The notes under the pieces: generated by a model
Database searches by the model: none
What the model was told of the DNA's origin: nothing
Seen by the model: the letters and a program-made list of their open reading frames with translations, nothing else
In this document: piece by piece, positions 1 through 64,000 of the stretch
Numbering within the stretch: position 1 is the first letter of the stretch
How the letters are laid out: each line of letters begins with the position of its first letter
Made by a program: the position numbers and the translations under genes
DNA from: an uncultured Gammaproteobacteria bacterium
GTDB lineage: Bacteria; Patescibacteriota; Patescibacteriia; UBA11705; JABHMO01
Direction of reading: 5' to 3'
DNA length: 64,000 nucleotides
Assembly (NCBI GenBank): GCA_964486065.1
Contig: CAZAKN010000001.1
Coordinates: 157,640 to 221,639 of the forward strand

Positions 1-35
1 CGCTACGCGCGGCCGGTGCTTAGGATTTGTAATAA

Positions 36-78
36 TAAAAAAATGACCCGCTTCATCGCTACGGGTCATTTTTTTATT
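36..78. terminator. Bidirectional rho-independent terminator hairpin (atgacccg...cgggtcat) flanked by A-run and T-run, downstream of rplU
   Basis: 8-bp perfect stem at 43-50 and 62-69, A7 on the left, T7 on the right. Confidence 0.6.
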
Positions 79-393
79 TTAGATTTTGTTGATTTTAACT
101 TTGGTATAATGTTGTCTGTGTCCCAAATTTCTGCGATATCTGGTCTTGGATTTAAACTTGATAACTTGCATCTTGCGACTTCTGCCTTGTTCCATTATTT
201 CGGCTTCCACTTTTTTGTCAGCCAGATAGGGTTGTCCCAATTCCAGATTATCACCTTTTTCATCACTGATAAGCAGAACTTTGTCAAAAGCGAATTTTTC
301 GCCGGGTTCTCCGGAAATTTTTTCAATCTTTAATATTTCGCCTTCTTTAACTTTATATTGTTTTCCACCGGTTTTGATTACAGCTAATTTCAT
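79..393 (-). CDS. rplU: 50S ribosomal protein L21 (start probably MKLAVIKTGGKQYKV; ORF track extends to 423)
   Basis: Translation has the L21 signature AVIKTGGKQYKV and a 104-aa size. Confidence 0.85.
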   Translation of the reverse strand: MKLAVIKTGGKQYKVKEGEILKIEKISGEPGEKFAFDKVLLISDEKGDNLELGQPYLADKKVEAEIMEQGRSRKMQVIKFKSKTRYRRNLGHRQHYTKVKINKI

Positions 394-468
394 ATGTCTT
401 TTTAACGCCAAAATCCGCGTCATGAGTTATTTGTAATGTCAATATAATAAAGCATTGCGCGAGATCTG

Positions 469-1575
469 TCAAGCCGTTTCCTTCTCTTTGACTCTCTTAT
501 ATATATACGCCAAAAGTAACATGAAAATCAATCCTGCCACCATGGCCAAGATAACAAAACTGATGCCGAAATCCTGAATATAATAAGCGACCAAACCGAA
601 AATCATTATGATGGAATACAGGAAAAGAACGGCTTGCTTCACACTCATGCCGGAATCCAGAAGCCGATGATGCAAATGCTTGCGATCCGCGCTTTTGAAC
701 GGCGAATGACCTTCCATCAGCCGACGAATAATCGTCCAGATGAAATCCAAAACCGGAATACTCAGAAGCATCAAAGTAACGCCGACTTTGCTACCGCTGA
801 TAATGGATAAACTGCCAAGCAAAAAGCCGGCCAAAGTACTACCTCCTTCACCAAGAAAAATTCTGGCGGGATTGAAATTAAAAACCAAAAAAGCAATAAA
901 CGCGCCAACAATAATCAAAGCCAAAAGCGCGACATCGTATTGAATAATGTCCGCTTTATTCAAAGCGGTGATAAAGATAAAAAAAGACGCAATAATGGTT
1001 ACTCCGGAAACCAAACCATCCAATCCGTCCAAAAGTTTAGTCGTATACATCATCCCCATCAACCACACGAAGGTGAACAAATCCGCCAAAAGCGTCAATT
1101 GATAAGGAAAACCATGATACCAAAAAGCGGTTATTTTAAAACCGTTCAAATACCAAATCCCTTCACCGAACGGATTGGTAATCCAATCAATTCCCACACC
1201 ACAAACAATTACAGAGATCACCGCCAGAATCGGCCAGATAATTTGCCGACTCGGTTTTAAATCATATTTATCATCCAGAAAACCACCGATAACCAGAAAC
1301 AACCCGCCGATTAAAATCCCAATAATGTTCCGAGCGATTATAGTTCCACCTGTTAAATAATCGCTATAAATCAAGTAATACCCGGTAACCGCGCCAAAAC
1401 TCAAAAAAACACCCAACCCGCCCAAAAGCGGAATCGGTCTTTTGTGAATTTTCCTTTTACCTTTGGGAATATCCAGAATTTCCCATTTCTTGGCAAGCCG
1501 AATAATCGGCGGAGTAAAAATCAAACCGAGTACAAATGTCGCCACCATGGCTATGATAAATATGTCGGCATTCAT
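469..1575 (-). CDS. Glycosyltransferase family 4 polyprenyl-phosphate sugar-1-phosphate transferase (MraY/WecA family)
   Basis: Polytopic membrane protein, LDGLDGL motif, about 10 TM helices, 368 aa. Confidence 0.7.
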   Translation of the reverse strand: MNADIFIIAMVATFVLGLIFTPPIIRLAKKWEILDIPKGKRKIHKRPIPLLGGLGVFLSFGAVTGYYLIYSDYLTGGTIIARNIIGILIGGLFLVIGGFLDDKYDLKPSRQIIWPILAVISVIVCGVGIDWITNPFGEGIWYLNGFKITAFWYHGFPYQLTLLADLFTFVWLMGMMYTTKLLDGLDGLVSGVTIIASFFIFITALNKADIIQYDVALLALIIVGAFIAFLVFNFNPARIFLGEGGSTLAGFLLGSLSIISGSKVGVTLMLLSIPVLDFIWTIIRRLMEGHSPFKSADRKHLHHRLLDSGMSVKQAVLFLYSIIMIFGLVAYYIQDFGISFVILAMVAGLIFMLLLAYIYKRVKEKETA

Positions 1576-1611
1576 ATGAAAATATTTTACTGCAATTTTT
1601 CGCGATTAGCA

Positions 1612-1643
1612 AAAACTCCCCTGTCCATGCGGGGAGTTTTTAA
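1612..1643. terminator. Bidirectional terminator hairpin (ctcccc-tgtccatgc-ggggag) between the MraY-like gene start region and the ClpC-like gene stop
   Basis: 6-bp GC stem with A-run before and T-run after. Confidence 0.55.
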
Positions 1644-1652
1644 ATACTGAAA

Positions 1653-4409
1653 TTATATTTCCGGCGCTTTTTCAATTCTTAATTCCCCGCCCACATCATA
1701 GAAAACTTTATCTCGGCGACTGATATCACCTTTAAGCAAACGATTGGCCAACGCGTCCTCCACTTTTTCTTGGATAACGCGTCTGAGCGGTCTGGCTCCG
1801 AATTTCGGATCAAATCCGACTTCCGCCAACTCGGCCAAAGCCGCGTCGGTTACCGCGAACTCAATCCCTTTTTCGTCCAACCTTTTAACTACTCGACCGA
1901 CCATGAGACGAGCGATTTTTATCACATCCGTTAATGACAAAGGTTTAAACACGATCACGCCGTCAAAACGATTCAAAAATTCCGGCCGATAACTTTCTCT
2001 TAATTCATTTTCCAGAAGATGCGTTTTCACGCTTTCAATGTCCACTCCGGCCTTTATCTGATCTTGGATATAATGCGCGCCGGCATTGGATGTCATGATA
2101 ACGATGGTATTGGTAAAATCAACCGTGCGACCTTGCGCGTCCGTCAGACGACCATCATCCATCAATTGCAAAAAAACATTCAATATATCAGGATGCGCTT
2201 TTTCCACTTCATCAAATAAAAGTAAAGAAAAAGGATTTTTGCGCACTTGTTCGGTTAAAATACCGGGATTATCACCTCTACCGAGCATACGATCCAGAGA
2301 TGATTTTTCTTGATATTCACTCATGTCAATTCTGATCATGGCGTCTTCGCGACCGTAATAAACTTCCGCCACGGTTTTCGCCAATTCAGTCTTACCCACT
2401 CCGGTCGGACCGAGAAAGAGCATGCTGGCGATCGGTCTTTTCCCTTCTCGCAATTCAGCACGTGCGCGCCTGATGGATTTAGCCACCATGTCCACGGCCG
2501 GATCTTGACCGATCATTCTTTCATGAATTTTTTGTTCCAAATGCAAAAGTTTTTCCGTTTCACTTTCAGATACTTCGGTCAAAGGTATATTGGTCATATT
2601 GGAAACCACTTGTGCCACATCATCGGCGCGAACAACTTTATTCTCACCTTTTTCTTTGCGAACCTTGATGGCCGTCGCTTCCAAGATTTCAATGGCCTTG
2701 TCAGGCAAACGGCGATCATGAATATAGCGATCACTGAGTCGCGCCGCTTTCTCAATCGCCCCATAAGAAAAATAAACTTTATTCTGATATTCAATAACCC
2801 CGCTTTTCGCTTCCAAAACCCAAATCGCGTCATTAATTTCCATTTCTTTGATTTGAATCAATTGAAAAGCCGAATCCAAATTGGTATTTTCAATCGCTTT
2901 GCCGTAATCAGTCGGATTGGTGGTGGCGATAATGTGGAATAATCCTTTACGCGCGATATCGGCGAACACTTCCGCCAAATCCAAACTACTATCACCGCCC
3001 GCGGTGATGCCGGTCAAATTATGCAAATCTTCCACCGCCAAAACAATGTTACCCGAACGAATTATTTCATCCGTAACCTGTAAAATCCTTTGTTCGGCCG
3101 TAGCCGCGTCTGCGCCCGCCAGCAAACGAGATACGCTCAAACTAACCAATCTTTTATCTTGTAAAATTTCCGGTACATCTTCTATGGCCATGCGTTGCGC
3201 CAAACCGTGAATGATAGCTGTCTTACCCACGCCCAAAGATCCGTTCAGCAAAACTCCTTCTCGCGAACCTTCCATGATTTGAAAGATTCTTTCCATTTCC
3301 GCGTCGCGTCCGATACAAGGAAACAAACTTCCGTATTTGGCTTTCAAAGTTAAATCTTCACTGATTTTATTAAGTAAAGGCGTGGCTTGCGCTGTCATGG
3401 CTCTATCCAAACCGCTTTTCGGCTTATAGCGAGCTCTACCGCGAAAATGTTGTAAATTACGACGCAATTGTTCTTGTATCCTGATCCATGCCACCACATT
3501 TATAAGCTTTTGATAATCAAAACCCATTTCAATCAAAAGCTCTTCCACATCATCCGTTTCAACTTGCAAATCAATGTCTTGCGGTGAAGCCAAAGCCTGA
3601 ACCGCTTCCACCACGCTCACTTTAGTCAAACTATCTTCATAAGCATTATAATACGCCAGAAGCAAAAGTTTACGCATATTGGCGGAAAGAACCGGCTTAC
3701 CGGAACGACTTAAAATATTTTTCATGAGATAATTGCTGACCTTGGTTTTAAATGCACTAAAATCAATACCAAGCCGACCCAAAATAATCGCCGACTTATC
3801 AAACTCCGGCAACACGCCGAAAAAATGCGCGCGCTTCATTTCATGATGTCCGAAATGTTTGGCTAAACGCCATCCGGTTTCAACCGAACGAAGTGCGTCT
3901 TCAGTAAAAGAATCCGAAATATCCACGGTTTTATTCGCATAATCTTGCCAAACCTCGTTAAAAGTCAATTGTTCATGCCAAACATCCGTATCATCGTATT
4001 TCCGCTTCATCACGAAATTACCCATGGAAATTTCTTTTTCCAAACGATAATACAAATACAAAGCGATTAATAAGGTTATCCAAAAATATAATTTTTCCAC
4101 GCTCGGCGTAAACCAATATTGCAAAGAAAAAAATGTTTCAAAACCGCGATCATAACCGAAATATGCTAACCAAGCAATCCCTGAAACCGCGAAAATCGCC
4201 AAGAGCATATTGTAGACCATTTTAAAACGACGGCTGATTTTCGCAAATCCCAAATTGGCTTCATCATATTGTTTGCCCCAATACAAAATCCTATCGCGCA
4301 ATATCAAGCCAACTCCCGCGCCACGACAATTATCACACACTTCCCCGCCACTCGCGCCCGCGCCATCACAATGTGAGCAAGTTATAAAATTTAAATTTTT
4401 TTTATCCAT
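1653..4409 (-). CDS. clpC: ClpC/ClpB-like AAA+ chaperone ATPase with N-terminal CxxC zinc-finger and two predicted TM helices (membrane-anchored)
   Basis: Two Walker A motifs (GSLGVGKTAI and GPTGVGKTELAK). N-terminus CSHCDGAGASGGEVCDNCRGAG followed by hydrophobic segments. Confidence 0.8.
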   Translation of the reverse strand: MDKKNLNFITCSHCDGAGASGGEVCDNCRGAGVGLILRDRILYWGKQYDEANLGFAKISRRFKMVYNMLLAIFAVSGIAWLAYFGYDRGFETFFSLQYWFTPSVEKLYFWITLLIALYLYYRLEKEISMGNFVMKRKYDDTDVWHEQLTFNEVWQDYANKTVDISDSFTEDALRSVETGWRLAKHFGHHEMKRAHFFGVLPEFDKSAIILGRLGIDFSAFKTKVSNYLMKNILSRSGKPVLSANMRKLLLLAYYNAYEDSLTKVSVVEAVQALASPQDIDLQVETDDVEELLIEMGFDYQKLINVVAWIRIQEQLRRNLQHFRGRARYKPKSGLDRAMTAQATPLLNKISEDLTLKAKYGSLFPCIGRDAEMERIFQIMEGSREGVLLNGSLGVGKTAIIHGLAQRMAIEDVPEILQDKRLVSLSVSRLLAGADAATAEQRILQVTDEIIRSGNIVLAVEDLHNLTGITAGGDSSLDLAEVFADIARKGLFHIIATTNPTDYGKAIENTNLDSAFQLIQIKEMEINDAIWVLEAKSGVIEYQNKVYFSYGAIEKAARLSDRYIHDRRLPDKAIEILEATAIKVRKEKGENKVVRADDVAQVVSNMTNIPLTEVSESETEKLLHLEQKIHERMIGQDPAVDMVAKSIRRARAELREGKRPIASMLFLGPTGVGKTELAKTVAEVYYGREDAMIRIDMSEYQEKSSLDRMLGRGDNPGILTEQVRKNPFSLLLFDEVEKAHPDILNVFLQLMDDGRLTDAQGRTVDFTNTIVIMTSNAGAHYIQDQIKAGVDIESVKTHLLENELRESYRPEFLNRFDGVIVFKPLSLTDVIKIARLMVGRVVKRLDEKGIEFAVTDAALAELAEVGFDPKFGARPLRRVIQEKVEDALANRLLKGDISRRDKVFYDVGGELRIEKAPEI

Positions 4410-4791
4410 AAATAGTTTGTAAAAATCCCGCGTTGATGATTATTTGAAAAATCAAAAAAACTGGCAAAGCCATCCAAAACAAAAAAGCCACTATCGCGAA
4501 TATTACCCAAAACAAAAAAATAAAAAAGCGGAAAAAAATTTGCGCCAATCTAATGAAAAAACTGATCAATCTCCCCTGCCAATCATGTTGACCAAACATG
4601 GGTTTAAACAAATTTTTTACCCAAACCGATAAACCGATCTCTCGGTTTCCCGTGCGGATAGTGTTAATCATATTGGCAAAGGCTTTTTTCACTCCGCCCG
4701 TATACCACCAAATCGGCCAGCGTAGCAAATCAAAAATCACTTCATCTAAAATGAATTTTATTGACCTCAAAGCCAGATTATCATTAACCAT
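4402..4791 (-). CDS. Hypothetical small membrane protein
   Basis: 129-aa ORF with C-terminal hydrophobic helices. 4-nt overlap with the clpC start. Confidence 0.35.
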   Translation of the reverse strand: MVNDNLALRSIKFILDEVIFDLLRWPIWWYTGGVKKAFANMINTIRTGNREIGLSVWVKNLFKPMFGQHDWQGRLISFFIRLAQIFFRFFIFLFWVIFAIVAFLFWMALPVFLIFQIIINAGFLQTIYG

Positions 4792-4907
4792 AAATTTTTT
4801 TCTTAAATATGCTGTTTGGTTTTTTCAATTATACCATTTTTTACACATATAAAAAAGAATTTAATCAACAAATCCACATTTAAAAAAAAATAAAACACCG
4901 GGACACA

Positions 4908-4930
4908 TGATGTGTCCCGGCTGAAAACGT
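4908..4930 (-). terminator. Rho-independent terminator downstream of uvrD (ccgggacacat/atgtgtcccgg hairpin + T-run on minus strand)
   Basis: 11-nt inverted repeat preceded on plus strand by A-run. Confidence 0.55.
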
Positions 4931-4939
4931 GGGCAGCTG

Positions 4940-5095
4940 CACTTTTGGAATTCAAAGGGGAAATGAATTCCGTGTTTTTCCAGATGACAAGTATTAGCTC
5001 TTTCAACAGGCGGGAAATTTGTTAAGGTGGGGATGATAGGAATCTTGCTCGTTTTTGCTCATCGCTTTTCTTTCCGGTAGGACAGCTGCCTTGGC
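4940..5095. ncRNA. Candidate structured RNA element in the intergenic region (end-pairing ggcagctgc/gcagctgcc, internal 8-bp hairpin ggaattca..tgaattcc followed by T-run)
   Basis: Complementary ends about 140 nt apart, internal perfect hairpin at 4961-4985, no ORF. Confidence 0.2.
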
Positions 5096-5124
5096 ATTAT
5101 ACTGAATTAAAAATTTTTTGCAAG

Positions 5125-7101
5125 CTAATCATAGTAAATAACTTTTTCTTCATCATCGTAAAAATCTTGTTGATCATTATCAAAATATGAATTACTGCGT
5201 TCCACGGTAAATTTACTTTGATCAATTTCCCGCAAAAACATGGACGGCTCGGAACGCATTTCTCCGTATTTATAACTGAAACTTTTTACCGGATAATACA
5301 TATTCAATTCGTCTTTGGCTCGCGTAACCGCCACATAAAACAAACGCCTTTCCTCTTCCAAGTCTTTGGTATTTTCCATACAGCGTTGATGCGGGAAATG
5401 CCCATCGCGCAAACCGATGATAAAAACATACGGCCATTCCAATCCTTTGGCTTGATGGATGGTGGACAAAACCACGGCATTTTGACTACCACTTTCCGCG
5501 CGATCAAAATTTTCACTCAGCGCCACATCCGCCAAAAGCTCATCCAAGCTTTGATATTTGGACGCGAAATCAGCGAACTGTCGCAGATCATCTAAACGAT
5601 CTTTGTAATTTTCATACGAATTTCTCAAATATTCACTATATCCCGCTTCAATAATCAAATCCACGGCTTCCGCCAAATTACCCGTTTTCATTGACGCTAA
5701 ATTTTTCAAAACGAATTTCAATTTATCCATGGACAGCCCGGCTTTGCCTGATAAGCCGTAATCAAACTTGGCCGCTTCGTGCAAATCTTTCAACTCGGCA
5801 ATCATTTTCCAAATCTTCATGGCACCTTTCAAACCGATCCCCTCTTGCTTTAATAAAACTCTTTGCCAAGCCAATTCATCTCGCAAATTGGCCATGATTT
5901 TCAAATACGCGGTCAAATCTTTGATATGCGCTTGTTCAAAATATCTCATGCCACCGCGGATTATATAAGGAATATTATTTTTACTAAGCTCCAATTGCAA
6001 TGAAGCTGATTGGAAATTGGCGCGATACAGAACCGCCATGTCTCCATAATTCGCGCCTGAACGATATAATTCCATGACGCGTTTTAAAACTTTTACGGTT
6101 TGTCCGTTTTCATCTCTGGCCGGGATTAAACCGGGCAAAAGACTACTCGGCCTTTCCGCTGATAAATCTTTTTGATATTGATTAAGATTTTTTTTAATTA
6201 TTTCATTGGCCAAATCCAGAATCTGAGGCGTGCTGCGATAATTTTTTTCTATTTTGAAAATTTTGGCTTGAGGAAAAAGATTTGGGAAGTTTAAAATATT
6301 TCTTACATCAGCAGCGCGAAAAGAATAAATACTTTGCGAATCATCCCCCACCACCAAAACATTTTTATGATGATCGGCCAAAAGCTTGATAATTTCCGCC
6401 TGAATATAATTGGTGTCTTGATATTCGTCCACCAAAACATATTGAAATTTTTTCGCGTAATAATTTTTCACTTCCGGAAAATCTTGCAACAGTTTCAACC
6501 AATTGGTCAGCAAATCATCAAAATCCATACCATTCACTTCCTTTTTCTTGATTTCATATCGCGAAGCGATTTGTTCGGCTTGATTGGCCACGGGCATGGG
6601 ATAACCGTAATGTTCGGTAGCGGTTTCTTGAATTCCCGCATTGGTATTACGCGCGTAGCTAAGCAAACTCAGCACAACACTCGGCTTGGGGAAATTTTTC
6701 CCTTTGGTATCCAGACTCAGCTCGGACATTATGTTTTTAATCATGGAAACACTATCTTCTTGATCCATGATAGTGAAATTATTTTTATAACCGAGTTTTG
6801 GCGCGTGTTGGCGCAAAATCAAATTGGCAATATGATGAAAAGTTCCACCATGCATCCCTCGTGGTTTTTCTCCCAATAAAGATTCCACGCGATCCAGCAT
6901 TTCCTTAGCCGCTTTATTGGTAAAAGTAACCAAAATAATGTTTTGTGGCTCAATTCCTTGTTCAATCAAATAAGCTACACGAAAAACCAAGGTTCTAGTC
7001 TTCCCACTTCCCGCTCCGGCTAAAACCAAGGCCGGACCATCACCTTGAGTAACGACTTTATATTGCTCTAAATTTAGATGTTTTTTATAATCAATCAGCA
7101 T
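5125..7101 (-). CDS. uvrD: ATP-dependent DNA helicase UvrD/PcrA (SF1)
   Basis: Walker A GAGSGKTRTL, UvrD motifs, 658 aa. Confidence 0.9.
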   Translation of the reverse strand: MLIDYKKHLNLEQYKVVTQGDGPALVLAGAGSGKTRTLVFRVAYLIEQGIEPQNIILVTFTNKAAKEMLDRVESLLGEKPRGMHGGTFHHIANLILRQHAPKLGYKNNFTIMDQEDSVSMIKNIMSELSLDTKGKNFPKPSVVLSLLSYARNTNAGIQETATEHYGYPMPVANQAEQIASRYEIKKKEVNGMDFDDLLTNWLKLLQDFPEVKNYYAKKFQYVLVDEYQDTNYIQAEIIKLLADHHKNVLVVGDDSQSIYSFRAADVRNILNFPNLFPQAKIFKIEKNYRSTPQILDLANEIIKKNLNQYQKDLSAERPSSLLPGLIPARDENGQTVKVLKRVMELYRSGANYGDMAVLYRANFQSASLQLELSKNNIPYIIRGGMRYFEQAHIKDLTAYLKIMANLRDELAWQRVLLKQEGIGLKGAMKIWKMIAELKDLHEAAKFDYGLSGKAGLSMDKLKFVLKNLASMKTGNLAEAVDLIIEAGYSEYLRNSYENYKDRLDDLRQFADFASKYQSLDELLADVALSENFDRAESGSQNAVVLSTIHQAKGLEWPYVFIIGLRDGHFPHQRCMENTKDLEEERRLFYVAVTRAKDELNMYYPVKSFSYKYGEMRSEPSMFLREIDQSKFTVERSNSYFDNDQQDFYDDEEKVIYYD

Positions 7102-7214
7102 AAATTTCCTTTATTTTAGCATAAATACATGATTAACAAAACATGTCCAGCCTTGACTTTTTTTAAAAAATATGATACACTTACATATTGTTGTTTGACA
7201 GTCTAACCTTCCGT

Positions 7215-7235
7215 GACGCCGAATTCTTCGGCGCC
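7215..7235 (+). promoter_or_regulatory. Perfect palindrome (a/g)GCGCCGAATTCTTCGGCGCC in the leader of a small ORF, copy 1 of a duplicated ~52-bp leader
   Basis: Leader identical over 7217-7269 and 7681-7733, including RBS aaggag and ATG. Confidence 0.6.
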
Positions 7236-7263
7236 ACTCAACCTTTTGCAAAGGAGCAAAAAG

Positions 7264-7671
7264 ATGAATATGATTTCCAGCGCCAAGACCATCGCGGAAA
7301 CCCTACGGGAGATCCGCGAAAACAAGCACCATGAACTCTCGTTCATGGTGAAAGAAGCGCGAGAGGAGTGGCAAAAGCGTAGTAAATGCTTTGAGCAAAA
7401 GCTCCTCCAAGTCATCGCCGGCAAAAACTCCGATGAGGAGCTTTCCGACGATGATTTGCAGGTAGTATTCTGCGCGCACCTATTTTTAATTGCTATCTCC
7501 CTCCAAAAAGGATGGGCGGAGGAGCTAGAATTTGCATCCCCCAATTTGGAGGATGCCGTGGTGATCTGGCAGATGCTCGAAGCCAAACGAGCCATGGAGG
7601 CTATTGAGCGAGGGGAGATGGAAACCATCACCCTCGAAGAAGCACAAACAAGATGGGGCCTCACCGACTAA
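7264..7671 (+). CDS. Hypothetical acidic helical protein (136 aa), first gene of a GC-rich two-gene islet
   Basis: RBS aaggagcaaaaagATG. Local GC is clearly higher than the flanks. Confidence 0.5.
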   Translation: MNMISSAKTIAETLREIRENKHHELSFMVKEAREEWQKRSKCFEQKLLQVIAGKNSDEELSDDDLQVVFCAHLFLIAISLQKGWAEELEFASPNLEDAVVIWQMLEAKRAMEAIERGEMETITLEEAQTRWGLTD

Positions 7672-7679
7672 CCACCCGT

Positions 7680-7700
7680 GGCGCCGAATTCTTCGGCGCC
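7680..7700 (+). promoter_or_regulatory. Second copy of the palindromic leader GGCGCCGAATTCTTCGGCGCC
   Basis: Exact repeat of the 7215-7269 leader immediately after the stop of the preceding ORF. Confidence 0.6.
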
Positions 7701-7728
7701 ACTCAACCTTTTGCAAAGGAGCAAAAAG

Positions 7729-7905
7729 ATGAATAATAAGGAAAAGGAAAAACAGTACTGCGAGAGGATGGAAACCATCCTCGGTCTGATCGCCGCCGAA
7801 CGCGGATTGCGTAGAGGCGTTTTCACGGAGTTCAACGAACAGGAAGTTCAAAGATTGCGCGCCGAACGGAAAGAAAGGCGCGCCGAACAAACGACCATTC
7901 AATAA
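7729..7905 (+). CDS. Hypothetical small charged protein (59 aa), second gene of the islet
   Basis: Same RBS and leader as upstream gene, followed by terminator. Confidence 0.45.
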   Translation: MNNKEKEKQYCERMETILGLIAAERGLRRGVFTEFNEQEVQRLRAERKERRAEQTTIQ

Positions 7906-7911
7906 AAACAT

Positions 7912-7945
7912 AACCGCCAATCCCACAGGATTGGCGGTTTTCTAT
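7912..7945 (+). terminator. Rho-independent terminator (ccgccaatcc-cac-aggattggcgg + TTTTCTATTT)
   Basis: 10-bp stem, T-rich tail. Confidence 0.7.
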
Positions 7946-7959
7946 TTGATTTAAATATA

Positions 7960-8496
7960 TTATTCCTTCGGCATACTAAACTCACATCCGCAATAATTCT
8001 GTCTATGAAAGCCTTGTTCAGCGCTCAATTCACAAGCTTTCTTATAACCATCATTTTTTCGCCAGATCATATCAATGAATCGCAAGTTATATTTAGTCGC
8101 GATTTGGTGACCGATTTCATTTATTTGTTCAGCGTTTTTCAGTGGACTGATAGTCAGAGTGGTGGCCAAAGCCTCAACTTTCAACTCCTCGGCTTTTAAA
8201 GCGGTTTTATTTAGTCTGTGGGAAAAACAAATCGCGCAACGATCACCACGCTCCGGCACTTGTTCCAACCCCTTAATCTCACTCAGCCACTCTTGCCGAT
8301 CATAATTTTCTTGAAAAAACTTCACTCCCCTAGCTTCGCAGAATTGCTTCATTTCATCTTTGCGCCAATCATGTTCTTTCCGCGGATAAATATTAGGATT
8401 AAAAAAATAAACCGCCACATCATGACCGTCCTCCAATAATTTTTCTAAAACATAAGCGCCACATGGCGCGCAACAATCATGAAGCAATATTTTCAT
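7960..8496 (-). CDS. queH: Epoxyqueuosine reductase QueH (DUF208)
   Basis: N-terminal HDCCAPC motif, CxxC motifs, 178 aa. Confidence 0.8.
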   Translation of the reverse strand: MKILLHDCCAPCGAYVLEKLLEDGHDVAVYFFNPNIYPRKEHDWRKDEMKQFCEARGVKFFQENYDRQEWLSEIKGLEQVPERGDRCAICFSHRLNKTALKAEELKVEALATTLTISPLKNAEQINEIGHQIATKYNLRFIDMIWRKNDGYKKACELSAEQGFHRQNYCGCEFSMPKE

Positions 8497-8600
8497 ATCT
8501 GATTATTATTATGAAAAATTGGTGCTTTTGAAATCGTAATTAAATATTTACTGATATAATATTTTTTAAAACTCAAAAATAAAACATTTAATCCGCTCTT

Positions 8601-9044
8601 CTACTTTCTACGCTTCAACTTTTCAATCAACTCCCGGCCGAGCCAATAATAAATTATCAATAAAATCACCAAGCCGTAAACCAACCATAAAAACCAATTA
8701 TTACTCAAAGACCAAAAGGAAATTTTCATAACCACGCGATCCTTTTCCACATTACCGAATTCATCACGCACCCGCACTTCAACGACATGCTCGCCTTTGT
8801 CAAAATAATACTCCAACTCGGGTTCTTGATATTTTTCCCGTCCATCAATCGTCCATTCATATTCCAATTCCTGATGATCCCGCAAATTATGGACCACCCG
8901 AAATTCATAAGACTGCCAACCGATTTTTTCAAATCGGATATGCGCCTCGGTCAGAGGCGTGGCGAATTCTCTTTCTTCGGCTCGCGATTGACAGCCACTC
9001 GCGACAAGCAAGCAAAGCAATATTATTTTGATGGCTTTATTCAT
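8601..9044 (-). CDS. Hypothetical lipoprotein/surface protein with PKD-like beta domain and C-terminal TM anchor plus basic tail
   Basis: Signal peptide with LVASGC lipobox, EWTIDG..VEVRVRDEFGNV, C-terminal hydrophobic helix + KLKRRK. Confidence 0.45.
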   Translation of the reverse strand: MNKAIKIILLCLLVASGCQSRAEEREFATPLTEAHIRFEKIGWQSYEFRVVHNLRDHQELEYEWTIDGREKYQEPELEYYFDKGEHVVEVRVRDEFGNVEKDRVVMKISFWSLSNNWFLWLVYGLVILLIIYYWLGRELIEKLKRRK

Positions 9045-10323
9045 CTCTTTTTTTCATTTTACGCAATTTTCTTTTGGCGGGTTCTTCATTTTTTTCCGCC
9101 GGGAATTCTCTTTCAATTGAACCGCTGGGCGCGGAGCCTTTTCTCCCGGATGGAACAAAAATCGCGGCCAGCAACAAAATCAGAGCCAATATAAACAACC
9201 AAATCCAATAATTGTAAACCGACCAAAATTCAACGGTTACGGTTTCACTATCCAGCAAATAATTGCCCCAAGGTCCGCTGACTTTCAATTTAACATAATG
9301 ATCACCGGTGCCACTGAATTTGTGCGGTCCGTTTATCTCACTTTTATTGCCATCGCCGAAATCCCATTCAAAATTAAGTTTATCCGCTTGTATTTCTTGC
9401 ACATTGGTGCGAAAAGTAAAATCATAGGTATTCCAATTGAGTGGCTTGACTTCAATTATGACTTGTTTCAATTGTTCCACTTCCGGTGATTTATAATAAT
9501 CTCCCAATTCTTCATTTTCATTTAATTCTCCACCAACACCTTCCTCATCATTTCCGAGTTCAAATTCATCGCTTTCTCGTGAATCGGAAATATAATCATT
9601 ATCTTCATTTGGCGACTGATCATCATCGGCCGACTGTTCGCCCGAATCATCATCTTCTTCATCTTGACCTTGACCCGCCGGTGGCCAATCCCCTTCATCA
9701 TCCGAACCGCTGTCAGCCGAGTCATCAGCCGGCGGTTCCGGAGTAGGTTCTTCTTGGCAACTCGGATCCAAAGGACAATAATCTTCTTTATCTCCCACTC
9801 CGTCATCATCCGTGTCCGGATCCAAAGGATCGGTGCCGATATCATCTTCTTCATCATCCGTCAATCCGTCATTATCATCGTCAGTATCATTATCATCCCC
9901 GATACCGTCACCGTCCGTATCATCTTGCGGATGGAACAAAAAGCTAAGCGCTTCATTATTGGCAAGATTCTGGTCTTCCGGATCAACATTAAGTACTTTT
10001 ATGAAAACATTAAAATCACTTTCCGGCACTGTAAACTTAATAAAACTGTCATCAGCCACTCCACCGGCCTTAACCGAAGCTCCGTCTTCTCCCAACAAAG
10101 TCGCTCCCATAAAAAATCCCACATCAGCGTAAGCGTCCTGCTCACCGTAATTTCTCACAGCCGCGTAAATTTTAACCTCTTCGCCTTTGAGCAAATTATT
10201 TTTGTCTTTTGACAAAGAAATGGCTCCGGGCGTAATCCCCAAATCAACTTCATATTGAGTAGCGGAAACAGGCGCGGACAGACTTAAAAGTCCGCAAAAT
10301 AAAATGATAATTAACTTTTTCAT
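9037..10323 (-). CDS. Surface protein: CARDB-like N-domain, thrombospondin-type-3-like poly-Asp repeats (DTDGDGIGDDNDTDDDNDG), PKD-like domain, C-terminal TM anchor
   Basis: Signal peptide, D-rich repeats, NFEWDFGDG motif, C-terminal helix + basic tail. Confidence 0.5.
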   Translation of the reverse strand: MKKLIIILFCGLLSLSAPVSATQYEVDLGITPGAISLSKDKNNLLKGEEVKIYAAVRNYGEQDAYADVGFFMGATLLGEDGASVKAGGVADDSFIKFTVPESDFNVFIKVLNVDPEDQNLANNEALSFLFHPQDDTDGDGIGDDNDTDDDNDGLTDDEEDDIGTDPLDPDTDDDGVGDKEDYCPLDPSCQEEPTPEPPADDSADSGSDDEGDWPPAGQGQDEEDDDSGEQSADDDQSPNEDNDYISDSRESDEFELGNDEEGVGGELNENEELGDYYKSPEVEQLKQVIIEVKPLNWNTYDFTFRTNVQEIQADKLNFEWDFGDGNKSEINGPHKFSGTGDHYVKLKVSGPWGNYLLDSETVTVEFWSVYNYWIWLFILALILLLAAIFVPSGRKGSAPSGSIEREFPAEKNEEPAKRKLRKMKKRDE

Positions 10324-10340
10324 AAAAATGCTTTATTAGC

Positions 10341-10784
10341 TTAAAAGACTTTTAATTCTTTAAAAGCCTTTCTGAACAAACCAAGCACTTTGCGAGCTTC
10401 ACCATGTTTTATTACATAATGGACATCATGAACAATATGATTGCGAACTTTATGCGCCCAGAAAACCCTTCTCACGCCAGAATATTTAAAAGAAGCGCTT
10501 TTCAATCTTTCAGCCATGGTTTTGCCGGGAAAATACATTTTTTTCAAAACACTGTCCAATAATTTATCCGCTTCAATAATCGCCAATTTCAGATTCATTT
10601 CTTTGCCATAGCTCGCCAATTCCTCAATTTTATTCCATTCCTCTTTGTAAAATTGTTTATCAATTCCTTCCACCGCGGAAAATTTCGCCAACAATTTTTT
10701 AAACAATATGAATAAAACCACCGCCACCACCGCGACCAAAATCAGAATAAAATCTCCTTGTGTGAATTCCCAATAAAAATCCAT
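10341..10784 (-). CDS. Hypothetical N-terminally membrane-anchored protein
   Basis: 147-aa ORF, one N-terminal TM. Confidence 0.35.
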   Translation of the reverse strand: MDFYWEFTQGDFILILVAVVAVVLFILFKKLLAKFSAVEGIDKQFYKEEWNKIEELASYGKEMNLKLAIIEADKLLDSVLKKMYFPGKTMAERLKSASFKYSGVRRVFWAHKVRNHIVHDVHYVIKHGEARKVLGLFRKAFKELKVF

Positions 10785-10786
10785 AT

Positions 10787-12217
10787 CTAAAAATTTATTT
10801 CTTGTTCCAAATTGGCGGCCACATCCAACATGGTGGCTTCGTCGTAATAACTGCCCATCAGCTGAAGCCCGACCGGCAGGTCATCCACCAACCCGCAAGG
10901 AATGGAAATCGCCGGCAGACCGGCTACATTCGCGGAAACCGTAAAAATATCCGCCAAATACATGGTCAAAGGATCATCAAATTTCTCGCCCAAATCAAAA
11001 GCCGTACTCGGCGCCGTGGGCGTAACCAAACAATCAACATCTTTAAACACAGTTTCAAAATCTTGCTTAATCAGACGACGCGCTTTTTGCGCTTGCTTGT
11101 AATATTCATCTTGATAACCGGAAGATAGAACATAAGTGCCCAGAAAAATTCTTCTCTTCACCTCTTCGGCAAAACCTTGCTTTCTGGTTTTTAAATACAT
11201 CTCGGCCAAATTCCCCGCCTCTGCTCGGAATCCGTAACGCACACCGTCATAACGAGCCAAATTGGAAGATACTTCCGCGGTTTGCAAAATATAGTAAACG
11301 GATAAAGCGTACTCGGTTAAAGGCAAATTCACGGGTTTAACTTCCGCTCCCAAATCGGTAAGTTTGCTGATGGCTTTTTTTACGGTTTTTTCCACATCCA
11401 CATCCATGCCTTTAACGAAGTATTCTTGCGGAATACCGATTTTCAATCCATTCAAACCTTTGCCGAGTTTATCAACCACGACCGAATTTTTATCAACCGA
11501 AGTTGCATCAAATTCATCTCTGCCGGCGATATGTTCAAAAACATAAGCGGCGTCACGCACGGTTTTGGCCAAAATCCCGATCTGATCAAAGCTTGAAGCC
11601 ATGGACATAAGACCATGACGCGAAACTCGACCGTAAGTGGGTTTCAGACCAACCGTGCCGGTAAACGAAGCCGGCAAACGAACCGAACCTCCCGTGTCCG
11701 AACCCAAAGCGTAAAAAACTTCATGAGATGCCACGGCCGAGGCCGAACCGCTGGAAGATCCGCCCGGCACTTTTTTCAAATTGCACGGATTCTTAGTCGG
11801 ACCGAAATACGATGTTTCTCCCGAAGATCCCATGGCGAATTCGTCCATATTCGTTTTGCCTACGAAAATCGCGCCCGCTTTTTCCAATTTATTAATCACT
11901 CCAGCATTATATGGCGCGACATAATGCGAGAGCATTTTGGAACCGGCGGTGGCTTTCATTCCTTCAATTAAAATATTATCTTTAATGCCGACCGGAATAC
12001 CTTCCAAAACTCCGATTTCTCGGCCATCTTTGATTTTTTTATCAATCTGCTCGGCACGCCAATACGCGTCATCTTCCGTCAAGGTAATGAAACAATTCAG
12101 CTCTTCATCTTTCGCTCGGATGGCGTCAAAACAACTTTTGGTCAATTCCAAAGAGGAAAAATCTTTTTTCAAAAGTCCGCGATGCGCTTCTTCAATTGTT
12201 AATTTATTCAATTCCAT
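10787..12217 (-). CDS. gatA: Glutamyl-tRNA(Gln) amidotransferase subunit A
   Basis: Amidase signature GGSSSGSASAVAS, 476 aa. Confidence 0.9.
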   Translation of the reverse strand: MELNKLTIEEAHRGLLKKDFSSLELTKSCFDAIRAKDEELNCFITLTEDDAYWRAEQIDKKIKDGREIGVLEGIPVGIKDNILIEGMKATAGSKMLSHYVAPYNAGVINKLEKAGAIFVGKTNMDEFAMGSSGETSYFGPTKNPCNLKKVPGGSSSGSASAVASHEVFYALGSDTGGSVRLPASFTGTVGLKPTYGRVSRHGLMSMASSFDQIGILAKTVRDAAYVFEHIAGRDEFDATSVDKNSVVVDKLGKGLNGLKIGIPQEYFVKGMDVDVEKTVKKAISKLTDLGAEVKPVNLPLTEYALSVYYILQTAEVSSNLARYDGVRYGFRAEAGNLAEMYLKTRKQGFAEEVKRRIFLGTYVLSSGYQDEYYKQAQKARRLIKQDFETVFKDVDCLVTPTAPSTAFDLGEKFDDPLTMYLADIFTVSANVAGLPAISIPCGLVDDLPVGLQLMGSYYDEATMLDVAANLEQEINF

Positions 12218-12219
12218 AA

Positions 12220-12504
12220 TTACAATGTTTTATGAACTTTAAACATTTTGCGCTCAATTTCCGGCGCTTCGGCCAAAACCTTGCCCTCTTCCCAAATTTG
12301 TTTCGGCTTGTCTTCTCGCATTACATTGGTCAAGTCGGTTACATGATCCAGCGGTTCCACGCTTTGTAAATCCAATTCTTTCAATTTTTCAAAATACTCC
12401 ACCACGGAAGCCAATTGTTCGCTGAATTTACTTTTTTCTTCACTTGAAATATCAAGACGCGCCAATTTGACCAAATGTTCAATGTGTTGTTCGGAAATCT
12501 TCAT
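12220..12504 (-). CDS. gatC: Glutamyl-tRNA(Gln) amidotransferase subunit C
   Basis: 94 aa, immediately upstream of gatA, GatC-like sequence. Confidence 0.8.
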   Translation of the reverse strand: MKISEQHIEHLVKLARLDISSEEKSKFSEQLASVVEYFEKLKELDLQSVEPLDHVTDLTNVMREDKPKQIWEEGKVLAEAPEIERKMFKVHKTL

Positions 12505-12566
12505 ATTTTTGAAATAATTATTTACAATTAAAGTTTATCATCAATTGCCTAAATTTACAATTTAAT

Positions 12567-15456
<2,890 letters not shown>

Positions 15457-15546
15457 AAGAATAATTCTGATTCAAAAATATATATTAATCAAGACTAATC
15501 AAAGAATAAAATTCAATGATCCTTAAGCGGATATCGGCGTTTGGGA

Positions 15547-16008
15547 TTATTTTAATAGCTTTAAAATTTCTTCACCCCAAAACATCATGATAATGGCCGC
15601 GACTGATAGAAAAGGAATCAGAGCGATCTTGGATTTCAGTTTGCGACCGCGGAACAAGATCAAACCGATACTCCAAATAAAGCCCAGAATGTATGCCAAA
15701 AATATGGCGTAAACGATCTGTGGCCAACCCAACAAAATACCCAAAAAAAGCCCGAAATAAATATCACCTTGTCCCACCCATTTGCCTTTTGACAATAAAG
15801 ATTGAATTAAAAAAAAGCCACTACCGAACAGAACCGCCCATAAAACATTTCTCAGCTCAGCCGGCTGCAAGCCAAAAAACCAAATTCTATAAAATACGGC
15901 GACCAATGCGGATAACAAAATAAATTCACGATAAACCGCGCCTCGCCGATAATCGTTAAACGCCAGTCCGAGCAAGCAAATTAAAAAAATTATTTTAAAA
16001 TAAATCAT
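15547..16008 (-). CDS. Short prepilin peptidase-like (A24 family, TadV/CpaA-type) membrane protein
   Basis: GQGDIYFGLFLG motif resembling GGGDVKL. Start 1 nt after the gap stop (track ORF extends to 16065). Confidence 0.45.
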   Translation of the reverse strand: MIYFKIIFLICLLGLAFNDYRRGAVYREFILLSALVAVFYRIWFFGLQPAELRNVLWAVLFGSGFFLIQSLLSKGKWVGQGDIYFGLFLGILLGWPQIVYAIFLAYILGFIWSIGLILFRGRKLKSKIALIPFLSVAAIIMMFWGEEILKLLK

Positions 16009-16009
16009 C

Positions 16010-17005
16010 TTACACAAGGTTAACCATTTCCACCAAACGATTGGCGTAACCCCACTCATTATCATACCAAGCGATAATTTTGGCTAGATTGCCCCCCACC
16101 ACTCTGGTCATGGCAAGATCAACGATGGCTGATTCCGATCGTCCGATAATGTCGCTGGAAACCAAAGGTTCATCGGTCGTTGCCAGCAGGCCTTTGTAAA
16201 GCGGGCTTTTGGAAGCTTGAGTGAAAGCGCGATTGATTTTTTCCGAAGTTGTATCTTTTGACAAAAGCACGGTTAGATCGGCCAAAGAACCGCAAACCAA
16301 AGGAACTCGCACCGCCAAACCGTCAAATTTATCTTGCAATTCCGGCATGGTCAAAATGGTGGCCTTGGCAGCGCCCGTGGAAGTCGGGATCATGTTATTC
16401 AGAGCGGAACGACCGCGACGATAATCTTTGGCGTATGGCAAATCAACCGTTCTTTGCGAAGCGGTAACCGCGTGAATAGTGTTAAGCAAAGCTTTTTCCA
16501 CGCCGAAATTTCCTTGCAAAACGGCCATAACCGGCGCCACGCAATTGGTGGTACAGGAAGCATTGGCCATTATCTCGGAAGGTTCAACGCTTTTGTTATT
16601 AACGCCTTTAACCACGGTGGCGACTTTACCGTCTTTGCTTGGCGCGGAAATGAACACCCGTTTAGCGCCCGCGTGCAAATGTTTACGAGAGTCATTCTGA
16701 CGCGTGAACACGCCGGTACATTCCAAAACCGTATCAATCTTCATTTTTTTCCATGGCAATTTCCGCGGTTCGGCAATCCGTGAAAACGCGATTTTCTTCC
16801 CATTTATCATTAAATAATCTTTACCCGCTTTCGCGGTTTTAATACTTGAATTTTGATAAACGGAATCATGTTTCAATAAATAAACCAAATTTTCCGGATC
16901 CGCCAAATCATTGATGGCCACGACTTGAATATTTTTTTTACTCAAAGCTATTTTCAGAGCCGCGCGTCCGATACGACCGAAGCCGTTGATGGCGATTTTT
17001 TTCAT
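16010..17005 (-). CDS. gap: Glyceraldehyde-3-phosphate dehydrogenase
   Basis: INGFGRIGR NAD motif, ASCTTNCVAP active site. Confidence 0.9.
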   Translation of the reverse strand: MKKIAINGFGRIGRAALKIALSKKNIQVVAINDLADPENLVYLLKHDSVYQNSSIKTAKAGKDYLMINGKKIAFSRIAEPRKLPWKKMKIDTVLECTGVFTRQNDSRKHLHAGAKRVFISAPSKDGKVATVVKGVNNKSVEPSEIMANASCTTNCVAPVMAVLQGNFGVEKALLNTIHAVTASQRTVDLPYAKDYRRGRSALNNMIPTSTGAAKATILTMPELQDKFDGLAVRVPLVCGSLADLTVLLSKDTTSEKINRAFTQASKSPLYKGLLATTDEPLVSSDIIGRSESAIVDLAMTRVVGGNLAKIIAWYDNEWGYANRLVEMVNLV

Positions 17006-17016
17006 AATTAAAAATA

Positions 17017-17814
17017 TTATTTCTCAATTTTCAATTTATCCAAAATATTGAAAACCGTTTGTTCGTCAATCATTTGTTCGCCTTCAGTGTCTTGATAGCG
17101 GAAAAATAATTCCACATAACCGCCTTCGGTTTTTTCAATCACCATAGCCGCCGTGCCATTGTCCATGACATACCAATCAGCGTCCAAACCCGCCACTTTC
17201 ATTTCTTGACTTTCTTGTTCATCCGCGTATCTATCCACCGTTTCGTTAACATAAACCTCCATATCCGCCGAGAACTCATTTTGTTCCGGGACTTCTCCGC
17301 CCGAATAAAAATTTATCACCTCCCCTTCTTCACGATAAGGATTATCCACGTAAGCCCATTTGGGAGGAAAATAAACCGTTAAACCGTATTTGGAAAAACT
17401 TAACCATTGATTTTCCTTGATAATTTCAGATAAATTTTCAATGGCCTTACTTTCCACGCGATCGTTTTGATTCTTTTCATATTCAGGTTCTCCCGAAACA
17501 TCAACCGGTACTTCCAACCCGTTTTGCGCCAAAATCTCTTTGTAAATTTCTCCGTAATAAAGTCGCGTCATTTTGGTTTCCACATACATGGCACTGAACA
17601 AAGCGGCGAAAGCTAAAAACACGCAAACTATCATAACTGTCAAAACTACCGATAAACCTTTAAAATAATGCAATTCTTGTTTGATCAAGCGAATTCTCTC
17701 CTTGGTGGAATTGATATCCAACTTGATCTTTTCTTTGGATTTTGATTTTTTGTTTTTTGTTGGCATAGATTTTATTTTATAAAAAGTAATAAAGCTACAG
17801 AGAGTGCAAATCAT
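17017..17814 (-). CDS. Hypothetical membrane-anchored protein (true start possibly MPTKNKK at 17766)
   Basis: ORF with one TM and acidic C-terminal region. Confidence 0.35.
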   Translation of the reverse strand: MICTLCSFITFYKIKSMPTKNKKSKSKEKIKLDINSTKERIRLIKQELHYFKGLSVVLTVMIVCVFLAFAALFSAMYVETKMTRLYYGEIYKEILAQNGLEVPVDVSGEPEYEKNQNDRVESKAIENLSEIIKENQWLSFSKYGLTVYFPPKWAYVDNPYREEGEVINFYSGGEVPEQNEFSADMEVYVNETVDRYADEQESQEMKVAGLDADWYVMDNGTAAMVIEKTEGGYVELFFRYQDTEGEQMIDEQTVFNILDKLKIEK

Positions 17815-17881
17815 GAATAATTTCCTTGTTCCGTGAAATATGTTTAAAGTTTAAGTTTTTCACCCATTTTTCTCGTTAAAA

Positions 17882-19012
17882 TCACTTGAACAGGTTAATA
17901 ATATCTTTCCCCGTGACGATCAAAACCAAAAGCATTAGCAAAGCAAAACCGATCGTATGCACCACTTGTTCAACTTTTTGACTAACGGGTTTGCGACGGA
18001 TTTTTTCAATCAAGATAAACAAAACACGTCCGCCATCCAAAGCCGGTAAAGGTAAAAAATTAATAATCGCCAAATTTATTGACAATAGCGCCGTGAATTG
18101 CAAAGCGTAATTTATGCCCATGCGCGCCACTTTGCCGGTCATAACGGCGATTCCTACCGGTCCGGCCACTTCCACACCAACGGGTTGTCCGACAATCGCA
18201 TTTTTAATTATCGTGACGAAAGCAACTATTATTTGAATGAATAAATTATAAGTGGCTTTCAATCCCAACCAAATTGATTTATACCATGGATAAGACACGA
18301 TTCCGGTTTTTTCAATTCCCACTCCAAGCACCGCCCGCTCACCTGTTTCATTTTCCGGCAAAACCTGTGGCGTGGCTGATAAAAGAACCGGCTCACCGTA
18401 TCTGGAAATTTCAATTTCCATGCTTTGACCGTTTTTTGAAGCAACATAATCTTGCACTTCGGTAATTTCGCTGAATGAAAAACCGTCCAAAGCGACAATG
18501 GCGTCACCAAGTTCAATCCCCGCTTCCGTAGCCGGAGAGTTTGCCACCAAGGACATGACTTGCATTTTCTCGTCTGAAACTTTGGCACCTTCTTCAACAT
18601 TGCTTAAAACTTGCGGACTGCCCAATGTAAAAACCAACATGAGACAAATCGCCGCCAAAATTATATTCATAGTTACGCCCGCGGATAAAATAATGCTTCG
18701 CTTCCAAGGTTTTTTGGCGGCAAAACTGTCCGGATCTTTACTTTCACCATCTTCACCTTTAATTTTAACGAAACCTCCGAGCGGAATCCAATTGAGCGAC
18801 CAGATGGTATCTTCCGATTCATGTTCTCCGCTTCCCCAAAAAAATTTTCTTTTACCGTTAACTTTTTTCCAGCCGAAAACGCGAGGCGGGAACCCAAACC
18901 CGAATTCTTCGGCTTTTACGCCGAACATTCTGGCGGTGGCGTAATGTCCCAGCTCATGCACGAACACCAACACCGACAACACCAAAACAAATACGATTAT
19001 GGTAAATGCCAT
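17882..19012 (-). CDS. rseP: Site-2 protease RseP (M50 zinc metalloprotease with PDZ domain)
   Basis: HELGHY and LDGG motifs, PDZ segment. Confidence 0.85.
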   Translation of the reverse strand: MAFTIIVFVLVLSVLVFVHELGHYATARMFGVKAEEFGFGFPPRVFGWKKVNGKRKFFWGSGEHESEDTIWSLNWIPLGGFVKIKGEDGESKDPDSFAAKKPWKRSIILSAGVTMNIILAAICLMLVFTLGSPQVLSNVEEGAKVSDEKMQVMSLVANSPATEAGIELGDAIVALDGFSFSEITEVQDYVASKNGQSMEIEISRYGEPVLLSATPQVLPENETGERAVLGVGIEKTGIVSYPWYKSIWLGLKATYNLFIQIIVAFVTIIKNAIVGQPVGVEVAGPVGIAVMTGKVARMGINYALQFTALLSINLAIINFLPLPALDGGRVLFILIEKIRRKPVSQKVEQVVHTIGFALLMLLVLIVTGKDIINLFK

Positions 19013-19015
19013 ATT

Positions 19016-19825
19016 TTACGAATATTTAATTATTTTTTTTACGGTTATTTTTTCTCCGAGAAATTTTTCCGCTATTTTCGCGAAATTCTCATTTAAATCA
19101 CTGACTTGATAAATGCGCTCGCCGCGCGGGCTTATTCGCTCGGCCATCTCGGGATGCCGATTCAAATATTCAACCAAAGAACCAGCCACAATTTCACCGG
19201 GATCAGGTACTTCACATTCTCCCCCCATAATGTCGCGAACTTGCTTTAAAAGCAACGGATAATGCGTACATCCCAAAATCAGACTGTCAACTTTTTCTCG
19301 CTTCAAAGGCTTTAAATAATATTCCAATATACTTACCGTTTCCAGACGCTTCAACCAATTCTCTTCAATTAACGGTACCAAAAGTGGCGCGGCCACTTGT
19401 TCTACTCGCAATTTCGGCTGTAACTTCTTTAATTCTACCATATACGCGCCCGACTGAACAGTCCCGCGCGTGCCGATAATCCCCACTTTTTGCTTGGCAT
19501 TTTGCGCCATGAATTCCACGATCGGTCTGATCACCCCGAGAACTCGCAAATTATCATCGCGCAAAGCGGGTAAATATTCTTGTTGTATTCTGCGCAAAGC
19601 TTTAGCCGAGGCGGTATTACAAGCGATAATGATAAGTTTGCAACCTTGTTTAAATAAATAATCGCAAGCTTGGCGCGTCAATTCAAAAACCGCCTCTTCG
19701 GAACGATTGCCATAAGGCACATGCAAAGTATCGCCGAAATACAAATAATCATATTGCGGTAACTTTTTTTTAATTTGTTTCAAGACGGTTAACCCGCCCA
19801 ATCCTGAATCAAATACACCGATCAT
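19016..19825 (-). CDS. murI: Glutamate racemase
   Basis: GVFDSGLGGLTV N-terminus, 269 aa. Confidence 0.85.
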   Translation of the reverse strand: MIGVFDSGLGGLTVLKQIKKKLPQYDYLYFGDTLHVPYGNRSEEAVFELTRQACDYLFKQGCKLIIIACNTASAKALRRIQQEYLPALRDDNLRVLGVIRPIVEFMAQNAKQKVGIIGTRGTVQSGAYMVELKKLQPKLRVEQVAAPLLVPLIEENWLKRLETVSILEYYLKPLKREKVDSLILGCTHYPLLLKQVRDIMGGECEVPDPGEIVAGSLVEYLNRHPEMAERISPRGERIYQVSDLNENFAKIAEKFLGEKITVKKIIKYS

Positions 19826-19917
19826 ATTATGGATATTTTAGCATATTTTTCTTCATGCCCCAATTTTTCAATTAAAAAAGCGGGACAGCTCACTGTCCCG
19901 CGTAATTGTGATAAAGA

Positions 19918-21195
19918 TCATTTCTTACCGGATTGGATCATCACGCCGAAATTGGCTTTGCTACGCTTGATTTGTTCGCGTTTGCGATGTTCTTCTTCAA
20001 TCGTCAACTGTTCGTTGACAGCTTGCAAAAGATCTTCCGGCGACATATCCACGCACTTGGCATAATCTTTGGCTTGAGGATCCAGATCTTCCTCGGACTG
20101 CAATTCGCCAACTTTGTTTTCTTTCATGACGAAGATTTGCCGATTGATGGCTTTATCCGTCAAAGCTTGCTTCGGAGTTTTCTCCGGACAACTTTTTTGG
20201 TAACCTTTTTCAAAAAGCTTTTTGGTAATTTTCTGCCTACTCACCTCATCACCAAAAACTTTTTTCAGCAAAAGATCGGCTTCGGCTTTCCACTCTTCCT
20301 GCTTTGCCTTTTCCTGTTGACGCTTTTCCAGATCAACCTTTGACAAAGCGGGTTCTATTTTCCTCTTTTCGTTACCGATTTTCGAATCGGTATTCCTTGG
20401 TAGCCATGGCCAACCGGAGGACTCGTTTATTTTGTGAACGAGTTCAAAATGTGCCGGAGAAGCATGATTATCGGGATTGGGAAAATCTGCTTTGACAAAC
20501 CCGAAAGCTCGATACAGTACCGTGTTGATAATGGTCAGCAAATCGCTGATTCTGACATTCCAACCTTCATTGGAAGCTTTATCAATAAAACTGCCATAAT
20601 CATCATAACCGAAAAACCTGTATTCTTCTTCTTCTACCCTTTTCTTCACGCCGATCATCGTACCGCGCAAAGCCATCCAAACATACCTATCCGCCGATTT
20701 CCAATACGCTTCCGGCAAGCTGTTGTTCGGATATTCCGCTCTGATTTCCCGCAACTTGAATTTGACTCTATCTTCATCTGATTCTTCCGTGGGAAAATCA
20801 GGTTGCTCAAATCGCAGTTCGGGATTTCTGACAATCATCACCTCCGGCTTTTCCGGAGTCAAGTCTTTTCTCTTTTGAACTTCGGGTTCTTTCTCCTTTT
20901 CTTTGAGAAAGACTTCTGGTTCGGCCTCGCCGGAATTTTCGCTTTCGGCAACACCCAGTTCTTCCAGAAGTTTCAATTTGGCCGACTTAAGAAAAAGATT
21001 CTCCGCTTGTGTTTTTAAAGCCTTTTCTCTAAGCAACCGACGAATCTCCTCATCTTGCCACAGCAGATCTGCTTGATCCGGTTGTCCTAATTTTTCCGCC
21101 AATTTAGTGGCTTCCGACATCATGACTTCTTTGAGATCCTTGTCAGTTACTTGATCATTATTGTGAACGGACATCATATTTTCCTCCTTCGGCAA
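19918..21195 (-). CDS. Hypothetical charged soluble protein (425 aa), no recognised domain
   Basis: Long ORF with Lys/Glu-rich termini. Confidence 0.4.
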   Translation of the reverse strand: MPKEENMMSVHNNDQVTDKDLKEVMMSEATKLAEKLGQPDQADLLWQDEEIRRLLREKALKTQAENLFLKSAKLKLLEELGVAESENSGEAEPEVFLKEKEKEPEVQKRKDLTPEKPEVMIVRNPELRFEQPDFPTEESDEDRVKFKLREIRAEYPNNSLPEAYWKSADRYVWMALRGTMIGVKKRVEEEEYRFFGYDDYGSFIDKASNEGWNVRISDLLTIINTVLYRAFGFVKADFPNPDNHASPAHFELVHKINESSGWPWLPRNTDSKIGNEKRKIEPALSKVDLEKRQQEKAKQEEWKAEADLLLKKVFGDEVSRQKITKKLFEKGYQKSCPEKTPKQALTDKAINRQIFVMKENKVGELQSEEDLDPQAKDYAKCVDMSPEDLLQAVNEQLTIEEEHRKREQIKRSKANFGVMIQSGKK

Positions 21196-21328
21196 AGCCG
21201 AAAAATCAATCTCCCACTTAAGGAAATCCTAAGATTTACGGAGACAAATTATTTGAAAATTTAACACATTAATATTATCCGGTCAAGTAAATATGGTTAT
21301 TTTTGTCTAAATTTAAACAATATTTCAA

Positions 21329-21366
21329 ATTGACATAGACTGATAATTTTGCTAAATTATTATATT
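21329..21366 (+). promoter_or_regulatory. Candidate sigma70 promoter (TTGACA-17-TAAATT) for the plus-strand tandem gene pair
   Basis: ttgacatagactgataattttgctaaatt about 40 nt upstream of ATG 21404. Confidence 0.4.
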
Positions 21367-21403
21367 GACAGAACTTTGACAATCACTTGAGAAAGAGCAC
21401 ATC

Positions 21404-21958
21404 ATGAATCTTAAAAACTTGGAAAAATGGATGGAATTCATTGAAAACATGGTTATTCTTCCTTGCTTCATAATTTTAATCTTAACAGGGATCGCCATTT
21501 CCCTGTGGATGGATTTAACCAGAAGATATGAAAACATCCCGGTGGATGAAACCGCAAAGTTTTTCGTTGTCCGAGAAAACACCTTCGGACTGAAAAATGG
21601 TCAAGTTTTCATTCGTTCCAAAGTGCCAATCTTCTATTCGGAAAACATTGTTAAGCCGATTTTTCAGTATAAATCGTATGAAGGTCCGCGTTATTTGATT
21701 CCTTATCCGAAACTGGATTTGGTGATCTTGGAACTGGAAAAAATCAACGCGGATTCAAACATTATCTCGGTCATGTTTCCAAACATGGAAACTAAAAGTT
21801 TCATCATTAACTCTCCACCGAAAAACGAGCGTCGCTGGCCGGACATGATTGAAAGAGACATGAAAAAACAAGGGCTCCCGATTCCCGAATACACCTTGTA
21901 TCGCTGGCAACCGGGAACTCCACCTAATCAAGGTGAAATCATCATCAGCACTTTATAA
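21404..21958 (+). CDS. Hypothetical N-terminally anchored protein, paralog A (GQVFIRS..P..F..E)
   Basis: About 35% identity to the next ORF across about 150 aa. Confidence 0.5.
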   Translation: MNLKNLEKWMEFIENMVILPCFIILILTGIAISLWMDLTRRYENIPVDETAKFFVVRENTFGLKNGQVFIRSKVPIFYSENIVKPIFQYKSYEGPRYLIPYPKLDLVILELEKINADSNIISVMFPNMETKSFIINSPPKNERRWPDMIERDMKKQGLPIPEYTLYRWQPGTPPNQGEIIISTL

Positions 21959-21968
21959 GGAGATTATT

Positions 21969-22523
21969 ATGACCAGACTTGAAATTTTCCTTTTTTCCAG
22001 CTATTGGCTGATCTTCCTGATGGCAATGATAGGTAATGCGTTCTATCATGACATGTATAAATATTCAGTGGTTCTGAACACGCAAACCGAAAACTACATT
22101 ATCGTGGAAGCCGAATATATTACTTCACCAAACAGAAAAGAGCGCATGCCTAAACCGGGGCAGGTTTTCATTCGTTCCGAAGTACCGGTGGTTTTTTCGG
22201 ACGAAGTGGGCGCGACGACTTTTCAGTACAGTCCTTGGCAAGGAGCTCGTTTACTGAAACCTTTTCCCCAAGAGACGAAAGAATTGATGGTTCTGAACTG
22301 TGAAAAAATTAATTCTCTGTCCGCTGTCGTAACGGTTATGTTCCCCGATGGATGCGCTCGTTCTTTTGTGACTCAATCACCAAGCAAAAATATTCATCGC
22401 CCTCCCGACTTGGTTGAACGAAACATGTTGCGACAAGGTCTGCCTGTCCCTCAATACCTTGTGTATCATTGGGAAACGAATACTCCGCGTGATCAAGGCA
22501 AGCTGTTCTTTTCCGTCATTTAG
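21969..22523 (+). CDS. Hypothetical N-terminally anchored protein, paralog B (start at aaggagattattATG)
   Basis: Paralog of 21404-21958. Strong RBS. Confidence 0.5.
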   Translation: MTRLEIFLFSSYWLIFLMAMIGNAFYHDMYKYSVVLNTQTENYIIVEAEYITSPNRKERMPKPGQVFIRSEVPVVFSDEVGATTFQYSPWQGARLLKPFPQETKELMVLNCEKINSLSAVVTVMFPDGCARSFVTQSPSKNIHRPPDLVERNMLRQGLPVPQYLVYHWETNTPRDQGKLFFSVI

Positions 22524-22537
22524 ATTCGTAAATCAAA

Positions 22538-22568
22538 ATCCTCCGCGAACCACGGAGGATTTTTTATT
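22538..22568. terminator. Bidirectional terminator (atcctccg-cgaaccac-cggaggat + TTTTTATT)
   Basis: 8-bp perfect stem, T-run. Confidence 0.7.
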
Positions 22569-22583
22569 GTATCAATATTTGAT

Positions 22584-23480
22584 TTACCAGCTTCCACTGC
22601 TTCCTCCGCCTCCGGACATTCCTCCACCAAACCCGCCGAAACCTCCCGAACCACCGGATCTTCCACCTCCACCGAAAAATATTCCGCCACCGCGTCCGCC
22701 TTTACCTTTACTCCAACCTTTAAACCAATTGCGACGCGAAGCTCCCCAATCAAACAATAAGCCCAAACCGCTAAACAATCCGCCGAGGATTATCGCCCAG
22801 AGAGTTCCGGCGATCAAAGCTCCCGCCAAAGCGCCCAAACCGAGCCCCCACAAACCACCGGGCCAATATCTTTTTGATTTACCCAAAAATTCAAAAAATC
22901 CACCCATCATAATCATGGAGAAAACCACCAAATAAAATATAAAATTACCGCTTAAAGAACCCTTTTCTTTTTCTTCAGGCAAATCCAAGACTTCTCCTCT
23001 GGCAGCCGCCTGCAAGGCTCTCGCACTCTCAATAATACCGGTATCATAATCACCCGCCTTAAAATTAGGCACAGCGATGGTTCTGATAATAGCGCCGGCT
23101 TCCGAATCCGTCAGAGCGCCTTCCAAACCGTAACCGACTTCAATACGCAATTCGCGTTCCTCCTCCGCCACCAATAAAAGGATACCGTTATCCGCTCCTT
23201 GTTTTCCAATTCCCCAATCAGCAAATAACTCCACCGCGAAATTTTCAATATAATCCTCACCCAAATTCGGAACCGTTACCACTGAAATTTCATGTCCGGT
23301 TTCGCGTTCAAAAACTATCAACTCCCGCTCCAAAGTCTGGCGCGCGTTATCGCTCATCATATTCGCGTAATCATTGACAAACCCACTCGGTTCGCCCGGA
23401 TTGTAATACGCCTGCGCCGAGCTTAACAAAGAAACCGAAAACAGAACGAAAATAAAAATTGTACTTAATATTTTTTTCAT
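22584..23480 (-). CDS. TPM-domain (TLP18.3/Psb32/MOLO-1) phosphatase-like protein with Gly-rich C-terminal tail
   Basis: Signal peptide. TPM domain core YYNPG..VNDYANMMS..GHEISVVTVP..GILLLVA..LRIEVGYGLEG. C-terminal GGGRSGGSGGFGG. Confidence 0.75.
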   Translation of the reverse strand: MKKILSTIFIFVLFSVSLLSSAQAYYNPGEPSGFVNDYANMMSDNARQTLERELIVFERETGHEISVVTVPNLGEDYIENFAVELFADWGIGKQGADNGILLLVAEEERELRIEVGYGLEGALTDSEAGAIIRTIAVPNFKAGDYDTGIIESARALQAAARGEVLDLPEEKEKGSLSGNFIFYLVVFSMIMMGGFFEFLGKSKRYWPGGLWGLGLGALAGALIAGTLWAIILGGLFSGLGLLFDWGASRRNWFKGWSKGKGGRGGGIFFGGGGRSGGSGGFGGFGGGMSGGGGSSGSW

Positions 23481-23491
23481 TTAGAAAAAAA

Positions 23492-24070
23492 TTATTCTTC
23501 GGAAGTGGTCAAATCAACCGTGGGAGCGACTTCCGCACCTTCGGCCGCTTCAAAAAATTCTTTTGCTTCAAATCCGAAAATTCCCGCCAAAACATTGTTC
23601 GGCAAAGTTTTGATTTTCACATTGTAGTCTTTGACGATTTCATTATAGCGTTTTCTTTCCACTGAGATACGATTTTCCGTGCCCGCCAATTCATTCATTA
23701 AATTTTGCACGGTTTCCGTGGAACGCAATTGCGGATAATTCTCCATTATCACGAGAAGTCTGGCCAAAGCTGATTCCACTTCCGTGGCGGCCGCCGCTTT
23801 TTCATTTACCGTGGAAGCGCCCGCGTAACGAGTTCGGGCTTCGGCGATATTACCGAAAACTTCTTGTTCTTGTTCCATGGCACCTTTAACCGAATTTACC
23901 AAATTCGGGATCAAATCAAAACGGCGTTGAAATTGGTTTTCCACTTGCGCCCAAGCGTTATCAACTCCTTCATTTAAACCGATAACCGAATTGTAAAATC
24001 CGACCACCCATAAAGCTAGCAAAAAGATGACCAGCCCGATGGGGACCAAATACTTTAAAGCATTGCTCAT
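23492..24070 (-). CDS. lemA: LemA family protein
   Basis: N-terminal TM + LemA core (WAQVENQFQRRFDLIPNLV), adjacent to the TPM gene as is typical. Confidence 0.75.
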   Translation of the reverse strand: MSNALKYLVPIGLVIFLLALWVVGFYNSVIGLNEGVDNAWAQVENQFQRRFDLIPNLVNSVKGAMEQEQEVFGNIAEARTRYAGASTVNEKAAAATEVESALARLLVIMENYPQLRSTETVQNLMNELAGTENRISVERKRYNEIVKDYNVKIKTLPNNVLAGIFGFEAKEFFEAAEGAEVAPTVDLTTSEE

Positions 24071-24159
24071 AATTTTTTAATTAAGTTTTTTTAAGTATTG
24101 TAATTATATAATTAAAATTCCTTCAAAAATTTCCGATGACTCAAAATACCATCCGGATT

Positions 24160-25539
24160 TTACTTTATTTTCTTTTTCAAATATTCTTCCAATTTATCAA
24201 GATTAACCCGATCTTGTTCCATGGTATCACGATCACGAACAGTTACCGATTCATCTTCAAGCGAATCAAAATCAAAAGTCACGCAAAACGGCGTTCCGAT
24301 TTCATCTTGTCTGCGATACCTTTTTCCAATGCTTTGAGTTTCATCATATTCGCAAACGAATTCATCTTTTAATCGGTTGAACAATTCTTTGGCCGGTCCA
24401 GACAGTTCTTTCTTTTTTGACAAAGGTAAAACAGCCACTTTTACCGGCGCCAAATCGTAAGGAAATTTCATAACCACGCGTTTTTCTCCGTTTACTTCTT
24501 CTTCATTATAATTGGCCAATAGCGCGGTTAAAACGCAACGATCCAAACCGAAAGTCGGCTCCAAAACATGCGGGATAAATTTTTTATTTTTGGCTTGATC
24601 GTAATATTCCAATTTTTCTCCACTGGCTTCGGCCTGATTGGACAGATCAAAATCTCCGCGATGCGCCAAACCGAACAATTCTTTAAATCCGCCAAAAGGA
24701 AAATCATACTCAATATCCACGGTTTTTTGAGAATAATGAGATAACTTTTCTTTGGGATGTTCATAACGGCGGATCTTTTCTTTTTTCATCCCCAGCTCCA
24801 TGGCGAATTCTTCTTGCAGATTTAACCAATTTTCAAACATGGGTTGCCAATCAGCGTCCGGATCAATAAAATATTCAATCTCCATTTGTTCAAATTCCCG
24901 CAAACGAAAAATGAAATTTCCGGCCACGATTTCATTACGAAACGCTTTACCGATCTGAGCGATACCGAAAGGCAATTTCGGATGTAAGGAATCCAAAACC
25001 GCTTTGTAATCCACGAAAATCGCTCCCGCGGTTTCCGGTCTCAAATACACGATATTTTCATCTTCATCACTGACATTGTTCATTTCCGTTTTAAACATCA
25101 TGTTAAAACGACGCACTTCCGTCCAATCTTGCTCTCCGCAATTCGGACATTTTATTTTTTCCTTTTGCAAAGCTTCGGTCATGCCTACCAAATCGCCTTC
25201 CAAATCTTTACCAGTCACTTCTTCCACCAAATGATCAGCTCGAAATCTTTTTTTGCAATTCTTGCAATCAACCATGGCATCATCAAAATTAGTCGTGTGC
25301 CCCGAAGCTTCCCACAACTTGGGATGCAATAAAATCGGTCCGTCCAAACCATGCATATCTTCACGAGCATGCACGAATTTGCGCCACCACAAACTTTTTA
25401 TATTATTTTTCAATTCCACTCCATAAGGTCCGTAACTGTATGAATTGGCAAAACCGCCATAAATTTCACAAGCCGGAAAAATAAAACCTCTTCTTTTGGT
25501 TAAAGAAACAATTTTTTCCATCAGGTTTTCTTCTGGCAT
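24160..25539 (-). CDS. glyQS: Glycine--tRNA ligase, dimeric (alpha2) type
   Basis: Class II aaRS motifs, 459 aa, GlyRS N-terminus RGFIFPACEIYGG. Confidence 0.85.
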   Translation of the reverse strand: MPEENLMEKIVSLTKRRGFIFPACEIYGGFANSYSYGPYGVELKNNIKSLWWRKFVHAREDMHGLDGPILLHPKLWEASGHTTNFDDAMVDCKNCKKRFRADHLVEEVTGKDLEGDLVGMTEALQKEKIKCPNCGEQDWTEVRRFNMMFKTEMNNVSDEDENIVYLRPETAGAIFVDYKAVLDSLHPKLPFGIAQIGKAFRNEIVAGNFIFRLREFEQMEIEYFIDPDADWQPMFENWLNLQEEFAMELGMKKEKIRRYEHPKEKLSHYSQKTVDIEYDFPFGGFKELFGLAHRGDFDLSNQAEASGEKLEYYDQAKNKKFIPHVLEPTFGLDRCVLTALLANYNEEEVNGEKRVVMKFPYDLAPVKVAVLPLSKKKELSGPAKELFNRLKDEFVCEYDETQSIGKRYRRQDEIGTPFCVTFDFDSLEDESVTVRDRDTMEQDRVNLDKLEEYLKKKIK

Positions 25540-25560
25540 AATTAAATCTTTTTTTATGGT

Positions 25561-26145
25561 TTAAACTTTCATGAGTTCCTCCTCTTTTTTAACGGCCATT
25601 TCTTGCATTTCTTTCGTCATTTCGGAATTTTTCTTATCCAACTCTTCAATGAAAGCGTATTTATCATCTTCGGTTATCTCCTTGTTTTTTTCGGCTTCCA
25701 CGATTTCTTCTTTGATTTTTTCTCGGACGCCTTTCAAAGACACCTTGCCTGCTTCTAATTTTTCATTCAATTGCTTAACCGATTTCATACGACTTTCCTC
25801 CGTCAATTGAGGCACGGTAATTCTCACCAAAGTGCTTTCCGCTGTCACTCCCAAACCCAGATCCGCTTGAACAATCGCCTTTTCCACTTCTTTGAGCAAA
25901 TTTTTATCCCACGGCTCCACGGTCATAACTTTCGGTTCGGGGACACTGATGCTTCCGACTTGATTGATCGGAGTTTTTACGCCGTAAGCGTCCACCAACA
26001 CATTTTCCAACATGGAAGGCGTGGCCCTCCCCACTCGCATGGAATTCAATTCTTTAAGAAAATGTTCTTTGGATTTTTGGAAATCCTCCTCGTGTTTTTC
26101 AATAAATTGATTTGGCATATTTTTTATATGTTTATTATTAATCAA
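25561..26145 (-). CDS. frr: Ribosome recycling factor with extended Lys/Glu-rich C-terminus
   Basis: RRF motifs (RVGRATPSMLE...) over the N-terminal ~100 aa. Confidence 0.8.
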   Translation of the reverse strand: MINNKHIKNMPNQFIEKHEEDFQKSKEHFLKELNSMRVGRATPSMLENVLVDAYGVKTPINQVGSISVPEPKVMTVEPWDKNLLKEVEKAIVQADLGLGVTAESTLVRITVPQLTEESRMKSVKQLNEKLEAGKVSLKGVREKIKEEIVEAEKNKEITEDDKYAFIEELDKKNSEMTKEMQEMAVKKEEELMKV

Positions 26146-27202
26146 GTAATTTTTTCACGCCCATGTAAATAACATTCGCGTCTTTCGGGTGAACCAATAA
26201 ACTGGAAGCGAAACGCGTGGTGGGCATGGTTTTAACCGTCCAATTTTCACCGGCATCAGATGTTTTATATAATGCTCGGTCGGTGGAATAGAATATATTG
26301 CTGGCATTCTGCGGATCAATGGCCAAATCGTAAATTCGTTCATCTCCTTCTCTGGTCAAAATCGGCACTTCACTCCAAGTGGTTCCTCCGTCCAGACTGC
26401 GCAATATTCCGAATTGACTAGCGTAAACAATCAAATTCTTTGTGCTGGCTGAAACATCAAAAGCGTGATAGATATAAGCTTTTTTAAATCCTTTCATTTG
26501 CGGATTCAGATCCTGCCAATCACCGCCACGGTTGACGGTTTTGAACAAACCTCTGCCACTCACACCGACATAAACGATTTGTGGATCATTGGGATCAACA
26601 ATGATTTTATAAATTCTCTTTTTAAAATTGTTTATTACTTTCCAACTGCCACCGAAATCATCGCTACGCAAAACCGTGCCTTCGGAAACTCCGGCGTAAA
26701 TAATGCGCGGATCACGTGGATCAATAGCCAAGGCCGTAACCTTTTTCTCCACATTATCGGCGAACCAAACTTCTTTCCACTCCCGACCGCAAGTTACGGA
26801 TTTGTAAATTTTGCTTTCCAAAGCCACATAAACGGTACAAGGATAATTCTTATCTATCACCGCGTCACGCACATATCCTTGTGGCAAACCTTCGGTCTTG
26901 TTCCATCCCGCTCCGGCATTATTGGTGTAAAATAAACCTGAATATCTGGTTCCCGCCCAAATCGTTTTGGTATCCGTGGGATCCATGCGGAGAAAATAAA
27001 TATCCGTATCGGCAATGGTTCCATCTTGCGCTCCAGGTGTCATCAATTTGGAAATTGATTGCCATGATTCCATTTTATCGGTAGTTAAGAACACTCCACC
27101 CAATTCACTGGTCTTGGTTGTTTTACTACCGAACTTGATACAACCAGACAGAGAAATCGCCATCACCGCGATCAGAACGCTTAATAAAAATTTTTTAATC
27201 AT
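26138..27202 (-). CDS. BNR/Asp-box repeat (sortilin/Ycf48-like beta-propeller) lipoprotein
   Basis: Lipobox LSGC, repeated S.D.G.TW motifs. Confidence 0.55.
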   Translation of the reverse strand: MIKKFLLSVLIAVMAISLSGCIKFGSKTTKTSELGGVFLTTDKMESWQSISKLMTPGAQDGTIADTDIYFLRMDPTDTKTIWAGTRYSGLFYTNNAGAGWNKTEGLPQGYVRDAVIDKNYPCTVYVALESKIYKSVTCGREWKEVWFADNVEKKVTALAIDPRDPRIIYAGVSEGTVLRSDDFGGSWKVINNFKKRIYKIIVDPNDPQIVYVGVSGRGLFKTVNRGGDWQDLNPQMKGFKKAYIYHAFDVSASTKNLIVYASQFGILRSLDGGTTWSEVPILTREGDERIYDLAIDPQNASNIFYSTDRALYKTSDAGENWTVKTMPTTRFASSLLVHPKDANVIYMGVKKLLD

Positions 27203-27250
27203 AAAGCTATATTTATTTGCAAAATTTTATTTTTGTTTTCTTTTTATATT

Positions 27251-28258
27251 TTATATGAAAATAAATAAATTTTCCAAAGCCAATCTGGGATTCACATTGC
27301 GAATAACATAATTTTTGGTTATTTCGGCCGCACGCAAGGCAGAAACCAACCTCGCCAAAGTTAAATTGGAAGCCACGCTTCGCAAATCATTTTTTAAATA
27401 TCCATTCACCGTTAATTCCAAAGCGTTTGATTTAATCAATAAAATATCGCGAAGCAACTTCATGAATATCCGTAATGATTCCAAAATTTGATCATTACTT
27501 TTTTTGTCGGTTAATTTTTGCGCCAAACTGAATTTATCATTCATATTTCCGGAAAAAACTCTTAACATTTCATGAACTTTTTCCTTATATTCACCCACTT
27601 GTTCTTGATTCTCCCACAAAGTCAAAGCTTGTTCCGGCTTGCCTTCTGATAATTCAGCTATTTCACGAGCCATATCACGATCCGCTCCTTTTTTTACCAG
27701 TAAATCATAAATTCTTGCTTTAGTTACCGGTAAAAATTTAAATTTTTGCACACGCGATAAAATAGTCGGCAAAATCGTTTCCAAGTTATCCGACAACATA
27801 ATAATAATGGTGCGAGCCGTCGGTTCTTCCAAAGTTTTAAGCAAAGAATTTCCCGCGCCTTGACTGAGGGTTTCCGCTTCCGGAATTATTACGATTTTAT
27901 ATGAATTTAAAAATGCTCTGGTAGAAATTTTCTCTTGCAAATTTCTGACTTGCGCCACTTGAATATTGGCTTTTCGCAAACCGCTTTTTTCATTGATTTC
28001 GCGATTCAAGTAATGTAGATCCGCGTAAACTCCCGCAACAAATTGTTTACAATTTTGACACTCACCGCAAGGCTTGGAAAGATTTTCGCTTTGACACAAT
28101 ATGGTTTGCGCGAATATTTTGGCCAAAGCCAACTTGCCCACGCCTTTTGCTCCGTAAAATAAATAAGCATGAGATAAAGATTGATTCTCAATGCTTGTCT
28201 GGAAAAAATTTTTTAACTTGGAATGACCTAAAATCGGCCAATTGTATTGCTTATTCAT
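27251..28258 (-). CDS. holB: DNA polymerase III delta-prime subunit
   Basis: AAA+ clamp-loader motifs HAYLFYGAKGVGK, Zn module CGECQNC. Confidence 0.8.
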   Translation of the reverse strand: MNKQYNWPILGHSKLKNFFQTSIENQSLSHAYLFYGAKGVGKLALAKIFAQTILCQSENLSKPCGECQNCKQFVAGVYADLHYLNREINEKSGLRKANIQVAQVRNLQEKISTRAFLNSYKIVIIPEAETLSQGAGNSLLKTLEEPTARTIIIMLSDNLETILPTILSRVQKFKFLPVTKARIYDLLVKKGADRDMAREIAELSEGKPEQALTLWENQEQVGEYKEKVHEMLRVFSGNMNDKFSLAQKLTDKKSNDQILESLRIFMKLLRDILLIKSNALELTVNGYLKNDLRSVASNLTLARLVSALRAAEITKNYVIRNVNPRLALENLFIFI

Positions 28259-28430
28259 GAATTAATTTTAGCAAAATTAGCTCTATAAGACAATTAAATA
28301 ATTAACATGCATTATTCAATAATTATATTTATGCAACTCTCACGCTGAACAATTATTTTATTCACTAAACACAAAATTATCTTATTTTCGCTAAAATAAG
28401 ACAAACTAAATACTATAACAAAATTTACTA

Positions 28431-28459
28431 TTGACAATATTGTAAGTATATGCTATAAT
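28431..28459 (+). promoter_or_regulatory. Consensus sigma70 promoter TTGACA-17-TATAAT driving a small RNA
   Basis: ttgaca atattgtaagtatatgc tataat, exact consensus hexamers and 17-nt spacer. Confidence 0.7.
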
Positions 28460-28479
28460 GATAATACATTAATAAATAC

Positions 28480-28561
28480 GGCAATCGGACACAAAAAGGG
28501 AGCATGGTAGCTCCGCCTGAAAAAGGTGTTGTCCGTAGAGGTTCAAATCCTCGGATTGCCA
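28480..28561 (+). ncRNA. tRNA-like small RNA, likely an atypical tRNA. It has a 7-bp acceptor stem GGCAATC/GATTGCC, a T-arm with GTTCAAATCC loop and a D-arm-like GAGC-ATGGTA-GCTC. A standard cloverleaf could not be resolved because of about 10 extra nt after the acceptor strand
   Basis: Own promoter upstream and intrinsic terminator downstream. T-loop TTCAAAT consensus. No ORF. Confidence 0.45.
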
Positions 28562-28600
28562 TCAAAAACAACGCTTGATTACTCAAGCGAAAAAATATAT

Positions 28601-28637
28601 CGGAGCTCAATCTCATTGAGCTCCGTCTTTTTTATTT
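28601..28637 (+). terminator. Rho-independent terminator (cggagctcaat-ctc-attgagctccg + TCTTTTTTATTTT), overlaps the stop of the minus-strand glycosyltransferase
   Basis: 11-bp perfect stem and U-tract. Confidence 0.75.
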
Positions 28638-29746
28638 TCAAGCAAAATTTTGTGTGTTTGTATCGCGCATTTTTCCCAGGAAAACAATTTTGTTCTGGCC
28701 AAACCTTTTTCTCTGAGATCGCTTGCTGTCCGCGGATTTAATAATACTCGCGCCATGACCGCGGACATCTGTTCAATATCCGTCGGATCAAACATGATCG
28801 TGGCATCGCCGGCCACTTCGGGCAAACTTGTAGTATTGGAGCAAACCACCGGCTCACCGCAGGCCATGGCTTCCAATATGGGAATACCAAAACCTTCAAA
28901 AAGCGAAGGAAAAACAAATAGATCAGAAGCACTATGTAGATAAGGTAAATCATGATCATCCAGCCAACCGGGAAAAATTATTTCTTTTTGTAAACCATAT
29001 TCCCCTATTTTTTTCTGAGCTTGTTCAAAACCGAATCCGCACGAACCAACTAAAACCAACTTATGATCATCTTGCGGATTTTGTTTTTTAAACAAATTGA
29101 AAGCGTCTATCAAGCGAGAAATATTTTTCTTTTCTTCCAAACGGCCGACAAACAAGATATACGGAGCATTAATTTCAAATTTATTTCTAATGTAAGTCTT
29201 GGCGTCCGGCATTTCCCGATAACGCTCCTGATCATATCCATTGTAAACAACTTTAATTTTAGCTGGATCAATTTTGTAGGTTTCTATCAAATCTCGTTTG
29301 GAATATTCGGAAACCGTGATAATTTGATCGGCTGACTTTTTAATAAAATGGATAATGAGTTTATGATAAAATTTATCAGCCGTTTGATAACATTCCGGGA
29401 AATGTTCAAAGCCGATATCGTGGACGGTTACCACGGAACGCTCGGGATTGAATAATGGAATGGTATGCGCCGGCACGAACAGTGTATCGCATTTTTTCCG
29501 ACCGACCAGCATTTCCCAACTCAAACGCAATACCGTCCAAGTCCGCGGAATCGGCCATTTCAAAACAGCTTCTTGGAAATTATCCGGCATCTCAGCCAAA
29601 GCCCCGCGTAGCGGTTCATTAGCATATAAAAAATACTGATTTTGATGATCAATCTTTTTAAATTGTTCAATCAAGTGATACGAATACCACTCCACTCCGG
29701 TTTTATGTTTTTTGTTGGCGCGTGAAGCGTCTATACCTATTTTCAT
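28613..29746 (-). CDS. Glycosyltransferase family 1 (GT4-type)
   Basis: C-terminal EGFGIPILEAMACGEPVV motif. Confidence 0.75.
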   Translation of the reverse strand: MKIGIDASRANKKHKTGVEWYSYHLIEQFKKIDHQNQYFLYANEPLRGALAEMPDNFQEAVLKWPIPRTWTVLRLSWEMLVGRKKCDTLFVPAHTIPLFNPERSVVTVHDIGFEHFPECYQTADKFYHKLIIHFIKKSADQIITVSEYSKRDLIETYKIDPAKIKVVYNGYDQERYREMPDAKTYIRNKFEINAPYILFVGRLEEKKNISRLIDAFNLFKKQNPQDDHKLVLVGSCGFGFEQAQKKIGEYGLQKEIIFPGWLDDHDLPYLHSASDLFVFPSLFEGFGIPILEAMACGEPVVCSNTTSLPEVAGDATIMFDPTDIEQMSAVMARVLLNPRTASDLREKGLARTKLFSWEKCAIQTHKILLENKKDGAQ

Positions 29747-29847
29747 ATTTTTTTTAATTGACGCGGATCGCGAAACACAAATCGCGTATCATAATTCATC
29801 TCAATATTACGCGTTTCGTGACTCATGAATTTTTTCCATCCTTCTCT

Positions 29848-30855
29848 CTACTTTGTCGCCAAAATTGATCGTTTGTACAATTCCAAATTATCCAAAGCGA
29901 TTCCCGTGCCTTTGGCCACGCAAAGCAAAGCGTCGGAAGCCACGAAAACCGGCACTCCGATTGCTCTGGAAATAAGCTGATCAATATTGCCCAGCAAACT
30001 GCTCCCTCCGCTCATAATAATGCCTTTGTCAATCACATCGGCGGATAGTTCTGGCGGAGTCTTCTGTAAGACTTCACGAGTAGCGTCTATGATCCCTTGT
30101 AAATCTTGTTGCAAAGCTTCAGTTATATCATTGGAATTAATGATCACGGTTTTCGGCATACCACTTACCATGTCACGACCGCGAATTTCCATTTGTGAAG
30201 GTTTTTCCGAATACAAGGCGGAACCAATTTCAATTTTTATTTCTTCAGCCGTGCGATCACCGATGGCCAAATTATATTTACGCCGAATATATTCGGCTAT
30301 GGAAGCGTCAAAACGGTTTCCGCCGATACGCACGGAAGAAGCCGCCACAATTCCACCCAAAGAAATCACCGCGATTTCCGAAGTTCCCCCACCAATATCT
30401 ATAATCATATGACCTGAAGCGCTACCAATCGGGATATTGGCGCCGATAGCCGCGGCAATCGGTTCTTTAATAATGTAAGCAGCCTTGGCTCCCGCGGCAA
30501 TGGTCGCATCAATCACCGCTCGCCTTTCCGTGGAAGTAATCCCAGCGGGCACGGCTACCATGACTTCCGGACGAAACAATTTCACGCCACCCAAGGCTTT
30601 ATTGATGAAATATCTAAGCATGGCTTCCGTAGTTTTATAATCCGCTATCACGCCGTCTTTCAAGGGACGACTGGCAATAATGGAATCAGGCGTGCGTCCC
30701 AACATCTGCTTGGCTTCATCTCCCACCGCCAAAATATTTTTATCGGTCATGGAAATGGCCACCACTGACGGCTCGTTAATTACAATACCTTTCTTCGGCA
30801 AATGAACCAAAGTATAAGTCGTCCCCAAATCAATTCCAACTTTGCGTAAAAACAT
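29848..30855 (-). CDS. mreB: Rod shape-determining actin homolog MreB
   Basis: VGIDLGTTYTLV phosphate-1 motif, 335 aa. Confidence 0.9.
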   Translation of the reverse strand: MFLRKVGIDLGTTYTLVHLPKKGIVINEPSVVAISMTDKNILAVGDEAKQMLGRTPDSIIASRPLKDGVIADYKTTEAMLRYFINKALGGVKLFRPEVMVAVPAGITSTERRAVIDATIAAGAKAAYIIKEPIAAAIGANIPIGSASGHMIIDIGGGTSEIAVISLGGIVAASSVRIGGNRFDASIAEYIRRKYNLAIGDRTAEEIKIEIGSALYSEKPSQMEIRGRDMVSGMPKTVIINSNDITEALQQDLQGIIDATREVLQKTPPELSADVIDKGIIMSGGSSLLGNIDQLISRAIGVPVFVASDALLCVAKGTGIALDNLELYKRSILATK

Positions 30856-30916
30856 AATTTATTTAAAAATAAAATCCCAATTCCCTCCTGTTCCGGGTTT
30901 TAGGATTTTTCATTAA

Positions 30917-31414
30917 TTACACTTGCTCTTTTTTTGACTTGAGCAATTCATCGGCTTTAATCTTGGAATCCTGCTCCAAAAAAAACTTGTTCACTCCCGG
31001 AATCATAGATAGCCATTTTTTTATCAATTTTACAATTTTACTTTCTTTGGGCTTCTTGGCTTGTAACAATTTTTCAATTTCTCTAGCAGTTTCTTCTCCT
31101 TTTTTCTTAAATTCCGCTTGACGATGTTCCGGCAATTGACTGAATAAATCCGCCAATCCGTCCGACAATATTTCCTCTATTCTGATCAAGTCATCACTTT
31201 TACTTTCAGGCACTTTTTCTTTTTTCATGACTTGCTTCTTTTCCCCCGCCTTGTCCGGACTTCTTTGCAGTTGTTTTTTAATTTTTTGTTCAGACTGCGC
31301 CGGTGCTTCCACTTGGGATCCTTTTTCTCTTGTTTCCGGTTCTATTGGTTTTTCCACTTCTTGTTCCGGCATTTCAGGATTTAAAGGTTGCTCAATGTTT
31401 TTGTTTTCATCCAT
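30917..31414 (-). CDS. Hypothetical Lys/Glu-rich protein
   Basis: 165-aa low-complexity charged ORF. Confidence 0.35.
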   Translation of the reverse strand: MDENKNIEQPLNPEMPEQEVEKPIEPETREKGSQVEAPAQSEQKIKKQLQRSPDKAGEKKQVMKKEKVPESKSDDLIRIEEILSDGLADLFSQLPEHRQAEFKKKGEETAREIEKLLQAKKPKESKIVKLIKKWLSMIPGVNKFFLEQDSKIKADELLKSKKEQV

Positions 31415-31550
31415 ATATTTTATTATTGATTGAATGTAAGTAAATTATACCTTATTTAATTACTATGTTAAAGCATAAAATATCCTGATATTGACAAAAG
31501 GTTGATAGTATTATATAATATTATACTCAACTTTTCCAAACGGAGGAAAC

Positions 31551-31829
31551 ATGGAATCCTTGACAAAATGCTTAATTTCTTTGTTTATGCTGGCGCTTTG
31601 TATAGAAGTGCCATTGCGTATTATGGGACTGAAAAAAGGCTTCATTATTACTATTACTAGAAAAATGGTCAAAGCAATAACCAAGTGGCTAAGAAAGACT
31701 CTAAGTGCTTTTCTCTGCCGACTGAACACTTTATTTGATCAGTTGTTGTGCTTTTTGCCATTTTCTGTTCAATTAGCCCTACTGGCGACTTTAATTATCA
31801 CTATTGTTCTTTACCTATCTTCCAAATAA
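31551..31829 (+). CDS. Hypothetical small membrane protein (92 aa)
   Basis: RBS ggaggaaacATG, two TM helices, terminator follows. Confidence 0.4.
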   Translation: MESLTKCLISLFMLALCIEVPLRIMGLKKGFIITITRKMVKAITKWLRKTLSAFLCRLNTLFDQLLCFLPFSVQLALLATLIITIVLYLSSK

Positions 31830-31854
31830 TCCGCTAAAAAGCGGATTTTTTATT
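31829..31854. terminator. Bidirectional terminator (atccgct-aaaa-agcggat + TTTTTTATTT) shared by the plus small ORF and the minus dus gene
   Basis: 7-bp stem, A-run and T-run on both sides. Confidence 0.65.
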
Positions 31855-32828
31855 TAAATTTGCCACTTATTATTACTTAATACTGCTTTAACATCATCTA
31901 AAGTTTCCACTCTGACCAAATGTTTACGTATTTCAGCCGCCTTGGGGAAACCACGAAAATACCAACATAAATGCTTGCGTAATTCCACTATGCCATGTTT
32001 ATTTTTGGCTTTAAAATTTAGTTTAGCATGACGCAAAGCGATTTTTTTAATTAGTTCAAAATCCGCTTGTTCATATTTTGATTCAAACAAATATTGCTTA
32101 ATTTGGTTAAAAATCCAAGGTTTACCATACACTCCGCGAGCAATCCCTGCCCCTTGAACACCTGTTTTGTTCATCATAATTTCAACATCTTCCGGAGTAT
32201 TTAAACCACCGTTGCCCAAAACAATACCCTTAAATCGTTTTTTAACTTGTTTAATTACCTCATAATCAACCTCTCCGCTGAAGCCTTGCTCATAACTTCT
32301 ACCATGAAGCATTAACGCGCTGACCGGCAAATCCTTAATTTTATCAATAAATTCAAAAACCGTAACCTTGGTTCGACCTTTATTTATTGAAATCCGAGTT
32401 TTCACTGAAACCGGAATCCTTGATGCTTCACATACCGCATGGACTAATTCGTGACAAAGATTTAAATCTTTTAATAAAGATACTCCCCCACCGTGAGCGA
32501 TCACTTTCTTAGCCGGACAACCGAAATTTAAATCCACACCAGAAAATCCCGCTTCCTGAACCATTTGAACCGCTTTGGTCGCGTGCTCCGGCCTTTTGCC
32601 GAAAAGCTGTATAACCACGGGCTTTTCTTTGGCTGAGAATTTCAACATTTCCATGGTTTTCTTTGATCCATAAGCCAAAGCGTCTATGGAAGTCATCTCA
32701 GTGTAAACAACATCCGCTCCGTTTTCACGACATAATTGCCGAAAAGCCGAATCAGTTACCCCCGCCATCGGCGCCAAAGCCAATATTGGTTTTGATTTTT
32801 TTTGCAATTCCTGCCAAAAATTTTTCAT
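31854..32828 (-). CDS. dusB: tRNA-dihydrouridine synthase (Dus family)
   Basis: LAPMAGVTDSAFRQLC N-terminus, catalytic Cys region. Confidence 0.8.
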   Translation of the reverse strand: MKNFWQELQKKSKPILALAPMAGVTDSAFRQLCRENGADVVYTEMTSIDALAYGSKKTMEMLKFSAKEKPVVIQLFGKRPEHATKAVQMVQEAGFSGVDLNFGCPAKKVIAHGGGVSLLKDLNLCHELVHAVCEASRIPVSVKTRISINKGRTKVTVFEFIDKIKDLPVSALMLHGRSYEQGFSGEVDYEVIKQVKKRFKGIVLGNGGLNTPEDVEIMMNKTGVQGAGIARGVYGKPWIFNQIKQYLFESKYEQADFELIKKIALRHAKLNFKAKNKHGIVELRKHLCWYFRGFPKAAEIRKHLVRVETLDDVKAVLSNNKWQI

Positions 32829-32883
32829 AAAATAAAGGCTCTCCTGCGGAGGGCTTTATTCTTGCTTCAAAAGTTTGAAGTTA

Positions 32884-34272
32884 TTAATTGATTTTTTTAA
32901 TTTCAGTTCCGCCGACAGCGTCTAAAATTTCATAACCCATTTCTTGAACCAATTTTCTAATTTTATCAGCGCGATCATATTTTCCTTTGGCTCGCAATTC
33001 CTCCCTTTCTTGAACCAGTTTTTTCACTTCTTCCGGAATACTGTTTTTTTCATTTCCGTCAAAAGTCATTTCCGCCAATCCCATACCAGCGATTTTATCC
33101 ATTTCCAGCAATGTGGCTCGTTTGTCGGCATCAGTTAAATCGGATTTCAAAACATCATATCCCACAGACATGGCTCTAGGCATATTTAAATCATCTTTTA
33201 CAAATCCCAAATATTTATCAAGAAATTCTTGATTAACTTTTCCCGTTTGCTTACCTAAATTATAAAACTTGGCAATGAATTTTTCGCAAACATTGATAAT
33301 ATTGTCATAGGCTTCCCAACTGAAATTTAGTTTACTGCGATAGTGCGCCATCAAACAATAATAACGGAAAATTATCGGTTCAGAATGTCTTTTTTGCAAA
33401 TCCGTCAAAGTGATTATATTCCCTTTTGATTTGGACATTTTGCCATCGTTCAAAAGTAAAAATTCGCTGTGCATCCAGAAATTCACAAATTTTTTTCCAG
33501 TAACCGCTTCGCTTTGCGCTATTTCATTGGTGTGATGCACAGGGATGTGATCAATTCCTCCCGTATGAATATCCAGCGTTTCTCCCAAGTATTTCATGCT
33601 CATGGCCGAACATTCCAAATGCCAACCGGGAAAACCTTTACCCCAAGGCGATTCCCATTCTTGTTGCCTTTGAACTTTTTCAGAAGAAAACTTCCAAACC
33701 GCGAAATCCGTTGGATTTCTTTTTTCTTGATTAATATGTACTCTGGCTCCTTCTTCTTGCCCGGACAAATTCAATTTGGCCATCCTGCCATAATCCGAAA
33801 ATTTAGCGGTATCAAAATACATGCCATCCGAAGTGCGATAGAGATATCCTTTTTCATCAAGTTTTTTCGCCAAATCAATCTGCTCTTTAATATGATCCGA
33901 AGCTTTGGCCCAAATTTCCGGTTCAATAATATTGAGCTTGGCGATATCGTTTTTAAAAGCATTGGTATAAAAATCAGCGATTTCCTCAGCGCTTTTGGAC
34001 TCCAATCTGGCGCTTTTTTCAATCTTATCTTCACCTCCGTCACCATCATCGGTTAAATGTCCCACATCGGTAATGTTTATCACTTGCTTAACTTCGTAAT
34101 TAAAATATAAAAGTGTTCGTTTCAATAAATCAGAAAACAAATAAGAGCGCAAATTACCGATATGCGCGTAATGATAAACCGTTGGTCCGCAAGTATACAT
34201 GGTCACCAAATTATCATGCAAAGGTTTGAATTCTTCCACTTGGCGAGATAAGGTATTGTAAAATTTAAGCAT
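32884..34272 (-). CDS. cysS: Cysteine--tRNA ligase
   Basis: HIGN and KMSKS motifs, Zn-binding Cys, 462 aa. Confidence 0.9.
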
Positions 34273-34338
34273 ATTGTATTTTATGATAAATATTATCTGT
34301 TCATATTTTAGCGAATTTCCGGTAAAAATTCAATAAAC

Positions 34339-34361
34339 GAACGCTCCGCCGAAGGCGGAGC
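34339..34361. terminator. Terminator hairpin (cgctccgcc-gaa-ggcggagcg) downstream of dnaJ
   Basis: 9-bp GC-rich stem + T-run. Confidence 0.6.
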
Positions 34362-34365
34362 GTTT

Positions 34366-35460
34366 TTATTCATCCCATTGTTCCAATATTTTCTTTTGGT
34401 GTCTGGTTAATTTTTTTGGAACTTCAACTTTGATTATGACATAAAAATCTCCGGCTCCGCCGGCATTTAACCGAGGAACACCTTTGCCTCTTAAACGAAA
34501 CCTTGTACTGGATTGCGTTCCCGCCGGTATTTTCAAATCCACCGTGCCATCCAAAGTGGTAATTTCAATTTTATCACCTAAAGCGGCTTGCTTAAAACTG
34601 ATTTTATGTTCGGTATAAATATCATTACCATGTCTTTCAAAATCAGGATCGGATTTAACTCTCAAGCGAACATACAAATCACCGTTCTGTCCGCCGGCCG
34701 CCGCTTCCCCTCCGCCGGGAACACGCAAAGTTGAACCGTCGGCAATCCCCGCCGGAATAGTTATTTCAATTCTTTCTTTATTTTTAACTACGCCTTGCCC
34801 ACTACACTTGGAACAAAGTTTTTCCGGTATTTTCCCATCACCTTGACATTGCTGACATACTCTTTCCGTACGCATAGCACCCAGAAAAGTTCGTCTGATT
34901 TCTTGCACGCGCCCTTTCCCTTCGCAAACTTCGCAAGTTTTGAATCCACTTCCCGGTTCGGCTTTATTACCATGACAATTCGGACATTTAACGGTTTTGT
35001 ATAATTCAATGGTTTTCTTCACACCAAAAACCGCTTCTTTGAAATCCAAAGCCAAATCAACTTCAATATCATCACCACGCGGAACACCGGCCGATCTTCT
35101 ACCTCCACCGCCAAAACCGAAGATATCGCCGAAAATATCGCCCAAATCTCCCATGTCAAAATTCATGCCTTGAAAACCGCCTCCGCCACCTTGCTTGGCG
35201 TAACGCATGAAATCATCCCAATTCATTCCTCCGCCAAATCCTCCTTGTTGGTCAAAAGTGGAACCGAATTGATCATATTGTTTACGTTTTTGTTCATTAC
35301 CAAGAACTTGATAAGCTTCGTTCACTTCTTTAAACTTGGCTTCATCACCATCTTTTTTATCGGGATGATATTTATGCGCCAATTTACGAAAAGCTTTTTT
35401 TATCTCGTCTTGTCCGGCATTTTTATCAACTTCCAATATTTTATAATAATCTTTTCCCAT
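34366..35460 (-). CDS. dnaJ: Chaperone DnaJ
   Basis: J-domain HPD, G/F region, four CxxCxGxG repeats. Confidence 0.9.
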
Positions 35461-35486
35461 GTGTTAATTGAAGTATTATGTTTAAT

Positions 35487-35813
35487 CTAAGCCACTTCCC
35501 AATTATCAATATCCGGCTTGTCCCCGATTTTACGCGGTGACTTTGTTTGATAATCATTCTTTTCAGGCATCGGTATTTCTCCGAATTTTTTTTCATATTT
35601 TTCCAAATTTTCGTTTAACGCCTTGATCATGCTTTTAAAATGTTTTGGCGTAGCCACCAATTTGGATACCGTTTTTCCGGTCGGCGGTAATATATTGGCG
35701 AAAATCAAATGAAATTCTTCTTGATTATGATTAACTTGCAACATATTGGCATAATCTGCTCCAGGCACTTTATCGGCTATTTTAATCTCTGTTTTTTTGT
35801 TTGATTGCTCCAT
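35487..35813 (-). CDS. DUF3467-like hypothetical protein
   Basis: 108 aa, within heat-shock operon. Confidence 0.4.
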   Translation of the reverse strand: MEQSNKKTEIKIADKVPGADYANMLQVNHNQEEFHLIFANILPPTGKTVSKLVATPKHFKSMIKALNENLEKYEKKFGEIPMPEKNDYQTKSPRKIGDKPDIDNWEVA

Positions 35814-35833
35814 AAAATATTTGTTTAATTTTA

Positions 35834-36256
35834 TTATTTATCACGCCAGCCAAACTCTTTCATTTGCTCGGCCATTTCTTGATCAGATAATTCAAGATTC
35901 GGATCTTCTTCCGGCCCCGCTTCTTCTTCTTTCGGTACGGTGAAATTGAAATCTTCGGATTTAATCATTCGCAAATTTTTCTCTCTTGCTTTGCGACGAA
36001 TTTCTCTATCTGATGAAATTAAAATATCACCGGGACGATTATTTTCCATAATAAAATCAATCAATCCCTTATCCGCGTCGCCGGTAAAATTCACTTCCAC
36101 GCGACTCACGGAAAGATCATTATTTGAATATCCATCAAAAAATATTACCGCTTTTTTGTTATAAGCTTGGCAATACTTTGCCAAAGCCGCTATCAATTCT
36201 TGATTGGTTTCAAAATCGGTCTGATACAATAGATTGTAACCGTCTATCAAAAGCAT
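35834..36256 (-). CDS. NYN-domain (YacP/Rae1-like PIN-fold) predicted RNase
   Basis: LLIDGYN..VIFFDGY..ILISSD motif pattern of NYN nucleases. Confidence 0.6.
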   Translation of the reverse strand: MLLIDGYNLLYQTDFETNQELIAALAKYCQAYNKKAVIFFDGYSNNDLSVSRVEVNFTGDADKGLIDFIMENNRPGDILISSDREIRRKAREKNLRMIKSEDFNFTVPKEEEAGPEEDPNLELSDQEMAEQMKEFGWRDK

Positions 36257-36374
36257 AAAACATTAATCATATAATACCGAGAAACCGCTTTTATCTCAAA
36301 CCTTTGGCAAAACAAGAACACTTACTTAGCGAAATATTTTAAACAATTTCCGGTTTCCGATTGCTTTTATCTTT

Positions 36375-38378
<2,004 letters not shown>

Positions 38379-38424
38379 TTACTTTATCAAGGCGGAGACA
38401 GATCTCCACCTCATAAAACAAATA

Positions 38425-38850
38425 TTATTTTTTCTTATTGTTGACTTTGACGGCAATTTTTTTACTCTTCTTTTCCGGCGCTTTTGGCACTGAAACTTTT
38501 AAAACACCGTCTTGATAAGCGGCGGACGCTTTATCTCCCAAAACATGTTTGGGAAGCGCCACTTGACGAAAAAAACTGCCGGAACGAATTTCACGGCGAT
38601 AATAATTCTTGTCTTCCACTTCTGATTTTTTTTGCATTTTTCCTTGCAAAGTGAGCACATCGTCTTCAATACTGATATCCACTTTTTCAGGATCAATTCC
38701 GGCCAAAGGAATTTCCACGATCAAATCTCTTCCTTTTTCATAGATGTCCACCGCCGGAGCAAAACCGACCGGAGCTTTTACGCCGGAATTCTCAAAAAAT
38801 TTGTCAAAATCATCAAATGATTCCATAAAAGGTTTCCAAGGTATAAGCAT
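38425..38850 (-). CDS. Small heat shock protein (Hsp20/alpha-crystallin)
   Basis: ACD domain, GVLKVSVPK motif. Confidence 0.8.
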   Translation of the reverse strand: MLIPWKPFMESFDDFDKFFENSGVKAPVGFAPAVDIYEKGRDLIVEIPLAGIDPEKVDISIEDDVLTLQGKMQKKSEVEDKNYYRREIRSGSFFRQVALPKHVLGDKASAAYQDGVLKVSVPKAPEKKSKKIAVKVNNKKK

Positions 38851-38981
38851 ATTTTTGTGAGTTTAACGGCCGAGCCGATTGACGAGACAAGCATCGCCTT
38901 GTCAACCGCGGTCGCAACCCAAGTTATTTATCACATAACACTGAACGCGAAATAAATCAAAGCAATATCTTATCTTATGTT

Positions 38982-39482
38982 TTATGCTTTATTTTCCAAG
39001 TTGTTTACAACAACTTTGGCCGCTTGCAAAACTTTATCTCCAAGTAAATAACCGGAGCGTTTGCATTCTATTATTTCCCCATCTTTTTTATCGGACAAGC
39101 TGGCACTTTCCACGGCTTCATGAAATTCCGGATTAAACATTTCTCCGTGCGGATTAATTTCCTTTACTCCCAAATCCGTGAAAAAATCTTGTAATTGTTT
39201 TTTTATGTATTCAAATCCTTTTACCCAAGGATTATCTTTATCCTTCTCAGCTTGCGTCAAGGCGACATTGAAATTATCCAAAATCGGCAATAAACTTGTG
39301 ATCAAATTACCATTGGCGTATTTAATCAATTCCGCTTTTTCTTCCGCTGTTTGTTTTTGTAAATTTTGATAATCAGCTTGCGCCCTTTTCCATCCGGCTA
39401 AATACTCTTCACATTTTTGTTTCAATTCAGACAATTCGTCTTTTTTCTGTTTGGTTTTTGGAATTTTTTTATCTTTTGGCAT
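38982..39482 (-). CDS. grpE: Nucleotide exchange factor GrpE
   Basis: GrpE coiled-coil + C-terminal domain motifs. Confidence 0.85.
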   Translation of the reverse strand: MPKDKKIPKTKQKKDELSELKQKCEEYLAGWKRAQADYQNLQKQTAEEKAELIKYANGNLITSLLPILDNFNVALTQAEKDKDNPWVKGFEYIKKQLQDFFTDLGVKEINPHGEMFNPEFHEAVESASLSDKKDGEIIECKRSGYLLGDKVLQAAKVVVNNLENKA

Positions 39483-39582
39483 ATAAGGAATATAAATAAA
39501 TATTTTTTAAACTACCAGGGAGAGCTTGGAAATTTTCTTCATTTTCGACAGAAGCTCCGCGATCCGTACTTTTTTACCGATT

Positions 39583-40293
39583 CTACTTTACTCCGCCAAG
39601 CAATTTCACACTGTCTCTGATCAAAGCGTAATTTTTTTCGTACTTCATCCGCATGGGACCAAGTAGCGCGATCACCCCTTTATATTTCCCCAACCGGTAA
39701 CCGGAAACAATTAAACTGCAATCACAACCGAACGGATTATCCGAGCCGATCAAGATTTCGGGTTCTTTAATTTCATTTTTTAAAAAATCGCAAATTTTAC
39801 TGTCCATGTGTTCAATAACCGAAGACAAGTTTATCACCAATTCGGGACTGTTGAACTCCGGCTGAGAAAAAATGTTGGATAATCCCGTATAATAATTATC
39901 ACATTCGGAAAAAGCCACCATCACTCCTTGCCCCGACAATAGTGCCACGGCTTTGGCGAAATTTTTCAATTTCAATCTATCTTCTTGATCAATACTTTGC
40001 AATTCGCGCAAAATCTTGCTTTCTTTGGCTGATAAATCTCTGTCTTTATCCAAATATCTGGACACATAATGTCTATACGCTTTTTCCGTGGGAATTCTAC
40101 CTGCCGAAGTATGTGGCTGAAATATAAATCCATCCCGTTCCAAACCAGCCATATCATTGCGCACGGTAGCCGGACTGACCTGCTCTTTTAAAGACGCCGC
40201 CAAAAGACCCGAAGCGATAGGTTGCGCCTCGGCAATAAACGAATCAATTATTTTTTTGAGAACTTGCTCTTTTCTTTGTTCGCTCATATTCAA
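39583..40293 (-). CDS. hrcA: Heat-inducible transcription repressor HrcA (short form)
   Basis: N-terminal wHTH, position just downstream of CIRCE. Confidence 0.7.
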   Translation of the reverse strand: MNMSEQRKEQVLKKIIDSFIAEAQPIASGLLAASLKEQVSPATVRNDMAGLERDGFIFQPHTSAGRIPTEKAYRHYVSRYLDKDRDLSAKESKILRELQSIDQEDRLKLKNFAKAVALLSGQGVMVAFSECDNYYTGLSNIFSQPEFNSPELVINLSSVIEHMDSKICDFLKNEIKEPEILIGSDNPFGCDCSLIVSGYRLGKYKGVIALLGPMRMKYEKNYALIRDSVKLLGGVK

Positions 40294-40321
40294 TTGTTTA
40301 CGCTTATATTATAAAAATAAA

Positions 40322-40348
40322 ATTAGCACTCGTCAAGTTAGAGTGCTA
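40322..40348 (-). promoter_or_regulatory. CIRCE operator (TTAGCACTC-N9-GAGTGCTAA), HrcA binding site upstream of hrcA-grpE-hsp20-dnaK
   Basis: Perfect match to CIRCE consensus 9-N9-9 inverted repeat. Confidence 0.9.
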
Positions 40349-40369
40349 ATCGCTGTAAACTCGGTCAAT

Positions 40370-41596
40370 CTAGCCCATCCCGCTTTCTCCCGTCAGTCGT
40401 GAAAATATTCTCATGAGTTTTTTATAATAAGTTTCAAAATCATTATCTTTTTCAATTTGCGCTCGGGCCGCGCGGCCCATTCTCTCAAGTTCACCTGACG
40501 GCAAATCATACATTTCTTTTATGCGTTTCGCCAAGTCCTGTTCATTGCCGGCTTGAAAAAATCTTCCGGTTTTATCCGGTGCCACAAGTTCTTTGGCTCC
40601 TCCCAATTTACTGGATAAAACCGGCTTACCCATGGCATAGGATTCCAAAATCACCATGGGATAGTTTTCATATGACTCGGAAGGAAAAACCGTAAAACGA
40701 GCTTTACTGATAATTTTTTGTAAATCTTTACCGTATTTGGCGCCGAGAAATTCTGTATTTTGCAATTTATATTTTCGCGCCAAGCGTTTAGCCTCCGTGG
40801 CCAGCGGACCTTTACCCACAATTTTAAGTGGTAGCTCGGGATTGGCTCGCATAGCTTTCAATAAAGTGAGAATGCCTTTATGACCGATCAAGCGACCGAT
40901 AAAAACAATGTCTTTACCTGCTTCATATCGGGGCACGAAATTTCGCAAATCAAGCGCGTTAGTAATCACTTCCACCGGCTGTTTAACTCCCCAATCTTGA
41001 ATTTTTCGCGCCAAAAATTTACTCGGTGAAATAAATAAATCAATTTTGCGACGATAATAACCGAAAAACCATTGCAAGTAAAGCTCTTTGGCGGCAAGAA
41101 TACTCGCCAAATACGAATCCTGTACGCATTTATTTAATATGCAATTGTAATATTTACGCTTTTTGCAACGCTCGCAAACCGCATTCTCGGTATAAAGCGA
41201 ATAATTCGGACAAATTATTTGATAATCATGCAAAGTTTGGATTACAGGAATTTTTCGCTTATTTAACGGCTTTAAGATTGAAGGAGACAGATAATGATGA
41301 ATATTGTGTAAATGCGCCACATCCGGCGAAAATTCTCGTAAAAGCGATTCCAATCTGCGCGCCGCTTCAGGATAATAAATATAGCGAAAACTTTTTCCCA
41401 ACCACCCGCTATGTTCTGAAAAATCCGTATTGGGAACAAAAAAAATATCTTGCTCGCAAGGCTCGTTCCTTAGATCTTCCATGGAAAAACATTGCACTTC
41501 ATGTCCCTTGCTTTCCAATAATTCCTTTTCTTGCAAATATACTCGCTCCGCACCTCCGCGCAAATAGTGAAATTTGTTGATCAGTAAAATTTTCAT
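40370..41596 (-). CDS. Glycosyltransferase family 1 (GT4)
   Basis: GT-B fold motifs, E.....E C-terminal motif. Confidence 0.7.
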   Translation of the reverse strand: MKILLINKFHYLRGGAERVYLQEKELLESKGHEVQCFSMEDLRNEPCEQDIFFVPNTDFSEHSGWLGKSFRYIYYPEAARRLESLLREFSPDVAHLHNIHHYLSPSILKPLNKRKIPVIQTLHDYQIICPNYSLYTENAVCERCKKRKYYNCILNKCVQDSYLASILAAKELYLQWFFGYYRRKIDLFISPSKFLARKIQDWGVKQPVEVITNALDLRNFVPRYEAGKDIVFIGRLIGHKGILTLLKAMRANPELPLKIVGKGPLATEAKRLARKYKLQNTEFLGAKYGKDLQKIISKARFTVFPSESYENYPMVILESYAMGKPVLSSKLGGAKELVAPDKTGRFFQAGNEQDLAKRIKEMYDLPSGELERMGRAARAQIEKDNDFETYYKKLMRIFSRLTGESGMG

Positions 41597-42667
41597 TTAT
41601 AAACTGTTATATAAATCTTGGTATTGTTTGACCGTTAAGTTAATATCAAATTTTTCTTTAACATCATTTTGCATTTGCGCGGCCAATTTCTTTGCTTCGC
41701 GCGGATTTTCAAAAACCCATTGCAAATGCGAAAAAAGCTGTTCTATATTCTTCGCCTTGAAAAGCAATCCGTTTTTTTTATCTTGAATTATTTCCGGAAC
41801 TCCTCCCACATTCGTGCCGATAACCAGACACCCGGCGGCGGAAGCTTCCAAAACGGCCAAACTGAGTCCTTCACTTTCCGAGGGTAAAACAAACACATCC
41901 CAAGTCGCCAAATATTTCTTCACATCATGAGTAGTCCCAATGAATTTCACATTTTCCTTCATGCCCAGACCAGACACTATACTTTCCAACTCTCCACGCA
42001 AAGGACCATCCCCCACCAATTGCAAACGCCAATCTTCTTTCGGCAAAAAACGGCAAGCTCGGATCAAATGTTTATGTCCTTTTTCTTTGCTCATTCTTCC
42101 CACATTGCCGATAATAAAAGGTTTATTTTTTAATATTTTCTTATCAGGATTGGCGAATTTTCGCGTATCAATGCCATTGTAAATCACTTCCACTTTTTCA
42201 AAATCCAAACCTTCATTATTTATCAAATGTTCGCGGATAACATTGGAAATGGCAATCACTTTATCCATTTTTTTACGCGAACGATTGCCGAGAAATGTCT
42301 TGGCGCGACCTTCGTTTAAAATGTCATGCCTCGTGCTGATAATTTTTTTCACCTCCGCGCGACGAGCCGCCCAAGCTCCCCAAAAATCAGCTGCGAACAA
42401 ATTGGTGTGAACAATATCCGGTTTTTCTTGTTTTAAATACAAAGTTAAACGATTCACCAACTCCACATCGGTTTTACCCGATTTATTGAAAGTTTTTACT
42501 TCAATACCGTATTCTTCAAAATCAGGCAATAAAAAATTATCATCATCTCGCATCACGCAAACACTGATTTTAAATTTTTGCTTGTCTATGCGCTTACAAA
42601 TATCCAGAAGCAATCTTTCCGCCCCCCCATAACCCAAGCCTCCTATCATGTAACAAATTTTTTTCAT
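41597..42667 (-). CDS. Glycosyltransferase family 1 (GT4)
   Basis: GGAERLL N-terminal motif, 356 aa. Confidence 0.7.
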   Translation of the reverse strand: MKKICYMIGGLGYGGAERLLLDICKRIDKQKFKISVCVMRDDDNFLLPDFEEYGIEVKTFNKSGKTDVELVNRLTLYLKQEKPDIVHTNLFAADFWGAWAARRAEVKKIISTRHDILNEGRAKTFLGNRSRKKMDKVIAISNVIREHLINNEGLDFEKVEVIYNGIDTRKFANPDKKILKNKPFIIGNVGRMSKEKGHKHLIRACRFLPKEDWRLQLVGDGPLRGELESIVSGLGMKENVKFIGTTHDVKKYLATWDVFVLPSESEGLSLAVLEASAAGCLVIGTNVGGVPEIIQDKKNGLLFKAKNIEQLFSHLQWVFENPREAKKLAAQMQNDVKEKFDINLTVKQYQDLYNSL

Positions 42668-42713
42668 ATATTTATTATCTTCACTTCCAACTTAATGAAA
42701 ATCGGTAATTAAA

Positions 42714-44150
42714 TCAAGATTTGGCATATCTTGGATCTTTTTTAACAAGTTCCGAGCCCACCAACATTAATCCGCAAGGTAGCCACATTTTGGCTATAAA
42801 ATATGAAGTGGAAAAAAGTTGCGCGAAAAACATTCCGCCGGCCATGAGAAACAATGCCAAAATCAACATTTGACCTTCGTGATTAACACTGAAAAACATT
42901 TTGCCCGTGCGATAAAACAACCATATAAAAAATATGACAAATGAAATAAATCCGAATAAGCCGGTTTCGGTTAAAAGTTTTTGGATAAAACCATGGGCAT
43001 CCAAGGGATCACCGTATTGAACCCAAAAAGCGAATGTTTCACCGATGATTTCTTGAAAAGTTCCCAATCCATGCCCGACAAATGGATGTTCTCCCCAAGC
43101 GGACAAAGTGATCATGGTCATCATCAAACGATTGGAAGTGGAAGTTTGCACTTCCTTTTCTTGCACCCAAACGGTAGAATAAAAAACTCCCATCGCCAAA
43201 ACAAGTAAAACCAAAACCGCGATTATTTCAAATTTTTTGAATTTGAATTTTATCAAATGATCTTTGTATAAAAATAAAGCCAAAGCTAAAACCTGTAAAC
43301 CCAAAACCAGCCAGCCCGTTCGCGAAAATGTCAACATAAGCACGATGCTCATAAACAAGATGGCCAATAAATACCAACCCTGATGCTTGATTTTCCTCGC
43401 CGTGAAAAATAAAAACAAAGCCGCCGGCACGGCAATTATCAAACTTTCCGCCACAGCGTTATGATTCCCCTCCAGCCAATTCAATCCGAAAATCGGCCAC
43501 GGCGTGGCTCTACGCATAAACCAACCTCCTTCACTGAAAAGAACGGTCAAAAATCCCAGCGTAGCTGACAATAGTCCACCCGCCAAAATCATCCAAAGAA
43601 TTTTTTTTAATTCCACTTTACTTTTTATGATATTGAACGGCAAAACCATAAACATGATGTAAGCGAAAACCAAAGGACGAAGAAAAAACTCAGCAGACAA
43701 CTGCCAGTGCGGAGTATTGATAAAAGATAAAGCCGATGCCACGAAAAAAATCAAGGCATAAGTCCAACCGGGCATGCGAGTTATGCTGGGCTCCTCCGGA
43801 GAGGGACGACAGACTGCGCCTTTAAGAAATTGACCGGTTAGCATGCGCATTAAAATTCCTGCAAGTAAAAGCAAAGCGAATAAATCAACATACGGGACAC
43901 TGAATCCGAAAGTTTCGGCTCTCAACCCCCAAAACGGCATAAAAAATGCCATTAAATAAAGTCCCAAAATCGGATAGACCGCAAACAATAAGGATATCAA
44001 CATGGCCACTTCAAAAAACAAAACATAAAGCCATGGAAAAAAATAACTGCCTATAAAACCGGCTATCACAAAAACAATTAAGAAAAAGCCACTCATTTTT
44101 TTCAAATCCTCAGCACTCAATTTAAATGTTTTATTATTCATATTGTACAA
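42714..44150 (-). CDS. O-antigen ligase/polymerase-like (Wzy_C family) polytopic membrane protein
   Basis: About 12 TM helices with large periplasmic loop, 478 aa. Confidence 0.55.
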   Translation of the reverse strand: MYNMNNKTFKLSAEDLKKMSGFFLIVFVIAGFIGSYFFPWLYVLFFEVAMLISLLFAVYPILGLYLMAFFMPFWGLRAETFGFSVPYVDLFALLLLAGILMRMLTGQFLKGAVCRPSPEEPSITRMPGWTYALIFFVASALSFINTPHWQLSAEFFLRPLVFAYIMFMVLPFNIIKSKVELKKILWMILAGGLLSATLGFLTVLFSEGGWFMRRATPWPIFGLNWLEGNHNAVAESLIIAVPAALFLFFTARKIKHQGWYLLAILFMSIVLMLTFSRTGWLVLGLQVLALALFLYKDHLIKFKFKKFEIIAVLVLLVLAMGVFYSTVWVQEKEVQTSTSNRLMMTMITLSAWGEHPFVGHGLGTFQEIIGETFAFWVQYGDPLDAHGFIQKLLTETGLFGFISFVIFFIWLFYRTGKMFFSVNHEGQMLILALFLMAGGMFFAQLFSTSYFIAKMWLPCGLMLVGSELVKKDPRYAKS

Positions 44151-44260
44151 ATTATAGCATATTTTTGATTATAATCACACAAAAAAAGTCTGTTCACAAA
44201 ACACGGAATTCCAAACATGGAAAATTCTTAACGATCTATGATCCGTGTTTTGTGGCAAAT

Positions 44261-44292
44261 AAAAAAGGCGGAAGCTGTTGCTTCCGCCTGAA
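44261..44292 (-). terminator. Terminator of the giant gene (ggcggaagc-tgtt-gcttccgcc, T-run on minus strand)
   Basis: 9-bp stem, A6 before on plus strand. Confidence 0.7.
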
Positions 44293-44310
44293 AGTTATAA
44301 AGAACGAAGT

Positions 44311-47300
44311 TTACAAATCAAGATCATTGCAGTCAAACCCGTCAATGGTAACCGCGGCCTTGGTTTGGAAACCTTCCTGAATGGAATAGGGCGTTCCTCC
44401 ACCCAGTTCCACATTGGTCACATTGGTGACCATGCCGTTGTTTTCCGGCCAGGCCAGCCAATCCGTCTCATTGTGGCAATTGTATTCCAGCCACGGGGTT
44501 TCGGTATCTTCATGGTTGCCCCAGACACAGACATCCCGCAAGGAGACAGTCTTAGTGCCGGAGACTTCCGGATCCGAATCCCAGATGTTATCGCCCGTAC
44601 CGAGCTTACCCCATACCAAGTACAAAGTATTGTCGACTGGACAAGTAAAGTGGACGGTCAAGCATCCTTCATCGGTGCGACCGTCGCAGTCATTATCTTC
44701 TCCATCGCAGACTTCCACACCGGGATTAACCGGCGAACAAGCATACTCGCAACCGTTGCGGGGATTTTCGTCAACATCGTAATATCCGCTATTGCAGACA
44801 TCGGGCTGACAACTCCCCTCCTGACACGAGTAGTTCGCGACATTGAGGTACTGCAGATAGGAACAGCTGTTGCCACAGGCGCCACAATGGTTACGGTCAG
44901 TTTGAAGATCAAAGCCTTCATCAACCTCACCGTTACAATCATTGTCCACACCGTCGCAAGCTTCGGTTCCGCCGTTGGTCATGCCACAGGGACCGTATTC
45001 ACAGCCATCCTCGTCATTTCCATTGGCGTCGTAGTAACCGCTGACGCAACTGTTCACCCGACACACACCGCTAACACAACCGGTGGCGGAAGTGTTTTGT
45101 AGCAAAGTGTTGCAGTCATTACCGCAACCGCCACAATTGGCTTCATCCGTGGACTTATTAAAGGTCTCGTCCACCTGACCGTCGCAGTCATCGTCCAAAT
45201 CATTGCAGACTTCCGAGGTCAACGGCATAACCGCGTCCTCACAATCTCCCCAAGTAAAGCCATCCAGACAAACTTGAGTACCAAACTCGCAAATGCCTTG
45301 CTCATTGGCGGGTCCGCAATCACGAACCGCTCCGGCCTGACAAATACAGCCTTCATCCGTCGTCCCGTCGCAATCGTTGTCCACGCCGTCGCAACTTTCC
45401 ACGACCGACATGTCTTCCGATCTTCCGGGCATGGTGGAGCAGGCGTAATCATTCAGACCATCGCACTCAATCACACCAGGTCCGGCGCAAGCACCAAGAC
45501 CGTAACAAAGCGCGCCAACGAAATAATCTTCGTCGGTTTGTCCGTCAAGGTCGTTGTCCTTACCATCGCATAGTTCGGATGCGCCCGGATAAACCGAACT
45601 GTCATTGTCGACCGTATCTCCTTCGCAAATCCGAACTCCATCTTCATCGGAGTCGTTTTCGTTCACGGGAACGGAACCGTCGCAGTCGTCATCCAAACCG
45701 TTGCACAGCTCAGTGGCTTCCGGCATGATCGCATCGAGGCAATCACCCCAGGACATACCGTCCGGCGAACAAGTCTGCGTTCCAAAAACGCAAATCCCTT
45801 GTTCATTGGCGGATCCACAATCGCGAGTTTCGCCGGCTACGCAGGTACAACCTTCGTTCACCGAGCCATCGCAATCATCGTCCAAACTGTTACCACAGCT
45901 TTCCACGCCGGACATATCTTCCGATCCGCCGGGCATGGTGGAACAACGATAGGTGTTGAAAGTAGCGCACTCAATAGTGCCAGCTCCGCAAACACCGATA
46001 CCGTTACAGCTGGCACCGATAAAGAAGTCTTCATCCACCATCCCGTCGCAATCGTTGTCTTGGCCATCGCAGAGTTCCGCGTTACCGGGGAAATTATCCG
46101 GATCCAAGTCATCGCAATCATTATCGCAAACCTTGATTCCGTCTTCATCCTCATCCGCTTCCTCCGCGGGGATAACACCGTCGCAGTCATCATCCAAACC
46201 GTTGCAAGATTCCGCTTCGGCCGGTTCAACCGCTCCGACGCATTCCAACCACGATTTGCCGTCTTCGGCGCAGGTTTCCAAGCCATACTCGCAAGCTCCG
46301 ACATCGGTCGTACCGCATTGGCGAGTGACGCCTGCCACACAAACACACTCGGCATCGTTGATATCAACTAAGCCGTCGCAGTCATCGTCCAATCTGTTAC
46401 CACAAACTTCTTCGGAAGAAGCATCCGCGGAGCCACCGGGCATGGTATCGCACATTACGGTCGTCGTGGTGGCGCATTCCAATACGCCGACACCGCAAGC
46501 ACCCACGCCTTGGCAGGCATTACCGACACCGAACGACTCGTCCACCTGCTCATCGCAGTTGTTATCCAGTCCATCGCAGATTTCAAGCGACAAGGGATTG
46601 ATGGTGGCTTCAGCGTCATTGCAGTCTCCCGCGCAAACGCGAACACCATCTTCATCCTCATCCGCTTCTTCCGCGGGAACGGAACCGTCGCAGTCGTCGT
46701 CCAAACCGTTACAAAGCTCGGATTCTTCCGGCATGACCGCTCCGACACATTCACCCCAACCGTCTCCGGCCGGATTACAGGTTTGCACTCCGAACTCGCA
46801 AATGCCTTGATCCGTTTCCGGACCGCATGCGCGAGTGGAAGCCGGACGACAATTGCAATCATCATCGTTCAAATCAACGAGTCCATCGCAGTCATCATCC
46901 ATACCGTTATCGCAAACTTCCGTGGCGGAAGCATCAGCCGAACCGCCGGGCATGGTATTGCATTGCACGGAATTATCCGTAGCGCATTCCAAAGTCCCCG
47001 GCGTATCACCGCAAGCTCCGATTCCCACGCAAGCCGAGCCGACGAAATATCCTTCGTCCACCTGCTCATCGCAGTTGTTATCAATCCCATCGCAGAGTTC
47101 AAGCGACAAGGGGTTGATGGTGGCTTCAGCGTCATTGCAGTCTCCCGCGCAAACGCGAACACCGTCTTCATCCTCATCCGCTTCCTCCACGGGAATAACA
47201 CCGTCGCAGTCATCATCCAAGCCATTGCAAGATTCCGCTTCGGCCGGTTCAACCGCTCCGACACATTCCAGCCACGATTTGCCGTCTTCGGCGCAGGTTT

Positions 47301-49146
47301 CCACGCCATATTGACACTCACCGACATTGGTCGTGCCACATTGGCGGGTCTGCCCGGGGAAGCAAATGCAACCGTTGTTGACTACACCGTCGCAATCGTC
47401 GTCCAATTCATTGCCACAATCTTCGGCAATGGATTCATCAGCCGAACCTCCCGGTTCAGTGGAGCAACGCGTTTCGGTTTCACCGGCGCATTCCACCACC
47501 CCGACGCCACAAGCGCCGAGACCTTCGCAAGGCTCGCCAATCCCGAATCCCTCGTCAATCTGATCGTCGCAGTTATTATCCACGCCGTCACAGATTTCCA
47601 AGACATCGGGGTTGATGGTCGCCAAAGCGTCATCGCAATCACCTTCACAGATGCGGAAACCGTCTTCGTCCTCATCCGCTTCGTTGGCCGGGATTTGATC
47701 ATCACAATTGTTATCCAGCCCGTCGCAGATTTCCTCCGCTTCCGGATGGATCAACTTGTTCAGATCATTGCATTCCTCGCAAGCCAGAAATCCGTCTTGA
47801 TCAAGGTCAACTTCCGTTTCCAGCTTTTCGCCGTCACAGTTATTGTCCTTGCCGTCGCAAATTTCTTCGGCTTCCGGGAAAACAGCCGGATCCTGATCAT
47901 CGCAGTCTCCCGCGCAATTCAGGATGCCGTCCTCGTCTTGATCAACTTCATCCTCCGGCACTTGGCCGTCGCAGTCGTCGTCAAGACCATTGCATTCCTC
48001 GGCTTCCAAAGCCTGGCTTTCGGAGCCACCGGGCATGGTGGAGCAAATGACTTGCTCGGCATTGTCGGGATCGCATTCGTAAACGCCTTCACCGCAAATA
48101 CCTTGACCGGTGCAAACCTCTCCGACTTCATAGTCTTCGTCGGTTTCACCGTCGCAATCATTGTCCTTACCGTCGCACAGTTCAGCTTCGGCGGGCATAA
48201 CCGCGCCTTCACACTCACCCCATTCCCAAGTTTGATCCTCGGTTTGGAGGCAAGTCTGAATACCGAATTCGCATTCCCCTTCTGCAGTCTCGGGACCGCA
48301 ACGCCGAATATCATTCGGCTGACAAGTGCACTCTTCCTCGTCGGTTTCACCGTCGCAATCATTGTCGCGATCGTCCTCGCAAATCTCCGTCGGATTATCA
48401 GGATCGTCCACATAGCAGACATCCTCACCTTCCGGATATTCGCATCCGTCTTCCGGATCCAGATTGGCATCATGCTTACCACTTTCACAAGCGGTAATCT
48501 CGCACAAGCCTTCTTCGCAAACAAATTCTGCGACTTGCAGACCATCAAACTCAGCCTGACAGCTGTAGCCACATTCTCCGCAGTTTTCCGGATCCTCGGC
48601 CAGATTAAACTCTTCGTCAATCTCGCCATCGCAATCATTGTCCACGCCGTCACAGGTTTCCGTCTCCGGATCCACATTGCCTATGCAATTGGTCCATTGA
48701 CCCTGTTCATCGCAAACACGAAACCCCATTTTGCAAGGGGAAGTGTTTTCCGCGTCGGCGGAACCGCATTCCTCTCGCTCTCCGGGCGAACACTGTCCAT
48801 CCGGAATCACTTCGTCTTCATCACCATCCACCAAGTCGGCATAATCAAGCCAACCATCGTAGAGACAGTAACTGCCTCTACAACTGAAACCGGGTTCGGA
48901 ATAAACATCCAATCCCGCTCTCAGGCAATCTTGATCGGTTTCGCAACCGGTCACGATACAAGTTCCTGACAAGCAAGACGCCTGACTGATGGTACAGTCC
49001 GACGGCGTATCGCACTTCTCCGGGAAATTGACGAGTCCGGATTGATCTCCGTCCTCATCCGCTTTTTTCCCGCCGTTGCCGTCATCACATCCGGCGCCAT
49101 ACAGCGCGAAAAGCGTGATGAAAAAAATGGCCATCAATTGCTTCAT
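44311..49146 (-). CDS. Giant secreted Cys-rich repeat lipoprotein (about 1611 aa). It has about 20 MopE-like putative metal-binding repeats C.G.DNDCDG..DE interleaved with Cys-knot-like modules, and a distinct C-terminal domain. True start is ATG at 49146 (track ORF starts at an upstream TTG)
   Basis: Lipobox LYGAGC. Recurring CDG[VLK]DNDCDG..DE and C.G.G.C.G..EC motifs. RBS aaggagagaatcATG. Confidence 0.75.
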   Translation of the reverse strand: MKQLMAIFFITLFALYGAGCDDGNGGKKADEDGDQSGLVNFPEKCDTPSDCTISQASCLSGTCIVTGCETDQDCLRAGLDVYSEPGFSCRGSYCLYDGWLDYADLVDGDEDEVIPDGQCSPGEREECGSADAENTSPCKMGFRVCDEQGQWTNCIGNVDPETETCDGVDNDCDGEIDEEFNLAEDPENCGECGYSCQAEFDGLQVAEFVCEEGLCEITACESGKHDANLDPEDGCEYPEGEDVCYVDDPDNPTEICEDDRDNDCDGETDEEECTCQPNDIRRCGPETAEGECEFGIQTCLQTEDQTWEWGECEGAVMPAEAELCDGKDNDCDGETDEDYEVGEVCTGQGICGEGVYECDPDNAEQVICSTMPGGSESQALEAEECNGLDDDCDGQVPEDEVDQDEDGILNCAGDCDDQDPAVFPEAEEICDGKDNNCDGEKLETEVDLDQDGFLACEECNDLNKLIHPEAEEICDGLDNNCDDQIPANEADEDEDGFRICEGDCDDALATINPDVLEICDGVDNNCDDQIDEGFGIGEPCEGLGACGVGVVECAGETETRCSTEPGGSADESIAEDCGNELDDDCDGVVNNGCICFPGQTRQCGTTNVGECQYGVETCAEDGKSWLECVGAVEPAEAESCNGLDDDCDGVIPVEEADEDEDGVRVCAGDCNDAEATINPLSLELCDGIDNNCDEQVDEGYFVGSACVGIGACGDTPGTLECATDNSVQCNTMPGGSADASATEVCDNGMDDDCDGLVDLNDDDCNCRPASTRACGPETDQGICEFGVQTCNPAGDGWGECVGAVMPEESELCNGLDDDCDGSVPAEEADEDEDGVRVCAGDCNDAEATINPLSLEICDGLDNNCDEQVDESFGVGNACQGVGACGVGVLECATTTTVMCDTMPGGSADASSEEVCGNRLDDDCDGLVDINDAECVCVAGVTRQCGTTDVGACEYGLETCAEDGKSWLECVGAVEPAEAESCNGLDDDCDGVIPAEEADEDEDGIKVCDNDCDDLDPDNFPGNAELCDGQDNDCDGMVDEDFFIGASCNGIGVCGAGTIECATFNTYRCSTMPGGSEDMSGVESCGNSLDDDCDGSVNEGCTCVAGETRDCGSANEQGICVFGTQTCSPDGMSWGDCLDAIMPEATELCNGLDDDCDGSVPVNENDSDEDGVRICEGDTVDNDSSVYPGASELCDGKDNDLDGQTDEDYFVGALCYGLGACAGPGVIECDGLNDYACSTMPGRSEDMSVVESCDGVDNDCDGTTDEGCICQAGAVRDCGPANEQGICEFGTQVCLDGFTWGDCEDAVMPLTSEVCNDLDDDCDGQVDETFNKSTDEANCGGCGNDCNTLLQNTSATGCVSGVCRVNSCVSGYYDANGNDEDGCEYGPCGMTNGGTEACDGVDNDCNGEVDEGFDLQTDRNHCGACGNSCSYLQYLNVANYSCQEGSCQPDVCNSGYYDVDENPRNGCEYACSPVNPGVEVCDGEDNDCDGRTDEGCLTVHFTCPVDNTLYLVWGKLGTGDNIWDSDPEVSGTKTVSLRDVCVWGNHEDTETPWLEYNCHNETDWLAWPENNGMVTNVTNVELGGGTPYSIQEGFQTKAAVTIDGFDCNDLDL
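45420..48050. repeat. About 510-bp near-identical tandem DNA repeats (about 5-6 copies) inside the giant gene. Each unit encodes ...MPGGS(A/E)D.S...DDDCDG...C.YG.ETC...
   Basis: Long identical nt stretches, for example 46601-46700 vs 47121-47220. The MPGGS-encoding segment recurs at about 45430, 45935, 46440, 46950, 47455 and 48040. Confidence 0.75.
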
Positions 49147-49164
49147 GATTCTCTCCTTTGTTGT

Positions 49165-49181
49165 CCCCAAAAATTTTGGGG
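49165..49181 (-). promoter_or_regulatory. 5'-UTR palindrome CCCCAAAAATTTTGGGG immediately upstream of the RBS of the giant gene
   Basis: Near-perfect inverted repeat. A homologous CCCCCTAAATTTTGGGGGG sits in the same position in gene 53823-54857. Confidence 0.55.
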
Positions 49182-49342
49182 AGATTTAGGAAAACAGTAA
49201 AAGTAAACAAATTGTCAAACTTCACAAACTCTCATTCAAGGGGTTTTACAAATGAACAAATACTTTATTCATTCATAAAAATCCTTGAAGATCATACCTG
49301 CAACTTACCACGATTACTAATAAAAATAAATATTAAGACACA

Positions 49343-49388
49343 ATTTGCAGACATTTAATTTTAGCAAAAATAAGAACTTTTGTCAAGT
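49343..49388 (-). promoter_or_regulatory. Candidate promoter of the giant gene (minus strand TTGACA-17-TAAAAT), giving an about 195-nt 5'-UTR
   Basis: Plus strand tgtcaa at 49383-49388 and atttta at 49360-49365. Confidence 0.45.
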
Positions 49389-49417
49389 GTTGTTATTTAC
49401 ACATTTTTAGCTAATTT

Positions 49418-49450
49418 TAAATAAAAATTCCCCGAGACTGATAGTCTCGG
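49418..49450 (-). terminator. Terminator of gene 49463-51400 (ttccccgagact-gat-agtctcggggaa)
   Basis: 12-bp stem, A-run before on plus strand. Confidence 0.7.
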
Positions 49451-49462
49451 GGAATGATGAGT

Positions 49463-51400
49463 TTAAGGGGTTGGTAATTTTACCCAAATCCCTCTGTCAA
49501 CGCGGGGGTCATCAACGATTTCCTCCGCATTGACCCGGTCTCCATTGTCTTTTCGGTAAAATACCTCCTGAACATGGAAACCCGTCCTCTGGAAGTTGAA
49601 ATGGCTGGAGAAGTGTACTTCAACATACACCACTCCCCCCGAAACATCCTCCAAGTTGAGAGGAATCTGGAAGCTTTTCCCATCTTCCATAATAGGAATA
49701 CCGTCATACATAACAGCATCCCCATCTTGGTTAAAATGGGAAATCACGCCCCTGAGCATTCCTTCCGGAAGACCATCAGGAATATCTCTCATGACAACTC
49801 CGATATTTCCCGAAAGAGGGAAATTATCGGCGACGGGTTGCTCCTCCTCTGAGGCACCATCGTCACCATCGGAATCATCACCATCCTCGTCGTCTTCCTG
49901 CTCGTCGCCATCTGAGATATCGCCATCTTCTTGATCAACCACTTGCTGACAAGTGGTTTCCTCAAAAGTGGCAACAAATCCCAATCCGTGAACATGGTTG
50001 ATGTTTTCCACATCCACGGAAAGAGGACATTCTTCATGAACGAACATTACCTCTTGCAACTGAACGGCTTGAGGATCTGACCAGTTCTCTTGGTCATACA
50101 GCGCGTCAAACCAAATTCTTTTTTGGATAACGCGGCTAAGATCCAGCGACAAAGAGACACATCCGTCTCCATCCAATGCCAACCGGACTTCCTGTTCTCC
50201 ATTGTCAGAAATATATCTGACGGAGACATTATTACAGGAGTGCGGTCCACAGTGGCTCCAAACGGCGCAAATCGTGAGCTCTCCAGCTCCACTTTCATAA
50301 ACATCCTGTTCATCGCCGTCGGTATCGCCATCTTCATCATCGCCGTCCGTGTCGTCGTCTTCATCATCGCCGTCGGTGTCACCATCGGTATCGCCATCCA
50401 TGTCACCGTCTTCATCATCGCCGTCGGTATCACCATCGGTATCGCCATCCATGTCGCCATCTTCATCATCGCCGTCTTCTTGAGGCCGTTCACCTTCCAA
50501 GCAAACGCCTTGGTCACACCAGTAACCATTCCGGCAATCAAAGTCATCCTGACAAGTGGCGAGACATTCACCTTCCTCGCAGACTTCGTTGTCCGCGCAT
50601 AGGGATTTGAACTCGCAGAGATTTCCTTCTCCGCACCTTGCCTCATAGCAAGTACCGAGTTCCATCCCTTCCGGGGGAGTCAAGCACTCGTGATCGTATG
50701 TGCAGGACTGCTTTCCGGCACAACGACCGGTGTGCAGATCGCAATACTGGCTGTTCAGACAAGACTCGGGGATTTCCTCCCCCGTCTCATCCGTACATGG
50801 CGCGTACTGCAAACATGCACCCTCATCTCCACAGTAGAAACCGTGGAGGCAGTCCTCATAACTTCCACATGCATTTGCCTCTTCGCAAATGTTTTCCCTA
50901 CGGTCACACTGCTCCGTCAAGAAACAGTCAGTGTGCTCGCCACAACGACCTTCTTGCCATTGCGTCACGCATTCTTCATGAATGCATACATATTCCTGAC
51001 CTTCCTGCTCAGGCTCACCACAGTCGGAGGCTTCCTCGCACTCCGGCTCATACACGACACAAGTACCCATATAGCAGTACTTGCCCTCGGCGCAATCACG
51101 ATTACTGCGACAAGTTTCGTCGCCATCCGTGATGTCGTCGCCATCCGTGTCGCCGTCGGTCGGCTCATCCCCATCGGAGATGTCGCCGTCCGTGTCGCCG
51201 TCGGTCGTGGAAATCTGCTCAGCGCAGAATCCCGCACTCGTGCAGTACTGCCACCGCGCGCAATCGGCGTCGGTTTCGCACTGCGTTTCTTTGGCGTCCG
51301 AGGATTCTTCTTCCTCGGCTTTTTTCTTGTCGCCACAACCGGCAACAAAACCCGCGAAAGCCACCATCAGCATAAGCGCAAAAATCAGGTTCTTCTTCAT
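49463..51400 (-). CDS. Secreted Cys-rich, acidic DGD-repeat lipoprotein (645 aa), paralog of 51596-53677. Conserved C-terminal YVEVH...DDPRVDRG domain
   Basis: Lipobox FVAGCGD, (DGDTDGDDEDGDM)x2, Cys-rich module, RBS aaggagacagagtaATG. Confidence 0.7.
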   Translation of the reverse strand: MKKNLIFALMLMVAFAGFVAGCGDKKKAEEEESSDAKETQCETDADCARWQYCTSAGFCAEQISTTDGDTDGDISDGDEPTDGDTDGDDITDGDETCRSNRDCAEGKYCYMGTCVVYEPECEEASDCGEPEQEGQEYVCIHEECVTQWQEGRCGEHTDCFLTEQCDRRENICEEANACGSYEDCLHGFYCGDEGACLQYAPCTDETGEEIPESCLNSQYCDLHTGRCAGKQSCTYDHECLTPPEGMELGTCYEARCGEGNLCEFKSLCADNEVCEEGECLATCQDDFDCRNGYWCDQGVCLEGERPQEDGDDEDGDMDGDTDGDTDGDDEDGDMDGDTDGDTDGDDEDDDTDGDDEDGDTDGDEQDVYESGAGELTICAVWSHCGPHSCNNVSVRYISDNGEQEVRLALDGDGCVSLSLDLSRVIQKRIWFDALYDQENWSDPQAVQLQEVMFVHEECPLSVDVENINHVHGLGFVATFEETTCQQVVDQEDGDISDGDEQEDDEDGDDSDGDDGASEEEQPVADNFPLSGNIGVVMRDIPDGLPEGMLRGVISHFNQDGDAVMYDGIPIMEDGKSFQIPLNLEDVSGGVVYVEVHFSSHFNFQRTGFHVQEVFYRKDNGDRVNAEEIVDDPRVDRGIWVKLPTP

Positions 51401-51480
51401 TACTCTGTCTCCTTGCGGGCAACCATGCCCGCTGCTGTTAAGGTTTTTCCGAAATGAAATTTCTGAAAGAACGATATATT

Positions 51481-51509
51481 ATTCTATCAAATTTTGGCAT
51501 TTTTGTCAA
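51481..51509 (-). promoter_or_regulatory. Consensus-like promoter (minus strand TTGACA-17-TAGAAT) for gene 49463-51400
   Basis: Plus strand attcta...17 nt...tgtcaa. Confidence 0.55.
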
Positions 51510-51555
51510 TAGTACTTAGCAAAATTAGTGCATTTGGAAATTTTTGCCTAAATTT

Positions 51556-51580
51556 AAACAAAAACCCGTGCGTTTTACGC
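51556..51580 (-). terminator. Terminator of gene 51596-53677 (cccgtgcg-tttta-cgcacggg)
   Basis: 8-bp stem with flanking A/T runs. Confidence 0.7.
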
Positions 51581-51595
51581 ACGGGTTTGAATTAT

Positions 51596-53677
51596 CTAAT
51601 CAAACTCGCAATAGTCCCCTCTATCAACACGATCATCCAAGATCACTTCAGCTTGAATAGTTTCTCCATTCTGCAAGCCATAAATGACCTTAATCGGAGC
51701 TATGCCCGAAGGATTGAAGTTCCAATTTGGAGTGGAGTGTATTTGCACATACACCACACTGCTTAACGCTTGCTCCAAATCCAAATCATGTGAAAAACAC
51801 TTACCGTTGATCGGGATATTGTCATGAATGACAGAATGACCATCCATGTCAAAGTAAGAAAAATATCCCTTCCATCCTTCTTCGTTAATCGGATAACACG
51901 CGATAAGCGTATTCGGAGGAGCGCTCATGGGAAGGTGCTGATCTTCATCGCCGTCTTCAGCGATATCTTCGTCGCCATCCGGCTCCACAGGCTCATGGCA
52001 AGTGAAATCTTCAAACTCCAGAACATAGCCCCATTCGTCCCAAGAATACCGGACATCTTCCGGCGGAACGACAATAACGCAGTCTTCCATACGATATTCA
52101 GCCGACACGATGGTCGGTTTGGGCCAAATCCAGTTGTTCCCCGTATGCGCGTCAAATCTGAAACGCGCATTCCACACATCATCCAAATCCACTTGATGAG
52201 CAAAACAATTTCCTTGTGTCGGAATATCCAACTCCTGTAGCCCCCCCTCATACAAAGTATAAATCAAGGAAACTTGTTCATATTGCGAAAACCTTTCAGA
52301 GGCACAAACACGCAAAACACCATCTTCCCAATCATCGTCTTCAACGAGATCTTCGTCACCATCAACGGTGATATCCTCATCTCCATCTTCAGCGATATCT
52401 TCGTCGCCATCCGGTTCCGGCTCAGGCAAACACTCGCCTTCCTCGCAACCGTAATAGCATGGTTGACTCTCAACCCAACATACACCTTCGACACAATTAG
52501 GCATGTGATGAACCAACATAGCCTCTTGTGAACCGTCGGAGGATGGGACACAGATCCAACTCTCAATGCAGTCCTGATCCGACATGCATTCTGGTTGCGA
52601 ATTGCAAGCTCCGTTGGAGCAACCGAACTCACAAATTTCTATTAGAATGTTGCAGTAATGATCCTCTTGAACACAGACACCGGACGGGTATACCCGAACA
52701 TTTCCTGTCAAACACTCGGCAGGCAAATTTGTTTCCGAGCAATCGTTGTCGGTTTCACAATAATGCCAATCCGCACGATCAGCCCTTACACACCGACCGT
52801 CCTGACAGACATCACCGGTTGACGGATCACCGTCCACACAATCCACATCTATCTCGCACTCGTTGCCGGGAACGCATTCACCATTCTCGCAAATCTCACC
52901 GTCATCACAGTGGTTACGATATTCACAAACAAGATCAGCACAACGATAATCATAACAAGTACCGTAATCCAATCCTTCCGGCAACTCGCTACAATCATTA
53001 TCACTTTCACAAGCGGAAAGTTTTTCGCAACGACCGGTTTCCTGATTACAATATTGCCCGTTAAAGCAGGCTTCCGCGATTTCCACTCCGTCTTCATTAA
53101 CACAAACATTGTATTGTTTGCATTGATTGACTTCCTGGTCGCAAAAATAACCCTCTCTGCAATCAAGATTTTCCTCGCACTCTCGGGCCGATTCGCAAAA
53201 TCCTTGGCGGTTGCATTCTTCGTACGGGAGGCAATCCACATTATTGTGGCATTCACCCGAACCTTCCATGCATTGGCAATCAACGCAATTCAAGTCTTCT
53301 CTGCAATCCTCCGCGGAGCGGCACTCACATTCAGTGCAACGACTCGCGATACAAAGCTCTCCTGTTTTGCATTGGAAATCATAGCGACAATACCCTTGAC
53401 GATTGCTCGGTTCGGGGTCATCACCGTCTTCCACTTGTTCGTCACCATCAGGGCTGATTTCCGCGTCCAGATCACCGTCCACTTGTTCACTCTCCGTCTC
53501 CGGTACGCAGAAACCATCCGCGCAAAAGAATCCATCATCACATTGCTCATCGGACGAGCAGAGACTGATGGTGAACTCTTCGTCACCATCCAAGATTTCA
53601 CTTTTTTTTCCATCCTCACCGCAACCGGCGAAATAGATGGCAAAAAGCAACAGGACAACAAACTTAAACTGTTTCAT
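51596..53677 (-). CDS. Secreted Cys-rich, acidic repeat lipoprotein (693 aa), paralog of 49463-51400. It carries a duplicated EPDGDEDIAEDGDED segment and the same C-terminal domain
   Basis: Lipobox FAGCGEDG, collinear Cys pattern with the previous gene, C-terminal YVQIH..DDRVDRG. Confidence 0.7.
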   Translation of the reverse strand: MKQFKFVVLLLFAIYFAGCGEDGKKSEILDGDEEFTISLCSSDEQCDDGFFCADGFCVPETESEQVDGDLDAEISPDGDEQVEDGDDPEPSNRQGYCRYDFQCKTGELCIASRCTECECRSAEDCREDLNCVDCQCMEGSGECHNNVDCLPYEECNRQGFCESARECEENLDCREGYFCDQEVNQCKQYNVCVNEDGVEIAEACFNGQYCNQETGRCEKLSACESDNDCSELPEGLDYGTCYDYRCADLVCEYRNHCDDGEICENGECVPGNECEIDVDCVDGDPSTGDVCQDGRCVRADRADWHYCETDNDCSETNLPAECLTGNVRVYPSGVCVQEDHYCNILIEICEFGCSNGACNSQPECMSDQDCIESWICVPSSDGSQEAMLVHHMPNCVEGVCWVESQPCYYGCEEGECLPEPEPDGDEDIAEDGDEDITVDGDEDLVEDDDWEDGVLRVCASERFSQYEQVSLIYTLYEGGLQELDIPTQGNCFAHQVDLDDVWNARFRFDAHTGNNWIWPKPTIVSAEYRMEDCVIVVPPEDVRYSWDEWGYVLEFEDFTCHEPVEPDGDEDIAEDGDEDQHLPMSAPPNTLIACYPINEEGWKGYFSYFDMDGHSVIHDNIPINGKCFSHDLDLEQALSSVVYVQIHSTPNWNFNPSGIAPIKVIYGLQNGETIQAEVILDDRVDRGDYCEFD

Positions 53678-53794
53678 GATATTCTCCTTTTTTTTGATTG
53701 TTTAAAGGAACAAACTAACATTATACTGTAACAAATTTTTAATCTTTTGGCAAGTGCCAAAGGTGATTAATTAAAACACAATAATTAAAAAACC

Positions 53795-53821
53795 ATGCGG
53801 TCAGACCGCATGGTTTGTTTT
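53795..53821. terminator. Bidirectional terminator (ccatgcggtc-aga-ccgcatgg)
   Basis: 9-bp stem flanked by A5 and T7. Confidence 0.7.
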
Positions 53822-53822
53822 T

Positions 53823-54857
53823 TTAAAAGATGCAATAAACCCCTCTATCAACGCGAGGGTCATCCGTGAGCTCCCCAACCTTAACGGAATTTCCGTCATT
53901 GGTCTGAACCTTCATGACGGGAATTCCGGTTCTACGATAGTTGTACTTGGCTCCTTGGTGGAGCTCCACATAAACAGCTCCGTCCAAGGCTTCTTCCAAA
54001 AAGAATGGAAACGAAAATTTGTTTCCATCCAATGGGATACCATCATACTGAACCGAATCCCCATTCATGTCAAAGTACGAAAAGTACCCTGCATAGGCAC
54101 CCGGTGGAGTATCACAAGGCAAATCCACCCAAACCTCTATCTCGTAGAGGTCTGTCCAGTTGCCCGGTTCAGGCCAACAGGCCAACGATTCTCCCGAATC
54201 CCCCGGATCTTCTTCCTCGTCAGTCGCCGGTTCTTCACCGGGATCATCCATTTCTTCGCCCGGGTCCTCTTCGGGATCCTCACCGGGCTCTTCCTCGTCT
54301 TCCGGATCATCCAGATTCTCACCGGCGGTATCCTGGTCTTCCCAGTCTTCCACCGGTTCCTCGCCTTCCGGCTCGGAACTGTCACCGGGCATATCACCGT
54401 CTTCGGGTTCATCACCATCGGGAATATCGCCGTCTTCAACGGCGTTGCCCCAGCCACGAGGCAATTCGCTTTCATCCACGCAGGTACCGAGGATTTGCTC
54501 CTCTCCCAGCCCGGATTTTCCCTTCAAGGACATCTGGAACTTTTCTTCCAGATTGTCCACGCAGACCATGCCGGCGGGGCATTCGGTGATGACGACAGGC
54601 GGATCCTGGAAATGGATCACGCCGTTCATGTCTCTGCCATATTCCATACGGCAGATTTCGGGAACGCAACGCCGCCCCTCGTATCCATCGTAAAAACCTT
54701 CCAGACATATCCAGCCCGGAAGCTCACATTCCGCGTCGGTGAAACACGTCTGCGGACCATCATCCGTGGAGATCGTCCCCATGTCCACCTCGGTGGCACA
54801 ACCGGTAGCAAACATGAGCATTGTAATTATACACACAATAACTTTAACTTTCTTCAT
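53823..54857 (-). CDS. Secreted Cys-rich acidic-repeat lipoprotein (345 aa). N-terminal module shared with 55052 and 56203 genes, C-terminal module shared with 49463 and 51596 genes. Start at ATG 54857
   Basis: Lipobox FATGC, PRGWGNAVEDGDIPDGDEPEDGD segment, C-terminal YVELH..DDPRVDRG, RBS aaggagagaataATG. Confidence 0.7.
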   Translation of the reverse strand: MKKVKVIVCIITMLMFATGCATEVDMGTISTDDGPQTCFTDAECELPGWICLEGFYDGYEGRRCVPEICRMEYGRDMNGVIHFQDPPVVITECPAGMVCVDNLEEKFQMSLKGKSGLGEEQILGTCVDESELPRGWGNAVEDGDIPDGDEPEDGDMPGDSSEPEGEEPVEDWEDQDTAGENLDDPEDEEEPGEDPEEDPGEEMDDPGEEPATDEEEDPGDSGESLACWPEPGNWTDLYEIEVWVDLPCDTPPGAYAGYFSYFDMNGDSVQYDGIPLDGNKFSFPFFLEEALDGAVYVELHQGAKYNYRRTGIPVMKVQTNDGNSVKVGELTDDPRVDRGVYCIF

Positions 54858-54876
54858 TATTCTCTCCTTTGTTTGT

Positions 54877-54895
54877 CCCCCCAAAATTTAGGGGG
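54877..54895 (-). promoter_or_regulatory. 5'-UTR palindrome CCCCCTAAATTTTGGGGGG upstream of the RBS of gene 53823-54857
   Basis: Homolog of the 49165-49181 element. Confidence 0.5.
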
Positions 54896-55018
54896 AAGTT
54901 GAAGTTCTTTGCTTTTTTCAAAGAGCAATTTGATGTTTAAAATTAACAAATTTTTTAATCTTTGTCAATAGCCATTGATTATTCCTTGAAATATCACCTA
55001 AATTTAAATAAAAAAGCT

Positions 55019-55043
55019 CCGTTGGATTTCCAACGGAGCGTTG
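55019..55043. terminator. Terminator (ctccgttgga-tt-tccaacggag)
   Basis: 10-bp stem, T-runs on both strands. Confidence 0.7.
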
Positions 55044-55051
55044 TTTTTTTG

Positions 55052-56035
55052 TTAAAGCTCTCCCAAAGGATAGCCATCACCTTCTTTGTAAGCGCCGATG
55101 TTCATCGGTTCTCCGTTGAAGAATGCGACCACCGGAGGATTATGCCTTCCTTCCCAGCGACTACCGTTTGTCAGATCGGTAGCATAGTTTCCAAGCGAAC
55201 AGTCCGCTTCCGTCAATTCCCAGGAAACGCACTCCCACTCGGCATGATCAATCCCCCAATCATCTTCCATGCATTCACTGAAAGAACACATTCTGTATGA
55301 TGGGTGATCGTTCATGATTTGCCCCCAGCCTCCTTCTTTACAGGAGTCAAAGACCAAACTCCCGTAATAGGACTCCACGATATACTGCCAACAAATGATG
55401 AACCGTCCCGTTTGGAAATGCTCGTCACCATCGGGAATATCTCCGTCTTCGGGCTCGTCGCCGTCTTCCGGTTCATCACCGTCTTCCGGTTCATCACCGT
55501 CTTCAGGTTCGTCACCGTCTACCGGTTCTTCCCGGTCTTCCACCGGTTCTTCGCCTTCCGGCTCGGAACCGTCATCGTCGGGCATATCGCCATCCCCCTC
55601 GGCGTTTCCCCAGCCGTTTTTAATGTCTCCTTCGTACACGCAACGGCCCAGCTTTTCCTCGCGTCGTAGGCCCATGGATTCGGCCAATGCCTCGGCTTCC
55701 TCCTCGGTGAAGCTTCCGTACTCACCTTCCACTTCGTCCAGCGATTCCAGCTGGACACACTCCCAAGCTTCCGGGCAGGCGCTAGTCTTCGGCGATTCAT
55801 ACTGAACCTGTCCGTTTTGACTAATCGAAAATGTCAACCTGCAAAAATCATACAGGCATCTTTTTTCTTCCGGGTTTTCTTTGCTAAGACCGCAAATATA
55901 CCCTTCTTCGCATTCCTTATCTTGAATGCAGATCTCCGGACTTTCGTCAGTTTTCACCGTTCCGAGATCGACGACCGTCTGGCAACCCATTACCCCGACG
56001 ACGATCAAAAACATCAACAATATACTGTAACGCAT
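55052..56035 (-). CDS. Secreted Cys-rich acidic-repeat lipoprotein (328 aa) with (EPEDGD)x5 repeat and a YYGSLVFDSC C-terminal module shared with 56203 gene
   Basis: Lipobox VMGCQT, RBS aaggaggacgccATG. Confidence 0.65.
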   Translation of the reverse strand: MRYSILLMFLIVVGVMGCQTVVDLGTVKTDESPEICIQDKECEEGYICGLSKENPEEKRCLYDFCRLTFSISQNGQVQYESPKTSACPEAWECVQLESLDEVEGEYGSFTEEEAEALAESMGLRREEKLGRCVYEGDIKNGWGNAEGDGDMPDDDGSEPEGEEPVEDREEPVDGDEPEDGDEPEDGDEPEDGDEPEDGDIPDGDEHFQTGRFIICWQYIVESYYGSLVFDSCKEGGWGQIMNDHPSYRMCSFSECMEDDWGIDHAEWECVSWELTEADCSLGNYATDLTNGSRWEGRHNPPVVAFFNGEPMNIGAYKEGDGYPLGEL

Positions 56036-56160
56036 GGCGTCCTCCTTTTTTTTGGGATAAAAATTTTTTGAAAAGAACAATTTATATTATCAAATAATCT
56101 TATTTTTGTCAAGTATTATGCCATTTTTAGTGTTTTTGTAAAATATTTTTTAATATTAAA

Positions 56161-56190
56161 AAATCCGCTCCATTTGGAGCGGATTATGGT
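56161..56190 (-). terminator. Terminator (atccgctcca-tt-tggagcggat)
   Basis: 10-bp stem, A5 before on plus strand. Confidence 0.7.
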
Positions 56191-56202
56191 TGTTTAAAGA
56201 AC

Positions 56203-57072
56203 TTACTCGTCGCCGGGCGCGACGGGCTGTAGATACCAACCCAGATCGTATTCGCCGACGGTCCCCAAGACCTCGTTGAAGGCCACCGACAGCGGCTTTT
56301 TGCTTTCGCCAAGCCAATTGGACCCGTTGGTCAGCGCTACCTTAAAGTTGCCGGATGCACAGGCCTCCGCATCAACGAACCACGCCACACAGTTGCCCAT
56401 ATGGCTGTAAGCCCCGTCTGCGTCTTGCCACTGAGTGTAGCCCGCCGACTCGCAGGAGTCGAAGACCAAGCTACCGTAGTAGCCGGCTGGGATAGCATCC
56501 CAGCACACTTCAATGGCATACTCCTCCGGTAACTCAATCGGCGTTCCGGGATCTTGAGTATCCGGAACATCCCCGTCTTCAGGCTCGTCACCATCGGGGA
56601 TATCACCGTCTTCCGGTTCATCACCGTCTTCGGGTTCGTCGCCATCGGGGATATCGCCGTCTTCAACGGCGTTTCCCCACCCACGAGGCAGGTGCGAGAT
56701 TTTCTCACACTGACCGAGCAACTCGGACTCACTCAGTCCGAGCGTTTCCGAATGATCTTCCTGATCCTCCATGTCCAACACCACGCAAGTGTATTCTTCC
56801 GGACAAGCAGACACTTCCGCCAGATCATCCTGGACTACGCCATGAATGTCTTGCGTGTACTCCAACACGCAAAACGGCGTGCACCGTTTGCCTTCCAGAT
56901 CGCTATAATAACCTTCGGCGCAAATCTGCGCCACTCCACATGTTTCATCCGTCACGCACCGTTCCGGACTTTCGTCCGTTTTGATGGTGCCTAACTCTGC
57001 TTCCGTGTGACAGCCCGCCGTAAGTCCGGCGAAAACCATCACCAACACGATCAAAAAGATCATTCGGTTCAT
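56203..57072 (-). CDS. Secreted Cys-rich acidic-repeat lipoprotein (290 aa), paralog of 55052-56035. Start at ATG 57072
   Basis: Lipobox LTAGC, RBS aaggaggaacccATG, shared PRGWGNAVEDGDIPDGDEPEDGD. Confidence 0.65.
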   Translation of the reverse strand: MNRMIFLIVLVMVFAGLTAGCHTEAELGTIKTDESPERCVTDETCGVAQICAEGYYSDLEGKRCTPFCVLEYTQDIHGVVQDDLAEVSACPEEYTCVVLDMEDQEDHSETLGLSESELLGQCEKISHLPRGWGNAVEDGDIPDGDEPEDGDEPEDGDIPDGDEPEDGDVPDTQDPGTPIELPEEYAIEVCWDAIPAGYYGSLVFDSCESAGYTQWQDADGAYSHMGNCVAWFVDAEACASGNFKVALTNGSNWLGESKKPLSVAFNEVLGTVGEYDLGWYLQPVAPGDE

Positions 57073-57176
57073 GGGTTCCTCCTTGCAACTCCGAAAATCG
57101 GGCTGCGCTAGAATTTTCAAAAAGACCACCTCTGGATTATTCCAGCTTAAAAGCTTAACTCATTAAGCCCTTAAGT

Positions 57177-57213
57177 TGAAGGGAAATTGCATCTTGCAAT
57201 TTCCCGTTTGAGG
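57177..57213 (-). terminator. Terminator (gggaaattgca-tct-tgcaatttccc)
   Basis: 11-bp perfect stem. Confidence 0.65.
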
Positions 57214-57216
57214 TTA

Positions 57217-57666
57217 TTAATTAACCTCTACGGTGTTCTTCAGAACACCCGTCGCGGCCAAAATGCCGAGAACGATTCCCGTCACCCCGCCAATCACCAA
57301 GACGGAGATTGTGGCAGCACCCGGACCGGTGTGCGCCCAATTTTTCACCTTTTGTTGTTCGGCGAGCACCACGCCGGTGCTGTCGTTCACTTGAATGGCG
57401 TTGGCGTCAAACTTCGTTTCATTCACGAGAACCGTGGCGCCGTCGGCGTCCAGCCTTTTGTTCTGTTTGGCTGTGGCGGGGGCTTTTTCCTCCGCTTTCG
57501 CCGGTGGTTTGGGAATGGGTCCCTTGACCGCCACGGTTTTGGTCGCCGGGGCCTTGGGACCTTCTTCTGGCGTCGCTTGAATCTTGTTCTCCCCGGCCAT
57601 GGCCGGGACGACGATCATCATGTTGGCGAAAGCCAACATCAGCAAAATAACGAAAAACTGTTTCAT
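57217..57666 (-). CDS. Small secreted protein with Pro/Ala/Lys-rich linker and C-terminal HTGPG + glycine-zipper TM segment (possible C-terminal anchoring or sorting signal)
   Basis: Signal peptide, PKPPAKAEEKAPATAK linker, C-terminal ATISVLVIGGVTGIVLGILAATGV. Confidence 0.5.
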   Translation of the reverse strand: MKQFFVILLMLAFANMMIVVPAMAGENKIQATPEEGPKAPATKTVAVKGPIPKPPAKAEEKAPATAKQNKRLDADGATVLVNETKFDANAIQVNDSTGVVLAEQQKVKNWAHTGPGAATISVLVIGGVTGIVLGILAATGVLKNTVEVN

Positions 57667-57807
57667 GTCCATGTCTCCTTGCAGGCAAAACGCCCGCTGT
57701 AAGGGGTGGGTAAACTTTCAATGATCTTCGATATCTGAACTTAATAAAATCAGTTGATTTTGTCAAGTTTCCTCTTCTGAAAAAACGATTAATCATTTTT
57801 TCGGAAA

Positions 57808-57838
57808 AAGGCGCGAGGCGAAGCTTCGCCTCGCGCGT
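57808..57838 (-). terminator. Terminator (ggcgcgaggcgaagc-ttcgcctcgcgcg)
   Basis: Long GC-rich palindrome, A-run before on plus strand. Confidence 0.7.
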
Positions 57839-57845
57839 ATTCTTT

Positions 57846-58514
57846 TTAATGAGCTTCCAGCTGGATGGTTCCTGCCGGAACATGCGTGACGAACTTTCTC
57901 GTCTTCGCCGGATCCAGCTTGATCAACGGAAGTCCCTCTTCCTGGAACCTTGCGTCTATCTCGGAATGGATCGTAGCGATGTCCTCATCCGTCAAGACCA
58001 CTTCTTCCGCCGGAAGACGGATCTTTTCAACTCCACCGACTGATGCCGTTGCCAGCACCGTCGGAAATCCTCCGTTTCCTTCCTTTGTGCCGGCATTGCG
58101 GTGGTGAGAACGATTTTTCACCAAACCTCTGCCACGCCAACGCTTACGCGCCGGCTCGCATACCTTCTCGGCATCCACGAACTGGCACCAGGTATTGCAC
58201 TGGTTTGAACTACGGTAGCCCCTGAAACAAGACTCCGCGCCTCCGAGGCACTCGCAACATTCCTTGGGCTTACACTCTTCACTGCCGAAGCAGTAGAGGT
58301 AGCCCTCCAAGACTTCTTTTTCCAGGCCGGCCGTGGCCAAGTTCGTTTCCAGTTCGGCGATCTCCATGTTCGCGACTTTCAACTGTCGCGAAACTTGATC
58401 TGATCTCCGCTCGGCGTCCGTGGTCTGTCCGATCTGGTGGAAGTAAGCCACCAGCACCAAAACCATGATTGCCAAAACGAAGTACAATCCTGTTTTCGAA
58501 GTTTTCTCGCTCAT
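57846..58514 (-). CDS. N-terminally anchored coiled-coil protein with Cys-rich C-terminal domain (start MSEKTSK at 58514, RBS ggagga)
   Basis: TM helix, CFGSEECKPKECCECLGG..C..C Cys cluster. Confidence 0.5.
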   Translation of the reverse strand: MSEKTSKTGLYFVLAIMVLVLVAYFHQIGQTTDAERRSDQVSRQLKVANMEIAELETNLATAGLEKEVLEGYLYCFGSEECKPKECCECLGGAESCFRGYRSSNQCNTWCQFVDAEKVCEPARKRWRGRGLVKNRSHHRNAGTKEGNGGFPTVLATASVGGVEKIRLPAEEVVLTDEDIATIHSEIDARFQEEGLPLIKLDPAKTRKFVTHVPAGTIQLEAH

Positions 58515-58837
58515 GTTTTCCTCCAGGAAAATGTTATTAAAATTTTTCAAAAAACTGTTTATTGGTTTTTACCCAATGCCAAAACTTAGCATAATCAAAA
58601 AAAAGTGTCAAGTACACTTTTGTCATTGATTTCAAGGCTCTGTTCGGTCAATTATTGAGAAAAATCCGAATAACTCTCCAAGCTTATCACTATGTTTTTT
58701 TATGTCAAATTAAACCAATATTTATTCAGATATAAAACACATCTCTAATCAGTCACATAATGAATATTTATACTAATTTTAGATAAAAAAATGGCTACGC
58801 AAATATTTACATAGCCATAAAATCGTTTTTTTGACAA

Positions 58838-60550
58838 TCAGATCAACTTGCTGATCAAAAAGCCAAAAGCATTGACAATAGCGCTCGCCACATTCGTGGC
58901 CAAGTATTTCGCCACTTCCATTCTTTCATCCCATTCCTGTGGCAAATCAACCACACCATTAGAATACAGCACCAAGAAAATTGCTACCGCCAGCATGGCC
59001 ACAGCCAACCAGGTCGGAAAAAGTACCACCACTTGGGCGGACTTATCTTCTTCCTGTTCCGTTTCTTCTTCTTGCGCCATGGGATTGATCAAGCCCGTTG
59101 TTTTTTCAGAGGGAGGATCATTTATCTGTTCAACCATTTCCCGATTGGAAGCTTCAACCTGTGCAATTATTTCTCCCGGATCAGCTTGCATATCCAAGGA
59201 ACGCAAAACCGAAATTATGAATTCCAGCTGTTCCCTCTCCTTTGCCAGAGCTTCTTCTTGCGTATTAATCCGCAACTCTTGATTTCCTTTCAATGCCAGC
59301 AGAATTCTTTCCAGCCCCTCATCCGAATAGGTCGCCACTCGGCGATCTTGACGAAGAGAGCTTTTCATCCGTTCAGCCCAAGCAATTTCATCTTGATAAC
59401 CAGCCTCTTCTTCCAGTTCTTCGCGAAAATCTTCAGCTTCTTCAGGCTCAGCCACGACTTGTTCGGATTCTTGATCCTCAACCTTTTCTTTACACGATGA
59501 TTGTGGCTTCAGATTAACTCTCGTGCTTATGCTCGGAGTTTCATATTTCTCGTCCGTCATGTCAGCTTCATCATCCGTTTCTTGCCCGATTTCCGCAAGC
59601 GTGGCGTCCGCTTCTTCCATAGCGTCTTCATCATCATCCGGCGCTTGATAAGTAATCGGCACATCCACAATCTCGCTCCCACATTTCGGGCATTTACCCA
59701 TGATAAAATCCTCAGTGGAAGCAAAGACTTCAGAGCAAGACTTACATCTGTAAACTTTGTCGGGTGCGGGATCAGGTTTAGACACGGTTTGTTCGGAGGT
59801 GGATTCCGCTTCGCGGGGAATTTGCTCCGGCTCTGCCGGCAATTCTTCCAACACGATAACGGGCGATTCAGGAATTTCTTCGGCCAAAGATTGATCCGTA
59901 AATGATTCGTCTTTTTCATCCGGTAATACAAGTGCGGACAAATCTTTACTTTTCATCTCGTCCGGTGGCGCGACTTGCTCCGAAGATTTTTCACCTTCCT
60001 CTTTAGGTTTAGCGATCTTTGCCGCTTTTTCAGCTTCAGCAAAGAAATCTTCTTCCAATCTTTTCTGTTTTTGATCTTCCGAAAATGGTGCCTCTTTCTT
60101 CTTTTCGCGTTCAGCGCTTTGTTTCAATTTGTTCCCCGCATCATTGTCCATGTATTTACCACACCTGGGACAACGAGCTTGCGTATACTCCGTGCTACTA
60201 TAATCACACTCCGGATGACCGGAACAAACATAGAAACTCTTTTCCTTTTTCTGCGCTTGCTTTCTCTCTTCCCATAAGTGATACAATTCGGCGCTTTTAT
60301 CAACCTCATAGTCCTTAGTTTCCAAATCAGTTTTCCTTTGAAAACTTTCATAAACGACCACCCAAGTTTTATCCTTACTCAAAAGACAAGAGCAGTTACC
60401 ACAATAACCTTCAATATGATCAATGTCATGACGAGAACCGCAATTACCACAAACCAATTTATACACAGTCCCCATGCTTTCCCAATCTTCATGGGCTTGG
60501 GCTTCTTGAGCGTTTTTGGGAAGCTCTTGTTTTTTACTGAAAAATCCCAT
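58838..60550 (-). CDS. Acidic zinc-ribbon-containing protein with C-terminal TM anchor (about 570 aa). Start MGFFSKK at 60550
   Basis: Several CxxC...CxxC pairs (CGNCGS..CGNCSC, CPRCGK, CKSCSE..CPKCGS), RBS aaaggagatgatcATG, C-terminal hydrophobic helix. Confidence 0.5.
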   Translation of the reverse strand: MGFFSKKQELPKNAQEAQAHEDWESMGTVYKLVCGNCGSRHDIDHIEGYCGNCSCLLSKDKTWVVVYESFQRKTDLETKDYEVDKSAELYHLWEERKQAQKKEKSFYVCSGHPECDYSSTEYTQARCPRCGKYMDNDAGNKLKQSAEREKKKEAPFSEDQKQKRLEEDFFAEAEKAAKIAKPKEEGEKSSEQVAPPDEMKSKDLSALVLPDEKDESFTDQSLAEEIPESPVIVLEELPAEPEQIPREAESTSEQTVSKPDPAPDKVYRCKSCSEVFASTEDFIMGKCPKCGSEIVDVPITYQAPDDDEDAMEEADATLAEIGQETDDEADMTDEKYETPSISTRVNLKPQSSCKEKVEDQESEQVVAEPEEAEDFREELEEEAGYQDEIAWAERMKSSLRQDRRVATYSDEGLERILLALKGNQELRINTQEEALAKEREQLEFIISVLRSLDMQADPGEIIAQVEASNREMVEQINDPPSEKTTGLINPMAQEEETEQEEDKSAQVVVLFPTWLAVAMLAVAIFLVLYSNGVVDLPQEWDERMEVAKYLATNVASAIVNAFGFLISKLI

Positions 60551-60639
60551 GATCATCTCCTTTGTAAGGTACCTGCGATTTGTTTTCACACTTAAAGCAT
60601 TGTAGCAATTTAACAATATACGACAAGATTGTCAATCCA

Positions 60640-60675
60640 CAAAAAAGCCCTTCACCAAAGGCGAAGGGCTTTTTT
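60640..60675. terminator. Bidirectional terminator (aagcccttcacc-aaa-ggcgaagggctt)
   Basis: GC stem flanked by A6 and T6. Confidence 0.65.
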
Positions 60676-60694
60676 CTATCTATATAATTGAATA

Positions 60695-61339
60695 TTATTT
60701 ATGCTGAAACAGTTTATCTCGCTTCGGATTATAAGTAATCACCACAAAAGACGCGCCCACGATAAATCCTCCCACCAAACCCAAAAACAAATTAAGTAAA
60801 ATGTTGGGCTTGGCCGGATATTGTGAAGCCAAAGGCTCATCCAAAATCTTCAAATCAATATCGGAAATCGCCAAATAATCATCTTTTTCAGTTGTTAAGG
60901 TGTAAGCCACGGCTTGCGCAATTTGTACGGCTTGGTTCGGATCAGGATGATAAATCTCCACCACCAAAGTGCTCAAACCACCCGGCACATAAGCATTGAT
61001 CGTGTCCACCCACAACTCGCGTCTCTCTCTTTCTTCTTGAGGAAAATATTCCCGTTCAATGGGATAGCCGGACGCCAAAACTTTATCTAAAAATGATCCG
61101 TAATAAACAACTTGCGCTAATTTATTGGCGGTGCGCTCTTCCGACTTGGCCGCGCTATAAGCATCAATACTGAAACTGGATTTCTGTAAAACCAAAATAC
61201 TGGCATCGGCACGATATTTAAAAGGTTGAATCAAAGTGATTAAAAGCGCGATCAAGACAAAAATCAAAGTTATAATGAAAACCTTTTTCCAATCTCTTTT
61301 CACTATTTCATAATAATTGATTTTCCTGATATTTTCCAT
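60695..61339 (-). CDS. Wzz/Cap5A-like polysaccharide chain-length determinant (short PCP) protein
   Basis: N- and C-terminal TM helices flanking a periplasmic domain, 214 aa. Confidence 0.5.
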   Translation of the reverse strand: MENIRKINYYEIVKRDWKKVFIITLIFVLIALLITLIQPFKYRADASILVLQKSSFSIDAYSAAKSEERTANKLAQVVYYGSFLDKVLASGYPIEREYFPQEERERRELWVDTINAYVPGGLSTLVVEIYHPDPNQAVQIAQAVAYTLTTEKDDYLAISDIDLKILDEPLASQYPAKPNILLNLFLGLVGGFIVGASFVVITYNPKRDKLFQHK

Positions 61340-61401
61340 ATAATGAAGTTAAAATAAAACCTCTTTATTATATAATATATTTTTCATTTTGTCAACCCTG
61401 A

Positions 61402-62526
61402 TTAATATTCCCCCAATTCAATATCAAATGATTTTTCTTCACCATTACGAATAACAAAGAATTTTATTTTATCATGAGGTTGATATTCTGAAAGCAAAGT
61501 ACTCAAATTGCGAACCGAAGATAATTCTTCTTGTTCAATTTTTATTATAATATCACCGCTTTTCAATATTTCCTTCGCCGGACTGTCATACGCAATGGCT
61601 GAAGCGGATGGAATATATGCTCCTGAATTAACCGTTAATTCAGGATAAGCTATTTCGTTCAAATCATAAAATTTTATTCCCAAATATGGCCAGACTTTTT
61701 CTTCTTCAATCCCCACATGACGCATTACGGGCATGATTTGATTTAAAGGTAAAACTTCACCTCTAACATTAAGTATTATTCCGATCACTCTACCATCAAA
61801 ACCTATTACCGGCGCGCCGACATAATCGGCATTGATTTCCGAATCAAGTTTATACTTCTTGTAAAATTCTTCGGAAGAATGAAGATAATTAACCGGCTTA
61901 TCGCTACGCAAAGCGTCAGAAAAACTACTAAATTCCGATAATGCCAAATTGGCTAAACGAGCTCCGAATAAACTGTCCGATCCATCCAAAGAAAAAACCG
62001 ACTGCCCTTGAATCAAGTCATTTTTCAAAGCGAATTCCGCCACGGATAAATTCTGCGCTTCAATTTTCAAAAAAACCACGCCCGTGCGAAGATCGGTTTT
62101 TCTCTTTTCAGCAACATGTAATTCATTATCCGATGTTTTTATGTAAAACTTCTCTTGTCCGCTCGGCAAAAATTCATCCAATAGCATAATCAAACCATCA
62201 CCGGTGACAATCATTCCCTTACTTAAATAATCAGCCGGCTTTACACTTTTTCCCGAAACTTCATATTTGTAAACATTAACCAAAGCCGGTTTGACTTTGG
62301 CCACGCTCTCATTAAGTTGACGATCAAATTCTATAATCTTTTTCTCTTGTTGTTTGTTTTCCACCAATTCATCCAACCGCTTAGTCAAATCATCAAAATT
62401 TTTAAAGTCCAAATACGGATCGGGTAACAAAAAACTGTTCACCCACAATTCTCCGACCACACCGGCAAAAAACCCGATCGCTACAAAGATCAATAAACTT
62501 ATAATAAATGATTTTGATTGACGCAT
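61402..62526 (-). CDS. HtrA-like S1C protease-fold + PDZ protein. The canonical GNSGGPL serine motif is not evident, so it may be catalytically inactive
   Basis: N-terminal TM, trypsin-like region, C-terminal PDZ (SGDIIIKIEQEEL...). Confidence 0.45.
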   Translation of the reverse strand: MRQSKSFIISLLIFVAIGFFAGVVGELWVNSFLLPDPYLDFKNFDDLTKRLDELVENKQQEKKIIEFDRQLNESVAKVKPALVNVYKYEVSGKSVKPADYLSKGMIVTGDGLIMLLDEFLPSGQEKFYIKTSDNELHVAEKRKTDLRTGVVFLKIEAQNLSVAEFALKNDLIQGQSVFSLDGSDSLFGARLANLALSEFSSFSDALRSDKPVNYLHSSEEFYKKYKLDSEINADYVGAPVIGFDGRVIGIILNVRGEVLPLNQIMPVMRHVGIEEEKVWPYLGIKFYDLNEIAYPELTVNSGAYIPSASAIAYDSPAKEILKSGDIIIKIEQEELSSVRNLSTLLSEYQPHDKIKFFVIRNGEEKSFDIELGEY

Positions 62527-62539
62527 AAAAAAATAATTA

Positions 62540-63301
62540 TTAATACCATCTGGCGGTAGCCAGCACAATTATCAAGCAAATACTTGAAATAGTCAAATAT
62601 GAAATCAAACGCCCGCGATCCAAAGAATCGCGAAGAAAATGTTTGCCCAAACTTAGCATGAGAAAATACCCCAAACTGAGAGTGAAACTATTCACAAAAT
62701 ATCCGGTCGGCAAATAAGCCAAAGCGACAAATAACTCGGCGCAAACAATCATTACAGCCAAAATAATCAACCAAGTTTTGGAAAAAGAAATTTTGTTTAT
62801 CCAATAAAATTGGTATGCAAGAGCGAACACCAATGTTAATAAAATTAAAAGTAACAACCAAATATTAAATTTCAAAAGCAAATGAGCGCTGAACAAAGCC
62901 GTGGACGCGAAAAAAATCGCAAATACATTCAAATAAAAAGATAAACTTTCCAGAGAATACGGTTGATATTTGAAAGGAAAATAAAAATACAAATAATATT
63001 GCCTGAAATAAACATAAAAAGCCAAACCTGAAAAAAACACCATGACATGGATCAATGCTTCCCTTTCCAGAAAAGCGATAAAAAAACAAACAGACAAATA
63101 GAATAATAATGGCAAAATAAAAAAGTTAAGAAAATTTCTTCTCAACTTTATTTTCCCTAAAACAAACAAAGTCAAAGCGATCAATACACCGAAAGATCCC
63201 ACGAAATAATGCCAATATTCACTATGTGACAAAGAGTACTCCAAACCGAAAATCCAAAACAAAGGGATAATCAGAAGCAAAAGTCCTCGTAATATAAACA
63301 T
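62540..63301 (-). CDS. Hypothetical polytopic membrane protein
   Basis: 253 aa, about 8 TM helices. Confidence 0.35.
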   Translation of the reverse strand: MFILRGLLLLIIPLFWIFGLEYSLSHSEYWHYFVGSFGVLIALTLFVLGKIKLRRNFLNFFILPLLFYLSVCFFIAFLEREALIHVMVFFSGLAFYVYFRQYYLYFYFPFKYQPYSLESLSFYLNVFAIFFASTALFSAHLLLKFNIWLLLLILLTLVFALAYQFYWINKISFSKTWLIILAVMIVCAELFVALAYLPTGYFVNSFTLSLGYFLMLSLGKHFLRDSLDRGRLISYLTISSICLIIVLATARWY

Positions 63302-63307
63302 AATTTA

Positions 63308-64000
63308 TTAAATTTTATGTTCTTCCTTGGTGGTCCAAAATTCTTTCAAAATAACACTGATGGCGGTAGCCACGGGAATAGCCAAAATAATTCCGATCAT
63401 GCCACCTATTTTCGCTCCGACCAATAAAGCCACAATGCTGATAATCGGATTCAAACCAACCGCTCGTTGCATGATTTTCGGCACCAACAAATGATTCTCA
63501 ATCTGCTGAATAACGATATACAAAGCCAAAACAAACAAAGCCTTAACCGGTGATTGAGTGAAAGCGATAAATACCGCGGGAATAGCGGAAATAATCGGCC
63601 CGATATACGGCACGAATTCACCAAAAGCCGCCACCAAAGCCAAGATCAAAGCATAATTGACTCCCAAAACAAGTAAACCGATATAACTTAAAACTCCCAA
63701 AATCAAACTTAAGATCATTTGCCCTTTTAGCCAATCACCTATTTTGCGTTGAACCTTATTGATAAGTTGTAAAGTAAACGGTTGATACTTGTCCGGTAGA
63801 ACATAAGTCAATGTTCTTTTCATGGCGCTTTCTTCCACGGTCATGTAAAAAGTTATAACCAAAATCAAGAAAAAAGATACTATGCCACCGAAAATTCCGT
63901 AAACCGTGCTAAATACTCCTTGAAAATATTCCGGCAAACTGTTCTGCATACCGGCAATCCCTTGATTTAACTTTTCCAACACGCCATGATCCTCGAAAAA
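63308..64000 (-). CDS. AI-2E family transporter (PerM/YhhT-like), 5'-truncated by window end
   Basis: VPYIGPIISAIP motif. The ORF remains open to the window edge. Confidence 0.7.
   Translation of the reverse strand, partial: FFEDHGVLEKLNQGIAGMQNSLPEYFQGVFSTVYGIFGGIVSFFLILVITFYMTVEESAMKRTLTYVLPDKYQPFTLQLINKVQRKIGDWLKGQMILSLILGVLSYIGLLVLGVNYALILALVAAFGEFVPYIGPIISAIPAVFIAFTQSPVKALFVLALYIVIQQIENHLLVPKIMQRAVGLNPIISIVALLVGAKIGGMIGIILAIPVATAISVILKEFWTTKEEHKI

Follow-up and report, generated by a model that had tools for sequence, protein, structure and literature searches.

A small strain-variable operon with a repeated leader at the uvrD/queH junction of a Patescibacteria genome

The junction of uvrD and queH in the genome of an uncultured member of the Patescibacteria (CPR) carries a small, strain-variable accessory operon of two genes. 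The locus is a real and tidy case of gene gain and loss and does not represent a new kind of system; its novelty lies in the first gene, ORF1. On balance, we consider it somewhat more probable than not that an accessory operon occupies a variable slot, that ORF1 was inserted behind a copied ORF2 leader, and that the resulting repeat is recombinogenic.

Results

The islet was analysed within a window of 64 kb, which is the whole stretch of DNA described here. It lies between genes coding for UvrD (E 4e-81) and QueH (E 2e-64), and consensus and terminator scans agree with the preliminary description of a plus-strand cassette bounded by a promoter-like site and a strong terminator (Table 1). The genes called within about 5 kb include ligA, gatC, gatA, a clpB-like gene, a TSP3-like gene, and several small ORFs without a Pfam match, and no recombinase gene was recognised among them. 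The putative islet promoter has a predicted transcription start near 7189, and the stretch 7102-7200 is almost invariant between the window and a sister genome (L011); by its match to the consensus, the site would function as a promoter. The -10 element of the putative uvrD promoter overlaps that of the islet promoter, so the two are placed back to back. At the other end, the terminator stem-loop (7912-7939) has 7 GC pairs (dG -20.2, z = -5.8) and was called on both strands, in keeping with its earlier designation as strong.

The islet had also been described as GC-richer than its surroundings. Its GC content of 0.503 is above that of the local flanks (0.33-0.43), but it is not extreme window-wide, since 13% of the 700-nt windows in the 64 kb match or exceed it, mainly in a GC-rich block at 44-60 kb. 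Since the genes of the window themselves range from 0.33 to 0.56, a high GC content is only a weak argument for transfer. A known riboswitch or other ncRNA was rejected, as Rfam gave no credible match on the region and none at gathering thresholds on the window.

Table 1. Features of the uvrD/queH junction, in window coordinates.
Feature	Coordinates	Strand	Description
Putative sigma-70-like islet promoter	7153..7181	+	TTGACT, 17 nt, TG-extended TACACT; consensus scan
Promoter-like site, divergent uvrD	7172..7201	-	CTGTCA, 18 nt, TATCAT; consensus scan only
Leader copy 1	7198..7270	+	5' part (~7201-7216) diverged from copy 2; exact core 7217-7270
Stem-loop 1	7213..7237	+	GTGaCGCCGAA-TTC-TTCGGCGCCAC; one A.C mismatch; RNA dG -12.7 kcal/mol (folding)
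Translation-initiation hairpin	7238..7267	+	Stem CUUUUGC/GCAAAAG, SD in loop; dG -6.7 (folding)
ORF1	7264..7671	+	135 aa, acidic, pI 4.8, predicted all-helical; orphan
Gain/loss unit, 465 bp	7271..7735	+	ORF1 body and one leader copy; absent from contig L010; breakpoint ambiguous within the 54-nt core
Leader copy 2	7663..7735	+	5' end overlaps last codons and stop codon of ORF1
Stem-loop 2	7678..7702	+	GTGGCGCCGAA-TTC-TTCGGCGCCAC; perfect 11-3-11 palindrome; RNA dG -19.9
ORF2	7729..7905	+	58 aa, basic, pI 9.0, predicted helical hairpin
Bidirectional intrinsic terminator	7912..7947	both	12-bp stem, 4-nt loop, T-run; shared with convergent queH; conserved in L011

Each ORF is preceded by one copy of a direct repeat of 73 nt (93% identity) that contains an exact core of 54 nt (7217-7270 and 7682-7735). 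The leader is indeed duplicated, but the string previously quoted as an identical 52-bp sequence is 54 nt long and occurs exactly at copy 2 only (7681), copy 1 differing at its first base (A at 7216). It is the sole near-exact non-coding repeat within the 64 kb, where two copies only are present, and shuffles of the window gave zero matches to it. All five mismatches between the copies fall in the 5' 19 nt (P = 8e-4 under random placement), which is the pattern expected of a crossover within the identical core. No further copies were found in viral contigs or JGI metagenome contigs. Eight matches were obtained in species-representative genomes, in high-GC actinobacterial and proteobacterial genomes and one Lentisphaeraceae MAG, and these were judged to be due to chance.

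Both copies contain an inverted repeat that had been reported as a perfect 9-3-9 palindrome in each leader; it is perfect in copy 2, where it extends to 11-3-11, but is interrupted in copy 1. The proposal that it may form an RNA hairpin is supported by the stable folding predicted for both copies, and the 86-nt leader context of stem-loop 2 gave a folding z of -5.3 against shuffles. Neither stem-loop is followed by a T-run, and the terminator scan, which applies a sequence criterion, calls neither. The contiguous 11-bp complementarity with no U-run after it fits a non-terminating RNA stem-loop. Stem-loop 1 begins some 24 nt from the predicted transcription start, not the best position for a protector of the 5' end. 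An RNase III site is unlikely, since a stem of 11 bp is too short for one, and a LexA/Cheo-box reading of CGAA-TTC-TTCG was rejected on inspection because the half-site spacing is wrong. The sister genome has a 6-bp hairpin at the matching place that is no different from chance (z = -1.4), so conservation of the hairpin as a feature is not established.

The 3' part of the repeat carries the signals for translation initiation. The SD sequence AAAGGAG is located 7 nt before each ATG (in copy 1, at 7250-7256 with the ATG at 7264), and 20 of the 21 nt comprising the SD and ATGAATA are common to the leader and to ORF2 of the sister genome. Within the repeat itself, all promoter matches overlap the SD and ATG, and they are hence unusable for the ORFs.

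Both ORFs look coding. For each, the annotated frame outscored the other five under the host codon model, and GC2 is below GC1 and GC3 (0.58/0.33/0.62 for GC1/2/3 in ORF1). Their charges, acidic and basic, are as described before, but the lengths are 135 and 58 aa in place of 136 and 59 aa. Starting from an in-register copy of a strong SD and ATG, ORF1 stays open over 135 codons, and its stop codon precedes the next stem-loop by 6 nt. The two proteins show no mutual similarity, and neither has a paralogue in the window. No homolog had been recognised by eye, and family searches likewise assign neither protein: no hit over threshold was obtained from Pfam, NCBIfam, PHROGs, or PADLOC, ORF2 lacking even a sub-threshold one in Pfam and NCBIfam, and a sequence search of the PDB gave no match for either. 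Antisense ORFs of 153 and 133 aa were also observed; they have no Pfam match, score worse in the codon model, and are broken up in the sister genome.

ORF1 is known from one sequence only. No homologue except itself was found in a set of 5.8 billion proteins, phmmer against 1.84 billion representative proteins returned nothing besides itself at E <= 0.001, and viral contigs gave no match. Its AlphaFold model is helical but of low confidence (pLDDT 51), too poor for a structure search. A tblastn match to a Bacteroidales-phage protein (E 1e-3) and an hhalign comparison with the corresponding phage family, in which only about 70 columns were aligned (probability 84.7%, E 7e-6, score 40.1; shuffles 12.8 +/- 2.3, maximum 20.1), suggest that ORF1 is possibly a phage-related orphan. 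Residues ~42-117 align at 36% identity, and the motif P-x-LED-x(2-3)-WQMLE-x-(K/R)RA is common to ORF1 and the family. However, the phage proteins have ~200-230 aa compared with 135 in ORF1, the alignment is partial with an internal gap, and ORF1 does not have the conserved C-terminal CSFEEAK...NYSD domain. The family is uncharacterised, is encoded just downstream of the large terminase in phages of Bacteroides, Phocaeicola, and Parabacteroides (for example, WAX10011.1 of BT709P1), and has no PHROG or Pfam entry. A profile search with ORF1 plus the phage sequences returned the same Bacteroides phages and nothing else.

For ORF2, one homologue was found. It is located at the same site in the sister genome, which is 93-96% identical to the window at the nucleotide level, and the two proteins share 82% aa identity. 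The order there is uvrD, the same promoter, a different 31-nt leader, the same SD and ATGAATA, the ORF2 homologue, the same terminator, and queH, and ORF1 is absent from that locus. The dS of ORF2 (0.19) is like that of queH, uvrD, and a 147-aa gene (0.15-0.21), which together with an omega of 0.45 and an in-frame 3-nt indel indicates that ORF2 is vertically inherited and coding. ORF2 is an older resident and not a recent import. The earlier view of the islet as one horizontally acquired unit is therefore not tenable, since ORF1 and the palindromic leader alone are lineage-specific. The model of ORF2 is a two-helix hairpin (pLDDT 75), for which Foldseek returned nothing at E <= 0.001 (best match YnzC, E = 9), and a profile search of metagenome contigs gave no match. 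No HTH or RHH fold was detected in either protein by profiles or in the models, that of ORF1 being the low-confidence one.

The junction differs further in more distant relatives. The queH-uvrD gap is only 58 bp in one of them (L016), another has one unrelated 143-aa gene (L017), and two more have a homologue of this gene together with another ORF (L012 and L013). As these genomes have either no gene or unrelated small genes at the position, the junction is an insertion hotspot. The presence of the islet in related genomes, left to be checked in the preliminary description, is thus variable, with an empty junction or other genes in distant relatives, but ORF2 is shared with the sister genome.

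ORF1 is polymorphic in the population. A contig of run SRR7048223 (L010) equals the window minus exactly 465 bp, and the contigs of run SRR7048224 end at 7246 and 7706, exactly 30 nt (k-1) into the core from either side, which indicates that both repeat contexts exist in run SRR7048224. These are Logan assemblies with k = 31, which is exceeded by the 54-nt repeat, and they disagree at the locus. The contig lacking ORF1 could alternatively be explained by low ORF1 k-mer coverage and graph simplification, with no true allele. That the whole arrangement is an assembly or cloning artefact, by a chimeric join via a short repeat or by inclusion of vector or linker sequence, is highly improbable. The length of the repeat relative to k and the differing assemblies would be in line with it, and so would the EcoRI and NarI sites within the palindrome. 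However, every junction is recovered without a base difference, in the native CPR context, from two independent read sets, which excludes the artificial or cloning origin suspected from those sites. In addition, the contigs break exactly where a true two-context repeat predicts, and the right-hand leader copy has a diverged 5' flank of its own that runs on directly from the ORF1 stop codon. Plasmid or vector origin found no support in blastn against plasmids, which gave no match. The restriction sites are frequent genome-wide, with 29 EcoRI and 12 NarI sites in the window, and the EcoRI site in the palindrome simply arises where the arm, ending in GAA, meets the TTC loop.

Discussion

The locus may be read as promoter, stem-loop leader, ORF1, repeated stem-loop/ribosome-binding cassette, ORF2, and terminator. 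A single sigma-70-type promoter (7153-7181) would drive a transcript ending at the terminator (7912-7939). ORF1 would be a later insertion between the promoter and the resident ORF2, and we propose that it is translated because it was placed behind an exact 54-nt copy of the ORF2 leader, which comprises the GC-rich stem-loop, the SD-presenting hairpin, and ATGAATA. At the RNA level, the repeat would supply an identical translation-initiation context to each cistron, and the stable stem-loop that it places ahead of each cistron, and also behind ORF1, might serve as an exonuclease barrier or processing boundary. As DNA, the two copies may recombine homologously and thereby delete or re-insert the 465-bp unit, which would explain the alleles with and without ORF1 in the population. 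The anatomy of the locus, the different ages of ORF1 and ORF2, the polymorphism, and the hotspot are demonstrated by the sequences. By contrast, transcription, an RNA role of the hairpin, the direction of the change, which we take to be insertion and not deletion, and any function of the two proteins are inferred. A perfect palindrome that follows a promoter might just as well be a protein operator; no DNA-binding domain was recognised in either protein, and this was counted in favour of the reading proposed here.

An operator is central to the first alternative, in which the islet is a toxin-antitoxin or auto-regulated module, one protein repressing the operon via both palindromes and the acidic and basic proteins neutralising each other. 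Two small adjacent genes of opposite charge behind one putative promoter, with a palindrome downstream of it, are what such a module would have, and the centre of the palindrome in copy 1 lies about 60 bp upstream of the putative uvrD transcription start, which might bring uvrD control within its reach as well. Residues 102-135 of ORF1 also show sub-threshold matches to Unstab_antitox PF09720 (E 0.015; 15.7 vs a cut-off of 23.3 bits) and to a RelB-like family, NF048017 (E 7e-4; 19.8 vs a cut-off of 50 bits). However, both are far under the curated cut-offs and overlap with the region of ORF1 that is aligned with the phage family, and PADLOC had no match. The pair is not obligate, since ORF2 occurs without ORF1 in the sister genome and in the shorter allele (L010), and ORF2 of the sister genome is 82% identical yet has a completely different leader, which argues against recognition of the palindrome by ORF2. 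No HTH or RHH is predicted, ORF2 being a two-helix hairpin and ORF1 acidic. A 58-nt spacer containing a strong hairpin, as found here, is atypical of toxin-antitoxin pairs. The resemblance to a toxin-antitoxin module that had been suggested for the islet is thus not borne out, and this alternative is unlikely.

Two further alternatives concern ORF1 and the way it arrived. In a portable gene-capture cassette, the leader would belong to a dispersed family of elements for regulation and recombination, comparable to the PeSLs of T4-type phages or, in function, to integron attC, and promoterless orphans would move from site to site or genome to genome as circles, here of 465 bp with ORF1 plus one leader. 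The arrangement of repeat, ORF1, and repeat and the precise repeat-only allele are predicted by circle integration and excision at the repeat, and the identical core with diverged 5' parts suggests two older leader lineages and not one fresh duplication. ORF1 looks foreign and has a remote relationship to phage proteins, the relatives show a hotspot at this site, and orphan-gene shuffling by PeSL cassettes with mini-circles is documented in phages (PMC2839356). Against this, two copies are known, with no others in the 64-kb window, viral contigs, or JGI metagenome contigs; the matches in representative genomes are only chance ones, in high-GC taxa; no recombinase was found among the called genes within about 5 kb; and the 3' 21 nt of the repeat are the ancestral SD and start of ORF2 itself, which argues for a local copy and not for an imported, universal cassette. 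We regard a portable cassette as unlikely, and it is doubtful that a hairpin-SD-ATG leader lets streamlined CPR bacteria capture promoterless, phage-derived orphans at a fixed expression hotspot as ~0.5-kb circles that are shed through plain homologous recombination, with no need of a dedicated integrase. If this were true, the locus would be a chromosomal counterpart of the phage PeSL mini-circles. Alternatively, ORF1 might be non-functional cargo, a foreign, phage-like fragment that landed in the leader through an illegitimate or duplication event, with an incidental open frame and start, and that is now being lost. The single ORF1 sequence in the two large protein sets, its alignment to part of the phage protein only, with an internal gap and C-terminal truncation, the poor AlphaFold model, and the deletion allele are all compatible with this, and the 153-aa antisense ORF shows how easily long ORFs arise at 50% GC. 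But the 135 codons are intact from an in-register strong SD and ATG to the stop codon before the stem-loop, the ORF1 frame is the best of six, and its position-specific GC is coding-like, so we give cargo little probability. Insertion of ORF1 behind a copied leader in a variable slot is the reading retained here.

Patescibacteria have very small genomes, and their gene acquisition is poorly documented. If our reading is right, gene gain and loss has been caught in the act in a Patescibacteria population, a foreign orphan being expressed cheaply by copying the resident leader and start codon, and the leader copy would also make the gain reversible. The wider importance is limited by the single locus, the two copies known, and the lack of an assigned function for either protein. 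For experimental work, the locus provides two very small and tractable orphan proteins, together with a defined 54-nt element.

Type II toxin-antitoxin operons resemble the locus in having two small co-oriented genes (acidic and basic), a palindrome near the promoter, and a variable genomic slot. The locus differs in that neither protein matches a family significantly, linkage of the partners is not obligate, the spacer is long and structured, no DNA-binding fold is predicted, and conservation of ORF2 does not extend to the palindrome. Integron cassettes share with it a promoterless orphan ORF after a fixed promoter, palindromic repeats as bounds, and variability in the population. However, no integrase gene adjoins the locus, whose immediate neighbours are uvrD and queH, and exchange here is compatible with plain homologous recombination. 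On inspection, each ORF has the repeat on its 5' side, with the SD and start codon inside the repeat, and its palindrome is short and perfect, whereas attC is imperfect and bulged.

Stabilising stem-loops are known, for example, from the REP sequence between malE and malF and from the ompA 5' hairpin. Like these, the stem-loops at the locus are GC-rich, without a U-tract, intercistronic or in the 5' UTR, and near an upstream stop codon, but they are not of a dispersed REP family and are fused to an exact copy of a translation-initiation region.

Another system for comparison is that of the promoter-early stem-loop (PeSL) cassettes of T4-type phages (Arbiol et al., 2010; PMC2839356). PeSL elements have a strong sigma-70 promoter and a stem-loop that is a terminator, and exist in many dispersed copies, whereas the repeat described here has no promoter of its own (the good match at 7153-7181 is outside it), its stem-loop has no U-run and, by this sequence criterion, is no terminator, and two copies are present in the 64-kb window. 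Moreover, the host is a bacterial (CPR) chromosome and not a phage, and the repeat includes the SD and start codon that belong to the resident gene. In both systems, short near-identical stem-loop and SD repeats flank orphan genes in a hyperplastic region, close relatives differ by the clean presence or absence of an orphan with one cassette remaining, and the same topology predicts small circles.

Organization of the islet

The islet is a real feature: a plus-strand unit of two genes, ORF1 and ORF2, lies between minus-strand uvrD and queH and ends in a strong terminator, as the preliminary description proposed (see table). The ORFs are indeed small, one acidic and one basic, with lengths of 135 and 58 aa rather than 136 and 59 aa. 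Comparison of codon usage with the host supported both, since the annotated frame scored best of six for each when 36 long window ORFs served to train the codon model, and GC at codon positions 1/2/3 is coding-like (0.58/0.33/0.62 in ORF1; 0.55/0.36/0.59 in ORF2). Antisense ORFs of 153 and 133 aa were rejected as genes, with lower codon-model scores, no Pfam match, and reading frames that do not stay open in the sister genome.

Islet GC (0.503) exceeds that of the flanks (0.33-0.43), as had been noted previously. However, the window's own genes range from 0.33 to 0.56 and 13% of its 700-nt windows match or exceed the islet, and therefore composition alone says little. A far larger compositional anomaly occupies 44000-60000, where GC is 0.46-0.55, versus about 0.39 over most of the remaining window; the block includes a 1619-aa ORF that contains numerous Cys/Asp-rich repeats of the MopE type (Pfam PF11617, E 4e-117), putatively metal-binding, and several acidic, internally repetitive ORFs without a Pfam match follow downstream of it.

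By consensus matches, the predicted -10 element of the islet promoter stands back to back with that of the uvrD promoter, overlapping it at 7172-7181, and thus the two divergent units might compete for RNA polymerase. By the same prediction, the palindrome of the first leader copy would have its centre about 60 bp upstream of the point where uvrD transcription putatively starts.

Features of the islet, its surroundings and the corresponding junctions in relatives
Feature	Position	Strand	Description
uvrD	5125-7101	minus	Pfam UvrD-helicase, E 4e-81
Predicted promoter	7153-7181	plus	sigma-70-like, TG-extended; consensus match
Direct repeat, copies 1 and 2	7198-7270; 7663-7735		73 nt, 93% identity
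Exact repeat core	7217-7270; 7682-7735		54 nt
Leader element 1			GC-rich palindrome, one in each copy
Leader element 2			small hairpin CUUUUGC-AAAGGA-GCAAAAG, dG -6.7, Shine-Dalgarno sequence in loop
Leader element 3			ATGAATA, start codon and next four bases
ORF1	7264-7671	plus	135 aa, pI 4.8
ORF2	7729-7905	plus	58 aa, pI 9.0
Shared 13-nt palindrome	7617-7629 (ORF1); 7767-7779 (ORF2)		GATGGAAACCATC
Bidirectional terminator	7912-7939	both	12-bp stem; terminator scan
queH	7960-8496	minus	QueH, E 2e-64
1619-aa ORF	44311-49170	minus	MopE-type repeats
L016 queH-uvrD junction	4534-4593		empty, 58 bp
L017 queH-uvrD junction	4581-5012	islet's strand	143-aa orphan gene
L012 and L013 queH-uvrD junctions	4614-5545 (L012)		148-aa homologue of L017 gene (30% identity, E 7e-21) and unrelated 135-aa ORF

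The repeated leader

The leader pair is the sole near-exact non-coding repeat within the 64 kb; neither half recurred in the rest of the window, and shuffling yielded zero matches. The duplication reported previously therefore stands, although the string quoted as 52 bp is 54 nt long and matches fully only at 7681, its first base being A rather than G at copy 1. The palindrome, described as a perfect 9-3-9, is perfect only in copy 2, as an 11-3-11 (GTGGCGCCGAA-TTC-TTCGGCGCCAC; folded RNA dG -19.9), whereas a single A.C mismatch interrupts that of copy 1 (dG -12.7). Judged by sequence, the stem-loop is not a terminator, because no U-run follows on its 3' side. The 14-mer CCGAATTCTTCGGC at the palindrome centre occurs once more, at 18900-18913 inside a minus-strand gene, probably by chance.

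ORF2 is inherited and ORF1 is lineage-specific

A QueH search placed the organism among Patescibacteria/Parcubacteria, and QueH identity falls to only 63% in the nearest relatives beyond one sister genome. The contig of this sister (L011; GCA_964434655.1), 93-96% identical in nucleotides to the window, carries the single ORF2 homologue found (P0003; 57 aa, 82% identity, in-frame 3-nt indel). Here uvrD is followed by the same promoter region, then by a 31-nt leader of different sequence with the short hairpin GCCACA-TTGG-TGTGGC, the same Shine-Dalgarno sequence and start (AAAGGAGCAAgAAGATGAATA), the ORF2 homologue, the same terminator and queH; ORF1 is absent from this locus. By Nei-Gojobori estimates, dS of ORF2 (0.19; omega 0.45) is like that of queH (0.15; 0.09), the uvrD N-terminus (0.21; 0.04) and a 147-aa gene (0.21; 0.11), and ORF2 was therefore inherited together with its flanks. 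From these comparisons, ORF2 is evidently a fast-evolving but constrained small gene and no recent import, while ORF1 and the palindromic leader are specific to the window's lineage. Horizontal acquisition of the islet as a single module, as proposed earlier, is thus not upheld. The last 21 nt of the repeat correspond to the ancestral ribosome-binding site and start of ORF2, so ORF1 uses a copied ORF2 initiation region. The two ORFs also share GATGGAAACCATC, which encodes M-E-T-I in the same frame and is kept in the sister's ORF2; this could reflect coincidence (E 1.7 by blastn inside the window) or a remnant of common history.

Read sets indicated that ORF1 is also variable. A Logan contig from run SRR7048223 matches window positions 2817-7270 at 100% identity and resumes at 7736, a clean 465-bp deletion leaving a single leader with the 5' flank of copy 1; judging from the assembled contigs, the ORF1 arrangement is absent from this run or too rare to survive graph cleaning. 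In run SRR7048224, the flanking contigs end at window positions 7246 and 7706, both exactly 30 nt (k-1) into the core. Stops of this kind are the hallmark of a k = 31 graph with two paths leading into the core and two leading out, and this run therefore contains the arrangement with ORF1. All five mismatches between copies fall within the first 19 nt at the 5' end (P about 8e-4), which fits a crossover inside the identical core, with separate histories for the 5' parts of the leaders, and is also compatible with homogenisation of the core by recurrent exchange. Parsimony with the sister favours, as the more likely direction, a gain of ORF1 in the window's lineage.

The more distant relatives keep the order gatCA, the 147-aa gene, a large surface protein, queH ... 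uvrD, dNK, clpB. Their junctions hold nothing or unrelated genes, and no junction content in L012, L013, L016 or L017 resembles ORF1 or ORF2. Across these genomes, the queH-uvrD site is a hotspot, or variable slot. The inserts of the relatives are likewise mildly GC-richer than their flanks. In L012, L016 and L017, the deoxynucleoside kinase gene dNK lies just past uvrD as seen from queH; in the window (4402-7101), no dNK separates uvrD from the 129-aa and clpB-like genes.

The encoded proteins

ORF1 matched only itself in searches of 5.8 billion clustered proteins and of 1.84 billion representatives. In phage genomes, tblastn found a 212-aa hypothetical protein (E about 1e-3), whose gene comes directly behind that of the large terminase in phages of Bacteroides thetaiotaomicron; its pairwise identity to ORF1 is 36% over 95 columns, with the common motif P-x-LED..WQMLE.(K/R)RA. 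Against a nine-member profile of this family, hhalign gave a probability of 85% (E 7e-6, score 40.1), compared with a mean of 12.8 +/- 2.3 and a maximum of 20.1 for 150 ORF1 shuffles and 12.2 for reversed ORF1. The conserved C-terminal domain of the family is missing from ORF1, which looks like a shortened relative; its ancestry is probably remote and phage-related, and this carries no functional information. The homology searches proposed earlier thus gave one remote phage-family match for ORF1 and one homologue for ORF2. The family itself is conserved and unannotated (about 200-230 aa), is encoded right behind the large terminase in phages of Bacteroides, Phocaeicola and Parabacteroides (Bacteroides phage BT709P1, 2435-3073, and 135 others of the 136 phage records), and has no Pfam, PHROG or PDB match. 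The AlphaFold model of ORF1 is all-helical with low confidence (pLDDT 51); that of ORF2 shows a hairpin of two helices (pLDDT 75), for which no structural neighbour reached significance.

Interpretation and comparison with known systems

The palindrome had been suggested to be an operator or an RNA hairpin. We favour a role at the RNA level, because the complementary stretch runs unbroken for 11 bp, as is typical where selection acts on pairing and not on protein contacts; because there is no U-run and hence no terminator; because the palindrome is fused to a complete initiation region; and because neither protein has a recognisable DNA-binding fold. The sister has ORF2 without the palindrome, so dependence of ORF2 on it as an operator is unlikely. 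The stem-loop, 3' of ORF1 and 5' of ORF2, could protect or delimit the cistrons, and the hairpin with the Shine-Dalgarno sequence in its loop would standardise initiation. At the DNA level, the two leader copies would account for the 465-bp gain or loss.

A toxin-antitoxin-like module was the earlier reading, and residues 102-135 of ORF1 do give sub-threshold motif matches to Unstab_antitox and RelB-like antitoxin; however, PADLOC gave no match, a PDB search was empty, and a type II system fails on both family match and obligate pairing. The locus is better explained by an orphan gene that was recently and reversibly inserted behind a duplicated leader, within a variable slot, than by such a module. 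A cloning origin, raised by the EcoRI and NarI sites, is excluded by the native context in two read sets, the lack of a plasmid match and the ordinary frequency of these sites. An integron was also rejected, as no recombinase was recognised among the called genes within about 5 kb and the position and form of the repeat are wrong. A general hairpin-leader mechanism of gene capture in CPR bacteria would be the more exciting but less likely reading; its basis is two copies at one locus.

In T4-type phages, repeated promoter/stem-loop/Shine-Dalgarno modules (PeSL) surround orphan genes, and their recombination deletes or inserts these genes and releases mini-circles (PMC2839356). Unlike PeSL, the islet repeat has no promoter, its stem-loop is no terminator, and dispersed copies of the leader were not found in the 64-kb window or in viral and JGI metagenome contigs. 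PeSL is nevertheless the closest precedent for the reversible insertion favoured here, which it resembles in topology and in the pattern of presence and absence.

Follow-up and report, generated by a model that had tools for sequence, protein, structure and literature searches.

The RNA gene described here lies in a window of 64,000 nucleotides (by which we mean the whole stretch of DNA analysed) from a member of the Patescibacteria, the candidate phyla radiation; the closest holB homologues that carry a name belong to Candidatus Kuenenbacteria. Read along the minus strand, the genes at the locus run CysRS, Dus, MreB, a GT4 glycosyltransferase, holB, a BNR-repeat protein, RRF and GlyRS, and the RNA gene lies on the plus strand between the glycosyltransferase gene and holB (Table 1). 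It stands alone amid these housekeeping genes.

The same gene order is kept in three relatives whose holB is 45–48% identical. In these the spacer between the glycosyltransferase gene and holB measures only 30–99 bp, and the RNA gene is absent from all three spacers. The last ~20 bp before the holB start codon (TGCTAAAAT, six nucleotides and ATG) are recognisably the same promoter element as in those relatives. From the short spacers and the shared holB promoter we infer that the RNA gene sits in an insertion of ~330 bp, bounded on one side by that conserved promoter (with TGCTAAAAT just upstream of the ATG at 28258) and on the other by the 3′ end of the glycosyltransferase gene, whose last six codons are now supplied by the terminator of the insertion. 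The insertion occurs as a single copy. We considered a mobile element and rejected it, as both a second copy and terminal repeats are missing.

Table 1. Features of the RNA gene and of the insertion that holds it (positions count from the first nucleotide of the window; a dot stands where no single strand is assigned).
Feature	Position	Strand	Remarks
Lineage-specific insertion holding the RNA gene	~28281–28640	.	approximate extent, ~330 bp
Sigma-70-type promoter	28431–28459	+	TTGACA 28431–28436, 17-nt spacer, TATAAT 28454–28459
Predicted 5′ leader	28466–28479	+	inferred from promoter geometry; start ~7 nt past the −10
Predicted mature tRNA-like RNA, 82 nt	28480–28561	+	ends at discriminator A28561
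Acceptor stem, 5′ strand GGCAATC	28480–28486	+	7 Watson-Crick pairs with 28554–28560
Helix X, 5′ strand GGACA	28487–28491	+	first part of the insertion after position 7
A-rich single-stranded linker CAAAAAG	28492–28498	+	remainder of that insertion
D-arm-like hairpin GGAGC-AUGGUA-GCUCC	28499–28514	+	GG of positions 18/19
Short hairpin GCCU-GAAAA-AGGU	28515–28527	+	occupies the place of the anticodon arm; alternative CGCC-UGAAAAA-GGUG
Helix X, 3′ strand UGUCC	28530–28534	+	within the 9-nt 'variable region' 28529–28537
T arm GAGG-UUCAAAU-CCUC	28538–28552	+	GAGG 28538–28541, loop 28542–28548, CCUC 28549–28552
Acceptor stem, 3′ strand GATTGCC	28554–28560	+	pairs with 28480–28486
3′-trailer hairpin, 7 bp, CGCTTGA-TTAC-TCAAGCG	28572–28589	.
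Bidirectional intrinsic terminator, 11 bp	28601–28634	.	T runs on both strands

A promoter and a strong terminator bracket a predicted transcript of ~170 nt. The exact consensus promoter noted in the first-pass annotation is present as described, scoring 12/12 with, in addition, the TGn of an extended −10 element (TG at 28451–28452; TGcTATAAT, 28451–28459). Over the 64 kb there are three perfect TTGACA-17-TATAAT matches where 0.06 would be expected, and both of the remaining 12/12 sites precede open reading frames: a 92-residue ORF at 31551, itself kept in relatives, and a Wzz-like gene at 61339. Both hexamers of the promoter are without change in two strain variants (L022 and L023). [quoted passage not shown] Downstream, the small hairpin and the strong terminator reported earlier are likewise both in place. 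On the minus strand a T run comes after the hairpin, which thereby resembles a second terminator for the glycosyltransferase gene; the terminator consists of a stem at 28601–28625 and then TCTTTTTT, and it shares sequence with the final codons and the stop (28613–28615) of that minus-strand gene. The D-like hairpin of the RNA itself, with its minus-strand T run, also scores as a weak terminator.

Folded alone, the 82-mer has a predicted minimum free energy of −28.5 kcal/mol (z = −3.3) with every helix that Table 1 lists within it present, and folding the whole predicted transcript leaves the same helices in place (z = −6.4). All 25 of the 25 predicted pairs are standard, one of them a G–U, with no internal mismatch anywhere. 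Helix X, a prediction from a single sequence, is found in both the minimum-free-energy and the centroid folds. The predicted secondary structure is accordingly drawn as two nested three-way junctions: one formed by the acceptor stem, helix X and the T arm, the other by helix X, the D hairpin and the short hairpin.

Much of this architecture is that of a tRNA. The textbook T arm and the 7-bp acceptor stem built on GGCAATC, which the first-pass annotation had singled out, are both there, the T stem comprising four Watson-Crick pairs (five layers if the A28537–G28553 mismatch is counted) and the T arm holding the only GGTTCRANYCC match in the window; so is the D-arm-like GAGC-ATGGTA-GCTC, which an outer G–C pair extends. 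Equivalents of G18/G19, U54/A58, C56 and G53:C61 were all found. Numbered as a tRNA, the RNA is canonically spaced over its last 58 nt, beginning at the D loop, with a class I-like gap of 30 nt between TGGTA and GGTTC. CCA is not encoded: after A28561 the sequence reads TCA. Among 3,000 composition-preserving shuffles of the window, 11 yielded a GGTTCRANYCC T loop together with a suitably placed 7-bp Watson-Crick acceptor stem, a count that leaves the D hairpin, the promoter and the terminator out of consideration. The tRNA-like pattern is more than chance, and the observation is confirmed. As to strand, the minus strand of the region folds about as well as the plus strand; a T loop that begins with U and has A as its fifth nucleotide comes only from the plus strand, and we assign the plus orientation on the strength of the promoter and of these T-loop positions.

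Set beside canonical tRNA (RF00005), then, the RNA shares the 7-bp closing acceptor stem with its discriminator and the T-psi-C-R-A loop with G53:C61, but is without the two-nucleotide connector, U8 and the anticodon arm of 5 bp and 7 nt, with its U33 and purine at position 37. The departures are several: 11 extra nucleotides past position 7, the missing U8, a D loop of 6 nt, a hairpin that is not an anticodon arm in the place of one, and a 9-nt variable region. Where the canonical connector between the acceptor and D stems is two nucleotides, U8 and N9, the one here is 12–13 nt (GGACACAAAAAG(G)). Both the extra nucleotides before the D arm (28487–28498) and the GGACA/TGTCC pairing that had been thought possible (with its second strand at 28530–28534) are present, and the pairing forms part of the predicted fold; the earlier judgement that the RNA cannot be drawn as a canonical cloverleaf also stands. 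An L-shape is not assured, with U8 missing and with a helix X that may displace the D/anticodon domain.

The first-pass annotation could derive no standard anticodon arm, and this is borne out. Within the short hairpin region (28515–28527) U33 is missing, and no stem of 5 bp closes a loop of 7 nt; the reading with a 7-nt loop (UGAAAAA) puts G at position 33 on a stem of only 4 bp, and pairing fails in the remaining registers, among them the one whose loop, CUGAAAA, would resemble that of tRNA-Phe. ARAGORN found no tRNA and no tmRNA gene in the whole 64-kb window, and its runs with lowered thresholds (-ps, -ps50), intron search (-i) and mitochondrial models (-mt) made only nonsense calls, none of which draws on the GGCAATC acceptor stem, so that relaxed and intron-aware searches, suggested at the outset as a check, gave no tRNA by way of the obvious acceptor stem. 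Nor did ARAGORN report a gene, at either of two thresholds, in any of 36 variants made in silico with different deletions of the 5′ insertion, which indicates that the insertion is not the sole problem and that the anticodon arm itself is absent. A comparison with Rfam 15, another check suggested, gave no match at gathering score for the whole window, and at E ≤ 10, with queries of 321 nt and 91 nt, no tRNA, tRNA-Sec, tmRNA or YrlA, only chance matches (snoRNA, lncRNA).

We therefore reject a canonical tRNA, given that ARAGORN is empty in all modes and that Rfam has no tRNA match at E ≤ 10; the normal tRNA with a clear anticodon that the first-pass annotation would have counted as a refutation did not emerge from ARAGORN. 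We also reject an intron-containing tRNA, as the intron mode fails and the anticodon arm is not recoverable, even in the deletion variants. Of the identities first entertained, the intron-containing one thus falls away, and what survives is a tRNA-like gene within its own promoter and terminator, be it a regulatory tRNA-like RNA or a pseudo-tRNA.

In several features the RNA resembles the initiator among tRNAs. Its D stem, GAGC/GCUC, supplies A11:U24, and it shares with bacterial tRNAfMet this pair as well as G2:C71, C3:G70, A73, the T loop UUCAAAU, G53:C61 and the 7-bp acceptor stem (PMC1635315). A11–U24 occurs in 100% of classified bacterial tRNAfMet genes, bar one divergent gene, and together with G2, C3, G70 and C71 constitutes a proposed formylation determinant (PMC1635315). 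By contrast, initiator-defining features are missing: the C1×A72 mismatch is replaced here by a paired G1:C72, the anticodon CAU is lacking, and so are the three G:C pairs at 29–31/39–41; the 6-nt D loop, the 11 extra nucleotides and the 9-nt variable region set the RNA further apart from tRNAfMet.

When metagenome contigs were scanned for the 14-nt D arm together with the T loop, the sole match was an ordinary initiator tRNA (L021, 2060–2137), a match partly selected by the search pattern itself. A covariance model made from this RNA alone has the same tRNA as its best foreign match (22.9 bits), and the initiator-like segments concerned are short and conserved among tRNAs generally. We regard this resemblance as a lead, not proof. 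Taken on its sequence features, the RNA would most likely derive from a tRNA of the initiator type.

The conservation of the RNA can be judged at two distances. Close at hand, its sequence is identical in three assemblies of the same species (L022, L023 and L025), which stem from two or more further sequencing projects. Between L022 and the window, 46 of 13,017 positions differ (0.35% overall), with four substitutions in the 221 nt between holB and the RNA and none in the 169-nt transcript, where ~3 would be expected at the flanking intergenic rate (P ~0.05) and 0.6 at the overall rate. The apparent strain-level conservation of the transcript is not significant at that overall rate, and we treat it as suggestive only.

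At greater distance nothing comparable was found. A search with the holB protein returned no homologue between the near-identical strains and the 48% relatives. Scans for the D arm plus T loop, and for the acceptor stem plus T loop, gave no match in 185,579 species genomes or in viral contigs; these patterns demanded exact matches to segments and may miss diverged relatives. A loops-only pattern in viral contigs recovered tRNA-Phe and other phage tRNAs, and the pattern of helix X plus T loop recovered a single phage locus, adjoining ORFs of GIY-YIG type (homing-endonuclease-like). The fold of this locus is weak (z = −1.4), and we rejected it as a homologue; in our judgement it is either the remnant of a tRNA or a coincidental match. 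BLASTN searches of phages and plasmids gave no match, the single-sequence covariance model detected no paralogue either in the window or among the loci retrieved, and an antisense ORF of 62 residues, used as a proxy for the locus, found only itself among 5.8 billion proteins.

Comparison with related genomes has two sides: the RNA is absent from the syntenic site in the nearest other lineages and kept in strains that are ~99.6–100% identical. A want of conservation in relatives, which the first-pass annotation would have held against its own reading, is what the syntenic sites and the pattern scans, which returned no homologue, both show; conservation is limited to those strains.

Among RNAs already described, the irregular tRNA-like sequences of Mukai et al. 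(2017) come nearest. These resemble allo-tRNAs, and some carry an E-loop, an extra loop that separates the acceptor stem from the D stem, or have possible five-stem junctions (PMC5389517); several were inactive in tests of translation or aminoacylation, and their function is unknown (PMC5389517, PMC7609411). They come from Acidobacteria, Clostridia and Proteobacteria, where they are often polycistronic or lie beside toxin-antitoxin genes, and they have an anticodon arm, a long hairpin as variable arm and acceptor branches of the 8/4 or 9/3 type. The RNA described here resembles them in its extra element between the acceptor and D stems and in its 4-bp T stem. It differs in that its insertion pairs with the variable region rather than forming a loop of its own, that it has no anticodon arm and a variable region of only 9 nt, and that its gene stands alone. 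Against the 12-bp acceptor branch of an allo-tRNA, it offers 7 + 4 Watson-Crick pairs, and the twelfth layer would be a mismatch, G–G in an 8/4 arrangement or A–G in a 7/5 one.

Three further comparisons are looser. tmRNA is processed by RNase P and aminoacylated (PMC3929946, PMC3985003). Its tRNA-like domain retains an acceptor stem and T arm and has another helix in place of the anticodon arm, as does the RNA here. Unlike tmRNA, however, this RNA has C3:G70 and not G3:U70, contains no tag frame and no pseudoknots, measures 82 nt against ~350 nt and possesses a true D hairpin; the tmRNA mode of ARAGORN and Rfam are both empty. Bacillus cereus tRNA-Other is a non-decoding tRNA-like RNA (PMC5389517), and YrlA is a bacterial Y RNA that mimics part of a tRNA (PMC4201824). 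Like them, the present RNA appears as a stand-alone bacterial partial mimic of tRNA that is not for decoding; no similarity to either was detected in sequence or in Rfam (E ≤ 10). YrlA ends in a Ro-binding stem, holds its tRNA-like module internally and has a gene that accompanies the Rsr (Ro60) gene. Here, in contrast, the two ends of the RNA meet in the acceptor stem, and the gene lies between holB and the GT4 glycosyltransferase gene, with no rsr. The tmRNA domain, tRNA-Other and YrlA are functional analogies only, the features that mark membership of each being missing from our RNA.

What best explains the locus, in our view, is an independently transcribed, lineage-specific small RNA gene that would be derived from a tRNA, most likely of the initiator type. 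Its acceptor/T-arm stack amounts to 11 Watson-Crick pairs and one mismatch layer. Such a stack, together with the elbow nucleotides of the D and T loops, is what RNase P, the 3′-processing enzymes and the CCA-adding enzyme recognise (see also PMC7609411). Because the minihelix and the elbow nucleotides are intact, processing like that of a pre-tRNA is to be expected: cleavage by RNase P would fall just 5′ of G28480, the 3′ side would be trimmed back to A28561 by an endonuclease or exonuclease, and the CCA-adding enzyme would complete the 3′ end, leaving a CCA-tailed RNA of ~85 nt. A trailer that starts with U and is without CCA is expected of an RNase Z-type substrate, and the trailer of the predicted RNA does start with U. 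Since the anticodon loop is missing, the RNA would be unable to decode; its most probable role would be that of a non-decoding tRNA mimic, which might bind or titrate a protein recognising the upper half of tRNA or might carry an amino acid outside ribosomal decoding.

That the RNA is functional, processed, non-decoding and derived from a tRNA seems to us to have about an even chance of being right. A more specific version we offer tentatively, and think rather doubtful as a whole: a stable, RNase P-processed, CCA-tailed mimic derived from initiator tRNA with an undescribed core, acting on a tRNA-binding partner or carrying an amino acid non-ribosomally. Read as such a mimic, the RNA would owe that core to its nested three-way junctions, in which an extended 8–9 connector pairs with the variable region and a GAAAA-capped stub replaces the anticodon loop, and candidate partners would be the formylation or initiation machinery or a tRNA-targeting enzyme.

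Of the rival readings, the main one takes the gene, an orphan absent from the syntenic site of relatives and without a homologue in the pattern scans, for a young pseudo-tRNA: acquired horizontally or duplicated, perhaps from an initiator, stripped of its anticodon arm, enlarged by the insertion, maybe still transcribed, functionless and heading to loss. The missing anticodon loop and U8 are what such a history would leave, and the conservation among strains is statistically not compelling. Yet every predicted helix is perfectly paired, helix X alone needing two matching 5-nt segments, and a pseudogene in decay would not be expected to show standard pairing throughout. Moreover, the terminator is intact, as is the consensus promoter, and the insertion of 330 bp has been retained in a streamlined genome whose spacers are otherwise 30–100 bp. 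On balance we hold a pseudo-tRNA to be unlikely, though worth serious consideration. More radically, the locus might contain no RNA gene at all but a series of hairpins that terminate the convergent glycosyltransferase gene, its tRNA likeness and promoter being coincidental. There are indeed three minus-strand terminator-like hairpins with T runs (28625–28601, 28589–28572 and 28514–28499), and the near-equal folding of the two strands agrees with this; but a T loop with a 7-bp acceptor stem arises by chance in ~0.4% of windows, to which must be added a 12/12 promoter exactly 20 nt upstream and the GG of the D hairpin, and the relatives manage termination or read-on within 30–99 bp. Coincidence on this scale strikes us as improbable. 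The same hairpins figure in another proposal, in which the tRNA-like part serves as a processing handle, RNase P and RNase Z releasing a downstream hairpin RNA (28563–28634) after the manner of tRNA-linked small RNAs or the tRNA-miRNA units of herpesviruses. That a stable 7-bp hairpin and the terminator hairpin trail the tRNA-like part in one transcription unit would suit it, whereas their minus-strand T runs and their place just past the glycosyltransferase stop make terminators the simpler account, and neither a target nor conservation is known; we give this proposal a similarly small chance.

Two coding roles are harder still to credit. A genuine decoding tRNA of aberrant shape, reading for instance with UGAAAAA or an expanded loop, would draw on the likeness of the loop CUGAAAAAG to a tRNA-Phe anticodon loop (YUGAAAA) with extra bases, on the existence of 8-nt anticodon loops (L021 has one) and on reports of irregular tRNAs in which an additional loop separates the acceptor stem from the D stem (PMC5389517). 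The only register with a stable stem nevertheless has four pairs and G at position 33, the alternatives being unpaired, and the verdicts of ARAGORN (in every mode and for the deletion variants) and of Rfam (no tRNA at E ≤ 10) are against it, so that we think such a tRNA very improbable. Hardly more plausible is an mRNA for a peptide of 24 residues (MVAPPEKGVVRRGSNPRIAIKNNA; ATG at 28504, TGA at 28576–28578), whose open frame follows AAGGGAG: only 1 nt separates the Shine-Dalgarno-like GGAG from the ATG, which is too little, the start codon falls within the D-like loop, the frame crosses every helix, and the overlapping antisense ORF of 62 residues has no homologue besides itself.

Judged from its sequence, this is a real and unusual tRNA-like gene that belongs among the irregular or non-decoding tRNA-like RNAs and is seen in one species-level lineage. 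That single lineage limits the reach of the finding. Should the RNA prove stable and processed, it would be a natural case in which a bacterial tRNA gene has become a non-decoding mimic, with a core topology that standard tRNA finders and Rfam miss; and it would come from bacteria with minimal genomes, in which each retained gene is informative. More generally, it shows that tRNA-like genes can evade annotation altogether.

Upstream of holB, which flanks the lineage-specific insertion carrying the tRNA-like RNA gene of the window, an extended -10 element (TGCTAAAAT; TGCTATAAT in the L001 version) ends 6-8 nt from the ATG. This holds for the window and for each of the three relatives whose holB-side spacers were compared (L001, L003 and L005). 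The holB mRNA appears to be leaderless or nearly so. Within the insertion itself, 5' of the promoter of the tRNA-like RNA, is a 12-bp hairpin whose stem consists of A+T only (TTRTCTTATTTT-CGCT-AAAATAAGACAA), and an A-to-G difference in the near-identical strain L022 makes its pairing perfect.

Coordinates of features in the window and in the compared loci
Locus	Position	Strand	Feature
Window	21404-22523	+	adjacent paralogous ORFs
Window	28259-28293	-	extended -10 element of holB
L001, L003, L005	just before 4001		extended -10 element of holB
Window	28377-28404		A+T-only hairpin
Window	31491-31829	+	second perfect promoter and 92-residue ORF
Window	44000-58000		high-G+C block
Window	44311-49170	-	1619-residue protein with 14 MopE-type metal-binding repeats
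L021 (BNJV01002007.1)	1952-2039		Leu-like tRNA
L015	1684-1730		phage tRNA-like sequence
L016	13667-13713		phage tRNA-like sequence
L018	1060-1106		phage tRNA-like sequence
L020	6670-6716		phage tRNA-like sequence
L024	3033-3120		phage tRNA-like element

The loci hit by pattern scans with segments of the window RNA include unusual tRNAs and tRNA-like sequences. The metagenome contig L021 carries a Leu-like tRNA with an 8-nt anticodon loop (CUUAAAAA), labelled 'tRNA-???' by ARAGORN, which assigns it the four-base anticodon taaa. This Leu-like tRNA opens a tRNA operon with a consensus promoter upstream, and the adjoining initiator tRNA has GAGC duplicated ahead of its D stem. Four IMG/VR phage contigs share a conserved tRNA-like sequence with a hairpin (GGAGTACTCATATGATACTCC) inserted in the D loop and a CGUGAAAAA loop. 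ARAGORN, run on one of these four loci (L015), left that sequence uncalled and called the neighbouring tRNAs, one of which has a four-base anticodon. In a further IMG/VR phage contig, L024, an acceptor-like GGAGCA/TGCTCC precedes GGACA/TGTCC and a T arm, an arrangement that superficially resembles the window RNA; the L024 element, however, folds weakly (z = -1.4). Located in a cluster of phage tRNAs and adjacent to a GIY-YIG-type ORF, it overlaps the end of an ORF of 218 residues and is probably a disrupted tRNA.

Elsewhere in the window, another perfect TTGACA-17-TATAAT promoter precedes an ORF of 92 residues, for which a Pfam search returned zero matches; counterparts of 87-92 residues in L001, L005 and L022 keep its position in the opposite orientation. 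Running against the prevailing gene direction are two side-by-side paralogous ORFs of 184 and 196 residues, with common motifs that include GQVFIRS.VP and QGLP.P.Y; in L022 the pair is called as genes, without Pfam hits. A block of higher G+C (0.46-0.55 versus ~0.39 elsewhere), which encodes the MopE-type repeat protein and at least five large ORFs without any Pfam match, may be an acquired island.

Follow-up and report, generated by a model that had tools for sequence, protein, structure and literature searches.

The Vlp, Vsa and Vsp proteins of mycoplasmas are variable surface lipoprotein families encoded in tandem paralogous arrays. A second point of comparison is provided by the PF11617 (MopE-type) repeat proteins common in Myxococcota, which are secreted, cysteine-rich and very acidic and carry a C-DG-DNDCDG-DE motif. 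Pfam annotates PF11617 as a putative metal-binding motif, and a literature search turned up no functional studies of PF11617 repeat proteins. An alignment of the PF11617 consensus with the C-rich motif of teneurin has been published (PMC3278476), and the crystal structure of that motif contains three Ca2+ ions whose coordination is that of TSP3 repeats and of LDL-receptor class A modules (PMC9058538). MopE* is stabilised against proteolysis by Ca2+ (PMC3423442).

Here, we compare with these systems a block of nine genes, g1 to g9, from an uncultured Gammaproteobacteria bacterium; the whole stretch of DNA analysed, 64,000 nucleotides long, is referred to as the window. Our best explanation, to which as a whole we give an even chance, is that the block represents, in expanded form, a rare cassette of four surface-protein genes, and that its products would be membrane-tethered stalk-and-head proteins held by disulfide staples, probably with Ca2+ as a stabiliser, and with a role that we infer to be adhesion or the formation of a surface coat.

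Layout and expression signals of the block

Nine consecutive ORFs, all on the minus strand, occupy positions 44311-60616, in agreement with the nine genes of a preliminary description of this DNA; the starts given there for g1, g4, g5, g6 and g9 are probably TTG/GTG extensions upstream of the real ATG. The strong ribosome-binding sites described for these genes are present throughout, with AAGGAG or GGAGG located 5-9 nt 5' of the ATG in 9/9 genes. The surface-glycan setting was also recovered, the block lying between GT4-GT4-Wzy and Wzz. Within the block, we found no recombinase, transporter or mineralisation gene. The genes lgt and lspA are absent from the window.

A hairpin terminator for each gene had been proposed, and this stands for eight of the nine. 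A G+C-rich hairpin followed by a T-run lies directly 3' of the stop codon of g1 (44266-44289), g2 (49455-49427), g3 (51588-51562), g4 (53816-53790), g5 (55039-55016), g6 (56185-56162), g8 (57836-57811) and g9 (58818-58791), all on the minus strand, whereas g7 has a hairpin without a T-run. Terminator-like sites are enriched in the region (37 observed vs 17.5 +/- 3.3 in shuffles). Likewise, the proposal that every gene has its own promoter holds for seven: promoter-like sites were identified by scoring for g1, g2, g3, g5, g8 and g9 and by eye for g7, while a search upstream of g6 found none. The g1 site (49358-49386, minus strand) reads TTGACA-17-TAAAAT with an upstream TG and leaves a leader of about 200 nt, and similar sites precede g2 (51509-51481), g5 (56112-56084) and g9 (60635-60607) on the same strand. 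The sequence TTGACAAA was found upstream of g1, g2, g4, g5 and g7, with 9 matches across the whole window vs 2.7 expected.

Protein architectures and relationships

Acidic residues and cysteines are far more frequent in the products of g1-g6 than in the flanking proteins (D+E 21.8-26.7% and Cys 3.7-9.9%, against 13.3% and 0.69% in 13 pooled flanking proteins), and net charges among these acidic lipoproteins range from -54 to -364 per protein; the hyper-acidic, cysteine-rich character earlier ascribed to all nine does not extend to g7, g8 and g9. As previously described, all six are predicted lipoproteins. Each has a signal peptide and a lipobox, recognised by a positively charged N-terminus, a hydrophobic core and [LVI..][ASTG..][GAS]C in about the first 35 residues; the lipoboxes of g1-g6 read, in order, GAGC, VAGC, FAGC, ATGC, VMGC and TAGC, and place the lipobox Cys at residues 18-22 counted from the likely true ATG start. 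The number of cysteines after the lipid Cys is even in four of these proteins (g1 160, g2 42, g5 14, g6 12) and odd in g3 and g4. Also as described, g7-g9 have other anchors: a signal peptide plus a C-terminal TM segment in g7, an N-terminal TM segment in g8 and a C-terminal one in g9. The products are therefore predicted to be exported and membrane-tethered, with display at the cell surface as the natural reading, and we found no enzyme domain in any of the nine, which agrees with the preliminary description. In this sense, the earlier proposal of a cell-surface system with a role in adhesion keeps its predicted export and tethering, but the nine products do not form one family.

A single paralogous family of nine was rejected on the basis of an all-against-all BLASTP comparison, which links only g2-g6. 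Full-length matches join g2 to g3 (E 2.6e-38) and g5 to g6 (E 2.4e-57), while g4 shares its C-terminus with those of g2 and g3 (g2 vs g4, E 2.7e-23) and its N-terminus with those of g5 and g6, a pattern indicative of five mosaic paralogues. g1 is separate, having only the leader region in common with g4, and g7, g8 and g9 are unrelated membrane proteins that match nothing in the block.

The mosaic is apparent in the order of domains. In g2 (645 aa; 49463-51400; this and all other genes on the minus strand), Cys modules are joined by a (DGDTDGD)n linker to a middle beta domain, from which a second acidic linker leads to a C-terminal beta domain of type A. g3 (693 aa; 51596-53677) has about ten modules of the CxxxDCxxxxxCxxxxC type, which a (DGDEDIxE)n linker connects to a middle and a type-A beta domain. 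g5 (327 aa; 55052-56035) contains an 18-nt tandem repeat in 5.7 copies, and in its product a (DGDEPE)n linker separates an N-terminal Cys domain from a C-terminal domain of type B. The same architecture is found in g6 (289 aa; 56203-57072) and, beyond the block, in P0043, P0044, a 256-aa protein of contig L001 and a protein of contig L008. Between these pairs, g4 (344 aa; 53823-54857) combines a g5/g6-type N-terminal Cys domain and an acidic/Pro linker with the type-A C-terminal beta-sandwich of g2 and g3.

The proteins g2-g6 match no Pfam or NCBIfam family, and when 1.84 billion representative proteins were searched exhaustively with HMMER, no more than 40 hits were obtained at E <= 1e-3. The three hits (3/40) below 1e-30 are the query's own sequence, the Logan-contig protein P0002 (54% identical to g3 across 24% of the query) and the g2 protein of a sister strain, and all hits beyond own-lineage proteins and P0002 fall within the cysteine modules; the closest genome hit is a lipoprotein of a Myxococcales MAG. 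On these searches the families are essentially undescribed, as had been suggested. The CxxxDCxxxxxCxxxxC modules of g2 and g3 retrieve DUF7107/Dickkopf_N proteins, in that their remote HMMER homologues P0007, P0010 and P0014 match DUF7107 (PF23416)/Dickkopf_N (PF04706). However, g2 and g3 themselves do not match PF23416 or PF04706 at E <= 0.1, and nothing corresponding to their beta domains exists in the retrieved proteins. Two AF2 models, which leave out the N-terminal Cys domain and the type-B head, had mean pLDDT values of 47.5 and 43.4, and a Foldseek comparison, proposed in the preliminary description, gave no match to them at E <= 1e-3, the fold matches being generic and not significant. 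The (EPEDGD)n and (DGDEDI)n runs have pLDDT below 50 and vary in length between strains, behaving as low-complexity linkers.

By contrast with g2-g9, which do not match PF11617, the 1611-aa lipoprotein g1 (44311-49146) matches it in 20 stretches with 382 bits (E 4e-117; gathering score 27 bits), so that this suggestion of the preliminary description was confirmed for one gene. An N-terminal Cys module is followed by 20 MopE-type motifs, grouped in six super-repeats of about 500 nt (spacing 498-516 nt), and by a C-terminal domain of about 110 aa. The motif C-DG-DNDCDG-DE thus occurs 20 times, as in other PF11617 repeat proteins, from which g1 differs in its lipoprotein anchor, its organisation in super-repeats of about 168 aa, and its setting in a low-GC genome, where it shares a fixed cassette with genes of three further classes. 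Weak tblastn matches were found to 'MopE-related protein' genes in Sandaracinus and Chondrinema. The identification of g1 as a MopE/CorA copper-binding protein was rejected: in the solved MopE* structure (PDB 2VOV) residues 5-44 alone align (E 0.0096), the g1 repeat profile reaches E 1.3 against 2VOV, and g1 has no homology to the MopE/CorA core that binds copper (PMC6189053). Judged by sequence, the PF11617 match does not imply copper binding, because the model covers only a short MopE motif that lies outside a usable family definition (PMC6189053).

The preliminary description had also likened the acidic runs to Ca2+-binding TSP3 or RTX-like repeats, and this was not borne out. The Pfam models for TSP3, RTX, EGF and dockerin give no match to the nine proteins at E <= 0.1, TSP_3 and Ldl_recept_a likewise give none, and no protein contains the RTX nonapeptide (GGxGxDxUx). 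DxDxDG motifs are confined to g1 (24) and to the (DGDTDGD)n linker of g2 (10), with 0 in g3-g9, and the pattern D.D.DG..D..D occurs twice in g1 and twice in g2. Like the teneurin C-rich region, TSP3 repeats and LDL-receptor class A modules, g1 has short, acidic, Asp/Asn-rich motifs between disulfide-bonded cysteines, a resemblance at the level of motifs only. Since an HMMER profile of the g1 repeats against the PDB finds no link to teneurin or TSP3 structures, we regard Ca2+ binding by g1 as a motif-level analogy.

The remaining genes encode three different membrane proteins. g7 (149 aa; 57217-57666) is a bitopic protein with hydrophobic segments at residues 1-26 and 114-143, in which a Pro/Ala/Lys-rich ectodomain lies between the signal peptide and the C-terminal TM segment and a short tail follows; its net charge is +2, and it contains 0 Cys. 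g8 (222 aa; 57846-58514) has an N-terminal TM anchor, a short 9-Cys patch and a net charge of -4. g9 (570 aa; 58838-60550) has a C-terminal TM region (504-537), a Glu/Lys-rich low-complexity region and several CxxC zinc-ribbon-like pairs, with sub-threshold zinc-ribbon Pfam matches only. Together, g1-g7 would provide this low-GC genome with six lipid-anchored, acidic, cysteine-rich surface proteins and one small membrane protein.

A recurrent cassette and a proposed mechanism

On four independent metagenome contigs we found, whole or in part, the same gene order: a g7-like gene, a g5/6-like lipoprotein, a g2/3-like lipoprotein and a MopE lipoprotein. L001/L002 contain all four classes in order, whereas the short contigs L005, L006 and L008 preserve a partial order, the g7-like to g6-like pair, followed in L006 by a g3-like gene. 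The cassette occurs in expanded form in L003 and in the window, where it comprises 1+3+2+1 genes. A gene of g7 architecture lies immediately upstream of the g6-like gene in L001, L005, L006 and L008, and g7 is the conserved first gene of the cassette. The membership of g8 is uncertain: its codon use matches the block (GC3 0.63), but it was not seen beside the cassette on other contigs, and in L005 a divergent PilB/GspE-like gene takes its place upstream of the g7-like gene. g9 is probably not part of the cassette, its codon use being host-like, as in the flanks (GC3 0.42, GAC fraction 0.24).

The block differs from its surroundings in GC3 (0.45-0.70 vs 0.33-0.45 in the flanks) and in its GAC/GAT and AAG/AAA ratios, and contigs with related cassettes have 51-59% GC. 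We consider that the cassette was probably acquired horizontally into a low-GC genome, beside glycan-polymer genes. However, because cassette genes are more GC-rich than their surroundings on other contigs as well, the contrast may be partly intrinsic to these genes and is not proof of recent transfer.

The mechanism that we propose assigns a part to each of the four classes, which would be a small bitopic membrane protein (g7), a short lipoprotein in which a polyanionic linker joins an N-terminal Cys domain to a type-B head (g6, g5 and the hybrid g4), a long lipoprotein of small disulfide modules ending in beta-sandwich domains (g3, g2), and the giant MopE-motif lipoprotein (g1). Export of the lipoproteins by Sec and lipidation on the lipobox Cys would hold their N-termini in the membrane, and oxidative folding would turn the cysteine modules into rigid units stapled by disulfides. 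Structural Ca2+ probably stiffens the acidic C-DG-DNDCDG-DE and DxDxDG sites of g1, as in the sequence-similar teneurin C-rich domain. The disordered polyanionic linkers would act as spacers that keep the Ig/FN3/CBM-like beta-sandwich heads at the C-termini off the membrane, and these heads may bind a ligand on a partner cell or on the cell's own envelope. Repeats in the linker-coding sequence could serve as recombination substrates, allowing stalk length to change and domains to be lost or swapped, and giving rise to the mosaic paralogues.

Strain variation and alternative roles

Comparison with the sister strain bears on these proposals. Its g3 (P0003) has 757 aa vs 693 aa here, the additional 64 aa resulting from expansion of a 24-nt linker repeat, and its g2 has 515 aa vs 645 aa, an in-frame loss of 130 aa in which one recombination has removed a whole domain (residues ~366-488), the breakpoint falling at a recurring DGDEQ coding repeat. 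The genes g1, g2, g4, g5, g6 and g8 are under purifying selection, as dN/dS lies between 0.13 and 0.31 (g1 0.25, g2 0.16, g5 0.19, g6 0.13, g8 0.15). Divergence is very uneven along the block, with dS of 0.0025 in g3, 0.13 in g2 and 0.20 in g6, which points to recombination. g7 is the most divergent gene between the strains (87.5% amino-acid identity), and the 5'-leader hairpins of g2 and g7 appear to have been exchanged.

It is possible, though we think it unlikely, that the products form a size- and domain-variable shield against phage, predators or host defences, in which linker length and mosaicism would be functional and ligand binding secondary. The exchanged leaders and uneven dS agree with this idea, as does the likeness to the mycoplasma Vlp, Vsa and Vsp systems: tandem paralogous lipoprotein genes, with their own promoters and terminators, in which in-frame tandem repeats alter the length of the exposed region between near-identical strains, here together with a difference in domains. 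Nevertheless, the block has no sequence relationship to those systems, and its products are cysteine-rich with folded heads. In the two strains we saw no phase-variation device, whether an invertible or a homopolymeric promoter spacer, and the A8 tract 5' of g3 is identical in both. Moreover, the structured parts have evolved with dN/dS well below 1, and an order kept across distant contigs suggests fixed complementary roles rather than interchangeable variants.

Another alternative, which takes up the sequestration idea of the preliminary description and strikes us as improbable, is a calsequestrin-like store or buffer of divalent cations, or a mineral-nucleating coat, in which the MopE motifs and the polyanionic runs would provide high-capacity binding of Ca2+, Mg2+ or metals at the cell surface. 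Net charges of up to -364, the 34 DxDxDG motifs of g1 and g2, the Pfam annotation of PF11617 and the three Ca2+ ions of the analogous teneurin motif (PMC9058538) are all consistent with it. However, DxDxDG is missing from the linkers of g3-g6, which have many Pro or Ile residues instead, bulk ion binding requires neither conserved beta-sandwich heads nor an ordered cassette, the block has no transporter or mineralisation gene, and the short MopE* match leaves MopE-type copper binding unsupported. The modules might also act on other cells as cysteine-knot effectors, tethered or released by proteolysis (toxin- or inhibitor-like, of Dickkopf, colipase or conotoxin type), an idea favoured by the DUF7107 and Dickkopf_N modules of the remote homologues. 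It is nevertheless very improbable, given that g2 and g3 themselves miss those models, that no protease or processing signals were identified, that the PADLOC anti-phage defence library gave no match, and that lipid anchors and long stalks fit structural display better.

We therefore favour tethered stalk-and-head proteins acting in adhesion or as a coat. A more far-reaching version, which we put forward as doubtful speculation, is that the g7-like anchor and the three lipoprotein classes build one undescribed surface organelle, a Ca2+-rigidified, disulfide-stapled tether or adhesin complex that spreads by horizontal transfer among distant bacteria without cultured members, one of them a low-GC lineage with a small genome that may live attached to other cells, and that diversifies through recombination of linker repeats.

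While the practical value of these findings is limited for now, the favoured explanation, if true, would identify the main exposed proteins of this uncultured bacterium and of a few unrelated ones, and with them a candidate attachment or coat system that has no characterised relative. It would also offer a compact example of surface-protein evolution, in which folded domains are swapped, lost and duplicated by recombination at low-complexity linker-coding repeats, and the cassette would give a genomic context to the PF11617 repeat proteins that are abundant in Myxococcota.

Gene organisation and protein design

ORF calling in the window found nine head-to-tail ORFs on the minus strand (44311-60616), here called g1 to g9, whose product lengths are counted from the ATG 3' of each Shine-Dalgarno site. 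These are g1 (44311-49146, 1611 aa), g2 (49463-51400, 645 aa), g3 (51596-53677, 693 aa), g4 (53823-54857, 344 aa), g5 (55052-56035, 327 aa), g6 (56203-57072, 289 aa), g7 (57217-57666, 149 aa), g8 (57846-58514, 222 aa) and g9 (58838-60550, 570 aa). Each of the nine carries AAGGAG or GGAGG 5-9 nt 5' of its ATG, and long, AT-rich spacers of 144-323 nt (GC 0.25-0.42) separate the genes. A strong hairpin with a T-run lies directly 3' of the stop codon in every gene but g7, whose 3' hairpin has no T-run, and terminator-like sites in the block region number 37, compared with 17.5 +/- 3.3 in shuffles. Near-consensus extended -10 promoters precede g1, g2, g5 and g9, and weaker promoter-like sites precede g3, g7 and g8; the search upstream of g6 found none. 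The promoter context singled out in the preliminary description, TTTGTCAAK, is the reverse complement of TTGACAAA and occurs 5' of g1, g2, g4, g5 and g7.

An Rfam scan over the whole window gave no match, including to the AT-rich leader of about 200 nt (49147-49386) that runs from the near-consensus g1 promoter to the g1 start codon. Short G+C stem-loops lie directly 5' of five Shine-Dalgarno sites on the minus strand: those of g1 (CCCCAAAATTTTTGGGG, 49150-49200), g4 (54860-54900), g2 (GCGGGCATGGTTGCCCGC, 51403-51440), g7 (57670-57710) and g6 (57075-57110). The g2 and g7 stem-loops are apparently swapped between the window and L003, the contig of a sister strain, which may point to gene conversion or to a common leader element controlling mRNA stability or translation.

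All six proteins g1-g6 have a lipobox at residues 18-22, and their Asp+Glu content of 21.8-26.7%, Cys content of 3.7-9.9% and net charge of -54 to -364 set them apart from the flanking proteins (Asp+Glu 13.3%, Cys 0.69%). g7 has a signal peptide and a C-terminal TM segment, g8 an N-terminal TM anchor, and g9 a C-terminal TM region preceded by a long Glu/Lys-rich part that contains several CxxC pairs of zinc-ribbon-like type. The proposal that the products are secreted is borne out. The label of hyper-acidic, cysteine-rich proteins fits six genes and not nine, since g7 is not acidic and has no Cys and g8 is near neutral in charge. Membrane-anchored g9 (58838-60550) has host-like codon use and sub-threshold Pfam matches only, and is probably unrelated to the conserved cassette described below.

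The block had also been described as a single nine-member paralogous family, a view that all-against-all BLASTP does not sustain. Instead, the comparison gives a mosaic: g2 and g3 match over their full length (E 2.6e-38), as do g5 and g6 (E 2.4e-57), and g4 is a hybrid whose N-terminal half resembles g5 and g6 (E 9e-43 against g6) and whose last ~100 residues resemble the C-terminal ends of g2 (E 2.7e-23) and g3 (E 1.6e-19). Similarity between g1 and g4 is restricted to the leader and signal region, and g7, g8 and g9 match nothing within the block. The lipoproteins share a common design, in which a lipid anchor is followed by cysteine modules, at least one acidic low-complexity linker and a C-terminal domain of ~100 residues. 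Profile comparison with hhalign weakly links the C-terminal beta domain of g2, g3 and g4 (type A) to the middle beta domains of g2 and g3 (90% probability) and, more weakly, links these to the C-terminal domain of g5 and g6 (type B; 32-59%); it found no link from the type-A and middle domains to the C-terminal domain of g1. Counted after the lipid Cys, cysteines are odd in number in g3 (61) and g4 (11) and even in g1, g2, g5 and g6. The C-terminal ends read RGDYCEFD in g3 (51596-51620) and RGVYCIF in g4 (53823-53845), and a free C-terminal Cys in these two proteins could form an intermolecular disulfide.

Known families, metal binding and predicted structure

A search for PF11617 (Cu-binding_MopE), suggested in the preliminary description, succeeded for g1, which carries 20 such motifs (E 4e-117) grouped in six super-repeats of ~500 nt and, in tblastn, weakly matches Sandaracinus and Chondrinema genes that bear the annotation "MopE-related protein". 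PF11617 describes the short MopE motif only and is not specific for MopE/CorA (PMC6189053), and g1 aligns to MopE* over residues 5-44 only; copper binding is therefore not implied for g1, and we reject binding of the MopE type. The motif has been aligned with the teneurin C-rich core (PMC3278476), whose crystal structure holds three Ca2+ bound in the manner of TSP3 repeats and LDL-receptor class A modules (PMC9058538). There are 24 DxDxDG motifs in g1, 10 in g2 and none in g3-g6, and no teneurin or TSP3 structure was retrieved by HMMER with a profile built on the g1 repeats. At the level of motifs, g1 may bind Ca2+. We conclude that g1 is a member of a known but uncharacterised motif family.

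No family in Pfam, NCBIfam or PADLOC matches g2-g8. Searches for TSP3, RTX, EGF and dockerin modules found no match, and the earlier likening of the repeats to TSP3 or RTX modules is accordingly abandoned, as is membership of either family; the accompanying observation that enzyme domains are absent holds. The AlphaFold2 model of g4 has a mean pLDDT of 47.5, with residues 237-343 predicted as an eight-strand beta-sandwich (pLDDT ~70) and the linker and N-terminal domain below 50, and that of g6 (mean pLDDT 43.4) was unusable. Foldseek against the PDB returned nothing at E <= 1e-3.

A rare conserved cassette and its variation

Related contigs carry a cassette with a constant order: a g7-like bitopic protein, a g5/6-like lipoprotein, a g2/3-like lipoprotein and a MopE-motif lipoprotein. 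The Logan contigs L001/L002 encode a g7-like C-terminus (Pro/Ala/Gln-rich, with a C-terminal TM segment), a 256-aa g5/6-like lipoprotein, a 555-aa g3-like lipoprotein (P0002) and a MopE-motif lipoprotein whose linker is of the (DxD)n type. Shorter stretches are found on Logan contig L005 (a 154-aa g7-like protein and the g6-like lipoprotein P0044), Logan contig L006 (a g7-like C-terminus, P0043 and the N-terminus of a g3-like lipoprotein) and JGI contig L008 (a g7-like C-terminus and a g6-like lipoprotein). The window and L003 keep this order with the middle classes duplicated, as g7, then g6, g5 and g4, then g3 and g2, then g1. Neither g8 nor g9 was seen adjoining the cassette on the other contigs. 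Upstream of the cassette on L005 lies a divergently oriented PilB/GspE-like secretion ATPase gene (3-716, minus strand), with a GC of 0.48 against 0.58-0.60 for the cassette genes.

A word-indexed search with g3 returned only its own query sequence and P0002, and one with the g4/g5/g6 alignment, in which acidic low-complexity words dominated, returned only sister-strain proteins; with linkers removed, the latter recovered P0043 and P0044. Exhaustive HMMER, in which a profile built from g3, g2 and P0002 was run over 1.84 billion representative proteins, gave 40 matches at E <= 1e-3, three of them below 1e-30 (the query itself, P0002 and sister-strain g2). The others aligned at the cysteine-module region, in proteins bearing DUF7107 or Dickkopf_N modules, except for sister-strain g4 (P0005), which aligned at the type-A domain. 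Outside this lineage, no match covered the beta-domain region in full, and P0002 aligned to part of it. The lineage is present in three assemblies, namely the 232-kb NCBI contig, the ENA contig L003 and GCA_964434655.1 (L007), and species-representative genomes yielded only one related locus, which encodes a cysteine-module lipoprotein in a Myxococcales MAG. A first scan of metagenome contigs, with patterns drawn from linkers, found nothing and a second found L008; a scan of viral contigs found nothing.

Compared with L003, dN/dS is 0.25 for g1, 0.16 for g2, 0.31 for g4, 0.19 for g5, 0.13 for g6 and 0.15 for g8, values that exclude a non-coding artefact, and g7 is the most divergent gene (87.5% identity, dN/dS 0.65). 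Within the block, dS is 0.20 in g6, 0.13 in g2, 0.11 in g7, 0.0025 in g3 and 0.003 in g9, with 0-0.06 in the flanks, and this unevenness suggests a recombination mosaic. The g3 product has 693 aa in the window and 757 aa in L003, which has eight additional 24-nt linker units. In g2, the sister strain lacks an in-frame segment of 130 residues with the whole middle beta domain (window 49936-50304 against L003 13546-13583), flanked by repeated DGDEQ-coding sequence. Together, these observations indicate that linker repeats mediate changes in length as well as the gain or loss of domains, which also explains the hybrid g4.

The block differs from its flanks in GC (0.46-0.55 against 0.36-0.43) and GC3 (0.45-0.70 against 0.33-0.45), with raised GAC and AAG fractions; this synonymous-site shift covers the non-acidic g7 and g8, and g9 is host-like. 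Contigs with related cassettes have 51-59% GC. The pattern is consistent with g8-g1 having been acquired horizontally between Wzy and g9/Wzz, but cassette genes are more GC-rich than their surroundings on other contigs too, so the contrast may be partly intrinsic to them. Neither the block nor its immediate surroundings yielded an integrase or tRNA gene, and no PADLOC defence model matched; a prophage or defence island was rejected. Elsewhere the window carries housekeeping genes (ClpB, UvrD, GatA, LigA, MreB, DnaK/J, GrpE, HrcA), nearly all on the same strand. Across 1-64000, the minus strand carries almost all sizeable ORFs, and the GC skew is negative along the whole length. No Pfam family matches two of the sizeable ORFs (9037-10323 and 19918-21195), and 26138-27202 encodes a BNR/Sortilin-repeat protein.

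A proposed stalk-and-head model of surface proteins

The model with the best support is one of surface proteins tethered to the membrane, with a stalk-and-head layout. If the host were a monoderm of the CPR type, the lipoproteins would sit on the outside of the cytoplasmic membrane. Rigid disulfide modules would form the stalks, with structural Ca2+ probable in g1, polyanionic linkers would act as spacers, beta-sandwich domains would form the heads, and the g7-like bitopic protein, conserved alongside the lipoproteins, would be their partner. Judging from the predicted models, the heads appear to be generic binding-type folds that point to no specific ligand. The role is most likely adhesion or a surface coat, a reading to which we give roughly an even chance. 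That the proteins form a variable surface shield seems unlikely, and a cation store or mineral nucleator somewhat less probable still. Release as cysteine-knot effectors is very improbable. Both g2-g6 and the cassette are undescribed and very rare, and the kinds nearest to the block are tandem surface-lipoprotein families and MopE-motif proteins.

What the first reader, a model, noticed from the sequence alone, without database searches (positions are those of the whole stretch)
44311..49146. Giant (about 1611 aa) lipoprotein built from about 20 MopE-like C.G.DNDCDG..DE repeats with a distinct C-terminal domain
The CDG.DNDCDG..DE motif recurs with striking regularity, alternating with C.G.G.C..G..EC knots. 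The motif corresponds to the putative metal-binding motif known from MopE and myxobacterial surface proteins. The last about 200 aa (LTVHFTCPVDN...CNDLDL) are unrelated to the repeats and may be an anchoring or recognition domain. In size it is the largest gene in the window, and it is the first gene of the cluster.
Basis: partly seen in the sequence, partly recalled or inferred. Interest (0 to 1): 0.7.

Follow-up and report, generated by a model that had tools for sequence, protein, structure and literature searches.

The report
Giant calcium-type repeat surface lipoprotein
This is a real 1611-residue, very acidic and cysteine-rich surface lipoprotein of a tiny uncultured (Falkowbacteria-like) bacterium, built from 23 copies of a known "MopE" motif that more probably binds calcium than copper; it is a new member of a large, functionally untested family.

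Summary
Window 44311..49146 (- strand) is one uninterrupted 1611-aa ORF with a signal peptide and a lipobox-like Cys20. It has 10% Cys and 25% Asp+Glu. Pfam PF11617 scores 382.6 bits (17 stretches); a regex finds 23 motif copies.

- The repeats are four module types, with a ~170-aa three-module unit repeated five times.
- The non-repeat C-terminus is 116 aa, not about 200.
- The gene is monocistronic and is the last, not first, of six lipoprotein genes.

Nearest relatives (43-44% identity, collinear neighbours) are Candidatus Falkowbacteria (Patescibacteria/CPR).

The "copper" label is weak. The part of MopE that PF11617 matches is invisible in the MopE crystal, and MopE's Cu site lies elsewhere. 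This protein has only 6 His. The core D-[ND]-[DN]-C-D-G-x-x-D is a DxDxDG-type loop and aligns with the teneurin C-rich domain (hhalign 81.5%), which is crystallographically a Ca2+ site.

The C-terminal domain is a predicted beta-sandwich with no Pfam family. It belongs to a rare family (21 clusters in 1.84 billion proteins), and all named members are Falkowbacteria/Parcubacteria. The same domain ends M23- and C39-like peptidases.

Most likely this is a lipid-anchored, Ca2+- and disulfide-stiffened stalk carrying a binding module. It is a new member of a known kind; interest is moderate.

The parts
49358..49386 (-). Sigma-70-type promoter TTGACA-17-TAAAAT with TG extension (11 of 12 matches)
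   Evidence: The layout is shared with four of the other lipoprotein genes.
49427..49455 (-). Intrinsic terminator of the upstream lipoprotein gene (13-bp stem plus T run), which separates that gene from the giant gene
49147..49357 (-). 5' leader of about 200 nt. It contains the hairpin CCCCAAAATTTTTGGGG (49181-49165) and the RBS AAAGGAGAG (49159-49151).
   Evidence: Sequence read. The hairpin plus RBS block is shared with the leader of gene 53823-54857. There is no Rfam family.
49087..49146 (-). Signal peptide with a lipobox-like end: MKQLMAIFFITLFALYGAG|C (aa 1-20, Cys20)
   Evidence: Translation. 13 of 15 relatives and all five upstream paralogues have a Cys in the same setting.
48655..49086 (-). 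N-terminal part (aa 21-164): acidic tether, an 8-Cys module, an acidic linker and one D-type module. No Pfam match.
48379..48654 (-). First MopE motif plus a type A module (CGxCG...C..G.C....C..G..D.....DGCEY), aa 165-256
47995..48378 (-). One D-type and one C-type module, each following a MopE motif (aa 257-384)
45208..47994 (-). Five super-repeats (aa 385-1313). SR0 is B-B-B-C-D. SR1 to SR4 are B-C-D units of about 170 aa, 49-70% identical to each other. Every module begins with a MopE motif. B modules add a second DxDxDG loop (DEDEDG).
   Evidence: AF2 model of aa 742-933 has pLDDT 82.9.
44710..45207 (-). Two more type A (CPL1-like) modules, aa 1314-1479
   Evidence: PF21671 scores 26.4 bits against a cut-off of 27.4.
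44662..44709 (-). Last (23rd) MopE motif, aa 1480-1495
44314..44661 (-). C-terminal non-repeat domain, aa 1496-1611. It is a predicted 8-strand beta-sandwich and a divergent member of a rare C-terminal domain family whose named members are all Falkowbacteria/Parcubacteria.
44266..44289 (-). Intrinsic terminator of the giant gene (10-bp stem plus T run)

Best explanation
The gene encodes a cell-surface lipoprotein of a Falkowbacteria-like Patescibacteria (CPR) bacterium.

Shown:
- An intact, independently transcribed ORF.
- A signal peptide ending in a lipobox-like Cys.
- 23 PF11617 motifs with fixed Cys/Asp spacing, arranged as four module types with five ~170-aa super-repeats.
- 160 cysteines after the lipid-attachment Cys.
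- A 116-aa C-terminal beta-sandwich belonging to a rare family that always sits at the extreme C-terminus.
- Conserved position beside Wzy_C and two GT4 glycosyltransferase genes.

Inferred mechanism:
- After Sec export and lipidation, Cys20 tethers the protein to the outer face of the cell membrane.
- The 160 remaining cysteines form about 80 disulfides.
- Each D-[ND]-[DN]-C-D-G-x-x-D loop, plus the 7 extra DxDxDG loops in B modules, chelates Ca2+ rather than Cu. The chemistry would be that of thrombospondin type-3 repeats, LDL-receptor A modules and the teneurin C-rich domain.
- This turns about 1330 residues with almost no regular secondary structure into a stiff, protease-resistant, polyanionic stalk.
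- The stalk holds the C-terminal beta-sandwich away from the membrane.
- That domain is a binding module for a wall or surface ligand, either the cell's own wall polymer or a host cell. The reason is that the same domain ends secreted M23- and C39/papain-like peptidases in the same lineage.
For: Gene and family:
- ORF and composition.
- PF11617 at 382.6 bits.
- Motif regularity.
- ORF intact in three assemblies with no Cys altered.

Surface lipoprotein:
- Lipobox-like Cys in this protein, in 13/15 relatives and in all five neighbouring paralogues.
- Cys count after the lipid Cys is even (160), and even in 10/13 relatives.
- Only this gene, the five paralogues and ORF 9037-10323 reach the pI floor (~4.05); ordinary genes in the window are pI 4.7-10. 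The acidity is therefore specific to these proteins, not a proteome trait.

Calcium rather than copper:
- MopE's motif-bearing N-terminus is disordered or absent in the crystal, and its Cu site is His/His/kynurenine elsewhere: PMC3423442.
- The PDB match covers only residues 5-44 of 2vov_A.
- There are only 6 His and 20 Met.
- There are 25 DxDxDG-type matches, against about 0.9 that I estimated by hand from residue frequencies.
- The motif profile aligns with the teneurin C-rich profile at hhalign probability 81.5%, P=1.1e-5. It places [DN]-3, D0, N+1, D+2, D+4 and D+8 on Ten4 D840, D843, N844, D845, D847 and D851.
- Those residues coordinate Ca2+ in a 1.5 A crystal structure: PMC9058538.

Folded stalk:
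- AF2 model of one super-repeat has pLDDT 82.9, above 90 for residues 30-130, with almost no helix or strand.

C-terminal domain:
- A profile built without the query hits it at E=4.5e-13.
- AF2 model has pLDDT 79 and pTM 0.74 and is an 8-strand sandwich.
- The family has 21 clusters in 1.84e9 proteins and is always C-terminal.
- It is present on Peptidase_C39_2 and M23-like proteins.
- All named members are Falkowbacteria/Parcubacteria.
- The peptidase versions lie near ftsW, murD and mraY.

Lineage and context:
- Collinear orthologues at 36-61% identity in Falkowbacteria contigs.
- Large Cys-rich extracellular proteins proposed for attachment have been described in CPR Peribacteria: PMC4736985.
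Against: - No metal was measured, and the Ca2+ assignment rests on motif analogy.
- Pfam's own model does not hit the teneurin 23-mers. Their scores against the motif HMM are modest: 3.8-10.2 bits, while the best of 1000 shuffles reached 13.4.
- The lipobox deviates from the PROSITE rule at position -4 (Tyr).
- This copy of the C-terminal domain lacks the family's conserved VDPxGEGE segment and several cysteines, so its ligand may differ or be lost.
- No disulfide-forming enzyme was seen among the Pfam-scanned ORFs of the window.
- There are no expression or localisation data.
Confidence: 0.55

Rival explanations
1. Copper or other transition-metal binding protein, as the Pfam name 'Cu-binding_MopE' and the first reader suggest. 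The 23 motifs would capture Cu for uptake or detoxification at the cell surface.
For: - PF11617 hit.
- MopE* lacking its first 24 residues no longer binds a Cu(II)-IMAC column, so the motif-containing N-terminus may contribute weak Cu(II) sites (PMC3423442).
Against: - The high-affinity Cu(I) site of MopE is His132/His203/kynurenine130, outside the motif, and the motif region is not seen in the crystal.
- Only residues 5-44 of MopE match.
- This protein has 6 His in 1611 aa and no Met- or His-rich tracts.
- The cysteines are most likely disulfide-bonded (even count).
- All-oxygen Asp/Asn/Glu ligands favour Ca2+ (PMC9058538).
- No copper-related genes were seen among the window ORFs scanned against Pfam.
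Confidence: 0.08
2. Structural envelope component tethered at both ends. The N-terminal lipid sits in the membrane and the C-terminal domain binds the cell's own wall polymer, made by the adjacent Wzy_C/GT4 genes. The protein would then be part of a surface layer or spacer rather than an adhesin for other cells.
For: - Conserved synteny giant gene - Wzy_C - GT4 - GT4 in three genomes.
- The C-terminal domain is shared with M23- and C39-like peptidases encoded near ftsW, murD and mraY, which suggests own-wall targeting.
- Six co-located, separately and strongly promoted lipoprotein genes look like abundant coat proteins.
Against: - Each gene is a separate transcription unit, so linkage to Wzy/GT4 is positional only.
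- A stalk with about 1330 residues of repeats is far longer than needed to span a wall.
- The query's C-terminal domain has lost conserved family motifs.
- No binding data exist.
Confidence: 0.25
3. Polyanionic cation sink or mineral-nucleating surface protein. The net charge is roughly -365. The protein would buffer or concentrate Ca2+/Mg2+ (or Fe/Mn) at the surface, with no specific binding partner.
For: - 25.4% Asp+Glu against 2.7% Lys+Arg.
- The five neighbouring paralogues carry DGDEPE-type acidic linkers and also sit at the pI floor (~4.05).
Against: - Strictly conserved Cys/Asp spacing and module order across orthologues at 43-55% identity, together with a conserved terminal domain, point to a defined architecture rather than bulk charge.
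- Strain variants change no Cys.
Confidence: 0.07
4. The C-terminal beta-sandwich is a sorting or secretion signal, analogous to the type IX secretion C-terminal domain, and not a ligand-binding module.
For: It is always at the extreme C-terminus of otherwise unrelated secreted proteins: giant repeat proteins, M23-like and C39-like peptidases.
Against: - No Pfam sorting-domain hit.
- The organisms are Patescibacteria, which from general knowledge are thought to lack an outer membrane, and no type IX secretion genes were seen among the window ORFs scanned.
- The proteins already carry Sec/lipoprotein signals.
Confidence: 0.05

Closest known systems
PF11617 'putative metal-binding motif' / 'MopE-related' repeat proteins of Myxococcota, Planctomycetota, Bacteroidota and Patescibacteria
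   Same: - Same motif, 382.6 bits.
- Same module vocabulary, including CPL1-like CGxCG modules and the DxDxDG-CxGDCDD-PGAxE-CDGxDNDCDG unit.
- Thousands of relatives: 5511 of 8000 scored candidates at E<=1e-5.
- Several relatives are named 'MopE-related protein' by NCBI.
   Different: - It comes from a small-genome CPR bacterium.
- It has a lipoprotein N-terminus instead of MYXO-CTERM or other anchors.
- It has no enzymatic partner domains (FGE-sulfatase, FG-GAP, P_proprotein, VWA) of the kind seen in many relatives.
- It ends in a rare beta-sandwich domain that has no Pfam family.
MopE / CorA copper-binding proteins of methanotrophs (PDB 2VOV, 2VOW, 2VOX)
   Same: One B-type unit (LDRDGDG....DCND....HPGA.E..DGVDSNCDG) at the N-terminus of secreted MopE* matches residues 446-484 of this protein.
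   Different: - The Cu(I)-binding beta-domain with its His/His/kynurenine site has no counterpart here.
- The matching MopE segment is not even ordered in the crystal.
- There is no methanotrophy context.
Teneurin C-rich domain (PDB 7PLP; human teneurin-4 residues 834-871)
   Same: - Same core D-x-x-D-N-D-x-D-G-x-x-D preceded by a Cys.
- hhalign probability 81.5% over 15 columns.
- In teneurin these residues bind Ca2+ in thrombospondin-type-3-like and LDLR-A-like geometry.
   Different: - Teneurin has a single copy with six Cys (1-3, 2-5, 4-6) and a DPDCC tail.
- Here each motif has two Cys, the tail is absent, there is a one-residue indel after the first Cys, and the motif is repeated 23 times.
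- Pfam PF11617 does not hit the teneurin 23-mers.
Large cysteine-rich extracellular proteins of CPR Peribacteria (Anantharaman et al. 2016, PMC4736985)
   Same: - CPR lineage.
- Clustered genes.
- Proteins of about 1655 aa with about 7% Cys and signal peptides.
- Weak similarity to myxobacterial Cys-rich repeats.
- Proposed attachment role.
   Different: - Different CPR lineage.
- Homology between the two sets was not tested here.
- The present protein has a clear PF11617 assignment and a defined C-terminal domain.
Ca2+-rigidified giant adhesins (SiiE, MpIBP and other RTX adhesins)
   Same: - Working principle: a long array of small Ca2+-binding modules forms a stiff stalk that presents terminal binding domains.
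   Different: - There is no sequence or fold homology of the stalk modules: BIg beta-sandwiches there, disulfide knots here.
- They are secreted by type I secretion in diderm bacteria, whereas this protein is Sec-exported and lipid-anchored.

Membership tests
PF11617 (Cu-binding_MopE / putative metal-binding motif) repeat proteins | Profile HMM score above Pfam's gathering cut-off | tested here: met
   382.6 bits against a cut-off of 27, E=3.5e-117, 17 stretches. Single modules score 36-53 bits.
PF11617 (Cu-binding_MopE / putative metal-binding motif) repeat proteins | Conserved C-x3-D-[ND]-[DN]-C-D-G spacing in repeated copies | tested here: met
   23 copies. Asp at position 0 in 23/23, Cys at +3 in 22/23, Asp at +4 in 22/23 and Gly at +5 in 19/23.
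MopE/CorA copper(I)-binding proteins | Homologous beta-domain carrying the His-His-kynurenine Cu(I) site | tested here: not met
   The PDB sequence search matches only residues 5-44 of 2vov_A (E=0.0096). The rest of MopE is unmatched. Only 6 His are present.
MopE/CorA copper(I)-binding proteins | Copper binding demonstrated | not testable with these tools
   Needs ICP-MS or ITC on purified protein.
Teneurin C-rich Ca2+-binding domain | Acidic ligand pattern D840/D843/N844/D845/D847/D851 | tested here: met
   hhalign A3 against A6 gives probability 81.5%, P=1.1e-5, and aligns these positions. Ten4 sequence confirmed from 7PLP. Ligand list from PMC9058538.
Teneurin C-rich Ca2+-binding domain | Six-cysteine 1-3/2-5/4-6 framework with the D854/D856 'DPDCC' tail (third Ca2+ site) | tested here: not met
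   The motif has only two Cys and no DPDCC tail. Pfam PF11617 does not hit the teneurin 23-mers.
Thrombospondin type-3 / bacterial TSP3 repeat (PF18884) | Profile HMM hit | tested here: not met
   No TSP3_bac hit in the giant protein at E<=0.01 or in single modules at E<=10. DxDxDG loops are nevertheless present.
LDL-receptor class A / EGF-like modules | Profile HMM hit | tested here: not met
   No such Pfam family was reported for the whole protein or for isolated C and D modules.
CPL1-like module (PF21671) | Profile HMM score above the gathering cut-off | tested here: inconclusive
   The type A module (aa 1314-1400) scores 26.4 bits against a cut-off of 27.4, E=7.2e-6. Relatives such as P0010 pass the cut-off.
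Bacterial lipoproteins (signal peptidase II substrates) | Signal peptide ending in a lipobox [LVI..][ASTVI][GAS]-C | tested here: inconclusive
   The N-terminus is MKQLMAIFFITLFALYGAG|C. Positions -1 to -3 fit, but Tyr at -4 falls outside the PROSITE PS51257 set (rule recalled from memory). 13/15 relatives and all five paralogues have lipobox-like Cys. Lipidation itself was not testable.
Type IX secretion C-terminal sorting domains | Pfam/TIGRFAM CTD profile hit on the C-terminal domain | tested here: not met
   No Pfam family for the C-terminal 116 aa or for the Falkowbacteria version. No NCBIfam hit on the whole protein.
C-terminal beta-sandwich family of Falkowbacteria/Parcubacteria (undescribed) | Significant match to a profile built from other members, located at the extreme C-terminus | tested here: met
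   E=4.5e-13 against a 12-member profile that excludes the query. E=1.4e-4 against a 5-member profile. However, the conserved VDPxGEGE segment and several Cys are missing in this copy.

The most novel reading that the evidence does not exclude
The rare C-terminal beta-sandwich, whose named members are all Falkowbacteria/Parcubacteria, is a new wall- or host-surface-targeting module. It would be shared by a giant Ca2+-stiffened stalk lipoprotein and by secreted M23 and papain-like wall hydrolases. Together they would form the attachment-and-wall-remodelling toolkit by which these episymbiotic CPR cells hold on to, or feed from, a host. On this reading PF11617 arrays are a bacterial counterpart of eukaryotic thrombospondin/LDLR/teneurin Ca2+ modules.
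Probability: 0.2. Interest if true: 0.65.

Novelty: new member of a known kind. Interest (0 to 1): 0.35.

Why it matters
How ultra-small CPR/Patescibacteria cells attach to partners is largely unknown, and their genomes spend a large share of coding capacity on large Cys-rich surface proteins of unknown function. This locus offers three things.

- It gives a well-defined example: a conserved position, a clear module grammar and an expressible ~170-aa unit.
- It gives a concrete, cheap test of calcium against copper for a Pfam family whose name rests on a segment that was never seen in the MopE crystal structure.
- It identifies a small C-terminal domain that links the stalk protein to wall hydrolases in the same lineage.

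If the calcium reading is right, the family name 'Cu-binding_MopE' misleads the annotation of thousands of proteins.

Tried and rejected
- **Low-complexity artefact or frameshifted ORF.** Rejected. Cys/Asp spacing is fixed, AF2 confidence is high, and three assemblies keep the frame with no Cys changed.
- **Long antisense ORFs inside the gene** (for example 46510-48969 +, 819 aa). Treated as shadow ORFs of the repeat composition.
- **PDB profile search with the 26-column motif alignment.** No hits even at E<=10.
- **NCBIfam.** No family for the giant protein or its paralogues.
- **The search for homologous proteins with the C-terminal alignment.** No hit. The exhaustive HMMER search did find the family.
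- **The look-up of encoding contigs for the exact protein.** Not on record.
- **Locating the source genome.** An exact 50-mer was not found among GTDB species representatives. The peptide-pattern scan returned only distant Myxococcota, Bacteroidota and Woesearchaeota repeat proteins. The taxonomic call therefore rests on best hits and synteny.
- **Regex tabulation of correlated Cys loss to infer disulfide partners.** It mis-registered and was abandoned. Only one anecdote remains: SR4 has lost both the 'GDC' Cys and the next motif's 'DNDC' Cys while the total stays even.
- **Riboswitch or RNA element in the 200-nt leader.** No Rfam match of note.
- **C-terminal domains of the five upstream paralogues.** Not significantly related to the giant protein's C-terminal family (E 0.09-1.8).
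- **Recent horizontal transfer as the cause of the GC-rich island.** Disfavoured, because the same GC3 contrast exists in the two Falkowbacteria relatives.
Full report
**1. The observation**

Window 44311..49146 on the minus strand is a single open reading frame. The ORF listing extends it to a TTG at 49170 (1619 aa). The ATG at 49146 is preceded by the RBS AAAGGAGAG and gives 1611 aa. There is no internal stop.

Composition is extreme:
- Cys 161 (10.0%)
- Asp 14.5%, Gly 12.4%, Glu 10.9%
- Lys+Arg 2.7%
- His 6 residues

The protein is the largest in the window; the next largest is 918 aa. The identical sequence exists in the public protein collection (P0001, NCBI, 232-kb contig). Two independently assembled close variants also exist: P0121 (1611 aa, 17 substitutions) and P0122 (N-terminally truncated call, 49 substitutions). 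None of these differences touches a cysteine or shifts the frame.

**2. Repeat anatomy**

Pfam PF11617 (Cu-binding_MopE, 'putative metal-binding motif') scores 382.6 bits against a cut-off of 27, in 17 stretches. A regex finds 23 copies. Their consensus is P-x3-E-x-C-[DN]-G-x-D-[ND]-[DN]-C-D-G-x-[VIT]-[DP]-E. Asp at position 0 is present in 23/23 copies, Cys at +3 in 22/23 and Asp at +4 in 22/23.

Each motif opens one of four module types:
- A: 83-92 aa, CGxCG...DGCEY, three copies. It scores 26.4 bits on PF21671 CPL1-like, just under the 27.4 cut-off.
- B: 45 aa, with a second DxDxDG loop such as DEDEDG followed by CxGDC[DN]D...P...E. This is the unit present once in MopE.
- C: 59-61 aa, CxGxGxC...EC...PGGS, six copies.
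- D: 62-66 aa, CxC..G..RxCG...GxC..G..TC...W..C, six copies.

Residues 385-1313 are five super-repeats. SR0 is B-B-B-C-D. SR1 to SR4 are B-C-D units of about 170 aa, 49-70% identical at the protein level and 57-73% at the DNA level. These are old, diverged duplications.

The non-repeat C-terminus starts at Leu1496 and is 116 aa, not about 200.

**3. Transcription and neighbours**

The gene is on the minus strand, like every other substantial ORF in the window.

Upstream of it, at higher coordinates, lie five paralogous lipoprotein genes: 49463-51400, 51596-53677, 53823-54857, 55052-56035 and 56203-57072. They are acidic, 3.8-8.9% Cys, carry DGDEPE-type linkers and have no Pfam family.

Nearly every intergenic gap contains a strong hairpin terminator. 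Five of the six upstream regions share a conserved TTGACAAAA...TTTGnTAnAAT promoter layout. For the giant gene the elements are:
- terminator of the upstream gene at 49455-49427
- promoter at 49386-49358 (11 of 12 matches, TG-extended)
- a leader of about 200 nt
- its own terminator at 44289-44266

It is therefore monocistronic and is the last, not the first, of the lipoprotein series.

Downstream follow Wzy_C (O-antigen-ligase family), two GT4 glycosyltransferases and hrcA-grpE-dnaK-dnaJ.

**4. Origin**

The best homologues with the same architecture are from Candidatus Falkowbacteria:
- P0003, 2202 aa, 44% identity, from GCA_018703365.1
- P0005, 1851 aa
- P0019, named 'MopE-related protein [Candidatus Falkowbacteria bacterium]'

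Their loci are collinear with the window. The shared order is DUF5656, HtrA-like, Wzz-like, Cys-rich lipoproteins, giant protein, (radical SAM), Wzy_C, (methyltransferase), GT4, GT4..., HrcA. Flanking proteins are 36-61% identical.

The source genome itself is not among GTDB species representatives. I therefore assign the window to a Falkowbacteria-like Patescibacteria (CPR) bacterium by inference from best hits and synteny.

More distant PF11617 arrays are very numerous: 5511 of 8000 scored candidates reach E<=1e-5. They are mostly in Myxococcota, with some in Bacteroidota, Planctomycetota and others.

**5. Which metal?**

The family name comes from MopE. The only solved-structure match of this protein is to residues 5-44 of MopE* (2vov_A, E=0.0096).

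According to the MopE literature:
- The first 46 residues of MopE* are not visible in the electron density.
- The high-affinity Cu(I) site is His132/His203/kynurenine130, elsewhere in the protein.
- Only a weak Cu(II)-IMAC effect maps to the first 24 residues (PMC3423442).

The motif's copper label thus has no structural basis. The present protein has almost no His.

The motif is itself a DxDxDG-type loop. There are 25 such matches: 18 within MopE motifs and 7 in B modules. I estimated by hand from residue frequencies that about 0.9 would be expected.

Tucker et al. aligned PF11617 with the teneurin cysteine-rich region (PMC3278476). That region was later crystallised at 1.5 A (7PLP). It binds three Ca2+ through E835, D840, D843, N844, D845, D847, D851, D854 and D856, in thrombospondin-type-3-like and LDLR-A-like geometry (PMC9058538; sequence confirmed).

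A profile of the 23 motifs aligns with a teneurin profile at hhalign probability 81.5% (P=1.1e-5, 15 columns). It superposes [DN]-3, D0, N+1, D+2, D+4 and D+8 on D840, D843, N844, D845, D847 and D851.

The support is real but limited:
- Teneurin 23-mers score 3.8-10.2 bits against the motif HMM. The 95th percentile of composition-matched shuffles is 0.8 bits and the maximum is 13.4 bits.
- Pfam's model does not hit the teneurin 23-mers.
- The cysteine framework differs.

I conclude, as an inference, that Ca2+ is the likely ligand and that Cu is unlikely.

**6. Disulfides and fold**

After the lipobox Cys there are exactly 160 cysteines. The count is even in 10 of 13 relatives with a recognisable lipobox. 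This is consistent with complete disulfide pairing.

In SR4 the B-module 'GDC' Cys and the next motif's 'DNDC' Cys are both replaced (GDT, DNDL). This is a hint that they pair.

An AlphaFold2 model of one D-B-C unit (aa 742-933, 28-sequence alignment) has mean pLDDT 82.9, above 90 for residues 30-130, with almost no helix or strand. It is a confidently predicted knotted, secondary-structure-poor chain.

**7. The C-terminal domain**

It has no Pfam family. It is a divergent member of a C-terminal domain present in 16 of the top 120 homologues. A 12-member profile that excludes the query hits it at E=4.5e-13. This copy lacks the family's VDPxGEGE segment and several cysteines.

An exhaustive HMMER search of 1.84 billion cluster representatives finds only 21 members at E<=1e-3, in every case at the extreme C-terminus.

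All members that carry names are Falkowbacteria or Parcubacteria. Besides giant repeat proteins, the domain terminates the following:
- Peptidase_C39_2 proteins (P0138, 63 bits)
- papain-like proteins (P0139)
- Peptidase_M23-like proteins (P0136, P0141, P0143)

Some of these have a single MopE motif just before the domain. Two of these peptidase genes (P0138 and P0143) were looked up. Both sit next to rpmA (L27) and a second C39_2 gene, and the P0143 locus also lies near ftsW, murD and mraY.

Sharing one terminal module between wall-hydrolase-type enzymes and surface proteins is the pattern of wall- or surface-targeting domains in monoderm bacteria, such as SLH, CWB2 and LysM. That comparison comes from established knowledge and was not tested here. 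It fits a ligand-binding role better than a membrane anchor.

**8. Most likely mechanism**

Shown:
- a real gene with its own strong promoter
- PF11617 membership
- the module grammar
- conserved synteny
- membership of the C-terminal family

Inferred:
- Sec export and lipidation at Cys20
- about 80 disulfides
- Ca2+ chelation at about 23-30 loops, which stiffens a polyanionic stalk
- a distal beta-sandwich that binds a wall or surface ligand, either the cell's own or a host's

This matches the earlier description of clustered, large, Cys-rich extracellular proteins in CPR Peribacteria, which were proposed to mediate attachment (PMC4736985).

Rivals:
- a both-ends-tethered envelope component tied to the adjacent Wzy_C/GT4 polymer (0.25)
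- copper or transition-metal binding (0.08)
- a non-specific cation sink (0.07)
- a C-terminal sorting signal (0.05)

**9. Comparison and novelty**

The protein is a member of the PF11617 repeat family, where all tested features are met. It is not a MopE/CorA-type copper protein, because the defining Cu domain is absent. It resembles the teneurin C-rich, TSP-3 and LDLR-A calcium sites in ligand pattern but fails their framework or profile tests. The working analogy is to Ca2+-rigidified giant adhesins.

It is therefore a new member of a known but functionally uncharacterised kind. The mildly new elements are the lineage (CPR), the lipoprotein anchoring, the rare C-terminal domain that is shared with peptidases, and the argument that the family's copper name is probably wrong.

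Interest is moderate (0.35). A specialist in CPR surface biology would find it useful rather than surprising.

**10. Side observations**

The six lipoprotein genes form a GC-rich island. Their GC3 is 0.45-0.63, against 0.32-0.46 in ordinary genes. Synonymous codon choice is clearly shifted: GAC 44% against 21%, AAC 47% against 12%, GTC 30% against 9%. The same contrast is seen in the two Falkowbacteria relatives. It is thus a conserved property of these genes rather than a recent transfer, and I have no explanation for it.

Noticed in passing
window 49463-57129 (- strand): Five paralogous lipoprotein genes lie upstream: 49463-51400, 51596-53677, 53823-54857, 55052-56035 and 56203-57072. They are very acidic (pI at the ~4.05 floor) and 3.8-8.9% Cys, carry DGDEPE-type linkers and have no Pfam or NCBIfam family. 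Two N-terminal types and two C-terminal domain types are shuffled among them. Falkowbacteria relatives carry analogous 779-997-aa Cys-rich lipoproteins at the same position.
   Followed up: partly
window 44311-57129; L001 6750-16609; L002 6279-15556: The Cys-rich lipoprotein genes form a GC-rich, codon-usage island. GC3 is 0.45-0.63 against 0.32-0.46 in housekeeping genes, with far more C-ending Asp, Asn, Val and Cys codons. The same contrast exists in two Falkowbacteria relatives (GC3 0.40-0.79 against 0.23-0.35), so it is a conserved property and not a recent transfer. Unexplained.
   Followed up: partly
window 49165-49181 and the leader of gene 53823-54857 (about 54858-54900): A conserved hairpin CCCC(A/T)AAATTTT(T)GGGG sits immediately upstream of the RBS AAAGGAGAGAAT in two of the six lipoprotein leaders. 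It has no Rfam match. It could be an mRNA-stabilising or translational element.
   Followed up: partly
window 49147-49462, 51401-51595, 53678-53822, 54858-55051, 56036-56202: Five of the six lipoprotein intergenic regions share one layout: a strong hairpin terminator, an AT-rich spacer, and a near-consensus TTGACAAAA-N-TTTGnTAnAAT extended -10 promoter. Each gene is therefore its own, probably strongly expressed, transcription unit.
   Followed up: yes
P0136, P0138, P0139, P0141, P0143; loci L041 4287-6254, L042 10001-11839: The C-terminal beta-sandwich of the giant protein also ends Peptidase_C39_2, papain-like and Peptidase_M23-like secreted proteins of Falkowbacteria/Parcubacteria. Two of these genes (P0138, P0143) were looked up. 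Both lie next to rpmA and a second C39_2 gene, and the P0143 locus (L042) is also near ftsW, murD and mraY. The family has only 21 clusters in 1.84 billion proteins.
   Followed up: partly
window 40370-44150 (- strand): Wzy_C (O-antigen ligase / O-oligosaccharyltransferase family) and two GT4 glycosyltransferases lie directly downstream of the giant gene. This arrangement is conserved in Falkowbacteria. The relatives additionally have a radical-SAM gene and a methyltransferase inserted, both absent here. This may indicate synthesis of a wall polymer or protein glycosylation linked to the surface proteins.
   Followed up: partly
window 9037-10323 (- strand): A further very acidic (pI at the ~4.05 floor) 428-aa ORF with a bacterial TSP3 repeat (Ca2+-type DxDxDG) and PKD domains. 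It is another probable Ca2+-binding surface protein and is not Cys-rich.
   Followed up: no
window 57846-58550 and 58838-60616 (- strand): Two unannotated ORFs sit between the Wzz-like gene and the lipoprotein series. One is a 222-aa protein with a single membrane helix, a coiled stretch and a Cys cluster. The other is a ~570-aa acidic protein with several CxxC zinc-ribbon-like pairs and a C-terminal membrane helix.
   Followed up: no
window 44278-48969 (+ strand): Long antisense ORFs lie inside the giant gene, for example 46510-48969 (819 aa) and 45953-46810 (285 aa). They are shadow ORFs produced by the biased repeat composition, not genes.
   Followed up: yes
window 1-64000: Every substantial ORF is on the minus strand and GC skew is negative throughout. 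No tRNA gene and no Rfam family reaching its gathering score is present in 64 kb.
   Followed up: yes
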